DNA of 64,000 nt, taken from assembly GCA_040954595.2 (NCBI GenBank), contig CM082580.2, positions 3,958,783 through 4,022,782 of the forward strand, written 5' to 3'. The first letter of the stretch is position 1. Every line of letters begins with the position of its first letter. Source of the stretch: Balanoglossus misakiensis. Lineage: Eukaryota; Animalia; Hemichordata. The notes beneath the pieces are model-generated. The model did no database searches and was not told the origin of the DNA. It saw only the letters and a program-made list of their open reading frames with translations. Below, one piece after another: positions 1 through 64,000 of this stretch. A program made the translations under genes and the position numbers.

Positions 1-3000
1 ATTTGGAAAGTTTTCAATTTAAAATGTCATCTTTAAAAAAAAAACAGCAAAAATATTGACAAGCACTTGATGGTAAAGAAAGCTTTGAAATTAGTGAAAA
101 AAATGGGATTGCCACAAAGTTTGTTGTCTCACATCTTGAAAAAGTCTCTGTTATGAAAGAGCACTGGTAAATTTCTAGTCGTTCTATATTTACTACTCTT
201 GCAAAAAGCATGAAAGTTGACACTACCAGTTATAATATTCCCTCGGTATATGCATGCTGTGGAAGGGTGCTTTCTGTGTTGCTACTGGAGTTTTGCTGCC
301 GGTTGGCTGTCAAGAACCAGGAACAAATTGCCTACAAGGAAAAGGAAAGCCTATCAGGAGAGAGACACAGCCTACATTTGGGATAGCCTACATTTACACT
401 AGACAACGAGCGTGTTGTGTTGCCACACACACACATACAGACAGACAGACAAACAGAAAACAATCACATGTCATACATACACACACTCACACACAAATAA
501 CATGTCAGATGTATGTACACACTGTATCTATGACAGAAATTGCATCTCAACTAATTATTTGATGAAAAATGTCCTCCAACAAACCTGTCTGTGTTTGGAA
601 GTATTTCATTATGCTTTGGTCAATTTCCACTGATAATGGTATTATCTCAATCTGAACATTTTTCATATATCGCTTAAATAATAAATTTCCTTCTGTAAGT
701 GCTCATATTGGGTTTCTTTCCAAGATATAATCTGTCTTTGATTCGGTAAGAAATAGGAAATAAAGACAGCTGCTATTATTCACTGCAGTGGGCTAATGCC
801 ATGATGATCCTTTAAAATTCACGCAAGTTGAATACTTTCATGAAAATGTTAAGTAATGAGGAAGTCAACCTTATCTTCCTACTTCAACATCTTCAGATCG
901 CACACATTCTTTTACTATTAGTCATCAATCTCCTCAAATATTATAAAAGTTTAGACTTACAACTAAGAGCTGATTACTGCCATACCAAGCACCAGCTATT
1001 CTAGCTAGCCTCTGAAAGACAAAAACCAAATTGGACTAGTCATACGTTAATATTCATAGTGTGCCTATGATGAGCAAAACAATGCAAATCATAGGACCCT
1101 TTCTGATGACCAAAAAATCTCCAACACACAATGTCAGCATGTGTCATTGTGTTCGTCAGATATGTCAACAGTTCTCTACTCAATACTTGGCTAATTTGAT
1201 CTTATTTCAGTGTTTTTGCTCGGGGGATTTCACTGGTATAAAATAAGCCCCCCACTAATATGTCCAAGCTATTTAGTATTTCCCAAAGTCATTTACATTT
1301 TCCCAAACCTTGGTAAAAATTCCATCAGAAAAACTTCTACATGTATATCCTCGTTTAGACATGATCATTTTACGTGTTAATACACGCAGGGCCCAATATT
1401 TGACAATAATTTAAAATTCCATTCTAAAATGTTCAGGTGTTCAAACAGATATATGGGAGACAATTACCAGCACTTTGTAATGATAAAAAAGTGAAATTTT
1501 CACGATAGGAAGTTGTCAGAAACTGGCTTGTCTCTTGAAAAATTGGGAAAACTTTTTCTGATGGTAATCTAACTGTACCATAAATTATCAAAGTCTGAGA
1601 GGGCCTGCAGAATCCATTTTTGGGGGAATCCACTAGTTTCATATCCTATCCATCTATTGACAGTAGGTCCAATAATGAGAATTGATATGAATGTAGTTGT
1701 CTAAAATAAATTGACTGAGACATATAGAGACACAGACACACACAGACAGATAGAGACTAAAGTGCCTACATTAGAATGGACTGGTGCACTATGCCTTGAC
1801 AAGAGAGGTGTTTTATGATTACAAGGCACTATGGATGACATGTAAAAAACAATTGCATACAAATATGAATAGGCAAAGGTTGTGTGTAGACACTCTTGCA
1901 CATTAGTTTGAATAGTGTGTTTCTCCAATTTCTATTTACAACTCGCGCCCATATTTTGCTGATTTTTGTAGAATGAAATTGTGGTTTAAATTTCCCACTT
2001 TGTTAAATAGATATCAACACTGGCCCCGTCAAATCCTGATAATATGAATGCGATTTGTGAAATATCACTCTAACAGAGGATGAATTTCTAGACAAAGACG
2101 ATCACATTTTATTTTACAACTGCCAAAAAACTACACACACTATTTAATATACAACGACATCATCAGCTGACTGCATGATCATATTTTCAGTAGATTTAGC
2201 CTAGGTCCTATACGAGGAAGGTGACCATTTGTAGCATCACTCCAGCCACTTCGGCCATTCAGAGCAAAATATAATTATTCATTGCAGACAAAGTAGGCGT
2301 GGCAATCTAATTTAGCTTCAAAAAGTAATATCAGACTTTTTTCTGGTTATGCAACACTTCTTCACTGCTGAAACCTTCCGAGAGGTATTTGTCCATTAAA
2401 GGGCCATTGCAGCCCTAATTACATGCAATCTCTTCACATACTAACACATATTTTTAAATTTCCTGCTTTCAGAAATTTCACATCTTGATTATGAACAGAG
2501 CTTAAAACTTAAAATTCTGTTAAACTATCATAAGTAAATAAATGCAATAAATTACTACCACAATTATCTTTTTTTTATTTAATTAATGGATTCATCTAAC
2601 TGTAATATTAGTCTAATTATTAAAAGAGGAAAAATGTTTGGCTGGTCCTGTCATAATCGTATTTTCTATGCTCATCTAGACAGGAAGATAACAATTTCAG
2701 TCAGTGATCATGCATTATCAACTTCTCTGAAATACAATTGAAAGTACTGGCTTAACTTTTGATGACATCATGAACATTGTATGCAGTGATCATCAAAATT
2801 CAGCTTCTTGACGATGACCTATGACCTTTGACACCACAAACCCCCTTTATCAATCATTCCTGTTTCAAAATTGTTTGACAGGTCAAAATTGTGATGTTTC
2901 ACAAATTAAAGTAGTTTATGTTCACTTTTCCAGACCTGAGAAAGCCTCAAAGAGACAGACACAATAATACCAATCAAATCTAATTGCCCTTCTAAGATCA

Positions 3001-3419
3001 ATTAGATCAACACTGAAGATTTCTCCTTACACATTTCCTTCAAGTTATACAGAGGGATTTAACCAAGATAACACAATACTGGGACTGAAAATGGACAGTG
3101 ATTTTTACTTCATATCTCTACCCCCACTGACCTATGGGTGTCCAATAACAATGGTTACCAGACACCAAATAATAATGTACAATTGAATTGCCAAAGAAAA
3201 GCTATTAACTCAAATAATTGTAAATTAAGATACAAAATTTTGGCAAAATTCCAGAAAATCCTACCAGAGATACTCTTTTCCAATCTCCTTTCAGACCTAA
3301 CACTGTCAATGACATGGTCTCCATTGGATCAGTAGATTAAGGAAACACTAAAGAAAATCATGATGGAATGAAATATGTAATAGCATGTCTGTGAAATGAC
3401 TCTGACAATATTATCACAA

Positions 3420-3790
3420 CACACATGTACATCGGGAGAGATTGTCCTATGACAAAGTTTTAATGAAATGACCAGGAATATCTGTAATGGGCTACAGACA
3501 TGAAAAATCGTAACAAAATGGCTACCTGGCGGCCATATTGAATCACATCATGATACAAATTCATGTGCATATGCACATTGTCCGTAAACAAAGTCTTAAT
3601 GAAATTGTTCTGAGTACCTGGTTATGGCTCTAGACATATACATGAAAAGAACTGCAGCAAATTGATCGCCCAGTGGCCATATTGGATAGTATCATGAAAA
3701 CAAACTACATGTATGTGCATATGTACATATATTTTAGTACATTGTCCTAATGCCAAGCTTGAAAGAAATTGGTCCAAGACAATATTGCCA
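3420..3790. repeat. Degenerate ~140-160 bp tandem repeat (2-3 units) downstream of the DNAJC5 stop
   Basis: Recurring ATTGTCC..AAG...AATGAAAT / GGCCATATTG / ATCATGA.ACAAA / ATGTGCATATG blocks starting near 3441, 3577 and 3741. Confidence 0.55.
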
Positions 3791-4236
3791 AACAAAATCA
3801 CATGCATAATGTTCTTGTCAGAACTTTTTCCTTGAAGTGAGTTTGAGCAGGTGCTTAAAAAGGAGATTGGAAGAGAGTGAGATAGAGTTAGCACATGGAG
3901 AAGAAAGAGCGCGATAGATTTATATTTCAAATGGAATTCTAGATGTGGCACAGAATGGTAATTCAGAAATACACTGTAAATTTCACTTCTCATAAACAAG
4001 AAATACTGACGATAAACACAATTCTACGCACCCCTTATCTATACAATTTATTCACATGATCAGTTTTATGTTCTTTATCAATTTTTTTATATAAAACTAA
4101 AAGCAGATGCTGATATCGTTCTCAGCAGACCCGACAGTCTCCTCTCCAAATACGATCAACTCCCACTAGCTCTCTCTCTCTGTATAGAAACTAGATGTGT
4201 GAAATTCTGATGGAAGTTTAAAATTTAAACGCTACA

Positions 4237-7200
4237 CTATGGTTCTTCAGTGTAATTCCTGGGAGCGTCACCTGTGTTGAGACCTGTCTTCTCCGACACT
4301 CCATCCTCTTCCTTGACCTCCGTCGGTGGCGATTCCGGCGGCGGCATGGCGATGATCGCCGGCTGGCTGCTGATGACCGGCTCGTCTGCGTTCTCCGACG
4401 ACGGAGACGTGTCTTCCAGATCTTCCGGTCTCAGGTGGAGATCCTCTTCCTCCGGCTCGTACGTTTTCAGTTTGCCGCAGCAGAAGCAGCAGCAGCAACA
4501 ACAGCAGCAGCAGAAGTAACAGCAGGTGAGTATACCCCACGTGATAAAACAACACTGAAATACAAACGCAAGGAAAGGTACATCAGTGCTCTCTAGCACT
4601 GGACTTCTAATTACTGCCTTGTCATCTTGAGAAGACTTAATGATCACATTATTGTAGGTTAGTCCATAATATGAACTCCTCCAACTCAAGTGGTTTTCAA
4701 AGCAAGGCTCCGTTATTTCAAGATGGCTGCCCCTGTTGTCATTAGTTTTGTAGAAGTTGTTGGCGTTGTGGCCGATAATGGCGATAAGTGACATGTAGGG
4801 CATTTCAATTTGGTGTAATTTTTTCATGAAAGTGTGTCTACCACACTCTCATTCTATTAGATAGTCCAACAGAAATCTTGTGGAACAGTATCATGGTATT
4901 AAATTATCATGCTCAACTGTCCTTTCCCAAAGTCTGGCATTTCATCGAAAGCAAATACTCCGTATTGAACACCCCAGAAAGCATTGTCACTTGCTGTAAA
5001 TACCATGCATGCGCATAGGAAAATCGCGACCTTCCACTTGAATCCTTCACTGATGCCTTGACCCCATGCCCTCTGACCTCCTGGTGACCTATGACATCAT
5101 TCTGAAGTACATGCACATTCTTCAAAGTGATGTCAGTGCACGCCAGTTTGTCTTACCTTAAAGAGAGGACTATGCACCATAAAGTAGGCTTTGACATTCT
5201 CTTCTCCTATCTGTTCAGCTACATACAATCCCATGGAACCGTACTGATCATAGATTTCTCTTTTGGTCTCGTCGCTGAGTACAGAGTTCGCATGGTTGAT
5301 TTCTTTGAACTAGTAGAGAATGAACGAGAGTCAGTGTTAACTAGCATCGAACATGGCATGAGGTGTTTGTGTGACTGTGTTTGCTGCAATCAAAGCACGG
5401 GCGTCATGGAACAGTAAAGTGTATGCATAGGCCTAAACGCGACGTCCTCAACGAACAAAGAATGAAATATTTCGTGAGTTTGTTTGCAGTGGACGAGAAG
5501 TGCAATAAAACTGGGTCATCAGTGTTAATTTTATGTACAAAACCACACTGTACGCGTACCTCTTAGGCACCGTACGTTATGTACAATCGATCTCGTCTTG
5601 AGCAGCAAAGGCGATGTGTACGCATGAGTGCGCGCCCGCGACTACTGCCCTGTGTACGTATTTGTTGGTTTGTTTGGATGTGTTTATTTTGAGCGTGTCT
5701 ATGTGTGTGTTTACTGTGGCTAATATGTCAACTTTACTGGAATTTACCTTTTCTGTGGCATCCGGATTGTCTTGGTTTTTGTCTGGATGCCATTTCAATG
5801 CAAGCTGAAGAATAAAAAGATAAAAAAGGTCATTATCATAAATGAATAATATCACAAAACATTAAAATGTGTATTACACATGTCAAAAGTGTATGTCACT
5901 GACTGCTATGTGTATTTTCATTTTGATTGAGAGAGATATGCTGGTAGTCTACAACCAAGCTTCCAACACACAGCTAGAATTTAAAGGGAAGGGGTCGTCG
6001 CGCTGCATGGTGTCCCCGGGGGTGTCCACCCTTGATGAGAATATGTCCTCCCATACAGGCGCAAACCCCACTGCAGTCGCCACGACCTACTAGGATCTTC
6101 AGTTGCTGTCATGCCCAGTCTACGCTACGGTTCACTGCTTCGTTCATTCTACGAATGATCTAATTTCAGGGATTTGTGGATGAATTGTAATGTTTATAAA
6201 CTAACAAGCACGATGACCCCTTTCACTTTAATGACACTGTGCACAGAACTGTGAACCATGACTGAGTCGACTACAGGATGGGTCAAGGCAGTAAGCCGTA
6301 ACATTCCAGTATGACACAAAAGACAGTAGATCTTTGTTGAATCTTGCATAGATCTGTTTTCTGGCTATTTCAGTAGCTCTCAGTAAACAATAGGCCATTT
6401 TCTGAACCCTGCAAGACCCTGTGAGATTTCATGTGCCGGACTAGGCAGTCCATAAGGGAGAACATTCTCAATCATGCAACACACAACACATGGTCTATCA
6501 TGTTAAATGTCCAAGACATGAGCAATTTAGCATATGTTGTTGCAAACCTCAAAAGTTACCAACATTTCACTGTTTCTTGCCTCTAAGCGGACAGGTACAT
6601 TTGTGTGATCTTCACATAACAATTACATGTACACTATTACTGTGACACAGACATCAATGAAGACAAAAACTGATCTGACATACCTTCCTGTACGCCCTCT
6701 TGATCTCATCTGGTTCAGCACCTTTCTGTAATCCTAAAAGTTGATACAGTGACTCTCCAGATGTACTGAAAATAGGATGCAAATTAATTCTTATTAGATT
6801 ACATATGTGAATAAAGGTCTACCAAAGTACAAGGTTCTTTTTGGTACACAGTACGTGCCACTATACGTACAAGTACTGTGGTATAATTGTTGAAATGTTT
6901 AAAGGTACAATAGTACACATATGGTCATGTTTGATAGATTCCATTTTCATCCCAACCCATCATACATGATAGCCATATTTTCAAGGCCATTCTTCATATA
7001 GAGTTAATTAGTTTCAATGGGAATGTTTGACCTTTGACTCCATCACACTGGCCATCTCACAATTTGCAATAATGGCACTGCTATACGTGTATGTCATGGA
7101 AATCTGCAATAATGGCGTGGCTATAAATTGCATGTATGGATGTACCAGCAGACAAGAACACAGCACAGATTTCATTGACTCAAGCTTTCAATCCAGTACA

Positions 7201-10200
7201 GAGCTGACACAAAAACCAAGCAGCTATCAACGTTACGCTCACATCCTATGACTAGGCCAGGCACTATAATCAAGCTAAATGACTGTGATGAAATAAGACA
7301 TAAATGAACCATGTTCATCCTTTCCTGATTGTTCTTGCACCTTTTCTGATTGAGATGAGATAATTTGAATCATCAGCCTATACCAATTAAAAATACGAGA
7401 AAAGAAGCAGACAAGATGGGGCAATCCCTTTTAGGCCAAGACAGAAAATTAGTGTTGCTATGATAAAAAATGCTTTTCAAGTACAAAATGTTGATTAGCT
7501 GCAATCACATGATTCAAAACACCTATCACTCTCCAGATCTTTCAATTTTATATGTATGCTAATTTTAATGAAAAATCATGATTACTACTTATTTACATAT
7601 TTGTTTAAGGTCAGTAGGTAAAAATTAGGGTAGGTAGGTTTAATTTAGGGGAGCCTTAGCTTATCTTATGAGTTGAAAGTGAAAGTACAATATAAGAATG
7701 AATATGTCACAGAATACATAGAAAGCTACACACACCCAATACGTGTTAAACCTGCATTGTATCTATCTGACAAGCTACTTGACACAAAACTAATGAGTCT
7801 AATATAATACCAGGGTTTAGTACATTTGTATCAGGGCACACACATTTATTGGCAGCATGTCAAAGTGGCATATTTAGAACTCAATTATGTTTGCTCTGTT
7901 GTCAACTGTAGTTTCTAGTTAAATAGCCACCTAACACAAAATATGTCTAGATTTTTCTTCTCAGCACAGTGAATAGAGATGTACCTAATCCCTAGCAGTT
8001 TAGTTATAATCTGAAGTTCTGGCCTTCATTCAAAATTGTTAATAAAAACAGAACACTGTACCCTGATAATAGGGAGTGGTACAAGAAACTATTAATACAT
8101 TTTTTTTAAACTTAACAAATAGTGTGTCCTCTAACAAACATTTTTTTAAAGCTTTGAGTCAATTTAAGGATTACTAAAAATATCTGAGTCAGCCCTATTC
8201 CTTTGCATGTAGTGTGGATGAAATCATGTTTGTTGACCAAATGACCACGGTTGACATGGATTGGAAGATTTGACTGTTGTCCATATGGATGCTGTCACAC
8301 TGAGATAGTCTGTCATTACAATTGGATGAACACTACAACACTGAACTGAAAATATTAATAACAACGGTGAATGAATACCAGAACAAATCTGCAGATTAAT
8401 ACTTTAAGAACTCCAATACATGTACTACTTTAATTAAATATATGATTTTCAAATATGGAGGTCTTAGGATTACTGCAAAGTGCAACACATGGGCACTCAC
8501 AACACAATAGCATTGATTAAAATTGCCAATGCCTGGATTCCAGACTGTTTACAATTAGAAATTATAGATATTTATATTCACTAGTCTGCTTCCTAATGGA
8601 ATCCACAGTATGCAGTCCTAGTCCAGTTTTCATATGGGGGGGGGGGGGGGGGACATGTCAATCCCTACTAGTACATGACTGAGCTGAAAATATTATTATA
8701 AATATCACTCAGACCAGGGTGTGGAGGTGTCAACAGACTACTGAAAACCATCTTATTCTACATGTTGATACATTGCAGTAAATTAAACAACTGTTCCATT
8801 AACCTGTAACTTCACACTCTGAGAAAGCTGGTCACTGAAAGTTACATCCAGGTTCACAAATTTACACTGGCACACACAGGCAAACTAGCTGCAGGCCTTT
8901 TTGTCACCACTGTCTATTTTCAGTCATTACCAGGCACTATGGGTGTTTCCCTTTTTTTCAGAGAGCGTTTTTACATTTATACTCATGAAATCTCTGATGA
9001 AATATTCTTGAAGGAATGTGTATTCGCCACGACTTAAATTCATTCAAGAGCTATTTCTGAGTTATGAATACCATAAAAATTTGACTATAAGGTATACCAG
9101 TAAATATAGTTTATTTCAGTGTTTTTTTCATAGCATATGTCTCGTCTCTGACATATGTATACCCTGGTACATGTACCGTACAGCTCGACCAAACTACCAT
9201 AGAATATTTCTATATTTACTCAATGCATGCATTTGTTGTAAATTTTTTGTGATTCTGATATGAGCAAATGTCATGTAGCAAAACAACAGAATACTTCATA
9301 GTGTTGAATTCTCACAATATAACTATAATTATACATTATTACAGTTTTCACAAAGTCTGACCTCACCTGGCTTGGATTTCATCAGGATCACGTTCCTCGT
9401 CCTGTGACAAATCCATTTGCCACTCCCAGAAATCAAAACTTCAATTAGAATGCCAAATTTCAAAACTCAAATAGAACCACAACACATCCAAGGGGTCTGT
9501 CTAAACTAACATGACACACCGACTTGCCATTTCTGCGGCAAAACTCGCGTCACATGACATCTCTGGTGGAAAATGCGACAGCATCAACTGAAATGGCAGC
9601 TCATCACGACCAGCGGAATGTGAAAATGGTGGTCACTGCATGGATCGGCGTAGACAGCACGAACACAAAAGCATCACCTACTCCCTGAATCCATATATGC
9701 AATTGTCAGATGAATAACCGCACATAACTACATTGTTTCAGAAAGACAAATGGTTACAATAAGCTGCATAATATTGCATAAAAATGCTAATCATATGGAC
9801 TGGACCACCAACTCATGAATTATGAATCAAGAGAAATTAGACTTGTAAAAACATATTTTTTTCCAGATAAATATTTCAATTACAACTCCAGAGGGGGCTC
9901 TATAAATTTTGGAAAACAATCATGCCCTGGGCACCTGTTGTCAGTCAAATTGATGTTCATTTCTCGGTATTGACAAACATTCCTCCAGGAATGATGTAAT
10001 TTCAGTTTAATTAGTCCACAGTTAGTAATTGATTGAATGAATATAAACGGAAAAGCAGATGACATATATTTGTGATAATCAGACAGATTAAACTTCATTA
10101 TAAATTTAATAAAGACGTCTAAAAAAACTGACTCCAAGTCAACCATACTGGTGGCACCATTGCAATGACATTCATATCAGAACATCAACACTGTTCTTCC

Positions 10201-13200
10201 TCTTTTCGAAGGATCTGTACCAAATATCTAATCTAGTTTAGGGCTGCCAGCCCTGGGATCATCATGGCCATTACTTAGTTGACACGCAGTTACAAGGAAG
10301 AAGTGAGACTCCATTTTGGAGACCATCTTCATAATCACATGATAACTTAAATTTGGTCTCTAATTTTAACACCTAAGTTCTGAAGACTGATAGTCGTCTA
10401 CATTACTTGCCGTAGCTCCTCAAGACACTTAAAATTGATGTGAAAATGAAACAGCCTGTTACCTTTCTCGGTTTGCATCAATTAAGAATGCTGACAGAAG
10501 ACAATGGGCTAACTGCATTGGTTGGTAGCAAATGTAATTCAGCCATTTTGCCTCCACAATTACCAGTATTTGATTTTCGTTAAAGTTCCCAACAATGCAA
10601 CTTGTATGACATGGTGCATTGATGTTTAATAGTTTCCCACTGAACAGTATTTATATTATGTACTTAAACTTCTACAAATGTACAAATTATCTTTAAAATA
10701 TTATACATGTATGTATGGAAGGTAATTGTTTCTGTGTGATAGATTGAAGTCCATGTAGCAATCTTGAGCCATTTTACCCATGGTGTTTCATTATTTCACA
10801 TAACAGAACCAGTCTGCAACGGGTTTGTTTTTATTCCCCAAGTAGATTTTCTTTGTCAAATATCTAGTAATATAAGCAACAAAATCATAAATGTACTCCA
10901 CTGTGCAGCAAGTCCACTATTTGTAAATTTTGTATAAATTTTCTAAGGAACCAGTTAATGGGACTTGTGCCCATTGGTCTGCCTTGAAATGAATAAACAA
11001 TTTTACCGGTATGTAACTCATCCGAGATACATGCATGAAATTTAAACATTTTCTTTAGCTCTGCTTCAAAAAGTTCTGTTACTGCTGAAAACTGTTTTCA
11101 AAATCAACTGTTGTTTTTAATAAGTAACATATCAATGATCTCATGGTCAGTCTGAGTCACTGAAATATTTGACTTCAACACCTTTACAAGGTATGTGTAC
11201 CATTTTGATGACGGACAAGTATTGATCAGAGATTAGAGGGTGATTCAAAATAGACATGCCAAGTCTGATTACTAAACGAATTCATGTGGTATGATTCTTA
11301 TTCCAATTGAGCTTTTCAACTACTAGACATTAATTAAACAAGGGGAGATGATGCAAAATAACCTTGACATTTTGATGTGGTCCGTGCAATTCAAGAGAAG
11401 ATGTTTTCCCTAGTTATACTGGTATTTATATTTCATATTTAGATATGAAAACCAAAGTTCAAGGTATTATTCAATTTTAAGGTGAAATTAACCTAGTAGT
11501 TGGAAAATGGTCACAACCATGTGACAAAAGTACCAAGCTTGGCGCTTTTAGCCCTACATGATACCTAAAGTCTAACCTTAGGTTACAACTTATTTCTGAG
11601 ATAAGCAGACGCATGAAATACTGGTTGGTGTGTAGAATACAGACATACTGGTACATGTTCTGCCATACATACAATATACATGAAACTGCTACAAGATGAG
11701 TGCAAACAAGGACAGTTTACCATCTAACATTGTGTACATGGCAACACAAGTCTGTATCATAAGGTGTGTCTAAAACACAGAACAGGTTTGACATCAAGTG
11801 GGCACTGACGTCATGGGACAGAATTTTGATAATATGTACTGCAGCAGATAAGTCTTGAACAATGTAAACTTCTGATAATATTGAATCTGATAATTCAATA
11901 CAGGTTTAATTGTTTCAAAATGCTGCCCTATTGAAATATTTCACAAAGCAAGTTGATGTACATACAGTACAGTGATTGTTATTGTATACATTTCCTTTTG
12001 TTTACATACAATGGTCGGCATGGCAATTCATAGTGCCAATGGCAGAAACTTATACGCAAGTTAGTCACTACAAGAGGGTTTGTTTTTCAAAGTTTCCTGG
12101 GGGTTCTTTTAGTAGTCAACTATGGTGTTTCAATTCACAACCACGCTTTCTATAGTACACATGAATTTAGTCATTTCCGACGTAAACAAATAAACGAAAT
12201 TATGAAAATTCTGTAGTCAGTCAATAAGCAAGTTTAATCATACAAATTACATTTTTATGATATCAGATTTTGAGCATAACTGTGGTTACAAGCACATACA
12301 AATGTATTAAAAATTATGCTGTTTCATTTCTTTGCAAGTGTTTTTTTTTTAATTCGCCACACCTTCTAAGTATTCTGTACACAATTTATTATGTAATTTA
12401 CTCATTTTTTAGCCAACGCTATCACAGATAGGATTAAATTATGTGCGGAAATCAATTACTCATTGATTTTTTTATACATTAAGTAAAGTAAAACTGGGTA
12501 ACTACGTAACTTCCAGAAATGTCGTTTTTCACAAACGTAAATGTGAAACGTTGATGTTAGTTTATCTTATCATGGGCTTGTTTGCATATTTTTTTGTAAA
12601 ATGGCCAGTTTGTGGATTAGCTGCTACGATTGCAGCTGCAATGCCTACAATCATTGCAGCTGTTCATTGATAGTACACTGTTCCATCCATTGGCATCAAC
12701 ATGGGGGGTAGTATGTCCCCATCCCCCATTGCCAGAATATTAGGGGAGGGGGTCCCACTCTGTAAGGGGGAGGGGAATTGTAATATCTCCAACATGGGAA
12801 TGACAATCATTTTAAGGGGCACAGCCCCCCCCCCCCCCCCGACAAATTGCTAGGGGTGCCAACGTATCAAAAGGAGGTGAATCCCTTCCAGGCCCCGTCT
12901 GCAGATTAAACACTGATGATGTACATGATCTATCTATGAGCACTGACAACCCACGTAATCGTTACTTCCTCTCCCGGTCCGTCCAACACGCTACGCTACA
13001 TGTCCCCGACAATGCTTCCACACCATTCACATCTGTTTCTTCGTTAAAAATACAGCATAATCCCAGTTTCGTTTTAATAGTTTTGTCACTCCGCTATTAC
13101 TAGTACATGCACTACAAGTACAACATAAAGGGTGCGGCCTAATGTCACAGTGTAACATTACACTGACTCGATCGGACCTTCCACATTAAACATCATAGCA

Positions 13201-13509
13201 CTATCGTCTTTGGCAAAAGTGCATGGACACAAGAATGGAGTAGACATAGTGGGTCATAAAGGAAATCCGCGTCCGTTATTATAATGTCAACTTATTATTT
13301 GTCGATCAATTATTTTCATAGGCGAAACCAAACAAATGGCCCGCACCGTACACTGGACGCGTACAGTGTAACTTTGTAACGACATGCAACGAGCTATCCC
13401 TGTTCAGTGACACGCGATCGACTGCTTCAGTGGTTAAATTAACGACGGGTATATTTTCCAAGTTACATATTACAACTTACCTCATGGACCTTGTCTTCTT
13501 TTGTGACAT
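4237..13509 (-). CDS. DNAJC5: Cysteine string protein / DnaJ homolog subfamily C member 5 (5 coding exons, ~212 aa)
   Basis: Exons 13509-13481 ([10 protein letters not shown]), 6765-6684 ([27 protein letters not shown]), 5804-5748 ([20 protein letters not shown]-domain HPD), 5309-5157 ([43 protein letters not shown]...), 4554-4237 ([28 protein letters not shown]... cysteine string, stop). All introns GT-AG with matching phases; total 639 nt. Confidence 0.96.
5985..6227. mobile_element. Non-autonomous DNA transposon (MITE family A), TTAA-flanked
   Basis: TTAA-AGGGAAGGGGTCGTCG ... CGATGACCCCTTTCACT-TTAA imperfect TIRs; inverted second copy at ~40195-40430. Confidence 0.75.
9367..9416 (-). CDS. 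DNAJC5: Probable alternative first coding exon of DNAJC5 ([17 protein letters not shown])
   Basis: ATG in good context (GCAAATGG), 50 nt open, ends CAG|gtgagg in phase 2, the phase needed by the 6765 acceptor. CpG-richer sequence lies just upstream (~9520-9660). Confidence 0.55.
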
Positions 13510-13511
13510 CT

Positions 13512-13610
13512 TGAACCGGGAAATTGGTGAAATCAACCACGACTTGATCAAATTATCGACATCGAGAGACCACCAATTTGTTCCGGCAGCTCAACCCGGA
13601 AGTAGATGAC
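13512..13610. promoter_or_regulatory. DNAJC5 proximal promoter/5'UTR with clustered ETS-type CCGGAA motifs
   Basis: ACCGGGAAAT (~13515), TTCCGG (~13581) and CCCGGAAGT (~13595) lie directly upstream of the ATG in a CpG-retaining region. Motif match only. Confidence 0.35.
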
Positions 13611-14997
13611 AAGGGGTTACGCGCTTGCGTACTAACCACTGTTTGCGGGTCAGCTCAGCATGCACTTCCTTCACCAGAGTAATGCAACGGATGTATTTCC
13701 AATGTGATATAAAGCTTATTCGCGAAGAAACACCTTCCGATGCCCGAATCACAAGCACGGTGCTGTACAAAACTGTGTCGATAAATTTGCATCACTTCTT
13801 TCTGTTCAATGTGGAAGTTAAAGAAAATTAAAGAAGTGGTTTTCACCGTCCTCCTCAAACTGAAGATGATAGCCCAGGTGATAGGCATGGCAAATGACTT
13901 CTTAGCAACAACGGAAGAAACGCCTACTAGTATCTGCGTCAGCACTGAGAAAATATTGTTCCGAGTCTCTCTATGCATGCTATGTAAAGTGTCTGGAGTA
14001 CACTTGTAATGGCAGCGAGTGTGAGCGAAGTCTAGGGAACGCGTTGGCCCCAAATTCGAAACTCAACTCAGTAGGCTACCATAAACACGCCCAAAGCCAG
14101 CATGCACACAAATAGTATATTTATAAAGACGAAAAATCAACATGCGACTAATGGGCTAGTCTGCTTGGTACATGTAGGCCTATATCAAACAATGATAGTT
14201 TCTTTGTAAAAGTTGCATTAAATCGGATTGTTTGGTTTTACCCATTATGCCACAGATATGGAATATAGGCCTAGGTAGATACCCAAAGAAGTTTATCTCA
14301 AAAGAGAGAGCGCAGTGACCATATACGATTTTAGTATTTGACCAATAATTTTGGGAGCTAGTATGTGTAAAATGTCATGAACATGACAATGCGATTCTCA
14401 ATGTAATCCTATGGGAAGAGAAAAACGCGCACAGTTTTGCGCACTTTAGGGAGGCTACAAGTTTACGTTCTGCGTGTAGGCTACATCATTAGGCATTTCA
14501 AGGTCCGAGTCCGATTTAGAGTTAGAAGCATCAAATTTGATAGTGTCTGGGCAGAGCTAGAACAGCAGAGAATGGACCATCTCGTGTAATCCGAGATATG
14601 TTTGCTGGAATTTAAAGTACTGATAAATATATCGCTTTCGTTATAAAAGTGGAAAATATGGAAATATCTATAATTGTCTAAAAGTGACCGTCCTCAGGAT
14701 AAATTAAAGTGTAACCGCCACCACCGCGACGGGCGTGACCAACTTGAATTCTTTCGGCATCCTCGCAATACTTGAAAGCCCTATGCATGGCAGGCAGTCA
14801 GGTGGCTTCTTTGTCTGCTCCCCTCCTACGATTTCTATTCGAGACCAAAATTCTCCCAGGTGGATCAAATCATACAGACGTTGCGGACAATACACTCTAA
14901 CGTTCACTCCCATTATCATGATTATTCAAATTGTTTTCTAAGTTGTCGCCGGAACGCGCACTGCACGCCCGTCCAGTCAGCGGTTCTTGTATGAACC

Positions 14998-17900
14998 ATG
15001 GTTCCAACACTGAGATGTCTTCGCCTGACTGTTCATTTTGCCTCACTGGTATTTTTGTTGCTCTACGTCATATTGTGTTATCGTTGCTGTCTGGTGACTC
15101 GAAGGCCACGGGAAATGCCGTTTCCAAGCGTCGCTGTTGTCATTGAAGAAAAAGATTACTGTGAGTCGTCTTTCCATTTCCAGGTTTAGGCCCAGGCCTA
15201 CGACTTTATTTGTACCGCCCTTTTCCAAACCGTCTTAACCACGTCAAATACTACGCCTCCGTCTTATCCAGCAGCACTTTAGAAAGTTTAGAAATTCTGC
15301 GGTCATAAGAAAAGAAAACTTCGGATATGTGGGCCACGGAAAATTGACCCATTCCACAGCGCTTTATTCCGAAAAATTAATTCTGTATAATTAGTTTCCA
15401 TTCCTAATTTTATCAAGTCTACATGCCCTATAGGAGGTCATTTATACCTGGCGTGTCAACCCGTAATTACTCAAATAAACACCAAATTTCTGATAGATAA
15501 TTATCTCTGTCACGTTAATTTCACATTACGTATTTCAGGTTTTTTTATAGTATATAATCTAGGCTTCGTCAATTCCAATGACCATTACTACTTTTTCAGC
15601 GGTCCAAAATACTACCGTGTATATGAGGACGGGAAACAACACACGACCAGGCGGAGAAATAGTGGTCGGCTCAGAAACCAACTATTCACTGCTAAATGCA
15701 CAACCTCGTATTCTCAGATATATATGGAATGATTGGTGTGGAGAAACATCCAGTGATCTGTTCACGCATCCACTTTATCCAAGTCTACCAAACGTAAGTG
15801 TTTCCAATTATAACATGACGTATCGATACTTCGAAGTGTTGGATTTAGTCTCGTCAAAAACCCACCTCAACTTCAATGCACGCGTGAGGTCAAACGTTAT
15901 TGCATTTATCAGATCCAATATCAGAGTTCAATACTATACCACCTGTTGATTCAGCTATGCGTCGACGGTGTACATGTTTCCTCGATTAGTGGATCCAAAT
16001 GCAACTTCCAACAGCCAATGCAAATTTCCCAATGACTTGTTGTGCCAAGCTGTTCTTGATTCGCCAGGCGAGGCTGTATGCAGGTGCACATCTATGCCCA
16101 GGTGGTCGTTGTTCGACCATCGACCAATCAGTCTCTCTCTCTTTGTCTCTCTTTCTGTCTCTCTCCCCCCTCTCTCCCCTCTCTGCCCCCTCTCTCTGAA
16201 TGCTTAATTACAACACCGTTCAAATTTCATCGCAATATACTTGCAGATGCGAACCTCGCTGCCTACTTTCCGCTCATCTGTGCCTGATAGCTGGTATGGC
16301 GAAATGCTGTTCGGGTATCTTCGTGTGCCAGTTTCGGGTGCGTATATACATGTACACTTGTATTATGTGCTGCTAGATTACTATATCATATATCGATAAC
16401 GGTCATACATTGAGTGTACTGACCACTAAAAGAAACACTGTGTTACATTCGCAGGAATATACATCATCTCATTAAGTGGAGATGACGCAATAGAATTAAG
16501 GATTGGCGAAACTTCGTTCACCGGCCTGCAGCGAACACCAACCAAAGTGAACACGGCAAGTGAATGTTTAACTATACGCACCAACTGAAATCATCTGAAT
16601 ATGTGATGTTTTGCAATTGAGAGCAGCGTGGATAAATAGCAAAACACATGGGTCATAAATTTAATAAAATAAAATAAAATTATACTTCAGTTTTATTCGT
16701 TTATTTTATTTTATTAAATTCACGATGATTCGTGATGGTATGATCACCAAATCAAACGTTTCGCTCATACTGGGTAATTAACCCTTTTATCCGAGAGTAA
16801 ACATGAGATTTCGATTTTTAATTTTGCAGTCAGAAAACTTGGAAATAATAATCAGGCAAAATAATTCTAGACCTGTAAGGTAAGTTTTCTTATGTATAAT
16901 ACCACGCGCATAGCTAAAATTGATGCAATTATTGTCCATTTATTCCGCGATCCAGTCAAATTCAGACCAATTTCCCTTCTTGCATTAATTGTCCAGGTTA
17001 ACAGAGAGAGTCTTGTATTGTGTACAAGCAATTCACATGCACAAATCGGGACCAGGCTTGCTTGAAGTAAAGGTATGGTTTATACGTTATAATACACCAT
17101 ACTATAGAAAAACTAATTTAAAAAAGAAAAGAAAAAACACACGTTAACTTCAGATAATCTCAACAGCGCGTTTGTATACACGAATTAAACATAGCATGCA
17201 CAAATAGACATATTACTGTTATAATTCAACAGCATCCGGACGATTCTTGTCGCAAGCGGACTACTGCCCAGTGCGTATATCGGTGTCGCCTTTCAAAGAT
17301 TTGCCCTATGAGTATGATAACCACTTATACCGTGTAAATAATTTTATTAAATTACACGGAGATCATAATTATGCAGTTCTGCTGTTTTTTCGCCAGTGGC
17401 TCAAACCCGACAGCGACCATTTGGAGCTGCTCGATAACAGTTTCTTTGTTACCATGGGTGACGGTGAAGGTAAGAATTTCCTTCAACCAGCTTTAAATTT
17501 AATGAAGTTCCTTGTTGTAAAGAGCAGGTCACTTGTATTTGTATACCAAATCATGTTTCTTAAGACTGCATTTCTGGTGAAAGTGTGATTTATGGGAAAT
17601 TTGGAGAATAATGTTACATGTATTATATAACACGAACAAGTTTGGTATTTTGCGATGAGATTTAAATAGCCTATGTGGATTGGACTTTTGGAGAAAAAAA
17701 ACATAATTTAATCAGTTGCTTGTTTATACTCTGTTTTCCCACAATGTATTTTACCACATGGGAGATTGTATTCCGCGATATATACTTAAAGTCATCGTTT
17801 TTCTTTTTCCCAGAATACTTGGCGCAAGAAATGGCATCTGCGTTGATTTCCAACAGACCATTCTTTCACCAAAATAATGTACAGCGGTTTACCTTTGCAA

Positions 17901-20807
17901 CTGGTCAGTACCTTGTAAGCATCATTAGTCTATAACTGTTGGCTAATTCGCCATTTGATCTGCGGATCAACTCTATAAAGTATGTTGGAACAGCCAGTAT
18001 TTAGAATAGTTGGAGTTGACATCACACGCCAAGAATTACTATATTATTGTTGTAGGACGAAAGGCTTCTGCAGGTAATGTCATTGCCATGGAGACTTGTG
18101 AAAAGTTTGAATATCGAGTTCGGAGAATGGTGAAAAGATTTGATGGACATAAACAGGTTAGTTATGCTGCTATAAGTTTGAATTGATTTGATTTGGTGCG
18201 GTCACGTACGTGTTAGTGTGATGCCTTTGTTTGGTGGTGCGAATCTCGGACGTATACATTTGATGTCAAACAAAGAGAAAATGTTTCTTTTTGTCTGTGA
18301 TTAAAAGTATAACATGAATTATTTTGCTCGAGATATATGCTCAAATCCACTCTCGACTGCAGGTGTTAAGACTGAGAAAACAATATGGAGAAGTTTGTAT
18401 GGTTCATATGGAAAAGTAACATTTTCGAAGTACATTTTATCACCACAAAGTTAGAGAACGTCCATCATCATCATGACTAAGAAAGATTACATGTTTAAAA
18501 TTGAACATTGATTGACGCTTAAGATGCACGAATTCGTCAACGTGGACGAAATTGTGAATGCTTGTTCAGAAGATTTTCACAAGGAAATCATCGAAACATC
18601 CCTTGTTGCCTTTAAATACCGTTATTGTGTTTCAGGTCAAATACAGCGGCGTGTATCCTGATGACAACACTAAATTATACAACACTAAGAAACGAAACAC
18701 AGAAAGCAATAGAATTCTTTCTCACAAGACATACCAGAAATTGATAGATTCTATACGGACGTACATGAAGAGGTAATGATTGTTCTCGTAATTGACACGA
18801 TATATTAAAGCTCCATTAGCTGTAACTTTTCGCTATGTTTTCAGCATTTTTGTGTGTTTCTACTGCAGTTTCTTGTTCAAATCCCTAACGCATATACATG
18901 TTCCGATACATGCACCATTAAAGCCATATTTCTCATCAAAGAGAACAAAGAACTAGGCACGCCTACAAAATAAATGTTCATAAGGCTTAGTATTTGAATA
19001 CCCTCAATTCACCATATCAACACAGCCAGTAGTATTGTTATTCTGCAAAATTTGATTTCATTTGTCAACAATAACAATGACCGTTACACACTTGTCCATT
19101 TAACGGATGTTTGATTCGTACCAACAGAGATTTCAGCATAAAGGCAGTGATAAACGTAGAAGAGATGACAGATCGAAATGCTCGGAAACTATATCTGGTA
19201 GATCTGGTGAGACACATACTATACTCTATACTAGTTAATGCAGAGTCTGGTAAACGCATATATACCCTGGATCTATGAGTGATGTCACTGTACGTAGATA
19301 ACACTTAAATATGTAAAACACGTGTATGGTGAAAGTTGTTGGTGCAGTGGGACCTTTTTGTACAAGACATTCCATTCCACTAACTTGGCTTTGTGATAGC
19401 AACATTTGCATATATCCTGCATTATATCGAATCTTCTTTTAGGACATTGCAGGTGGGAATCATACTAATTATACGAGAACAGACAGTACTGGCATTTCCG
19501 ATTACGTCATGTTTCGTTCGAATGAAGGAGATTTGTGTCGTCCGAGCGGCTATATGTTGAATCATCGGCGTATGGTCCACGTGATGGTCACCGTCAGTAA
19601 CCTTGGCCCGTGGATACAGTATTTCATCAAAGAGATGGAAGCGGTAAGGAAGTCGGTTTCTATGGTTACCGTAAAATACGCGTTAGGCACAAAACTCGGA
19701 AGTCTTTTAAACGTTTCTGTCATCTCCAAGCTTGTTAAGAATCGTTCTAGAAACTACAAAATGGATACGGGTTCACACATTATTTTTACAAGAAACTCAA
19801 TCGGTCTGGATACATATACTCTACACCATTATTTATAAAGCCATATTTTCTCATCAAAGAGAACTAGGCACGCCCACAACCATATATATGTTCATAAGGC
19901 TTAGCATCTGAACTTCACTTTGATGTGACTAGCACATCCGAAACACTGACTGAAAATAAAGCTAAAAGTTACCGCGCGGCCAATGCCCATTTAACAATCG
20001 CACCAGTATCCTGACAACTTGCGCACACTATGAAATGCAATCGGACTTCACAGGGAAATCTTTGATGGCGCTATCATCTGAATCTCGTGACTTTCCATTC
20101 CGTTTCAGTTATACAGAGCAGCTGGTGACCAATATTTTCGCATAACTGTTGTTGATTTTGGCAGTGTGGATGTCAACATTACATCGGTTGTCAACAAATC
20201 ACTGTTGGCAGACAGGTATGCACCTCAAATAGGTAGTTCATCTCATATTGTGTATGTCAGCTGGTTGTGATGGAAATGATATATATATGTCAAAGAATCT
20301 GTGATAGCATTGTGAGCACATATGAGTATTGGGACATTGATAGAAGACATTTATCGAGCATTGTAACAAGTCAGTCTACAAGGAAGGAAGGTAGGAAGGA
20401 AGGAAGAACAATTATTTTTTCTTATCGACCATTAAACCTGCTTTGGAATCATTTTCAGGATATCTGTCATACAAATGGGCGAGAAATTTGTGAAGACTCT
20501 TGGGTATCAGAAAGGGGCTGAACTGATCGAGGTACGTATTGACCAGTTTATCAACTTTGAAACACCTCAGGATATCTGTTGACAGTTGATTAAGACCTGC
20601 AATCATTGTTTGACAACATCTTAAAATGTATCTTGCATGTATCTTTGTATAATAACTCTTATCACTGCCGATAGCAATAAAAGCATTAGGCTCCCTACAC
20701 AATTCACAACCATGCACATGTACAAGTGTAGAGTCGCAAGTAAAGCAAAGAAACCCTCTATATGTTGCTGTGACTCTTCTGTACAAAGGAGAAAATAAAT
20801 AAAAAAA

Positions 20808-20890
<83 letters not shown>

Positions 20891-22449
20891 CAACAACAAC
20901 ATGGATTTGCTTTTCCACTCAAGTTTCATTCAAGTTAGCAATCTTCAATTGTTGTTATTTTTTCCATTTTTATAGTTCAGCTCTGACTTGTCTGAAATTT
21001 CGCCTTATTTCAGAATCCATCCGACATCATATTTCTGTGTGACCTGCATTTGGAAATTCCAATCGATATGATTGACAGAATTCGCAAGGTATGCATTTAA
21101 AAAGTTACAGTTCATTTGACCATCTCTCTCTTTGGTTGATACAGCGAGACACTTTCCTGTCTGTATATTGTATACGAGTCCTCCATTTATTTCTTGTAAA
21201 CGGAGGGGAGCGTTTAAAATGTAGAAAAAATGACAAAATATTTTCTCAAGGGTATCTGCTGATCTGGTCTTACTTACAATATACTCAAAAACTAATCAAC
21301 ATCAAGACACAGATACTAGAACAGTTCTAAAGAATATTGTGATATGCATTCAAATCAATTCGTATACTTGGTGTTACAGCACGTGATCAGATCCAAGATG
21401 GTGTATGCACCTGTTGTGGCCAAACTTGAATGTGGACGGTCGTCATACAACCCCAAAGGTATGCATTCTCTCCTTGGTCAGTATAGTCTCTTAATGTTGA
21501 TTTTGGAAGGTGAACAGATGCATGTGGTTTTCAAACATTGTGCTTTGGAAATTGCTCCGAGAAATAATTTGAGAAATCCATCAGCGTTGATCAGATAATC
21601 ATTTATCACGCCCGCAATTCCAATTTTATTACATGTAATTGTATAGTGTGTGGCGAGAGAGAGCCATGATCCAACCAATGGAGATCTTCAGCTTGTACTG
21701 TCTACCGATGCTGTGATGGTGTCGTAGGGACTCTGCATGAAAGCCAATCTTCGAACCAGTTCATCATTATTTGACAGATGCCTGTAGGCCTACCATTTTC
21801 TTCTGGTCCAAATTGTGTGTAGTGCGCCCTCAGAACTATGATTCTTTCTTCCCAACACACACGACAGGATTATGGGATGTGAATGGATACGGCCTGTTGG
21901 GGATCACGAAATTTGACTGGGATAAAATTGGAGGGATGAATACCGAAGATTTTGCGGACAAATGGGGCGGCGAAGATTGGGAACTGATAGACAGGCAAGT
22001 AGTTTATGTGTCGCCCTCCATCGTCTTGAAGAACCAGTCATTTTGTTTTTATTCATTCGCACAGTTGAGACTTGTACATGTACATGCGTACCCACCTAAA
22101 GAACAACCCACGTATTAAGTAATTGGATCTTTCCTAAAAAAAAAGTAGATGATGGTTTATACTTGTATATTTGATTAGTACATTGATAATCAAAAATCAA
22201 TGTGCACAAAACATCTAACATAACTCCCGTTTTTTAATACATGTACTTTTTTTGAGTTTGGCACAAGTGTAGTTGACACAAAATATGAAGTTACTGTTCC
22301 ATTACCTTGTCTCCTGTTGGTTCACACACAGGATTGTTGGAGCTGGTCTACAAGTTGCAAGACACAAAGTGCCTTACCTCTATCATTACCATCACAGCAA
22401 GAAGGGAATGTGGAAAGGTGGAAAACACAAAATGACAGACATCATCTGA
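14998..22449 (+). CDS. Beta-1,4-N-acetylgalactosaminyltransferase 3/4-like (type II membrane; PA14 + glycosyltransferase), 18 exons, ~644 aa
   Basis: Exons 14998-15160 (signal-anchor [15 protein letters not shown]), 15600-15793 (WNDWCG..HPLYP), 16247-16337 (YGEMLFGYL), 16455-16555, 16830-16879, 16997-17072, 17397-17469, 17814-17903, 18056-18156, 18636-18772 (VYPDDNT), 19128-19206 (VINVEE), 19443-19643, 20109-20215, 20459-20531, 21014-21088 (IIFLCDLH), 21380-21458, 21868-21994 ([22 protein letters not shown]), 22332-22449 ([11 protein letters not shown]..stop). Motifs match vertebrate B4GALNT3/4 as I recall them; 1935 nt in frame. Confidence 0.92.
20793..20890. repeat. (TAAA)n microsatellite
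   Basis: Direct reading. Confidence 0.95.
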
Positions 22450-23930
22450 CGAGGGCAAAATGGAGTGTTTTTTATAGAAATTTTGTTTTTAATTTGTTAA
22501 CAATTACATTCAATGCTTTCTTTTAAAAATCCCAAAGTTTACCAGGAACGAAACCATGCCACTTAGTAGCTGAAATGCAGATTGGTTATTCTTGGAAGAA
22601 ATTTCATCCTAACCCAAAGACGTATATTTTTTTTCTCCGACAATACCATGAACAGCCAGTTTGAATTGTTATCAAACCTTGGGCTCTTTCTGTATGCATT
22701 TGTATGATTTAAAGTCCATATACAACATTATTCAATTTAGTACGTGTTGCTGGCATCAAAGAAATACCGTGGTGCTGGTTTGGCCGCTGTTGCTACTTTT
22801 TTTAATTTTGTAGTAAACATCTGTTTGAAGATATACAAAACAGAATAAGTTCATCAAGTTCTCCTTAAATTGTACTTGTAATTACTGAAAAGGACATTCA
22901 GTGAAATGAGGAAATTTGATGTTAGATGAAATATCTTTTAATAAAAAAAATGTTGCTTCATTGTTGATAGATTTCCAGAAAGTGAGATTTCAGTTGCCCG
23001 AAACATACATCGAAAAAAGGCAATAGTTTGTATCATGTATAAAATTACATTTTATTTGGTAAAAAACGGTGTGTTAAATCCAATGTAAATTTGCATGGTA
23101 AAATTATACAAATTAATAAAAATAAGGCCACAGCCAGGAAAACTACAAATGCAGTCGTCTGCTTTGTTGCTATCAAGCATGATGGTTTGCTCTCAAGTTT
23201 ACACAATCTGTTCATTATCACGAGGACAAATGCAAAAGTCAAGGAACAAACACAGTGAGTTGAAGTATTTTACAGATTAAGAATATCACTTACTAAATAT
23301 TTCTTTACAAAACAGGATACCAAGAGTTATATATACTATAACTTAGAGTGAAAATACCGTCATGGGTTGATGCTTTGAGAAAATACTTTGACTTGTGTGT
23401 GCCACTGCGTTTAACCTCTCCCCCCTCCCCCTGCCTTATATAGAGGTCCAGCAATGCTATTGAGAACAATTGAGTTGGACCAAACCATTGTGGTGAAAGG
23501 GTTAATGACCGCTTGACTGGCTTGAAGTTCTTGATAAATACACATGTGAAACTATTTATCTCCCCTTCCTAAAGCAGCGAACAATTTTTGTTGTATTATC
23601 CAAAAGTCAAATTTTTTGACTTTCAGAACAAAAGTCAGACCGGAAAAAAATTGTACGAGTACTGCACTGGAATTCTAAATATAATACAAATTCACGATTA
23701 CACATTTCAAATATATGAAAATCAGAAATTTATGAATAAGCTGCCTCTGTGCCAACAGCAAATACTGATACATGTATTTATAATTTTTTACAGTCCATTT
23801 CTGCTGGATCGCTATACAGTGTACTTTGCAAAAAGTCTTTTTGTTTTTATTATATAAACTCCACATTTTCCGTATTGTGCGTAAATTTGCCATGCGCGAT
23901 ATAATTATCAAAGTTTGATTCCATCTGGGT

Positions 23931-26602
23931 TTACATTTTGTTGTATATAAGGAAGTCTTTGAGATTATGCCAGACATTGGAATCATCATAGAGATATGTC
24001 ATTGAGGACTGCAAGGATGGTTGTAGCACATCTCTGTGGTATTCAAACTGCCAAAGTACAATTCCCCAGACGAGAGCTGCAAACCACGGAAAAACGTCCG
24101 TCTTTGGTTTCTTGATGACATTTTTCTTAACTCCCAGGTTGACCATTCCAAAGAGGATTCTTGAAAGAAGATACATGTTAATCTGGAAAAAAATGACAAA
24201 AGTTAAAACAGTAGAGCCAAAAAGTGTACAATTTAATATTGAAATGAAATAATGAATTAAATGTACTGTACTATTGAGTGTTTCTTATTGGAAGCCATGT
24301 CCTTTTTGCAGGAAGTGTATCCTATCCCAGAAGTCAAACTGCAACTGTTATCACAGAATAAATAACACATAAATAACACAGCTTGGTAACTCTCTAGACG
24401 TTAGCCAGTTTCAGTACAGATGCAATTTGACACCTGTGATAAGTTACAGACACATTGATGGGACCCTCCAAGTAGAAATGCCTGAAGTTCTCTTGTTACA
24501 TTGTAACGCATTTAAATACAAGATGATTCTCCTACACTGTTCTCTGTGCCACTGGTGTAAGGGATTGTAGGTTTTTGTTTGTGTGAAAATTATGAATTTG
24601 GGGGCAAATTTTAGTATCAACATATTTTGCCTAGATGCATCAAGAACCGAGACTGAATACGACGATCATCTGCAATATGCAATGTGGGAACAGTGCACAC
24701 AAAGACCCAAGAAAAACACACAAAAACTTGTGATTTATTTACCTGTTTATTGACTGGATTGCCTTCTCCGAACACCCAATAACCACCAATGAATGCAGCA
24801 ATGAACGAATGATAGTGTTTTTTCTGGCTTTCCAACCACTTCAATAATGCTGTCAGCAGTTTGTAGGTGAATACAAATTTGGCGAGGTTTGTCGAATGTT
24901 GATATGTCATCATGGCTATTGCACGCATCTTTTCAAAGAAACTGTAAAACAATTGACACGGAAAAAAATGTTCCTTGCTGTTAGAAATCTTCAATTTCAA
25001 CTCGAAACAAAAACATCTAAATATTTTCCTGAGAAAGTTGGCATGACTACAGAACCTGAAATAATTTCAAGATCATGGGAAAGTTGGATAAAACATCTGT
25101 AGCATATGTAATAGTTCTGTTAATTTTCTGTGTAAACAATACTTTCTCTGAAATCTGCTGAATAGGCCAATTTCATGACCCCCTAAGCAACCTTTGCATC
25201 CTTTCCATCTTCTTGGTATGACTTTACTATTTTGAGTTTAACCATACCTATTAAATACATCCTTTTCACCTACCTTCCATCTCTGAACAGGAATGTCATA
25301 ATAAGAGCATGGGGCGCTCGAATTTTAACACCATATCTATAAAAAAAAGGAGAACAAAATTTCTTCAGTAAAATTTAAATAACTTTATGTCAAATATGGA
25401 GAGGAAATATAGTAAAATTTCATTAAAAATGTAAATAATGTAAATTATATAATTATTTGTGGGAGTTTGTTAAACTGTTACTCAGATAATCATCTCATTA
25501 CACAAGGACACCAACAGAGATGGTCACATAGGTGACCTTTGGACTGTCATCTGATCCCATGATCCTCGTCACAAAGTCCAATGAACTCTATCACTTAGAA
25601 AAGTTTTAACTTACCACAGTAGAATACACACAGTTCAAGTTATTTATCTTATGTGCAATCTTTGATGAGGGAATTCTACATGTGTCACATCAGTTCATTC
25701 ACTAAGACCATGGGCCATTTTAATGGCTATAATCACATGATTACTGTTCTAATGTGCGGCATAAAAAACACCATGAATGACCATATAGCTGCAGTATCAT
25801 AGCTCATAGTTTTGTCTGGTGTTGTCCGATCACAACACCAGGCAAAATCTTGAACTGGTTTCATTCATTTGTTCGTTTGTTCTTTCATTCATTCATTCGT
25901 TCATTCATTCACTCTCTCTCACCCATTCATTCACTAGAGTCAGAGATATCAATTAGACTCTTTCACAACCCATAGTTTGCTCTTAGTATAACTCCTGATT
26001 CTCTGAAAACTTAATTGGAGAGGACTGCAGTAACTTGAGCCAGGGACTTGAGCCCCCGGATTGAGCCAGCACGGAGACCTGTTTAAAGACACTGCATCCA
26101 TTTGGAATCAGGCTGTGAATGAATACATGTTGTATTTGGTTGTCAGTATTAACCTAGCTGCAATAATTGTAGCTCTTGTAAGATATCGTCAAAATGTCAA
26201 AAAAAGGCCTAGATATCGTCAAAATGCCAAAAGAAGGCGGAAAACGCTACAGTTACTGCAGTTAGTATTAACCAATCTGCTTTTACGTCCCCTGAACAAG
26301 TCACCAGCTGCTGGCAGTGATTTCGTGCCCCCCCCCCCCCAACTCGAACTCGCAAGCGACTGTGACCCCCCCCCCCCCCCCCGTAATGTGCGGATCACCG
26401 CCGCGGGATGGTCAAAAACGTGACCCCAAACCAATGGTGTTTTTGGGGAGCTCGTTAGCTGGCGTCTCGTGGCATACCCATGGTAGTGTCACTGGTGCCA
26501 TACTTACACTAAGCCATTCCTAAAACCTTTGACTATAGCAAGGACTTCCTTAAAACGCCCCGATGCCAGAAGGTGGTTTATCGCTGCCACGGTGGTCGCC
26601 AT
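23931..26602 (-). CDS. PXMP4: Peroxisomal membrane protein 4 (Tim17-family), 4 exons, ~202 aa
   Basis: Exons 26602-26508 (MATTVAAINHLL..VKGFRNGLV), 25336-25274 (YGVKIRAPHALIMTFLFRDG), 24941-24743 (..NLAKFVFTYK..AAFIGGYWVFGEGNPVNKQ), 24182-23931 (INMYLLSRILF..LWQFEYHRDVLQPSLQSSMTYLYDDSNVWH..stop). GT-AG introns, phases match. Confidence 0.96.
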
Positions 26603-26840
26603 TTTGGAGTGCGTTGGTTCGGTGCGACTTTTCTCGCAAATGATTTAGGGTGCTGAAGTCGCTATCACATTTCGTTTTTTCGGAATTGCGCAGTCTGAAA
26701 AAAATACCTTCCGGATCCCTATTTGAAAACATTTATAGACCTAGCCTAATATTGGTGAAGGAATTATAGCCTAATGAGAGATTAATAATGGCCTAACCGT
26801 ATGATGCCTCACACCTTTCCAAAAGTGAGTGATCAGTGTA

Positions 26841-27008
26841 AAATTCAGCTGAATTTTCAGGGGAAAAGCACAAATCTGTAAAAAAAAAAATCATCTGAAT
26901 TTGGGGGGAAAACAAATCTGTGAAAAATTCAGCTGAATTTTTCACAGGTTAGGCCTACACAATATCAGCTGAACATTTCATTCGAGAAAGAAAAGTTCAG
27001 CTGATTTT
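26841..27008. repeat. Minisatellite of palindromic AAATTCAGCTGAATTT-like units (~5)
   Basis: Units near 26841, 26889, 26926, 26962 and 26994. Confidence 0.7.
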
Positions 27009-28870
27009 TTAAAGAAAATATTTGAATATTTCCGGAAATGACTCTTAGTTTTAATTTTTTAGGTCACGGGGTGTGAATGAACTTGGGCCTAAAATACAAA
27101 TTATGATACGGTTGCATCAAGATGATGGCAACACTTATGTCCATTGCAGAAAATCTAAATTTAGATTCCGAAAATTGATCGAAAATTGCGAAGTTAGTTC
27201 GGAACGCTATGTGTTATGCAACCCAGTGATAACCTAGAAGAATTCGATGATATTTCCTTTTGTAACAGTGATCGGATCAGGACGTAAAGGGGATAAAATT
27301 CCAATAAAGATCAAATATTGTCCATTTATTAAGAACGAACTCATATAGAAATCTGACATATCAATAATCGACAACCTTCTTCTCGTAACAAACGGACCAC
27401 CAAGGCTGAAATAATGCAATATCAATTAGGCCTAAGTACACTTGAAATGTTTTGGGGCTCACGTGATATAACTGCGATTTATCAATTACAAGTATTGTTA
27501 CAGTATTATTGGACCATTTTGAGGAGACGTGTTTCAAGTGTTGTAATTTTTGGAAGCATTTTGTTTTACTGAAAGGGGTTTTCTGCGCGTAACGGTCGGG
27601 GTTCTTCGGACCGTAGGTCCTTTTGCACCAGACAATCTGCGCCACTCAATTCACTTTTCTCTATGATCGGGATGACATGTATGATGAGTCGGTAGAAGGG
27701 AAAATGAACTCGCAACAAGTTGCAAATCCAGTTTCCGTTTGCAAATATTAGACGTATTACGAACTTCAATACACACCTGATCCATCCTGCTGCAGTTTTG
27801 CAGCCCCATCCGACACTATACACTGTACATACTCCCCTTGGCGATTTTTATCAAGGGGAGTCGTCGGGCTACAAAACTGCAGCAGCAACCTGATCCCAAC
27901 CTCTAGATTTACTCGATATTTATGAAAGTGATTGCTTCATAGTGGTTTATTAGTGTTTTTTTTATAGGGGTTTGCTTTTTAAAACAACGTCTAAAAGCGA
28001 ATCTTTTTGTCACGAAATAGGCCTAGTTCAAGTGGCGAATTCCACTCACGGATCGGTGTACATTCCCTTTTTAATTATTTGGACGGTCGGTGCACCCTGG
28101 TTGAACCCTTATTTCCAGTCTTTGAAAATTCACAATTCGACAATAAAGAAAATGTGCAATGTGGAGTCGTTCCCTAACCAAACACTCATGATTTATAGGC
28201 TTGTGTGATGTGGCGTACTGCATCTGGGGCCTAATAACGCGTCCTTGTCGGCGAGAATGTACGTATGCTGTCGGGTAAATATTTGCATAACAATGCCTTT
28301 GAAGACGCAGACAGGTTCACACAAAACAATCGATTTTTAGACAAGAGGATCCGCTGCTCGCTGTGTCTCTGTTGGACACCGTGAATACACACGCAGATGC
28401 GGCCATGTGAGAGGAAACATTTTCATGAAACAGATGCAGCTGAAAATAGAGTGCCCAGTTGAAGGTATACCTGTGCTCTTGATCAGTGAGTGATCTCTAA
28501 GACGCTTGTTGGTTTTCTCGACCAGGAAGTGAAGATCATAATCTTCGGACATCCGCCTTTCGTTGAAGGAACCTTCCAGGGGAGACTACGGCAGCCGCCT
28601 TGTATATCATATTTAACGCGGAATTTATGGAATATGGAATATGGGCAATAATTAACCATTTCCGCATTCTACAAAAATAGCATCTGAGTTTTAACATCCA
28701 CTTGATCCAGTTTTGGTCATCGTGGAACGAGAATAACTTTTGGTCCACTGTGTCTATGTGTTGCGCAGTGCAGTTTTGGTGTAGGCGGTGAAACAAACGC
28801 CTTTTTCTTCTTTTTTCATCGAATTTTAATTGACTGCAAAACCACCGTGCCTGAACTTTCACCATCCAAG

Positions 28871-29009
28871 ATGGCGCATCGTTGCGGGAAAAGTCGTCAA
28901 CAAACAGACCGTGGAACTGTCGCACTAGTTTTTCTCGCTGTTGTTTTTGTATTCATCACTGATCAGGGCGCAAAGGCACAGACTGCACCAACACTTCCCC
29001 CAAATTATG
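28871..29009 (+). CDS. Receptor exon 1: signal peptide
   Basis: [46 protein letters not shown], then G|gtaagt; phase 1 matches the 35140 acceptor. Confidence 0.75.
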
Positions 29010-32000
29010 GTAAGTATTATTTCTTCTGAAACCTGTTCTTATAAGGAACCGCAGCCACCATGATTTTCACCTGAAGCTAAAAAAACTGTTGACTGCTCGG
29101 CCCTGGTCAGATTTCAACCCGGATATATAAATGATATACAGCCCACCTAGAAGTAGAAACTGACACCAGATTTTTCGGTGTTCTTTGCTTGGTATGCTTT
29201 TACCTTACAGCAAAAAAGGGAATCAGCCTGTTTTGCTTTCATGAAACTAGTATTTGACCAAGGTTGTTCTGTACGTGTGGATGTGAAAGTTTAAAAATAC
29301 TATTATTATGACACCATAAATGTAAGAATCAGTAATTTATTTTTGAGTTCATTATTACATCTCCTTAGTCCTATTGGCATTTAGTCTACATACTGTCCGA
29401 GCAAAATCTTTTAAAATTGGAGATGCAGATATTTTAAAATTGGAGATGCAGATATTATAAGGCTTTTACAGATATTTTTTCAGATCCAATTTGTGAATTT
29501 ATTAAAGAAAGAAAGCTTATAAGGAAGAACACTGAATAAGTTCAAAATTGTGATCCAGTAGGAAGTAAATGACAGCAACCTGAACTGTAGATCCATAGAA
29601 TGGTAGCAGGTCCATTGTTCTCCCAAGGAATTTCTGATAGCAAGGGGCTAATTTACATAACAGCAAAACTGGGTAAAAGTACATTGTGTAATTACTGTGT
29701 TAATGAAATTCTTTTATTTTGCCAAAATTAAAAAAAATAGTGGCTGCTATACTTTAATTTGCTCGGGGGGGGGGGGGGGGGGGGAGAACACTGGCACATT
29801 GTGTATTTATTGATCAATATGTCTACCAGTGTACACACGTCATAATTAGAGCAGAAAAAAACTACTACTTACGTTAATTGTATGAGTTGCAATTGATTAG
29901 TTTCTTTCATAATAATGAGTGTATTTGGCTACCAGTGTGCCGTCTAAGCCCATAAGACTCATCACTGACTCAACAAACTCACTGGTGACTCTAAAAAATT
30001 ATCCGCACTACATACAAAGGTAGAGGGCTGACCCAGAGAAATTTCTAGAAATCCCCAAATTGACTCGAAGCTTTTAAAATAATGTTTGTTAAAGGGCATA
30101 CTGTTCAGTTGGTTGCCTAGTAACATAGAAGACGCATGAGAGCTGCCATAATTCTTACAGTTGAAGTCTGTCATGCTAATGCTATCCCTACCGTGTATCA
30201 GAAGATTTTTTGTTGCATGCCATTAATTTATCGACATAAATGATTAACTGATAACTATAGTGATTGAAACTGCAAGTTTATAAATTGTCAACATTACAGT
30301 AAGATCTGCTTACTGAATTTCTCATGTTAGTACAAAAAATAAAATCTTCAAGCTTGCTGTACTGTACTGTACTGTACTGTACTGTACATGTACATGTACT
30401 GTACTGTACTGTACTGTACTGTACTGTACTGTACTGTACTGTACTGTACTGTACTGTACTGTAACTTAGTGACCAAAAAATGATATTGAAAACATCTTTA
30501 AGTTGAGTGCAGCTTTCATTGCACACACAGTCACCAAACTCACCAATAGTGGGTACATTCTTGTGAGACTCAGCCTCTTTGCATATTTAAATTTTGTCTA
30601 CAATTAATTTGATTAAAACCATCATGACTACTGTTGTCAACTACAAGCACTAGCACAAATGATAAGGAAGTTCTACCTGTTGATTTGGCTGGCATACTTT
30701 TCCTGGAGTTGTTTTAGAGCTCGGGATTTAAACTTGCATTTGCAGACAAATAGGCACTTAACCAGTTGAATTTTTCCTGGCTACGTAACTTTCTCATCAT
30801 TACACATAACTGTATTTTCCTTTCATAGTCCAATTTTGGCTGCTTTTGTTGTATCATAATTAAGAAACATTTGTGATAGTTTAGGCATAATGTTCAAATA
30901 ATCATTGATACTGAGGCCTATGAGGGTGGTGACCAAAATATTTGACTATGGTGTTTTTAATCATCCAGGTTTCAGTGGGGATGTAATAATAATACAAATT
31001 TTATTCTTTCTTAGGAACCAATGGTATGCCATACCTGTCAATCTGTAATCTGTAATTTGTATAAATATATATCTTTATTCATTCTTTAACAATGATATCT
31101 TATTTGTCTGAGATAAGTAATATTACTGCTTAGGGTTACCAGGGATACGTAAACTATTTGAGTCATTGTAGTACAGGAATGGAACGTAAATAATCTTGGC
31201 ACGTCATGGTATTTGATACAAAAAGTTTAGTGGTTTTCATCCAGTGGCTATGATAATGGCATATTCTCTGAAGGCTCAAGTTGAAATGCATGTAGAATTC
31301 TACTTTTGCCACGTGATATGGCTGGGACCATTTTTTCCAATGGGTCCAAAATGGGCAACTTGGAACAGTGGCAGGAGTCTGTAGCAACCCATAAAGGGAC
31401 TTAATTAATAGACTGGTGGCCTTTACTACAGGAGAGTCAATTAGTGTGCATATGGACTGTAGCAGTGGCCACTATAAACAAGTTTCCAGTTGCCAATAAT
31501 ACAGGCTTGACTACATATATTTTGCATGCAGTTGAAAGTTGTATATTGTGAATGTCATATCATTCATACTAGCGCAAACAAAATAATACATAACATCTTT
31601 CATGCTAAAAACAGGATTGCAACTGACTGAAAAATGCAGTGGTCTGATCACTTTAATTGAAAGTTAATGCAAATTTTTTTTAAAGTTTGCAACCAACTTT
31701 GCACCAAAGGTGTACAAGGAAATAAAATAGAATATAGTGTGTTCGTAGTGCAGGTTGCTAGGACAAATGTCTTCACATTTTTCCGTCTTTAAGTTATAAA
31801 TGTGATACACAAAGATAAATAAAAACTTCCTGCATATTTATACAACAATCAACCGAGTTATATATGGGTAGCTATTTTAAGGAGTTTTTAAACATTTTTC
31901 GTTTTATTGTCAGTGCGTGCAAGTGTTAAAGGTGAGGTAAACAATAGCTTTCATGTGATCAGCATTTTGCAGTGACCCTTTGACACTGCAGTGGTAATAA

Positions 32001-33258
32001 AACAACAGCAGTATTTTCAAGGTCTGATTGTGTGTATGACGTAAATAAGTGTTGATCGATACGCAAATGTATCTATCCGACACTGTTTGGAATGAAATTT
32101 GTAGATTTCAGAGTGAAATGCACTCTTTGCATACCAAAACCTTCATATTTATGGATAATTACTTATGCAACTTGCAATAGTCAGAATCTTTGCCTGCCAT
32201 TGTCCCCCCAGTCAGATATCCCTCCTCGGTTCGACTCTAGGTCAGTTGCTATTTTTAGTGTTTACACAGGAATGTGACTTCACCCATTGAAAAAATGCAA
32301 AGGTGTTTTGAATTTTTTCAAAATTTACGCTTGAATTATTTCTGCTTGTTGTTGTGAATGCTACAGGTCAGAAGTGACCAAAAGTGAGTCAACTCAGGAT
32401 TAACCCAAGGCTATTCCAGGTAAACACATCCAGCACCTCATTGTTACTGTACACGACACACATATAGATGAAAAATAATTCAGGCTGCATAAACAATAGT
32501 GGCTGGGCCAATTCAGCCCAAAGACCTACATGTATGGAAAAAAATGTGTCGTTCCAATAACCCAGTAATTTTATTCTAAATTCACCAACCCTAAACTTTT
32601 AATGGGTATGCCAACGCAGAAGTTAAAAAAATGTAATTTCCTAGATAAAAAGTAAGTTCAAGCAAAAATTTAAACTGAAGACCTGTCACTATTTCTGAAA
32701 AAGTGTATATTCTGAACCTAACAATTATTGGGTTTTGCCTAGGTATAAGCTAAATGGAAAAAAACTCTTGAGCTGTCAACAACATTTCTGGAGATAAAAA
32801 AGTTTTTCCACTGAGACATTTTACTTCCTTATCAGTACTTGTCCCATACATCAAAGCACCTGTCTGAAACACTGTCAGACATATCACCTGTCTTACGCCC
32901 ATAGATTAAACATTTCAGACATATATGAATTATTTACGGTTTTGATAGATTCTGTGCACTGAGCATTATCATCATGACCTTCCCTTGTGAAATTATTCTC
33001 AAGTATTTTTTTTTATCATGCAGCAGTCTATCATCATTTCATGTGACAGGTGATTTCCTTATTGCTGGTCTAAACTTTACAGTCCATGTACTCAGCTATC
33101 AGACCATATGATATACAACACCTTGTATCCAATGACAACTAAACATGATCAGCTGTTTGGCATTATACCAATCATGCTCTTTATGCTAGTAGCTAGCTGC
33201 AGCAATGTCTGTCTGTCTGTCTGGCTAGCTAGCTAGGTATACTGACAGATAGACACAT

Positions 33259-33291
<33 letters not shown>

Positions 33292-36200
33292 TGGATATGA
33301 TCTCAACCAAATCTTTTCAAATTAATGGAATTTAGGGAAACATCTTTATCACAGACTTTTTGACAGTATACATGTCCTCAGTTGACAAATGCTGTTTGAT
33401 TACTATCAACTGTGGATCAGAAACCCTGTCCACGCTCTGTTGCTGGGAAATGTAGAGTTGAACATGAACAACAATGACCCAGCCAATGGAGCCCACCTGT
33501 ACAGATGATTGGGTCTCACTTCAACCATTCACTTGAGCATGGGATCGGTGTTCTCAAAATTGGCAACTTTGAACTAAAAATTCTGCTGCCAAAATTGCGT
33601 CATGTACCAAGAAATTGGGCCAATCACTGCTTTTCCCAAGGATTTACGCTGTTATCCATACAATACAGAATCGTAAATGTAAGATCCTACTAAATTTGTG
33701 ACAAAGCTGGAAGCATTCTTGATACATACCAATCTGAAGACTTCATCTGCAGTTCTTCAATCAATAAGAAATTCTACTTCTTGTAAAACAAAATTGTTTT
33801 GATGGTTCAGAAAGTGATAGTCTCATAATGAGTGAATTGATCTTCATAATCATATGACATTGTTTATTTTATACCTGGAGAACAAATTAAAATATCTAGT
33901 CTGTCAACAAGAGTTAAGGCAAAACGTTGAAGTTTAATTAGGAAAATTGCAGTATAGTACGGAATACAATAGGTGGCCAGATCCAACCAGTGGATAATAT
34001 TCGGTTGAAGGAAAACTACCGGTATATGCTGTTTGCAACCATTTAATGATGAAATCGTCATGTACTTGAAGCTAAGAGACAATGACATATCTGTTTATTA
34101 CCGGCGATTCACTTTCTCATCTTTCAAAATCAGCTGAGATTATCAATATCAGTATTGCTGATCCAGTGGGTGAGAGGTCATTGCATGTAGCAAACAGAAT
34201 GCCAATGGAAGTAATTGCTAAATGCATGCGAAAGCCAAATTATTTGGTGTGCGGAAACATGATACAGCAACTTATTTCACAAAAATGTGAACTTGTTCCC
34301 CATACTTTGCACAGGAATGTGGTCAATCACTATTAATTTCCCTTTACTTTTGTCCTCTTTTCCTACCAGCACAATGTATGGGCTTAGAATTTAGAACCAT
34401 TTTATAACGTTGTTTGTCAAAATAAATTTAGCGCCAGGACTAGGCGTGTTTGCATAGCTGTTGTTTGTTCTTTGCATCAGTCGATAAACAATCAGGAGCA
34501 AAGTCAAAAAAATTTGTCATCTGTTGACAGTTTTCATGAGCTATAACCCATGAAAAATTTGCAAATATGCTTAGCCTGTCACGCGGTGACATTAATCGGA
34601 AAATGGTATCACCCACACCAAGGTGGGCAGAAGTTGGTCCTGGCGCTTTTTTCCCATGATTCAAATTACAGTAAACGCCATATTGGAAATTCTGCCAACT
34701 TTCCCTCGATTTTGTCAAAAATCGCGCGACTCAACATGGCGAATATGTTTTTTCTGAAAGAGTGACCTCAAAGCTACCAAATTATGTAGAAATCAGCTGA
34801 ACCGGATTTCCCCTTTAAATGCTTCTATAGAATTCAATAGAAAACAGTGTCCCAAACTTCATAGAGATCTATAGATGCATAGAAATTCTTAGCTGCAATG
34901 ATTGTAGCAGGTGCTGCTAGGTTGACTGGTGTGCAAAACCAGTCAACTTAGCAGCACCTGCTACAATCATTCCAGCTAAGAAATTCTATAAACTTTTATA
35001 GAAACTCAAAAGGCTACGGAATTCTAATCAATGTCTATAGAATATTTTTCCCTGAAGGGTCCATGGTCTTCAAATGCACCCTGCTCACAATCCTGTCGAG
35101 CGAACTGATGATTGGATTAATGTGTCTTCATCATTTCAGAGTTTGTGTATCCCCTGCCTTGTGACTTTGAGGAGTCCTACTGTCAATGGGTTCAGATGAC
35201 CGATGATAACTTTGATTGGACCAGAACTGACACCACTACACCATCTTCCAGCACTGGTCCATCTGGTGACCATACCAGCGGAAATGGCTTTTATGTGTTT
35301 ATAGAAACATCTTCACCATCCAAAGATGAAGTGGCCAGACTGATCAGTAATTACATTAACCCTTCACAGAGGGACAATTGCAGTGTAAGTATCAACACTT
35401 TACCTTCAGCAGTTCATTGTGCCACGCGGAGCTTTTACAGATAGGTGGACTGCCTGTCTTCCGTCCGTCGTCCATCAACATTTTCTTCAGTTTCTCTGAA
35501 ACTGCTGGTCCAATTGTTTGGAAATTTGGTGTGCAGCTTCCTTGGGATGACCTTAGTCAAGTTTGTTCAAATTGTGGTTAAATTTGCATATTTGTATTTT
35601 TGGCTCAACCATGTGTTAATGTCTATCCTCTACACTTTCTTATTCTATACTCCCTACATATGTTGCCTTGTTGAATATTCAGCTTCTCATCGCAACCTGC
35701 ATATCAATCCCGCTAACTGGTTGCCTAATCGTTTCTGCAACCCATTACAGCGGAGCTGTATCGGCCGCTAGGTCGCTTGTGTAAAATTTCAGTCAGAAAC
35801 TGCTCTTGCATGATTGTATTTTTGACGTCAAATTTTTTCCCTTTGGACTATTGCAGATGACATTCTATTATAACATGTACGGTAATTCCATTGGTGAATT
35901 GAACATCTATTCCAAGGAAGATGGAAGCAGTAATGAGGATAAGAGATGGAGTAAACAGGGCGCCCAAGGAAATGCTTGGCACCAAGGAATAGTAACATTT
36001 TATAACATACAACGCCCATTCCAAGTAAGGGCTCCTATTTGGTACATGTTAGACTGATAGATACTGTAGCTTCCTTATACTTTTAAGCTCCTGTCAGTGT
36101 GCCAACAAACATAAGGGACTGTTCAGTTTTTACGGTGGGGGGGGGTCAGCAAGTTTGTGTCATTTTTCAAAATCAGGCAGACCCCCCCCCTTCACCCATG

Positions 36201-39200
36201 ACCAGAAAAAGGTGACCCTCCCTTTGACAGGCAAAAAATTATTATGACACCCCCCAAGGGGGGGGGGGGAAGACGGGGTATCCCCCATGTATTTTCGCCA
36301 GTTTATTCTCCTGATGAGTGAGTCCAGTGACTCACGAAACATCGTTGTAGAGATTATGTACATGTATGTATGTGTGTGTTTGCATGTTTTCTTTAAGAAT
36401 ATTTCTAGGTTTCTGGGTATGTTTTTATGTAAAATTATCAAAATTATGCCAGTTTATTAATAAATTACTGGTGTAAATTGTGTGTGTATCAAATTTAAGG
36501 TTCCCTAGATTTGTATTGGAATATGATTCCTGATATAGAATATTGTCACATGTATAATGTGCATGTATTAATTCTGTCTAAAGATATCAGACTGCCAGTG
36601 CCACTCACTTTTATCATGTCAAAAGCTACCTGGCCTGACAACATCAGCTGTGTCCACTAATTTATTCATCTTCTTGTTACAATTTGCTTTTATTTTTTTC
36701 TAGATCATCATTGAAGGTGTAGTGGGAGATGGCATTAGAGGAGACATTGCAATAGACGATACATCGTTCTCAGGAAATTGTTATGCAGGAGGTAATATCA
36801 GCTGTCAAAGTCTCTCCCTCGCTGCCCTTTTCCCATTAATTATGTTTGATACAAGACACCGTTTATATTATTCTACATGTGGATATATAGTGAATCAATG
36901 TTCGACCACACACAACTTCCATCCAACTTGTAGACACGAGAAGGAAAAACTCGCCAAAATGAATAATCGGTGTTTACCATTTATTCATTTTGGCGGGATT
37001 TTTACTCTCATATCCTACAAACGAGATGGAAGTTGTGTGTTGTTGAATGTTGATTCTCTATATATCCACATGTAGAATAATATAAATGGTGTCTTGTATC
37101 AAACATAAATTTTGACACATGATGACTGACATATTCGGGCAACAGTGTATTTTATAACACACCATGCAGCGAACCCTCGATCGTGATTCGTCAATACGAC
37201 GTCACGTGACCTTAGTCATTTCGAACTGTTGCCTTGGGCATCAGTTCGATCGGTTTGGTGTGTTATAAAACACATGATGGCTGACATATTCGGGCAACAG
37301 TGTATTTTTAATGACCTCGGGACTGCCAGTCACACCAAAACAGTCTGTTTTCCCTCGGGCTATGCCCTCGGGAAAACAAGACTGTTTTAGTTGTGACTAG
37401 CAGCACCCTCGGGCATCAAAATACACTGTTGCCCTCATTGTCAGTCATCATGTGTATATTGATGACCGAGGGCGCTGCTAGTCACAACTAAAACAGTCTT
37501 GTTTTCCCGAGGGCATAGCCCGAGGGAAAACAGACTGTTTTGGTGTGACTGGCAGTCCCGAGGTCATTAAAAATACACTGTTGCCCGAATATGTCAGTCA
37601 TCATGTGTATTATAACACACTAAACACGGCACACACCACATCCAGGCAACAGTACTGGGCAGAAACTGATCGAACTGATGCCCTAGGGAACAGTTCGAAA
37701 TGACTAAGGTCACGTGACACCATATTGACGAATCACGATCGAGGGTTCGCTGCATGGTGTGTTAGAATATTTGATGTAAATCGTCACACTGCAGCCTAGG
37801 TGCACTGAACCACCGAGGTCACCAAAATACTTCTTGAGAATAATCAGATCAACACTGCCTCTCCTTTCCAATTTGTTGTTTACAGTCGAAGGCAAAGTGC
37901 GCCTGGTCAGTCCCAGCAGCACCGGTGAAACCATTGAAGGCCGAGTTGAAATATACCATGGCACAGAATGGGGAACGATTTGTGGTTATACTGGCGTCTG
38001 GGATGCTCTCACTGATGGAAAAGTTGTATGCCGACAGCTTGGATACACTGATGCGGAATCGACTACAGCATCGTACTCGGCAGACTCCAGTGTCCCGTTT
38101 CATCTGGACAATGTCACATGTATAGGAACAGAGCAGAATTTAACGCAGTGTGGTCACAATGGATGGGGTGTAATACGTTCACGGTGTGATCATCTTTTTG
38201 ACGATGCCACAGTCAGGTGCACTGGTAAGTGAACAGTTCTTTGCAGATCAAATGTCTTGTACCTGAGCAGGGCTGCGATACTGTTTCTAAAAGAATTATA
38301 AGTCAGCTTGTACCGATATTTGTTTCTTTGATATTGAAATGATATTCCATCGCGTTTCGTTTGCTTTCCTGATGAGAATACGAAATCACATGATCCATAC
38401 TGTTATTGACATCTATGAGAAAGAAGAAAAAGGATTCAAGTTGAAAAGCCAAGACTAAAAGGAAGATCTTGACTTTTAATGAATGGATAGATGGATGGAT
38501 GGATGGATGGATGGATGAATTTGTTTGATTTTGATGATTGTCTGTTCTTTCTGTTTCACAGAAAATCAACATTGTAGTTTCATAGATATCGTAAACGTTC
38601 TCCTTAGCAACCGTTGCCTAGCAGTACGACTCCCACTGTATTCTTCTTGACATCTTTTCTCTTGATGACAGATTTGGCCCCACCGCCATGTCACCCTACT
38701 GAGTTCACTTGCTCCAATGAACAGTGTGTTTGGCTCTCTCAACTGTGTGACTACACTGATGATTGTGGTGATGGCAGCGATGAGAACCCGTCTCTGTGTG
38801 GTAAGGTTTAGAGTTGACTGCCAAATCAACTACCCTGTTTATTATTGCAGTTTGGTTCGATCCTATTGTTTGGAACCATGTGGTTGAATCCATGAACTGG
38901 CAAATGGGGAAGACAGGGTGAAAAAAATACAATTTAGGCGCAGTAGATAGGTATCAGTGATCATAGGAGAAGAGTTACCAGTAATGATGATTTTGTAAAT
39001 TAAAAACTTGACATATTATTCTTTTATTGTATTCAGAATGTGAACATTGGTAAATTTACATTTTATACTGAAGTCTACAGTAATGTTAACCTGATATTGA
39101 GGATTTCATGTATATTTGTCTGTTAGCCTGTGTAGCATTCTAAAACAGGAGCTGTCATAATTATGTCATTCTGGCTTAGGAGGTTGATTTTGCAGTCATT

Positions 39201-42200
39201 GCTCACTGTGCAATATGCATCTTTTCATAGCGTTGGAAGATTAATAGCCTGGTTTTACAAATGGTGAATTCATTAGCAATTTTAGGGTCTTGTTGTTTAT
39301 TACCTTATTACTAGTCAAATGTTTGCTTTTGTTTTGGTTTGATTAACACTAATTTTTAGCATGCATGTGTTATTTTAGAATACCATGTTATTGTTTCTTT
39401 TGCAGACTCGTATCCTGGTCGATGCAATTTTCAGGACGATCTCTGTAATTGGATACAGTTGCCCACAGACGATTTTGACTGGTCTCGTCACAAAGGATCC
39501 ACACCCACTCCAAGCACAGGTCCCACATCTGATCACAATGGTTACACCGGTAAGCAATGAGTTACACAGCAAGTATAAAAACGACAAATGGTATAAGAAA
39601 AAAATAAGATTGGTGAATGGAGAGTCAGTGAAGAGATTACGCTTAGTCTTGCCTGATTCATTTCATAAATTGGAGGGAATTTCTAGCAGAGAGAGTATTC
39701 TCAAACCCAGATAAAAAAATAATTCAGAGATAATGCAAGCTTTCAACACATAATGGTACATGTAAGCAGGAAAACTTGTTGCTTCTATTTTCTTTTCTGA
39801 GTAGCATGTTATACAAGTTAAAGCCCCAGTAGCTGCAACTTTTCACCTGTTTAAATTGATAAAATACTTTAATCTTCTCCTTATCCTAAATAATAGTAAG
39901 AACATTTCAGTGATAAATATTCCTTGTGTTTTGTTTTTCTCAGACCATTACTACATGTATATGGAAGTAAGCAACAGGCCAATTTACAATATAACTAAGC
40001 TCGCCCTTGCACAACCATTTCAACCTACAACTGATGGCACGTGTAAGGTAGGTCAATAAAACATCCCATTGTTGTTTTGATAACAGTTGCAACGTTAGCA
40101 CTAAGCTATTTTTCTTGCTCCATATTGCCATGTAGATATTAGATATGCATTGTGTATTTGCCATATTCTGGCACAAAATATGTTCCTTTTTTGAAGTGAA
40201 GGGGTCGTCGCGCTGCATTTGTTTGTTTATAAACATTACAATTCATCCACAAATCCCTGAAATTAGATCATTCTTAGAATGAACGAAGCAGCCAATCATA
40301 GCGTAGACTGGGCATGACAGCAACTGAAGATCCTGGTAGGTTGTGGTGACTGCAGTGAGGTTTGTGCTGGTATGGGAGGGCATATTCTCATCAAAGGGGG
40401 ACACCCACGCGACACGACGACCGCTTCCCTGTAAATTGTGGCAATAAAAGAACGAATATGAATACTTTTCTATTTCAATTTTATTGCACAATTTTGTGGG
40501 CTTGCATATTTTTTACATCATTACTTTCATAAGAGAGAATGAGACAATTCTTGATGTTTTTGTTTATATATCACAATAGATACGTTTCTACTACCACATG
40601 GACGGAAATGACATCGGTTATCTGAAGCTGCAACAACTTGGCATGACAACACACACAGTAACCACAATATTTGAGAAAACTCGGGAGGTTGGAAATGATT
40701 GGGAATACGAACAGATTTCACTGACAAGTGATGAGAGTTTCCAGTTGTATTTTGAAGGTCAAGTAGGTCGGAGCCCAGACGGCGATATAGCTTTTGATGA
40801 TGTCTCCTTTTCTGTGAACTGTAAATTAGGTGTGTGTGCTTAAAAGTTTTTCTTCAAATATATTTAAAGATATACGGTCACCTATGAAAAATTAGCTATA
40901 GTTACCATGGCAAATTGAGATCTAGCCAATCACAGATTTTCAGTGGGTGGCACACGCGAAAAAAGAGCGCCACCATATGTTTTACAGAACACTCAAATAC
41001 GCTATTTCAGCCATATATGGGTGTATGTAAATTAGGGGTGACTGTATACCTTTAAGGTAGAATGCGCCTTGCAAATAAAATCCCATAATCTTTTTCTCAT
41101 ATTTGGCCCAAGACTAATAGAATCTCACACTCCTAAGGACCTGGGATCGTATTTCTCACACGAGTTGGGGATTTTTTGTCCCACACGAGCCGCAGGCGAT
41201 TGTGGAACAGAATTATTTTAATTGGACTGATTGACTATTTGAATTAGACTGTATGAACAATACTTAGGCCATTTTTCCAGCATTTCTATTCTGTGTTTAC
41301 CAAATGCAATTTCTTGTTCTACTCCAAACATCATGCTAATATAACCAGTACTCCACCTGTCAACATAGCCTGTTTGTGTGTAACAGCCATTGTTATTGTT
41401 GACAAATGAATTCTAGTCCGGACTTGAATTCAAATTTTGCACTATCACAATATACATATAGTTAGTTGAACAAGAAACTGCAGTAGATACACAAAACAAA
41501 ATACTGAAAGCATAGCGAAAAGTTACAGCTAATGGAGCTGTAATCCAAAGTGGACTGAATTTGACAATTACTTTTTCCCGGTGTGATGTTGATATCCTTT
41601 TATACATCACGAAACCACTAATACATACTTCTGCTGCTAGCCGCCACAAACATTTTGGACATTTCTGATCTCTTCTACCTGTATGTGTTCCTACAGACAA
41701 CAGCACGTGTGAATTGCCAAGCAATGAACCAGTGTTCAACTGTACAATTAGCGGGGAATGCATTTCTGATGAACACACCTGTGATTACCACCACAATTGT
41801 TTGGATGGTACTGATGAGATGGCAGATATGTGCAATTCAAGTAAGTGACCGTAACACTTCCGCATTCACTTCTCTTTTAGAAGTCATGAGGTCCATATTG
41901 AGTGCCATAACAGAGGTTCCGTTAGATGTTTTTCCTATGCATAATTTACTTTGCGTGAAATGTAACAAAACTGCGTACGTAGGTAGTTGAAAGCCTGTGA
42001 TAGGACACCACTGTACGTTGTTGCAAAGTTTAATCTGTCATGTGGCCTGAGCGAAAATTGCAACATTTCTGTGCGTAAATGTTGTAAAGTTACGTGCATG
42101 TTCGCGTTATTTTAAGCGTGTATAAACCCTTGCTCAATAGAATTTGTATATCTCTACTGGCTAAAGTCAATGCGTCAAGTTGCGTAATTATGGTCTGAAA

Positions 42201-45200
42201 TGCGTGAAATGCGCAAGATTTTGCGTTAACAGAACCACTGCCATAAACATTCCTTTCAGAAGATACATGAAAACTAATGGCCACTAGGCTTTCACTAAAA
42301 TCCCTCCATTAATTCAACTGCTCCATTAATTCAACCAGGACCAGGGAGATGTGATTTCCAGCATGGTTTCTGTACCTGGAGTCAAAGTTGTTTTGATCAG
42401 TTTGATTGGACGAGGAATAAAGGCAGTACAGACACAACATTCACGGGACCAAACCGAGATCATACACTGAACAATGTTTTAGGTAAGCCATTATGTATGT
42501 ATGGTTAAAGAAAAGAGAGTTTGACTGCAATATGAAATGTAACATTTCTTTCTAGGCCATATTACCTGGTGGTAGAAGGATTTGCCCTCAATTTCCAAAA
42601 TTTAATGAAAAACATTCAGTTTATTAGTGCAAAAGTATTGGGTGGACCTGTAGTAATTAACAGAAAAAAACTTAATATTTATAAGGAAGTATTTCTTTAA
42701 TATTTTTGTTAAAAAGAAGTCTGGTAGAAGGAAGCTGCAGGTCTCAATTTGTTTGCAGACTGTAATATTTCATTATTTGTTTTGTAAAATGTTCCTTATA
42801 GCTGTCTCATAAATTATGGGTCAGGTATTGTCATAATAAGTAGAAATTCAACAAGTTTCTTTCAAGATGAAAGATTTATCTGACATACGGTACGTGCATA
42901 CACACGTTAACCAGGTCAAGTGACCGTCCGTAAACTAAAAATATGAAATCCTATGAAAATTTATGGTAAACTGTCATATTATTGTGCATCATAAAGTAAA
43001 CACAGTATCTCCCAAGTCAAATATTTAAGGACCAGGATTTATTTGTCTTATACGGTATCTTATGTGCACTGGGTAAAACTGGAAGTTGCAGAGACAAGTA
43101 GTATTTGCCATTTGTAAACATAGAGGATTAATCCTTTGAGTCACTTTATGTCTACACAAAGGTCCACACACACAAAGTTTGAGCATAGACCCTGACCCTG
43201 TTGCAGAGAGGTGTTAATTCATTACACTAGCACAGACCACCAAAACGTCTCAAGTCTGAAATGTTCCAGGACCACTTAAATCGGTCACACATAATAATTT
43301 TGGCCAGTATTTGAGCTGAAATGTTTCAGAAACATTTCATGTATTTTTTTACAAAGAAGGTGATAAGAAACTGTGAAGATCTCAATCAGTTGAGGGGGAT
43401 GGTATATATTTTTTAGTAATTTAAGTGTTCCTTCTAAGTGTCATAAATTAAGAGTCACTGTATTGTAGCAGTACAAAGTCAATAGTTAAATAATAACACA
43501 TGATAGCGAGGGCAACATCACGATTTGAAGCCTGCACGAGGGATGGAACCAGAAATAATAGAATGAAATTCTTAATAAACTTTTCTGATGTATTTTTTTT
43601 CATGTGGTTGTCAGAGCAGGGCATGTGGGATAGATAACGTACGACACAATGAATGATCTCATTATGAATTTTGTGTATTTTCCCTGTCAGGATATTATGC
43701 ATATATTTCTGCGGCTGATCAGAATATTGGTGACATAGCTGATCTAACAAGTATATCATGGTCTGCCTCAGACACACTGCTATGTAAGGTAACTTGACAA
43801 TTGCTTACTGTATATTACTTTCTAAGCCAGCCAGTTTTATCAGTTTTAAAGAAATTTTGGAAAGGAAGAATCTTCAACAACAATGTAGAGCTGGAGAATG
43901 TGGAAGTTTGTCATTTATTTTTTTTTAATCGTTTATATATACGCAGTGATATCAACAAAGTTTGGGAAATGTGTAATGTATTATGTTGATGTCGAAATGT
44001 AATTTATCGCAGAAATATTGAAAAATTCCTCATTTCAAAAAAAAACCCCACTGCTGATGTTTCAACTTATTCTGAACTTCATGTTCAGCCTCTGGTTCTT
44101 CTTTGGTAAAACTTATTACTGTATCACTTAAATGAATGAGATTGATGATTTTTCTTTTCTTTTAGATAAGATTCTACTACCACATGTATGGTGCTGGTAT
44201 CGGCACTCTTACAGTTCTTGTCAAAGATCTCGTATCAGGTGCAACTGAAACAAAATGGTTTGAGACAGGAAATCAAGGCGAAGAATGGCAATTTGCCTCT
44301 GTGGATTTAAGCAACAGCTTTGATGAATTTGAGGTCAGAAAAAAAAAGAAATATTTCTTTCTGTGTTTTTTATCTAACTTTGGATGTTTGGATGTTTGGT
44401 TACACTCAAAACTGTAAAACTACTACCGTAGTTTGCCGGGTAAGAGCCCCGGGTGCTGGGCCAACAGATTAGCGAAAAAACAGGGGGGGGGCTTTAGCCC
44501 GGATATGGCCTCGAGATTTATGCAAATGAGGGATGGCCACCTCGACTTTTATGCACATTTTTGAGTGGTTCATTCTCCGAGTCCAAGTCGGGATCTTGGG
44601 TGTTTCGCGTCGAGGACGGACTGAAGCAGCTCCACGCGGCCGCTTTGGAAAGCTCCCCGGTGACCTCACACGCGGCAGCGCGTCCATCTACGTGATCGTT
44701 GAATTCGAGGCACGGTCCCGAGGGACCTGTCTGAGGTCATGTTTTCTAGAGCGGCTATATATAACTCAGCGTGGCCAGTCGGCCGCGGTGGGTACGATAA
44801 TCAGCGCGAAAGTAAATCATCATACATTTTTTTTTTTCACTTTTAGTGACTTTGGGGATGAAAATCCGCCTTTTTTGCATTGCACTTTATTAAATTTCCA
44901 AGAAATTAATGGATATTTGGCCGGGGGGGGGGGGGGGGGGGGGGGGGGCTTTAGACCGGATATGGCCTCGATCTACAAATGGGCCCTAAAACCAGGGGGG
45001 GCGTTTGTCCGAGCAGGGGTTCTTACCCGGACAACTACGGTATATACATGTATAAGTAACTTGAAACGTGTCATTACAGCCAGGAAGAAAAATATATTCT
45101 TCTAATCCCCATGTCAGCTTGTTCTCAGTTTAATTTTTTTTTTAATTCAGTATAAAACATTTTCATTTTATTTTTTGTTAGCACTAGTTCTCTTCATAGT

Positions 45201-48200
45201 CTCATTTCAAATTGAATGTTTGAATTACAAATTCTTTGCAATGGAATTTATGTGAAATTTTGGTGTGCAGTATACTAAAAATGGCTATAAAAATTTCTCT
45301 TGCCACTAAAAAATCCAGGCCTGGCCTAAATGTAATGATGTTTTTTCACTGTTTACTAAAGGTCATTATAAGAGCAAGCCGGGGAACAGACAATGATGGA
45401 CGTGGTGATATTGCAATTGATGATCTCTCTTTTACTAAAGGATGTGAACCCAGAAATGGTAAGACATGCGTTCAGAGAATGGTTTTTGTCAATTACACAT
45501 TTCAACATTTCTATTCATTATTTATTTATTTATTTTTCACATTTCATGACTTAAAAAAAATTAGTTTTAAACATTTGTAAACTGTATTATTATACATCTA
45601 GTGCCGAGAACAATAGATTTTGGCGTGCAATAAAAAGCCGTACGGAACGGTACGTACGGAACGCGCGTTAAATAAGTTTTAGGTTTCAAGGCGCCCCAAC
45701 TCACCGTGTACAGGTATGCGTTGTTATGCGGACGGTTTCAAGGGGCCCCCACTCCAACGCACGTGCGCACACGTAAACAAAAAACAAAGATGGCTGCTCA
45801 CTGAGTCAACTGAGCGGTTTTCGATCGATTGTATCGGCATTTTTGGCGTTTTGAAAGCCAAGTAACATGCAACACAAGAACTAACGGAGATGTAAGATGT
45901 ATAATAATAAGGTTATTACGAAAATACCGCAAAGTATGCACTCGGACATTACCGCAGCGCATCGCCCTCCGCTACGCGTCGGGCGATACTTGGCGCTAAT
46001 GTCCTCGTGCATACTTTGCGGTATTTTCGTAATAACCTCATATTATTCTTCTGATGTTTGTTAAAGTTTAAGAATTTGTTGTAATTTTACATGTCAGTGT
46101 GGGTAACACTCGGATACACTTGCACAGATATATTTTAAAGTTGGGCAAGGCCATGTACAACATGACTTACATTATGCATGTAATCATGAAAACATTGACA
46201 CTGTACACTAACCAAGACCGTTTATCATGTTTAAGTTGGCACAAAGTCAAAACAGTAGAGTGAGATTTCTGTATGATTTTGTTTAAAGGTATACGGTCAT
46301 TTATGCAAATTGAGATGTAGTTACCATGATAAATTGAGATCTAGCCAATCATGAATTTTCAGTGGGTGGCACACACAAAAAAAAAGAGTACCACCATATG
46401 TTCTTTAGAACACTCAAATATCAGTAAGTAAGTTAGGGGTGACTGTGTACCTTTAAGGGAATTTCCTGCAACCATTTCAAATAGTTTGATGTCACATTCA
46501 TGTGTGTAAAACATTTACATCCTATTTAAGTCAGTATGGGAGCAACAATGCCAGTGGCGCTATTTTCTGTTTGACCCCCTCAGATCTGCTACCACCTGAT
46601 CTGGCAGATGGCGTTCGTTTGGTGAATGGCTCCGGAACACATGAGGGAAGACTTGAGATTTTCTACAGTGGCCAGTGGGGCACTGTCTGTGATAGTGGAT
46701 TTGGTATGCCTGATGCGACTGTGGTCTGTGCTCATCTAGGTAATTGATTTATTGTGAACTTCAGTATTATCTGTTTTGCTTTTTGAAGGAAGAGAGGTAC
46801 TTTGTTTTCATTTGAATAGTTTGGTTTTTTGTTACATATCTATGTTGTCTCACATAAATATATACCGGTACATTGAACTAATGGCTTTAAAGGCCGATGT
46901 ACTATCCCTCACACCAAGCCCGGACTTTATTGAAAAGATAAGTGAACCAGTATAGTGTAAACTGGTTTTGGTTGTTGGGATTTGTGATCACTGTCACTAG
47001 GTAAATTAAGACAAAGCATAGTACAAATGCTAGTAATATATCAAGTGAAACAAAAACCACCAAGTAAACAAACTGAAAAGTTGTTCATATATGAGTCAGC
47101 CAATATTTACCACACACATTATGACACATATTGGTACAAGCTACCTCTCCACAGCTAGGAGGTATCTCGAATAACCTCCTTTCAAAGTCTCCTCATTTTA
47201 CAGCATTTCCAAGCTGATTAAAATCAGATTTAGAGTTGGCTCGGATTTTAGCTCCCATATGGTATATGTGTATATACACCAGTGGGACCTTATGGGATCG
47301 CTTGTGTCTATGTGTATGTATGTATGGATATATGTTTACATTTTGATGTTCGCTTCTTGAATGTCCACCCTTCTAGAGACAACATCCGAGAACAGAACAG
47401 AACAGCAAAGAACCAGCAAATGTAAAGGCCTGTTCTACATCTGATTTTAATCAGCTTGAGCGTTTTCTTTCTTCCACTTGGAAGTATAATATCAAGCCTG
47501 TGGCTAACAGTGGTACTCCACACAAGAACATAAATAATACTGGTATGTATTATGTTGTTTTGCAGGATATGATGCAGCCATCACTTATGTTGGTCAAGCA
47601 CATTTTGGCAGAGGATCAGGAAAAATATGGCTGACTGATATGCAGTGTAATGGGGATGAGACATCCTTATTTGATTGCAGCCATAGCGACTGGGATGATG
47701 TAGGTTCTTGTAGCCATGGTGATGATGTTGGTGTTGTTTGTAATACCACAGGTGAGATGTGGGGTACCTCTGATATAAATGTAAAATGTAATGTAAAACT
47801 GACCACAAATGTAAAACTCCCATCCCAATTCAGTTCAAGTGTGAATCCCAAAATTCCATTATTTGTATCCTATAAGTTTGGGAGAGCCAAAGATAAACCA
47901 TTTTTAAAGTGCTATCCTCATATTTGTAGCATTTTTTCCAAAAACCGTAATTGGCAACATGAAATGTTTGTGTCTGTTGTCCTCTAGAACATGTTCATTT
48001 TTTAGAGTTCTTTATGGAAATAGTGTTGCTCATTTCTAATGAATATATTGATTTGTAATGAATGAATAAATGAACTAATGAATGAAGATATGAATTACTG
48101 AGTGAGTGAGTGAGTGAATGAATGAATGGGTGAATAAGTGAATGAATGAACGAACGAACGAACGAACGAATGAATGAATGAATTGCTTTGTACTATATGT

Positions 48201-51200
48201 TGTTGATAGGTACATCTGGCCATGCCATGCGGTTATCAGGAGGACGTCCTGGAGTGCCGTTTGAAGGAAGAGTTGAGATGATACATGCAGGAAAGTGGGG
48301 CACCATATGTAACACCACCTTTGGTCGTCAGGAAGCTGGTATGCATTTGTTCTATCTTTGGTGATTTTCAATATGTTCTACTAAATGTGTGGATTGGCAT
48401 TGCAATGCACACATGCTAGTGTTGCACGAATGAATGCATGGACAGCTTCACTGATGATATACTGTAAAACGAGTTATTTTCATGACAGGGAATTTTCGCG
48501 ATATCAAAAGAGGCAACTGTTACGCGAGGATTAATTTTTGCATTCTCGTATTTCACTAATTGCGTCGTTATCTCCGAAAAACATTTTATGCAACTTTTTA
48601 TTTTCACGTTTTGGGGGGCTCGTGTATTTCGCGAAAATTTGTTGCTCGCGAAAATAACCTGTTTTACAGTAGTCAAAATCATAGCTCAGAATGATCTTAC
48701 ACCATCATTGACAAGGAATGATTTATCAAATTTCTCTGTGGTCACTTATCAAAATCTTATTTGTAGAATGCTGACCAGGATGTTGCATAAAATGGATAGC
48801 AAATTGTGATTGTAATATGACTTTATCCAAGACAAAAGTACACAATGTACTGGTAGAAAATCAACACTTGCAGGTGGACATGCCATATTTTGTAATGAAT
48901 GCTCAGTAATGATATACATCATTTTTTCTCTTTTCCACATTGACGTTATTAGCTGTGATCTGTAAGCAGTTACATTATGATTATGTGTATGAAATCAAGT
49001 CATTCGGAGCAGGCACGGGTGAAATTCATCTTGGATATCTTGATTGCTGTGGAACTGAAGATTTCATCAATGAGTGTAAACATTCTGCATGGGGTCAACA
49101 TTCTTGCGATCATTCCCAAGATGCCGGTGTTGTCTGCAAATGTAAGTACGCTTAGTATGTAGAACCAAAGCGACATCTTATGGCATATGTGATATTACCA
49201 TAGTGTGGCTAAAATTTGCTGATGACATACCAGTAGTCAGGCAGATCAACAGTACTGCATCACTGATGACATCAGCACATGTACTGATGACATAGTCAGA
49301 CAACCACAGTACAGCATCACTGATGACATCAGCACATGTACTGGTGACATTGTGTGTGTTTTCACACCTTACAAAATGTATCATCTATTTCATGGATAGT
49401 TGAGGGGGGAATTTACGTTATTACTATCTACTGTGCTCTACTGTGTGCACATATATTTTTTCAGGTAACATTTTCTGAACTGTTACCTGATCATAACACA
49501 CCTATAGTACAGGATACACAAAATGTTCTTGAAATTTATCGCATATTGACCTACTAGGAGAGCATACAGCTGTGACCTAATATCTACTTGAGGAAAAATA
49601 ATCTCTCTGTTCCCTGACGCTAAAGGCCAAGAGAAACAGTCCATTTGGGAAGGGATGACTCACAAACCTTAAAAGAAAGAGACAAACATCAAGCTTTTTA
49701 CTCAAATATGGCCAGTCAATATGTTTTCTAACACCTCAAGAAGTTTTGCACTCCAAGTCAATAAAGTATAAATGAAATTTTTGTCAAAGTTTACAAATTT
49801 GTTAATGAAATATCTCTTACTTCTTCTATTAAGACTTTCCAATTTTAGACATCAGAAGTAATTAATCTTTTCTTCTCTTGATTTCAGCCAATGACCATCC
49901 TCAAGAAGGCCACACACGTCTGGCAAATTCAAACAAGGATTATGAAGGCAGATTAGAAATCTACCATGACCATGAATGGGGCACGGTTAGTATCATTTCA
50001 GTTTTCACCCTTTATCCCCTCCAAGTTTAAATGGAACAGTCTGTTTTTTACCCAGAAACCAATGGATGTACAGTCCTTCACAAGATCATTAGATGCTATT
50101 AGATTCTTAACTTAATTATTTTGAAACTAAATGTTTCATTATGTGCGCATCTTCATATTATCTTGTCAGTGCCTATAGTTTGTATACACTTGATTGATGT
50201 CATGTGTTTGTCTCAGATCTGCTCTGATGGTTGGACCGTTACAAATGCTGATGTAGCATGCCGTGATCTGCTGTTCCACTATCCGTTGATATACCAGACG
50301 TCTGAGTTTGGACAAGGCACTGGAAGTGTCCACCTCAGCAATGTAAGTATACAAAGTCATCCTTCCAGGTACATTGTATGGGGAAATAAATAAACAATAA
50401 CCCCTCATCGTAGGCATGTATACGTGAGATTTGTGTACAATCAAATGGGAGCACCGTGTCCTTGGTGCTATTTTTCTACATAGGTGACATGAAGTTTTCA
50501 TAATGTATCAGTATCATAAGGCCAGAGTAAGTAAATTCTTTTTTTTTTGCGCTTCGCATGTGTTTGTTTTCAGAGGTTTTAAGAAAAACACACACACAGT
50601 TTTCTTGGGAAATTTTGCTCATGGACAATATTGTGTCACAAAAATAAGCCATGACTTTCATTGCACCAACATACTTCTTTGTGCAGTCACATGACAGCCA
50701 TAGAACCACTTGGCAATGTAAAATGGCCATGTCAAATCACTACAGGAACTTGCATAGCATGACAAAACTGTCAATGAAGGCATTTTTGTGTTGTGTATGT
50801 GATTTATAAGCACTTAGCCGTCTACCTTTCATAATTTTGAGTAGACGCAAAACAAAGAATTTACTGACTTTGGCCTAACGTAGCTATATGGCAAAATTTA
50901 AAATTCCTGCACTACCTTCTCAGTGATAAGAATTCTCATATTTGCATATATTATAATATCAGTACGTACATTTGTATGAATATTGAGGATGGAATATTGC
51001 ATGCTGACCCTGCCAATCTCTGTCTGTCTCCATTTCAGGTTGATTGTGATGGTACTGAACAGTCCATATCTGAATGTGATAACACTGGATGGGGAAATAG
51101 TGGGTGTGCAGTGCGTCAAGATGTTGGCATTGAATGCTCTGGTAAGATTATTTATAATGACAGCATCATCATTTGTGCACAGGGACCGGACAGTACAGCA

Positions 51201-54200
51201 GAGTCACCGATTGTCATTTAACAATGCATTTCAATCTTGCTGTCTTTCATTCTATTTGAAACATTGATACACATTGTTATAGAACATATTATGTGTTAAG
51301 TACCGTAAAACAGAAAATGTTTGCGAACAAAAAATAGTCAGAAACTTCACAGGAACCAAAAAAACATGTTAATAAATAGTCACGAAAGAACAATGTGTAC
51401 AATAAAATGTTATTCAGAGATAAAGAGAAAGCAAAAATTAATCATCGCGGAATGATCGCCTCTGTTGATCTCGCGAAAAATTTGCTGTCGCAAAAATTTC
51501 CCGTTTTACAGTATTTTCTTCTTTTGGAGATCTTTAACTGTGCCTTTCACCTTCTTTTCTGCCACCCAGTCACTCCGCCATCTCTTACGCTGGTGACTTC
51601 CTCCGCTGATAATGTTGGTTGTCTACAGTTGACCAACAATGAAGGAAAGCAGGTTTGCTTGAACGGCGTGCCATCAACCACACTCGATGTCATCTGTAAA
51701 GAATTGGGATTTGAAGAAGCCGATAGGATAGACACTTCTACAAAGTGTCCGCCGTCTGCCAAACAAAGGATTATGATCAGGGTAAGTTAAATTGACAATA
51801 ATGTAGTACATGTACATAATGTACTGTTAAACATGGTATTTTGCGAGCAATAAACTCACGAAATACGCGTGAGCCAAAATAACATGAAAATAAAAAGTCG
51901 CGTAAATTTTTTTTTGGGAGATAATGATGCAGTAAATGACATAAGAGAAGGCGAAAATTAATACTCGCAAAACAGTTGCCTCTTTTGATATCGCGAAAAT
52001 TTCCTGTCGCGAAAATAATATATTTTACTGTATGTGATACAGATAGAAGCAACATGATCAACTGGTCTGCTCAGCTAGTGTCCAGTAATCTTTGCCATAA
52101 TTGCTGTTAAAGGGGAAGGTTACCCAGCAATCTTGTGTTCATCAATAAAAAATCTATGAAAAACTGATGCAGTATCCAACTTACTGATTGTACGATGACA
52201 CCCATTTGAAAACACTTGTTGTACCGTAGACGGAAGTGATGTACGTGCCTAGCACTGCACTGATGCTTTCAGGGCTTGCCAAGCTATGGTGTCAGTGTTT
52301 AAGTGTCACTTCCACTTATAACCAGTGGTTTTTAAAAGGACACCATAATGCTATCAGGGGTCACATGACATATTCTGTCCAATAACAGCATGAGATGAGC
52401 ATGGAGTATGTTCTTGGGATCTGTATTTCATACATGCTTCATGATACAGGTGTTATCAATACTATTGTGAGGTATCTTTCTAATAATTTCATTTTTTTTA
52501 CAAACCAGGCAACTTGTAGTGGAAATGAAGATAGCTTGAGTGATTGCCAGAATTATGGTTGGACGTCTGCATCAGGAAGTTTTTGCAGCGATGCAAATAA
52601 TGACCCGACGTTGGTGTGTACCCCAAGACCGACTACAACTCCAAAACCGGTAACAAGACCATCGACAACAGTGCAATCATCACCACCACCACAGTCAGGC
52701 GTATGGAGAATTGAAGTAACTGGTGGTAAGGTTTATTTGTACTTTAAAGTTGCATAATCAACTTTTAATAATAACAAATTATATTATGATTTCTGCTGAA
52801 AATTGTACATAAATTGTCTCAAATTTGAAATTCAAAATGGCCACCAACATCAATGTTATCTCTATAGAAATTTTTTTTTAGTGATTTTTATAAAAAAACA
52901 AGATTATGACCACCCTGTTTTCTTCATTGTTTCCCAAAAGACTCCTCACTCACTTAAAAATATCAAAGAAATGAAAGGTTTGGTTTCATTTTTCTAAAAA
53001 TCGGTCAAAGAGGTTCCTATACTACCAGTTGTCATTATTAGTTAGCAAGTGGTGATCCTGTTTGTATTGTAGAGAGGTGCAATGGTGGGACCTACAGTAT
53101 CGATGGCAGACATGCTACAGTCTGGTCACCCAATTATCCAAACTCGTATCCAAACAGTCTTGACTGTCAATGGTTGGTTACACTGACAGAGGGAGGCAGC
53201 ATTACTTTTCAATTTGAAGGTGAGATATTTATATTCACATCCTCATCCATAGCAGTGAATGTATCGACAACAGTCGACATTGGTTCACACACTAACAATG
53301 CAACTACCTCTATTAGTCGGTATGATGATTGATTGTTATGTACAGTGGAAACAGAAACAAGATAAATTTTGCATGTAATTTATATAAAGTTATTTGATTT
53401 TTTTTTTTAATCTAAAAAAAATTCAATTCAATTTCATTCAATCGATAATTTATTATAGAAGTATTGGGTGCTTTGTATTGTCTCTAAAATATTGCTTATT
53501 GTGAATAAAAATTCATAAAAGCGACAGTTTCAGGTTAACATTGTGACCCCTATCCATTATGTCTTCATGTACCCGGTATATCTCTTTCTGTTGTCTACTG
53601 TAAAACGGGTTATTTCGCGAGCAATAAATTTTCGCAAAATACGCGAGTCAAAAAAACATGAAAATAAAAAGTCGCGTGAATTTTTTTCAGAGATACCAAT
53701 GCAGAGAAATACGAGAACGCAAAAATTAATCCTCGTGTAACAGTTGCCTATTTTGATATCGCGATAATTTCCTGTCGCGAAAATAACCCGTTCTACAGTA
53801 TGACCGCGATGTGGATTCACACATTATGTTACTGACATTGTATAATGTTATTTTCTTGCTTTCATTTCAGCATTGCATATTGAAGCAAATGATGAACTGT
53901 CTCTAAGGGATGGCCCATCTGTGCTTTCCCATCCAATTGCTCAGTACAGAGGAGTCCATTTTCCGGATTCAGAGAAAACACTCGGTCCAAATCTTCACAT
54001 TTCCTTCATGAGTGACGCTCTTAATTCCTACACTGGATTTAAAATCCATCTGTCCAAAACTGGTATGTCATATATTTTGGTTGATTGTGTAGAACAGAAT
54101 TCCTTCAAGACTATACACTAGGGTTTATGACCCTAAATCTACTCTTTTTGTTTTCCAAAATAATGACTATGGTCTGAATTGGGACAAGGAGAAAGAGAAA

Positions 54201-54349
54201 AACAAGCACATATCATTATCGGTCAGTCATCACCTGTGTGCAAGAATCATCTGGTTTTCTCAAGCATTCTTCTTAATTCTGATGTGTGCATCAAGTATGG
54301 CTAACATCCTTGCCTTCTGATACCATCATTGTTGTTGTACACAGCAATC

Positions 54350-54396
<47 letters not shown>

Positions 54397-57300
54397 TTCT
54401 CTGTCTGTCTGTCTGTCTGTCTGTCTGTGTGTGTGTGTGTCTGTTTGTCTCTGTCTCTGTATTACTGTAAATGTAGGTTTAAAATCAATCAATTCACTAT
54501 GAAGCAAAACATTGCAGTGAATAAGCCTGTAACATATGATGTTCAATGTTAATTTTGACACTGATTCATTTTTTTCCCACTTTCAGGTGAGCCACTGCCC
54601 TTCGTATACACTGGACCAGTCGTACAACGTAAGTCTTTCTCTAAATGCATCATTTCACAGATATTTACTGATAAAATTTCATCACTTGCACAAATTTTAG
54701 CCAGGAATCATGAAGGATGGGCTAAAAAGGTTGGCAAAATAGTACGTCACAATTGACCTGTGTATAATTAATGGTGGTGTAATGTACATGATTAGATTTT
54801 GCTAGATCTCGGCTTTTGAGATAATATAAACTTTTGGGGGTTTAGGACTTCAATAATGTACAGAAAACTCTAATTTCGGAAAGCCCGTGTTTTGTATATT
54901 GCATACTTTAACTGCATTTGTATAGAAATGTATTATGTAGGTGTTTGTACTAAAATGGATCTTTTTCTCATCTGTGTTTTTTTGTGTTTACAGAATGTTC
55001 TACTTTTAATGATGATGAACCATTGGATGCCTCTTACGATGCAGATGATGGAGAGATATATTCTCCCAATTATCCACTAAAATACCCCCGTAGTTTGTCC
55101 TGTGGTTGGCTGATAATACTTGAAGAAGGCGAAAAGATTGAAATTTCACTAGAAACCCTCGACATAAAAGATGACGACACACTAACAATCTTTGATGGAA
55201 ATGGTCAGTCTGAAGACAAATTAGTGGAGTATCCACAGAGTTTACGAAGAAGAAGACGATCGGACGAATTGGAAACAGTAACCACCTCTGATAATTTGGC
55301 AGTTGTGAAATTTGTGACAAACGCTGTCAATGAAGATGATGGATTTTCAATGAAGTACTCAGTGTCTGCAGGTAAACAGTTTGAAGATATTTTGTTTTTC
55401 ACTTGATACTTTTACATTGTACTTTGTAAATGTCAGCCTGTTATGGTAACTTGTATTATATTTGCACTCAACCAATCGCATGTCTCTTGGTACTGTACGC
55501 TTTCTAGTAGGAGGTGCAGCTTAAATTTTGGAAACAAGTTTTTTGGATTTCAAAATCTTACTGTCAATGTTTTATCATTGGCATGCATGTGTGACAGACT
55601 TATTTTGAAATTTTTACAGTTGTAAAATTAATTTAATTCAATTCACACTGACTTAAATAATAGGTTTTTGTTATAAAAATCTCATGGAATGGTCAGATCC
55701 TCGCCATTGTTTTTGCAGGAAATGCAACACCTGACCCTATAACTGAGGATCCTCCTGGTAATGGTCAATTGATAGGTGCAATTGTTGGTTGTGTTATTGT
55801 CGCCATCTTGATTTTAGTCATAATTCTGTTCATCTTTGGATACAGACATTATAAGAAGGGAAGGTGAGTTCATTTTGTTCACTTGCAGTTGTCCTGTATA
55901 TGATGTCACCAATACAACTATGTATAAGCACTTGATTTATAAACTGGGCAAGTGACATTTTGAGCTGAGACCAGCAGATGCTGATATGCATGATTCACAT
56001 TAAAGATATACAGTCACCAATGCAAATATACAGTTACCATGGTAAATTGAGATAAGCCAATCACAGATTTTCAGTGGGTACCACACGTGAAAAAAAAGAG
56101 TGCCACCATATGATCTTTGGAACACTCAAATACGCCATTTTAGCCAAATATGGGTGTATGTAAATTGTAAGTAAGACTTTAGGCCATGGATTGACATCTT
56201 GTGAACAGTTTGATACTGTCAGCTGGCAGTATTGAAGCATTTTGCAATAAATGCCCTGGAAACGAGGGATGACACCATAGCAAATCACAAGTTTGACGTT
56301 TGTATCAGAGTCTTTGGGTTTTAAATGTTTCTTACTGCTGCTGGGTTTTCAATATGTTTGTTTATACATTGGAATTTAACATTAACATCTAGACACTGTA
56401 AAATTAGAGGGAGCTAGTCAGCTTTGGTCAATTGGTGCATGTGTTTTGTTTCAGGCCAATATTTGGTCAGGAGAGAGCAACAAGGTATGCAGAACAGATT
56501 GATTCCGGATCTGTTCAAAACGTCAACCATCCAGAGCCTGTGTATGATGTGATACCAGGAGGTAAGTTTGTACTGTCAGATTGTACTATGTAGATGGGGT
56601 TAGATGCTGGGGCTGTTTCGGTGAAATTCTTGAAGCAATCCAAACATTTAGGGAAAGCAGATCTAGACGTAGACATAAGGACGTAGACATACGATGATGT
56701 CAAACAAAGAAAAATATCATGGGATTATAAATTATACGACAGAAATTAAGTACCTGCAGTTCACCAATGGTATTTGCAGAATATTGTGAATATGGCAGAT
56801 ACCCCATAGAATGAATAAGAAGTACTGGTAACACTTAATACTAAACACAACTTTGGACCGTTCGTGGTCAAAGTGTAACTCCTATTCAGTCACTGAAACA
56901 TTAAAATTTAGCTATAAACAAAAGATGATGATATGTTTGCATTTAAACCCCCCCCCCCCCTCCCAATTTCAGAATCCCCCTCGGGAATTTTTGCAATGGG
57001 GACTGGTCCCCCTTAGACTCTGTCACAGTCCACGGGTCGCTACAAGGCTCTTCACTGATGCGCCCTCAACCATTTAAAGCAAAGGAGAAGTCACATATAG
57101 TGTTGTGTAGCGAACCTCTCGCCGGGCACACATGCAATCACAGACCATAAGCCTGCATGGACGGCGAGAGGGGCTGTGAGAGAGTCTAGTCCCCACTCCC
57201 CCTAAAGCATCCTAGATGAAAAACTGAGTCAGACAGTCATGTAAATGTTAATGTTTTTAATCAATGCATTGATCAGCTTTTCATCTCTTCCACTACCAGA

Positions 57301-60208
57301 AGCGCCACCACCGTACACTTCCATGCCAAATGTCAATCAACCACAACAAGTTATAATCAACGGCTGCTCCGTAGCATTCAACAACCGGAATTCTGGTGTG
57401 CCCAGCGCCCCTCCACCACCCCCAGATGTCAATGGCCATGTACCACAAGCACCCCCTATGTATCGAAAGACTCCACTGGACGATGATCACGGTTATGAAA
57501 CCCCACAGCCAACAAAACCAAGTATCTATGAAAGACCGCATGCGTATGACAGACTGAGTAATGCTCACGGATATGAGACCATGAGACGAGGTGTTCTTTT
57601 GGCAAATGCAAATGGTGACGATGATTTGAAGAAAAAGAGTGAAGCCTATGTGAATTTACCACCAGACACAAGACAGGCACCTGGCAATGTTGGTTGGTTG
57701 AATGCAAATATAATATATACCATAACTGCTGCCTTTTAATGTTAAGATTTCTCCATTATAATTCAAAATTCTCTCTTCTCTCTCTCTCTCTCTCTCTTTC
57801 TGTCCATTTGTGTCTTGGTGACTTTTTTCTCTCACAGTGCATTTCTCCTAACTTTTCCCACAGTGTATCTGAAACAGTCTGACGGTAACGCAAATAGACT
57901 GCTTCATCTTTGCCACTTTTATTTGCCCATCAACCATGCATGCCCAGAAATACTCCGTATTAACTCTCTTCATGTGATATACTGCTTTACAGATAAAAGA
58001 CTTTATCAGTTTCTCCTTGACCTTGAACTTGAACACCATGCTGAAAAGTTTGCCCAGGAAGGCATCAAATATGACGACCTGCTTACTATGGATCTCCACG
58101 TCCTTAGGGACATTGATGTTCCTATGGGGGACAGAAAAATAATCAAGAAGAGAATCAAGAAACTCAGGAGGGAAACAGAGCATGAAGTATGTATAGTTTT
58201 GTCTTCTTCTTTTTTTCGTGAAGTAAGGAACCGTTAAAAAAAGACGTAGGCTATCTTCGTGATTATCCCACAATGACTGAAGTTTGTCGATTGGTGTGAT
58301 TCATAAGTGACAATCAGTAATGCTTAGTGAAATTCCTCAGGAAAAAAAAAACTTTAGATCTCCAGTTTTTAACTCCCCTCTATGATGCATTCCAATAACC
58401 TATAGTATTTAGAATTACTTTGTTACAAGGCTTATTATCACCACTTTGCTTTTTAGTCACGCCACTTATTGCAATCATGTTTTGATACAATTTCTTTCCA
58501 AAAGTTGCAGGCAGGTAACCATGGCAATGATAATATTCCCAAAGAAATCAAGGTGCAGGAAAAGAGAGTCAGCCATGGTGTTGATTATGTTGATGCAAGG
58601 TCATCTCAAACTCAACTTACGGTATATAAAATGTACTCTGATGTGGTATATCTGTAAATGGGTGTTCTTCAAGTCATCACATTGCATGCTTCATTCCCTC
58701 AGCTGTTCTATTATAGATAAGGTGGGGATATGCCACATACCTCTCATATAAAAACCATACTCGTGTACTTCTAAACACTCATGTGTTATATTTTCACTCA
58801 CATCTAGTCATATAACTTTACGACAACATAATCTGACTAGAATCCATTTTGAAACTTGAACCATAGCAGTGCATCTTTCTTCCTTCCCCATACTGTGTAA
58901 ACTGGTAATTTTTACGACAGGAAATTTTCACGATATCAAAAGAAGCAACTATTAATTTTCGCGATCATTGCATCGTTATCTCAAAAAAACCCACATTTTT
59001 ATGTGATTTTTTTATGTTCGCGTATTTTGGGCTCTCGCAGTTTGCGAAAATTTATCGTTCGTGAAAACTTCCCATTTTACAGTAAATGTGATTGGGACCA
59101 TTGAACTCATGTGGCATTTACCCATCCATCTATGGTAGAACCCAACATTGCATGGTCCTCCATTCTCTCTGCATGTGAAATACCTGACTAATAAATTTCA
59201 CTGCATGTGTTTGTGTTTTGTCTATTAACTTGTACTGTACCTTTCAAACAGCCTTATCACACAGATGACCAATCAGTACCCCGTCAACCAAGTATTCAAG
59301 TTGTCAAGCCAGTTGATGGCAAACATCAACGGCCCCAGGTACTGAAACTGTAGATAGATATCTGAGAGAAATATCATGAATTGCTAAATTGACATTTATG
59401 TGATGCGACATACCAAATAGGCACTTTCAGGAATTTTTTTTGTTATTATGAAAGTCCTGAATCCCCCAAAATTTATATTTTCTGAACCCTTTCACCCCCA
59501 GTTCCCCATATAGAGGTCCAACTCTACCATTGTAAACAATGGATTTGGGTCAAACCATGATGGTGAAAGGGTTCAAGGTCCGATATAGGAAAACCTAATT
59601 ATGTACCTTATACAGAACCATAATTTATACAGTGGTCATCCATGGCACGTGTTTTCTAATGAACCTTGTCTTTTCTCTTTGGAGTGTGGTTTCTTTAATC
59701 TGTTGGCTACTGTTTACCGCCCTCTATGGCATTGTGTAGTTGGTTATTTTGTTTTTTCTTTTGACAGAGCCATATGTATGATGAGGTGAAGCACGTAGAT
59801 TATCCAATCCCTGACAAGTATTTATGTCCTATCACAAGTAAACTGATGGTTCATCCTTTTACTGCAACCGATGGCGTTACTTATGAGAGAGAAGCTATCG
59901 TTGGTAAGTACAACAAAACCGCAACCCTTCTGAAAGTCAGTGTGAAGAAGCTGGAAATTGTAATTTTTTTCATCAATATTTGTACCATTTCAGATTGGTT
60001 CAGCAGGAGCCCTACTTCCCCAGTGACAAGGCAACAGTTGTTTGACTTCAAATTAATGCCCAACACTGAACTTGAGAAGGAAATTCAGAAGTTCAGAAAA
60101 GATAGGAATAAGTCACTCAAGAAGAGGAAGAAGAAGGAAGAAGAAAGACGATTTCAAGAAGAGTCGGAGAGAAGACCAGACACTCCTCTGACAGATGTAG
60201 AAGTCTAA
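28871..60208 (+). CDS. Large type I membrane receptor: SP-MAM-SRCR-LDLa-MAM-LDLa-MAM-SRCRx4-CUBx2-TM-(Tyr/PPxY tail)-SAM-U-box, 35 exons, ~1941 aa
   Basis: Exons 28871-29009, 35140-35384, 35857-36024, 36704-36791, 37886-38224, 38672-38800, 39406-39549, 39944-40047, 40580-40829, 41697-41840, 42339-42482, 43691-43788, 44166-44333, 45362-45458, 46584-46739, 47566-47751, 48210-48338, 48953-49141, 49888-49985, 50217-50342, 51039-51141, 51570-51781, 52509-52725, 53073-53219, 53871-54062, 54587-54628, 54994-55371, 55719-55863, 56455-56561, 57300-57692, 57993-58186, 58505-58621, 59252-59338, 59768-59903, 59994-60208. All GT-AG, every phase compatible, 5826 nt with no internal stop seen. Confidence 0.85.
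30358..30462. repeat. (GTACT)n microsatellite
   Basis: Direct reading. Confidence 0.95.
34886..34982. repeat. Near-perfect ~45-bp-stem inverted repeat (hairpin/MITE)
   Basis: TTCTTAGCTGCAATGATTGTAGCAGGTGCTGCTAGGTTGACTGGT-gtgcaaa-ACCAGTCAACTTAGCAGCACCTGCTACAATCATTCCAGCTAAGAA. Confidence 0.85.
35140..45458 (+). CDS. Receptor N-terminal ectodomain: MAM1, SRCR1, LDLa1, MAM2, LDLa2, MAM3
   Basis: Three MAM signatures ([21 protein letters not shown] / FYYHMYG / GDIAIDD), [20 protein letters not shown], and LDLa [26 protein letters not shown] and [20 protein letters not shown]. Confidence 0.93.
35428..35600 (+). mobile_element. Interspersed repeat fragment with (CCGT) microsatellite core (HINE/pearl-like)
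   Basis: GAGCTTTT..CTGTCTTCCGTCCGTCGTCCATCAACATTTTCTTC..TTCTCTGAAACTGCTGGTCCAATT. A related fragment lies at ~63810-63890. Family assignment is from memory. Confidence 0.45.
36304..36356 (+). ncRNA. Minimal type I hammerhead ribozyme motif (intronic, sense strand)
   Basis: Stem I TCTC 36307-10 / GAGA 36350-53; core CTGATGA 36311-17; stem II GTGAGTC-cagt-GACTCAC 36318-35; GAAA 36336-39; short stem III ACA-tcgt-TGT; cleavage triplet GUA 36347-49. Confidence 0.8.
36806..37107. mobile_element. Palindromic MITE family B, truncated copy
   Basis: Matches the 61292-61635 element (CAAAGTCTCTC..CGCTGCCCTTTT..TGATACAAGACAC..CACAACTTCCATC). Confidence 0.8.
37113..37768. repeat. Nested multi-level inverted repeat (~610 bp foldback)
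   Basis: 37152-37250 is the reverse complement of ~37665-37765, and 37258-37420 of ~37458-37620. Each inner arm is itself a hairpin with apex CCCTCGGGCTATGCCCTCGGG. Confidence 0.85.
40195..40430. mobile_element. MITE family A, second copy (inverted relative to 5985-6227)
   Basis: Reverse-complement match over ~200 bp (ATAAACATTACAATTCATCCACAAATCCCTGAAATTAGATCATT...); TIR GAAGGGGTCGTCG. Confidence 0.75.
40868..41051. mobile_element. MITE family C, TTAA-flanked
   Basis: TTAA-AGATATACGGTCACC ... GGTGACTGTATACCT-TTAA; further copies at 46287-46452 and ~56004-56165. Confidence 0.8.
44426..45040. mobile_element. GC-rich non-autonomous Tc1/mariner-type element with TA flanks
   Basis: TA-CCGTAGTTTGCCGGGTAAGAGCCCC ... 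GGGGTTCTTACCCGGACAACTACGG-TA; internal direct repeat GGGGGGGCTTTAG.CCGGATATGGCCTCGA. Confidence 0.8.
45585..46047. mobile_element. Repeat with subterminal inverted repeat and long terminal hairpin
   Basis: TATTATTATACATCT (45585) / AGATGTATAATAATA (~45895), then palindrome 45904-46047 (AGGTTATTACGAAAATACCGCAAAGTATGCAC..GTGCATACTTTGCGGTATTTTCGTAATAACCT), apex CCCTCCGCTACGCGTCGGG. Confidence 0.65.
46287..46452. mobile_element. MITE family C copy
   Basis: TTAA-AGGTATACGGTCA ... GTGACTGTGTACCT-TTAA; shared core AAATTGAGATCTAGCCAATCA..TTTTCAGTGGGTGGCACAC. Confidence 0.8.
46584..52725 (+). CDS. Receptor SRCR domains 2-5 (5th divergent) plus Pro/Thr stalk
   Basis: [27 protein letters not shown]; [17 protein letters not shown]; [21 protein letters not shown]; degenerate [20 protein letters not shown]; stalk [16 protein letters not shown]. 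Confidence 0.92.
48057..48183. repeat. (GAAT/GAGT/GAAC)n microsatellite
   Basis: Direct reading. Confidence 0.9.
48460..48671. mobile_element. MITE family D (TA-CTGTAAAAC...GTTTTACAG-TA)
   Basis: TIRs with TA flanks; core AATTTTCGCGATATCAAAAGAGGCAACTG. Confidence 0.75.
49218..49350. repeat. Short tandem duplication (~57 bp x2+)
   Basis: ACAGTAC.GCATCACTGATGACATCAGCACATGTACTG.TGACAT occurs twice. Confidence 0.8.
51301..51513. mobile_element. MITE family D copy (diverged)
   Basis: TACCGTAAAACAG ... CCGTTTTACAGTA. Confidence 0.6.
51822..52032. mobile_element. MITE family D copy
   Basis: TACTGTTAAAC ... TTTTACTGTA; core CAGTTGCCTCTTTTGATATCGCGAAAATTTCCTGTCGCGAAAATAA. Confidence 0.75.
53073..55371 (+). 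CDS. Receptor CUB domains 1 and 2
   Basis: [33 protein letters not shown] and [41 protein letters not shown]. Confidence 0.9.
53596..53800. mobile_element. MITE family D copy
   Basis: TACTGTAAAACGGGTTATTT ... AAATAACCCGTTCTACAGTA. Confidence 0.8.
54349..54460. repeat. (CTGT)n/(CT)n/(GT)n compound microsatellite
   Basis: Direct reading. Confidence 0.9.
55719..55863 (+). CDS. Receptor transmembrane exon
   Basis: [49 protein letters not shown]: ~25 hydrophobic residues followed by a basic stop-transfer segment. Not in the ORF track. Confidence 0.9.
56004..56165. mobile_element. MITE family C copy (3'-truncated)
   Basis: TTAA-AGATATACAGTCACC.. with the same core sequence. Confidence 0.7.
57993..58186 (+). 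CDS. Receptor cytoplasmic SAM domain exon
   Basis: [55 protein letters not shown] fits the SAM consensus L..FL..L.L..(Y/H)...F..E.I....LL....L..I.(V/I)..G.RK.I. Confidence 0.85.
58891..59083. mobile_element. MITE family D copy
   Basis: TACTGTGTAAAC ... CATTTTACAGTA; core ACAGGAAATTTTCACGATATCAAAAGAAGCAACT. Confidence 0.7.
59768..60208 (+). CDS. Receptor C-terminal U-box (E3 ligase) domain and basic tail; two exons
   Basis: [32 protein letters not shown]|[34 protein letters not shown] matches the U-box consensus (P..F.CPIT..LM.DPV...DG.TYER.AI..W.....TSP.T...L....L.PN..L...I). Ends ..TDVEV-stop. Confidence 0.93.
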   Translation, partial: SHMYDEVKHVDYPIPDKYLCPITSKLMVHPFTATDGVTYEREAIVGKYNKTATLLKVSVKKLEIVIFFINICTISDWFSRSPTSPVTRQQLFDFKLMPNTELEKEIQKFRKDRNKSLKKRKKKEEERRFQEESERRPDTPLTDVEV

Positions 60209-61291
60209 ACATTAGTCTCGAGTTGACACAGAGACAAATCATACAGTTGTATTTTCATGGTGCAAAATAATTTGGTATATACTAAACAGAGGTACTTGTA
60301 GCATGGAAATCATGAATAAGACCTGGAAAAGGTATGGTAACCATTAACCCCTGAGCAGGCATTGTGTTATTACTGTTTCCAGGTCTGATCGATAGTTTCA
60401 AAGGTATATCAGCTAAAGTACCCTGGAAAACATTAATTAATTTCAAGACAAAGAAGTGAAATGGGTGATTTTGTGTCATATACAAGTATGGACGCCATGT
60501 CTACATTTAAGCAGAACTTTGTAAGTTGTATATCAAGTTTTCTGAAAATCATTATAGTTTATCAGGTACATAATTACCACAAATATCAATATCTAGGAAT
60601 GGACTGCTAACTTACAGTGTGGCATTCCATATTGATGCTCTTTAAAGAAGATAAACAGATCAATGTTCCATAGAACCTTAATATTTACAAGTTTGTAAAT
60701 AATTGTCAGTAATTTTTTTTTTTTTGGCAGATTGCGGTCTTGGAGGAAGACTGCAATTACATGTGTATGAGCAACTCATTTTGACTCAAAAATTGTCAAT
60801 TTTGTAATTTTTTGACGTGATTCTGACTCTGTGTGTAGTGGTATCCACTGATCATAATGATACTTTCTTTGCTTTACAGTTATGATCATGACTTGTATTT
60901 TTACCCCCAAAAATTCATGATAGTATACTTGGTATTACAGACAAAAACCACTTGGTTATGTCCAAGAGTGACTGTATCTCAATGGCAATGTCATCTTCAC
61001 AAATGTGAATTTTTAACAAAGAACAAGGGGGTGGAACAGTTCTGTTGACTTTCGTTATTTCCACATCAATACATATAGTTTTTTTAATAAATAAACAAAT
61101 GATAATTGACCTATCTTCATGCATATCAATGTTAAAAAAACATAGTTATATGATTAACTTTATAAAACCAATAACTTTTTTAATTGTAAACATTTATCCT
61201 AAAAAGTATAATACAATTCCATTCCATCCAGCAGATTACCTGCATAGTACCTTTATTGCATATACCAAAGTATTTATACAGATAATATTAA

Positions 61292-61635
61292 AGGGACAAA
61301 GTCTCTCTCTCGCTGCCCTTTTTCCATTAATTTTATTTGATACAAGACACTGTTTATGTTAATGTACACGTGTATATGTAGTGAATGAACATTTAATCAC
61401 ACACAACTTCCATCCCGTTTGTAGGATATGAGAGTAACTCGCCCAAAATGAATAAATGGTAAAGAACGATTATTCATTTTGGCGAGTTTATCACTCTAGT
61501 GTCTACAAACGGGATGGAAGTTGTGTGTGGTCGAATGTTGATTCACTATATATCGACATGTAGAATAACATAAACAGTGTCTTGTATCAAACATAATTAA
61601 TGGAAAATGTGCAGCGAGAGAGAGACTTTGTCCCT
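61292..61635. mobile_element. Full-length palindromic MITE family B, TTAA-flanked
   Basis: TTAA-AGGGACAAAGTCTCTCTCTCGCTGC ... GCAGCGAGAGAGAGACTTTGTCCCT-TTAA; the arms pair over almost the whole 344 bp. Confidence 0.9.
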
Positions 61636-64000
61636 TTAAACAACTTATGCAACTCAAGTTGTAATTTTTGATTTACCAAAGATGTTCATGTTAGCTGAGT
61701 CTGGACAAACAGTTGAAATTCATAGTGTAGAAAACACTTCAGTGGTGATGATTATACTTTTTTGTTGACGCAGTACTACCATCTAGTGCCTGTGTATGAG
61801 TGTATCAGAGTGCTTTCTTTCTCATCCCATACTGGTGGTTTTTTTTTCTCAGTGCATTTAATACTTGATTAGTGATTTAATGCAAATGTTAGCATTCTTG
61901 TTAGCATTCATGTGACATTGTTAGCATTCACGCTAGCATTCACATTACATTGTTAGCATTCATGTTAGACCCCATAAAATCAGTGGCATGGCAGGCTGCC
62001 AACATCAAACCTGAACTTTCACCGAGTGAAACCAAATCAAAATGTTAAACTAAAATTATCATTATAGTCAAGGAATTGTGATGTTTACTGTAAAATGTTA
62101 AACTCAGCAATTTAAGTGTCCCAACAACTTTTATTACATGTATGTTGCAAATTGAGGTTTCTTGTTGAATGTGGCGGGGAAAAACCTCTTTTAAGAAAGC
62201 CAAGAGTCATTAAGAAAATTGTAACCAGATGTGCACTGAATATGTTCCCATGCTTGGACGTTTGTGTCATTATTAGCTTTGGAAAGTGAACCAGTACAGT
62301 GACAGTGTATTCTGATTGGCAAATTTCAATAAATTTTGACACAGTAATTGTACAAATATATATTATATATAGCCAGACAGAGAGACAATCAGACAGAAAT
62401 TTGTAGGACATTAATATTCCAGGGCCTTTGTTTTGCATGGGGGCTAATCTTGTTTATTAAGTTCAGCATGCTTACCTTATAGCTGAGCACATGTGACTTC
62501 AAGTATATTCCAAAATGGTAGTTACAACAGAACTATATCTTTCCAAATCATTGTTGAACATTCTGGTTCAGGCCATTGCCAAAGATGTAACCACAAAATG
62601 TATACAAAACATTGATGGTTTGTTGAGTTTAGACAAAGAGAGAGAGAGAGGGAAGCCAAGCATTGTAACAAACTCTATGAAGATGTTAAAGTTGGAAAAC
62701 ATCTTTTGCCAATTTTTGATACTCATCACCAATTCTTGGTCAGTTCTATACATTTACATGTGGTACACTGTGTTGTATCGTATTATAAACTATATTTACG
62801 ACCTCTATCAGTGTTATGTACCATTACTTACGTTTACTCAGAATATTTTCTCAGATTCTTGTGTGTATCTGCTCAAACATTGCTAATTACTTTCATTAGA
62901 TAGCATGACATTTAACCAAATATCACAGTATGTGTACAATATAGCTGTTTGGGTTTGTTTATTCATCAATTTGTTTATTTCTATTTACTCTATGTACCTA
63001 AACAATCCGTTTTAATATGTATATAATTGCTGAATAAGTATGGAGTATGTATACTATATGTATGTACATAATTTTAATAATTTTCTAACTGCTTTTCTCT
63101 GCCATTGAGATTCTATGATGATATCTGGCGTAATACAATATATATCTTGGCTGGTCCATGTTTTCTACAACTCAATAACTGAATTCTTTGAGTATTATCT
63201 AAAATTTTAAAATTATACATTGCAGATATTGATTTTAACAAAGCATGCTACAGTAGCAAAAGTTATTTACATTATCAGTTTGAAAGTGTTTTGATTCTTA
63301 TATGGAGGAACTCTGAAGTAAGCCAGCTACAATCTTGTTTATTTTTGCACAATCTGCGAATACAAAAACATCAAACAGACTTAGGCCAATTAAGTAAGTA
63401 AGTTTCTTTGTTTCAGATTATTTTCTAACCATGACCTCTAGTGTAAATGAAAGTAGTTGTACTGACTATCATTGTTTGCATGAAACTTTTTAATATTTAC
63501 TTTTGGTAGAAGTGTCAATTGGCATGCATTGGAATAAAATATATGGTGCAACTGGTTTTTTGGTGTGAGCATTATTTTTTAAAACTTGAATACATCATCT
63601 GCCAATCAATTTAGATTATTTCCATTTCCTTTTTAGCAAATGTTTTGAAAGTAATATTCTTACATTATTTGAGCAAGCCAGAATGTTGGTATCAGAACGG
63701 CCTGAATAACAAAATTTGTAGACCATAGCCAACTTTTGCAATTTCTGGTGTAAAGCAAAACTCAATTTCTATGAAAACTTCACACTGAGAATGAGATGTC
63801 AGCGATGTAGAGCTTATCAGAGAGGGTGATTGTCTGTCATCATCTGTCAACAGTTTTCGTCTTCTCTGAAACCGCTTGTCTGATTACTTTGAAATGTGGA
63901 ATGTAGATTTTTTTAGTTTCTCATGATTCAAAGACTAGAGTCTTTGCTTTCGCTGGAGGTCATTCCATAGTTCATAGATACAGACCATGTACAATGTACA

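Follow-up and report, generated by a model that had tools for sequence, protein, structure and literature searches.

Receptor-like E3 ligases set the sensitivity of cells to signals, and few of them have a known ligand. The locus described here raises the question of whether a scavenger-type receptor ectodomain and a cytoplasmic U-box are encoded as one chain in an animal genome and, if so, what such a protein would do. It lies in a stretch of 64,000 nucleotides of the acorn worm Balanoglossus misakiensis (GCA_040954595.2, contig CM082580.2, positions 3,958,783 to 4,022,782 of the forward strand), hereafter the window, for which a preliminary description had proposed a cell-surface U-box ligase. 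An earlier survey of animal U-box proteins distinguishes seven families and, in the accessible part of its text, names no membrane member and uses the word 'transmembrane' zero times (Marin 2010; PMC3087547), whereas the family outlined below is predicted to sit in the membrane.

Gene model and predicted ectodomain

A hand-built exon model of the region 28000-63999 joins 35 exons on the plus strand into one reading frame from the ATG at 28871 to the TAA at 60208 (5,820 nt, 1,939 aa, no internal stops), and all 34 introns are GT-AG and phase-compatible. Splice sites were scored with a leave-one-out matrix against 1,948 decoy GT and 1,662 decoy AG sites within the gene span. Relative to these decoys, 31 of the 34 donors and 27 of the 34 acceptors reach at least the 90th percentile, with medians of 99.5 and 99.0, respectively. 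The lowest-scoring sites are the donor of exon 30 (79th percentile) and both ends of exons 32 and 33 (66th-84th). Given that the exon 30 donor is weak and that read-through of this exon reaches a stop at ~57739, there may be an isoform that lacks the SAM and U-box. For exon 30, a GC donor at 57683 was also considered and was dropped in favour of the GT donor at 57692, which fits the Ptychodera length better.

All 35 exons are collinear with the RefSeq protein XP_070566353 (P0152) of Ptychodera flava, with 1,257 of 1,939 residues identical in a global alignment and 62% identity over residues 1-1939 by BLAST. Furthermore, each of the 35 exons has its match, in the same order, in Ptychodera isoform X1, and the junction between exons 30 and 31 is in frame exactly as in that species. 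Searching the 64-kb window by tblastn with five family proteins gave no second copy or minus-strand match, and AATAAA is not enriched between the TM exon and the stop (two observed against 3.5 expected). It is almost certain, judging from the sequence, that receptor ectodomain and U-box are fused in one predicted chain. The exons, domain counts and coordinates of the preliminary description were reproduced by this independent model, and its view that they form one gene is borne out by the end-to-end collinearity with the Ptychodera protein.

Pfam was run exon by exon on 34 of the 35 exons and on a read-through of exons 34-35, exon 26 (14 aa) being too short. The resulting order is MAM-SRCR-LDLa-MAM-LDLa-MAM-SRCR x4-CUB x2-SAM-U-box, giving three MAM, five SRCR, two LDLa and two CUB domains. 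Only two hydrophobic segments appear in the hydropathy profile, a signal-peptide-like one at aa ~11-36 (peak 2.0) and a TM at aa ~1494-1517 (peak 3.6), which supports the type I, single-pass receptor layout suggested earlier.

The ectodomain features, all on the plus strand, begin with exon 1 (28871..29009), which holds the start codon and the signal-peptide-like segment and is identical to the P0152 N-terminus at 17 of 46 residues. MAM 1 is encoded by exons 2-4 (35140-35384, 35857-36024, 36704-36791; Pfam MAM on exons 2 and 3), SRCR 1 by exon 5 (37886..38224; E 1e-21) and LDLa 1 by exon 6 (38672..38800; Pfam Ldl_recept_a, E 1e-10). MAM 2 follows on exons 7-9 (39406-39549, 39944-40047, 40580-40829; Pfam MAM), LDLa 2 on exon 10 (41697..41840; Pfam E 3e-5) and MAM 3 on exons 11-14 (42339-42482, 43691-43788, 44166-44333, 45362-45458; Pfam MAM on exons 11 and 13). 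The three MAM repeats have an acceptor site at the same codon and 68-78% DNA identity around it (35854-35894, 40577-40617, 44163-44203), a likely trace of internal duplication.

Exons 15-23 (46584..52725; Pfam SRCR on 8/9 exons) encode four further SRCR domains and a linker: SRCR 2 (46584-47751), SRCR 3 (48210-49141), SRCR 4 (49888-51141) and SRCR 5 with a Thr/Pro-rich linker (51570-52725). SRCR 5 is divergent, with Pfam E-values of 4e-5 and 5e-3 for the two exons that encode it. CUB 1 and a short linker occupy exons 24-26 (53073-53219, 53871-54062, 54587-54628; Pfam CUB), the linker being identical to P0152 at 8 of 14 residues, and CUB 2 occupies exon 27 (54994..55371; Pfam E 1e-15). The AlphaFold2 model of CUB 2 matches CUB folds in the PDB and places five arginines (aa 1436-1440; 55245..55259) in a low-confidence loop, 84-90, between strands. 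This loop is kept in the window, Ptychodera and a Glandiceps protein (P0060) and is absent at that place in coral. By the furin consensus, the polyarginine run is taken as a candidate furin-type cleavage site; on the model, cleavage there would leave three strands of CUB 2 on the membrane-bound piece.

Cytoplasmic tail and U-box

Exon 28 (55719..55863) encodes the single TM helix, with its hydropathy peak of 3.64 at aa 1499, followed by basic residues, and a TM is found at the equivalent place in every family member that covers this region. The Tyr/Pro-rich tail on exons 29-30 (56455-56561, 57300-57692) is predicted to be disordered, the matching region of a Glandiceps tail (P0001) having pLDDT under 50. 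In that AlphaFold2 model (mean pLDDT 54.8), the first 200 residues are disordered, the SAM is confident and the U-box is of mixed confidence, followed by a long helix. The window tail contains two PPxY motifs (aa 1564 and 1613), five YxxPhi motifs, a YxxM (1653) and a YVN (1678); the roles given below to these motifs and to the PDZ-type end are those commonly ascribed to them.

The motifs were compared with chance using 5,000 shuffles. PPxY is present in 5/7 tails tested, coral among them, and its count is reached by 1.8% (window) and 0.8% (coral) of shuffles; the five YxxPhi of the window tail are reached by 1.5%. YxxM occurs in 4/4 long ambulacrarian tails and is above chance in the window (1.0% of shuffles) and the crinoid (0.2%), and YVN occurs in the three hemichordate tails, YxN alone being at chance level (59%). 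The coral and amphioxus members keep ectodomain, TM and U-box without SAM, YxxM or YxN, and both amphioxus proteins also lack PPxY.

The SAM domain is encoded by exon 31 (57993..58186; Pfam SAM_1, E 6e-7), and the P0001 model finds its best fold matches in SAM domains, those of the SAM-PDZ-motif proteins SANS and ANKS4B ranking first. It is present in the window, Ptychodera, both Glandiceps genes and the crinoid Antedon, and is absent from both amphioxus proteins and the coral protein. Thus, clustering via SAM, which had been put forward in the preliminary description, cannot be the core mechanism of the family and would be at most a lineage-specific add-on. A two-copy SAM prediction scored 0.00, a value with no bearing either way on self-association.

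Between the SAM and the U-box lie two phase 0-0 linker exons with weak splice sites, 32 and 33 (58511-58621, 59252-59338). Exon 33 is identical to Ptychodera isoform X1 at 10/29 residues and to X2 at 1/29, and the X1/X2 RefSeq isoforms of both Ptychodera and Glandiceps diverge where it sits. Exon 33 is therefore likely to be an optional cassette exon, and the spacing between SAM and U-box may be tuned by splicing.

The U-box (aa ~1836-1907) is encoded by exons 34-35 (59768-59903, 59994-60208), followed by a charged helix, an RPxTP motif and a hydrophobic C-terminus. With the 90-nt (30-codon) intron between the two exons read through, it scores 58.6 bits against a Pfam cut-off of 21.4 (E 7e-16); U-boxes in the PDB are also matched. 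The family U-box profile matches PUB12, CHIP and UBE4A/B at E 1e-18 to 7e-8. RPxTP and the hydrophobic C-terminal motif occur in 5/5 complete ambulacrarian tails and in two isoforms, and TM, U-box and a final hydrophobic residue are found in the complete tails of all members except the P0060 model, which has a different end.

For the window U-box, the Arg after 'DPFN' in UBE4B, with which Arg1881 aligns, is taken to be the linchpin position. The expected contact residues were all found: Ile1845 in loop 1, Trp1870 in the central helix, Pro1878 in loop 2 and the linchpin Arg1881, the first three aligning with the same residues of the plant PUB12/PUB13 U-boxes. Across eight aligned members, the Ile1845 position is Ile or Phe in all, the Trp1870 position is Trp in seven and Tyr in the crinoid, and Pro1878 is Pro in all. 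The linchpin position is Arg in the window only, Lys in two, Asn in four and Gly in one Glandiceps copy. The contact positions derive in part from the accessible text of two papers (PMC13061254; PMC12326332), and the second indicates that Arg is the best linchpin, yet that the Asn-bearing RBX1 is active (PMC12326332). U-box ligase activity is likely from these residues, and the cytoplasmic U-box of the preliminary description looks intact, with its score above the Pfam cut-off.

Relatives across animals and origin of the fusion

A HMMER search with the U-box region against 1.84 billion representatives returned 1,158 matches at E <= 0.001. The best 150, together with two cluster members, were compared with the model by BLAST, and Pfam was run on 27 of the 150. 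Ectodomain, TM and U-box occur together in five of these best 150 of 1,158: Ptychodera flava (P0002), Antedon (P0052), Branchiostoma floridae (P0108), B. lanceolatum (P0075) and Glandiceps (P0060). Six others of the 150 are short fragments that cluster with the U-box of the coral (92/91). A profile search gave 309 matches, of which the best 120 were examined; a U-box was found in three (P0002, P0052 and P0254 of the coral Stylophora pistillata), the other 117 being MAM proteins without one. Among the matches listed, Ptychodera is the closest relative (62%), and no vertebrate or protostome members occur among the best 150 of 1,158 or the best 120 of 309. Two further proteins of the 150, Glandiceps P0001 and Saccoglossus P0006, consist of the tail only; these RefSeq models (389/415 aa for P0001/P0151 and 87 aa for P0006) are probably incomplete.

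Stylophora P0254 is collinear with window aa 53-1516 (34%), aligns again over the U-box (37%), and has the order MAM-SRCR-LDLa-MAM-LDLa-MAM-(SRCR)n-(CUB)n-TM-U-box, as in the window. Two coral Logan contigs, 5,497 and 5,706 nt long, code for chains of 1,535 and 1,528 aa that extend from LDLa 1 through the TM to the U-box; this leaves almost no room for introns, so that they appear to derive from spliced RNA. Ahead of MAM 1, P0254 also shows an extra N-terminal cysteine-capped segment (aa 1-130) followed by a basic RKRR site, and a WSC domain takes the position of SRCR 5 in the window.

Other searches were less productive. A word-indexed search with the U-box read-through gave none of 1,597 candidates at E <= 0.001, and one with the P0002 tail gave three proteins, the only family member being P0002 itself. 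The ESM Atlas returned generic U-box clusters for the U-box and no usable match for P0002. Two different SAM-U-box tails (P0060 and P0001) are found in Glandiceps, both on a contig of 29,028,597 nt, which indicates at least two family copies in that animal. One JGI/IMG protein, P0040 (983 aa), represents another kind of receptor-like U-box protein, with a repeat ectodomain, a cadherin-like domain, a hydrophobic segment and two U-boxes.

The members carry the database names DMBT1-like, MALRD1-like, Neurotrypsin and WDSUB1. The RefSeq names DMBT1 and MALRD1 hide the ligase domain. MALRD1 has MAM and LDLa in common with the window, which is no MAM/LDLa-only array: it has three MAM plus SRCR, CUB and U-box. 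DMBT1, as defined in the accessible text of PMC5119243, shares SRCR and CUB, and Pfam detected no C-terminal ZP on the window exons or P0002.

The architecture minus SAM is not wholly new, having been listed for Acropora in 2016 (PMC5119243). The supplement of that study includes A. millepora c000424 and A. digitifera aug_v2a.03894 as 'SRCR+CUB' entries with UBOX, and from the supplement and Table 1 an A. millepora transcriptome entry of 1,948 aa has the MAM/SRCR/CUB-TM-U-box order (Neubauer et al. 2016; PMC5119243). The entries are filed as DMBT-like, and in the accessible text UBOX is mentioned once and no receptor-ligase conclusion is drawn (PMC5119243). Compared by listed domains, the Acropora proteins resemble the window in domain order and are likely orthologues; they have no SAM, and WSC stands in place of SRCR 5. 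This was the only record of the architecture found in full-text searches of a mainly open-access literature (PMC5119243). No functional study was found in that literature. The claim of novelty made in the preliminary description therefore needs dividing: homologues do exist in hemichordates, a crinoid, amphioxus and corals, but no characterised protein was found in the literature searched. In the accessible text of a sea-cucumber preprint the sole mention of 'U-box' concerns a THAP protein; Table S3 of PMC13228809, a source accessible in part, could list holothurian members.

Whether the fusion arose once was addressed with domain rankings and trees. The window MAM domains were ranked against 1,157 MAM matches, from a set including the 1,213 MAM domains of 117 other proteins. 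For MAM 2, ranks 1, 2 and 3 go to its counterparts in Ptychodera, amphioxus and coral. The counterparts of MAM 1 rank 1, 17, 20 and 21, and those of MAM 3 rank 1, 61, 247 and 523. Judged from sequence, MAM 2 (39406..40829) is the best orthology marker. When the family MAM domains were placed in a tree together with the 34 MAM domains from outside the family that are closest to them, four of the five MAM 1 (those of the coral, the crinoid and two hemichordates) formed a group at 92/78, a branch at 64/72 had all five MAM 2 on the same side, and MAM 3 showed no grouping by position. Monophyly of MAM 1, 2 and 3 was not rejected by the AU test (p-AU 0.33, 0.51 and 0.24), and none has starred support.

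For the U-box tree (73 columns), 60 of 210 domains were taken as top scorers with the family profile, seven near-copies having been dropped first. All 13 family U-boxes fall within an unstarred group of 16, their monophyly not being rejected (p-AU 0.58). The U-box of P0135, a WDSUB1-like one to judge by its sequence, also falls among the family U-boxes in this group, in a set without named WDSUB1. Given the identical domain order together with the MAM rankings and the MAM and U-box trees, a single origin of the fusion before the cnidarian-bilaterian split is likely, though not proven. The SAM, the tyrosines of YxxM/YVN and the polybasic loop of CUB 2 were probably acquired later, in the hemichordate-echinoderm line.

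The locus is thus predicted to be a conserved gene of an unnamed family, of the receptor-like E3 kind, with a U-box and a scavenger-type ectodomain. This membrane U-box ligase layout appears to have persisted in corals, amphioxus and acorn worms alike, where the names given to it in databases are misleading. It is testable in established models such as amphioxus, Ptychodera and corals, and in Nematostella if a copy is confirmed. One extra Nematostella U-box gene, with no similarity beyond the U-box, is noted in the accessible text of the earlier survey (Marin 2010; PMC3087547). The family would also bear on how corals accept or refuse symbionts.

Candidate functions and neighbouring genes

A single chain with a signal-peptide-like segment, extracellular domains, one TM and a cytoplasmic ligase domain has the layout of a receptor-like E3. 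The ectodomain of RNF43/ZNRF3 is a PA domain, in contrast to the 1,450-aa scavenger-type ectodomain of the window, which also differs in having a U-box instead of a zinc RING. Neither PA nor zinc RING, by which RNF43/ZNRF3/GRAIL members would be recognised, was found by Pfam on the window exons or P0002. In RNF43/ZNRF3 and in the MEGF8-MGRN1 and ATRN-MGRN1 complexes (10.1101/2020.05.25.113944, in its accessible text), as in the window, a cytoplasmic RING-fold ligase is paired with an extracellular domain and one TM, and the logic of targeting surface proteins for ubiquitination is likely shared. Unlike MEGF8-MGRN1, the window has its ligase fused in one chain. WDSUB1 (WD40-SAM-U-box) resembles the window in having a SAM followed by a C-terminal U-box, as far as the accessible texts describe it (PMC3087547; PMC10238197), and the source of one amphioxus member gives it the name 'WDSUB1'. 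In the window, however, a signal peptide, ectodomain and TM stand instead of WD40, and Pfam found no WD40 repeats on the window exons or P0002, so that assignment to WDSUB1 is not indicated. Because SAM is missing in coral and amphioxus, the SAM-U-box pairing in common with WDSUB1 may be convergent.

By analogy with these ligases, we put at about even the chance that the protein acts as a receptor-like E3, sending itself, its cargo and membrane proteins clustered with it into endocytosis and lysosomal turnover. The ectodomain would bind a multivalent ligand, which could be a microbial surface or a membrane protein of the host, and binding would cluster the receptor and a partner. The U-box would then recruit E2~ubiquitin and modify lysines on the receptor or partner. 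Ubiquitin, the YxxPhi motifs and PPxY-bound NEDD4-family ligases could route the complex to endosomes and lysosomes, and a PDZ scaffold at the C-terminus might position the receptor. The parts common to members from coral through hemichordate are the ectodomain, TM, PPxY, U-box and PDZ-type end.

The receptor-kinase analogy of the preliminary description, with an E3 in place of the kinase, is not new, having already been drawn for receptor-like E3s, and in the accessible account RNF43/ZNRF3 and MEGF8-MGRN1 clear surface receptors (10.1101/2020.05.25.113944). Clearance is rated above signalling for this reason. WDSUB1, a SAM-U-box ligase, is described as ubiquitinating the surface protein USH2A via a PDZ scaffold (PMC10238197, accessible text). 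In the accessible account of the membrane protein CYYR1, its PPxY binds WWP1 and routes CYYR1 to lysosomes. A ligase with a scavenger-type ectodomain would link recognition outside the cell to membrane-protein turnover in one chain. That microbe or symbiont binding is coupled directly to ubiquitination is, by comparison, doubtful.

It is possible, if somewhat unlikely, that the protein is instead, as the preliminary description held, a signalling receptor, in which ligand or microbe clustering would lead the U-box to build non-degradative, K63-type scaffold chains and tail tyrosines phosphorylated by kinases to recruit SH2 proteins, switching on immune or growth pathways. The SAM with a PDZ-type end presumably resembles Eph receptors, which was counted in favour of signalling, as were the Tyr-rich tail and the distribution and above-chance frequency of YxxM and YVN described above. 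The SRCR/CUB/MAM ectodomain, moreover, has been grouped with DMBT1-like scavenger proteins (PMC5119243, accessible text). However, the SAM, YxxM and YxN are missing in coral and amphioxus although ectodomain, TM and U-box stay, YxN alone is at chance, and the receptor-like E3s treated in the accessible text of 10.1101/2020.05.25.113944 all clear surface proteins. Signalling would be best supported in the hemichordate-echinoderm line, where the SAM and SH2-type tyrosines appear to have been added.

It is improbable that the U-box is a weak or inactive ligase serving as an E2- or protein-binding module, with ubiquitination left to PPxY-bound NEDD4-family ligases in the style of CYYR1-type adaptors. 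In its favour are the retention of PPxY between coral and hemichordates, a weak Pfam match of the coral TM and tail to CYYR1 (E 0.024, below cut-off) and the variable linchpin position, which is Gly in one Glandiceps copy. Yet of the tail elements the U-box alone occurs in all members, even in amphioxus without PPxY, its core and E2-contact residues are kept, and a linchpin other than Arg is compatible with an active ligase, as with the Asn of RBX1 (PMC12326332, accessible text). Finally, two adjacent genes joined only by the exon model, or a main receptor mRNA stopping before the SAM, would accord with the weak exon 30 donor and the tail-only RefSeq models of two other hemichordates but are highly improbable, since Ptychodera, the crinoid, amphioxus and coral have collinear full-length proteins, coral contigs without introns run across CUB-TM-U-box, AATAAA is not enriched and exons 30 and 31 join as they do in Ptychodera.

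The predicted receptor-like E3 gene has recognisable neighbours in the window. On the minus strand, 4240-5861 contains exons with DnaJ Pfam matches (E 6e-5 and 1.5e-5) and a downstream cysteine run; we take this gene to encode a cysteine-string protein (DNAJC5-like). Upstream of the receptor and on the same strand, Glyco_transf_7C and CHGN matches at 21741-22115 mark a beta-1,4-GalNAc-transferase-like gene that probably begins at ~12600. Inverted-repeat elements, MITE-like by shape, are found in introns and downstream of the receptor gene (36806-37770, 45907-46041, 48454-59066 and 61288-61639), with arms of 66-188 nt that are 82-97% complementary.
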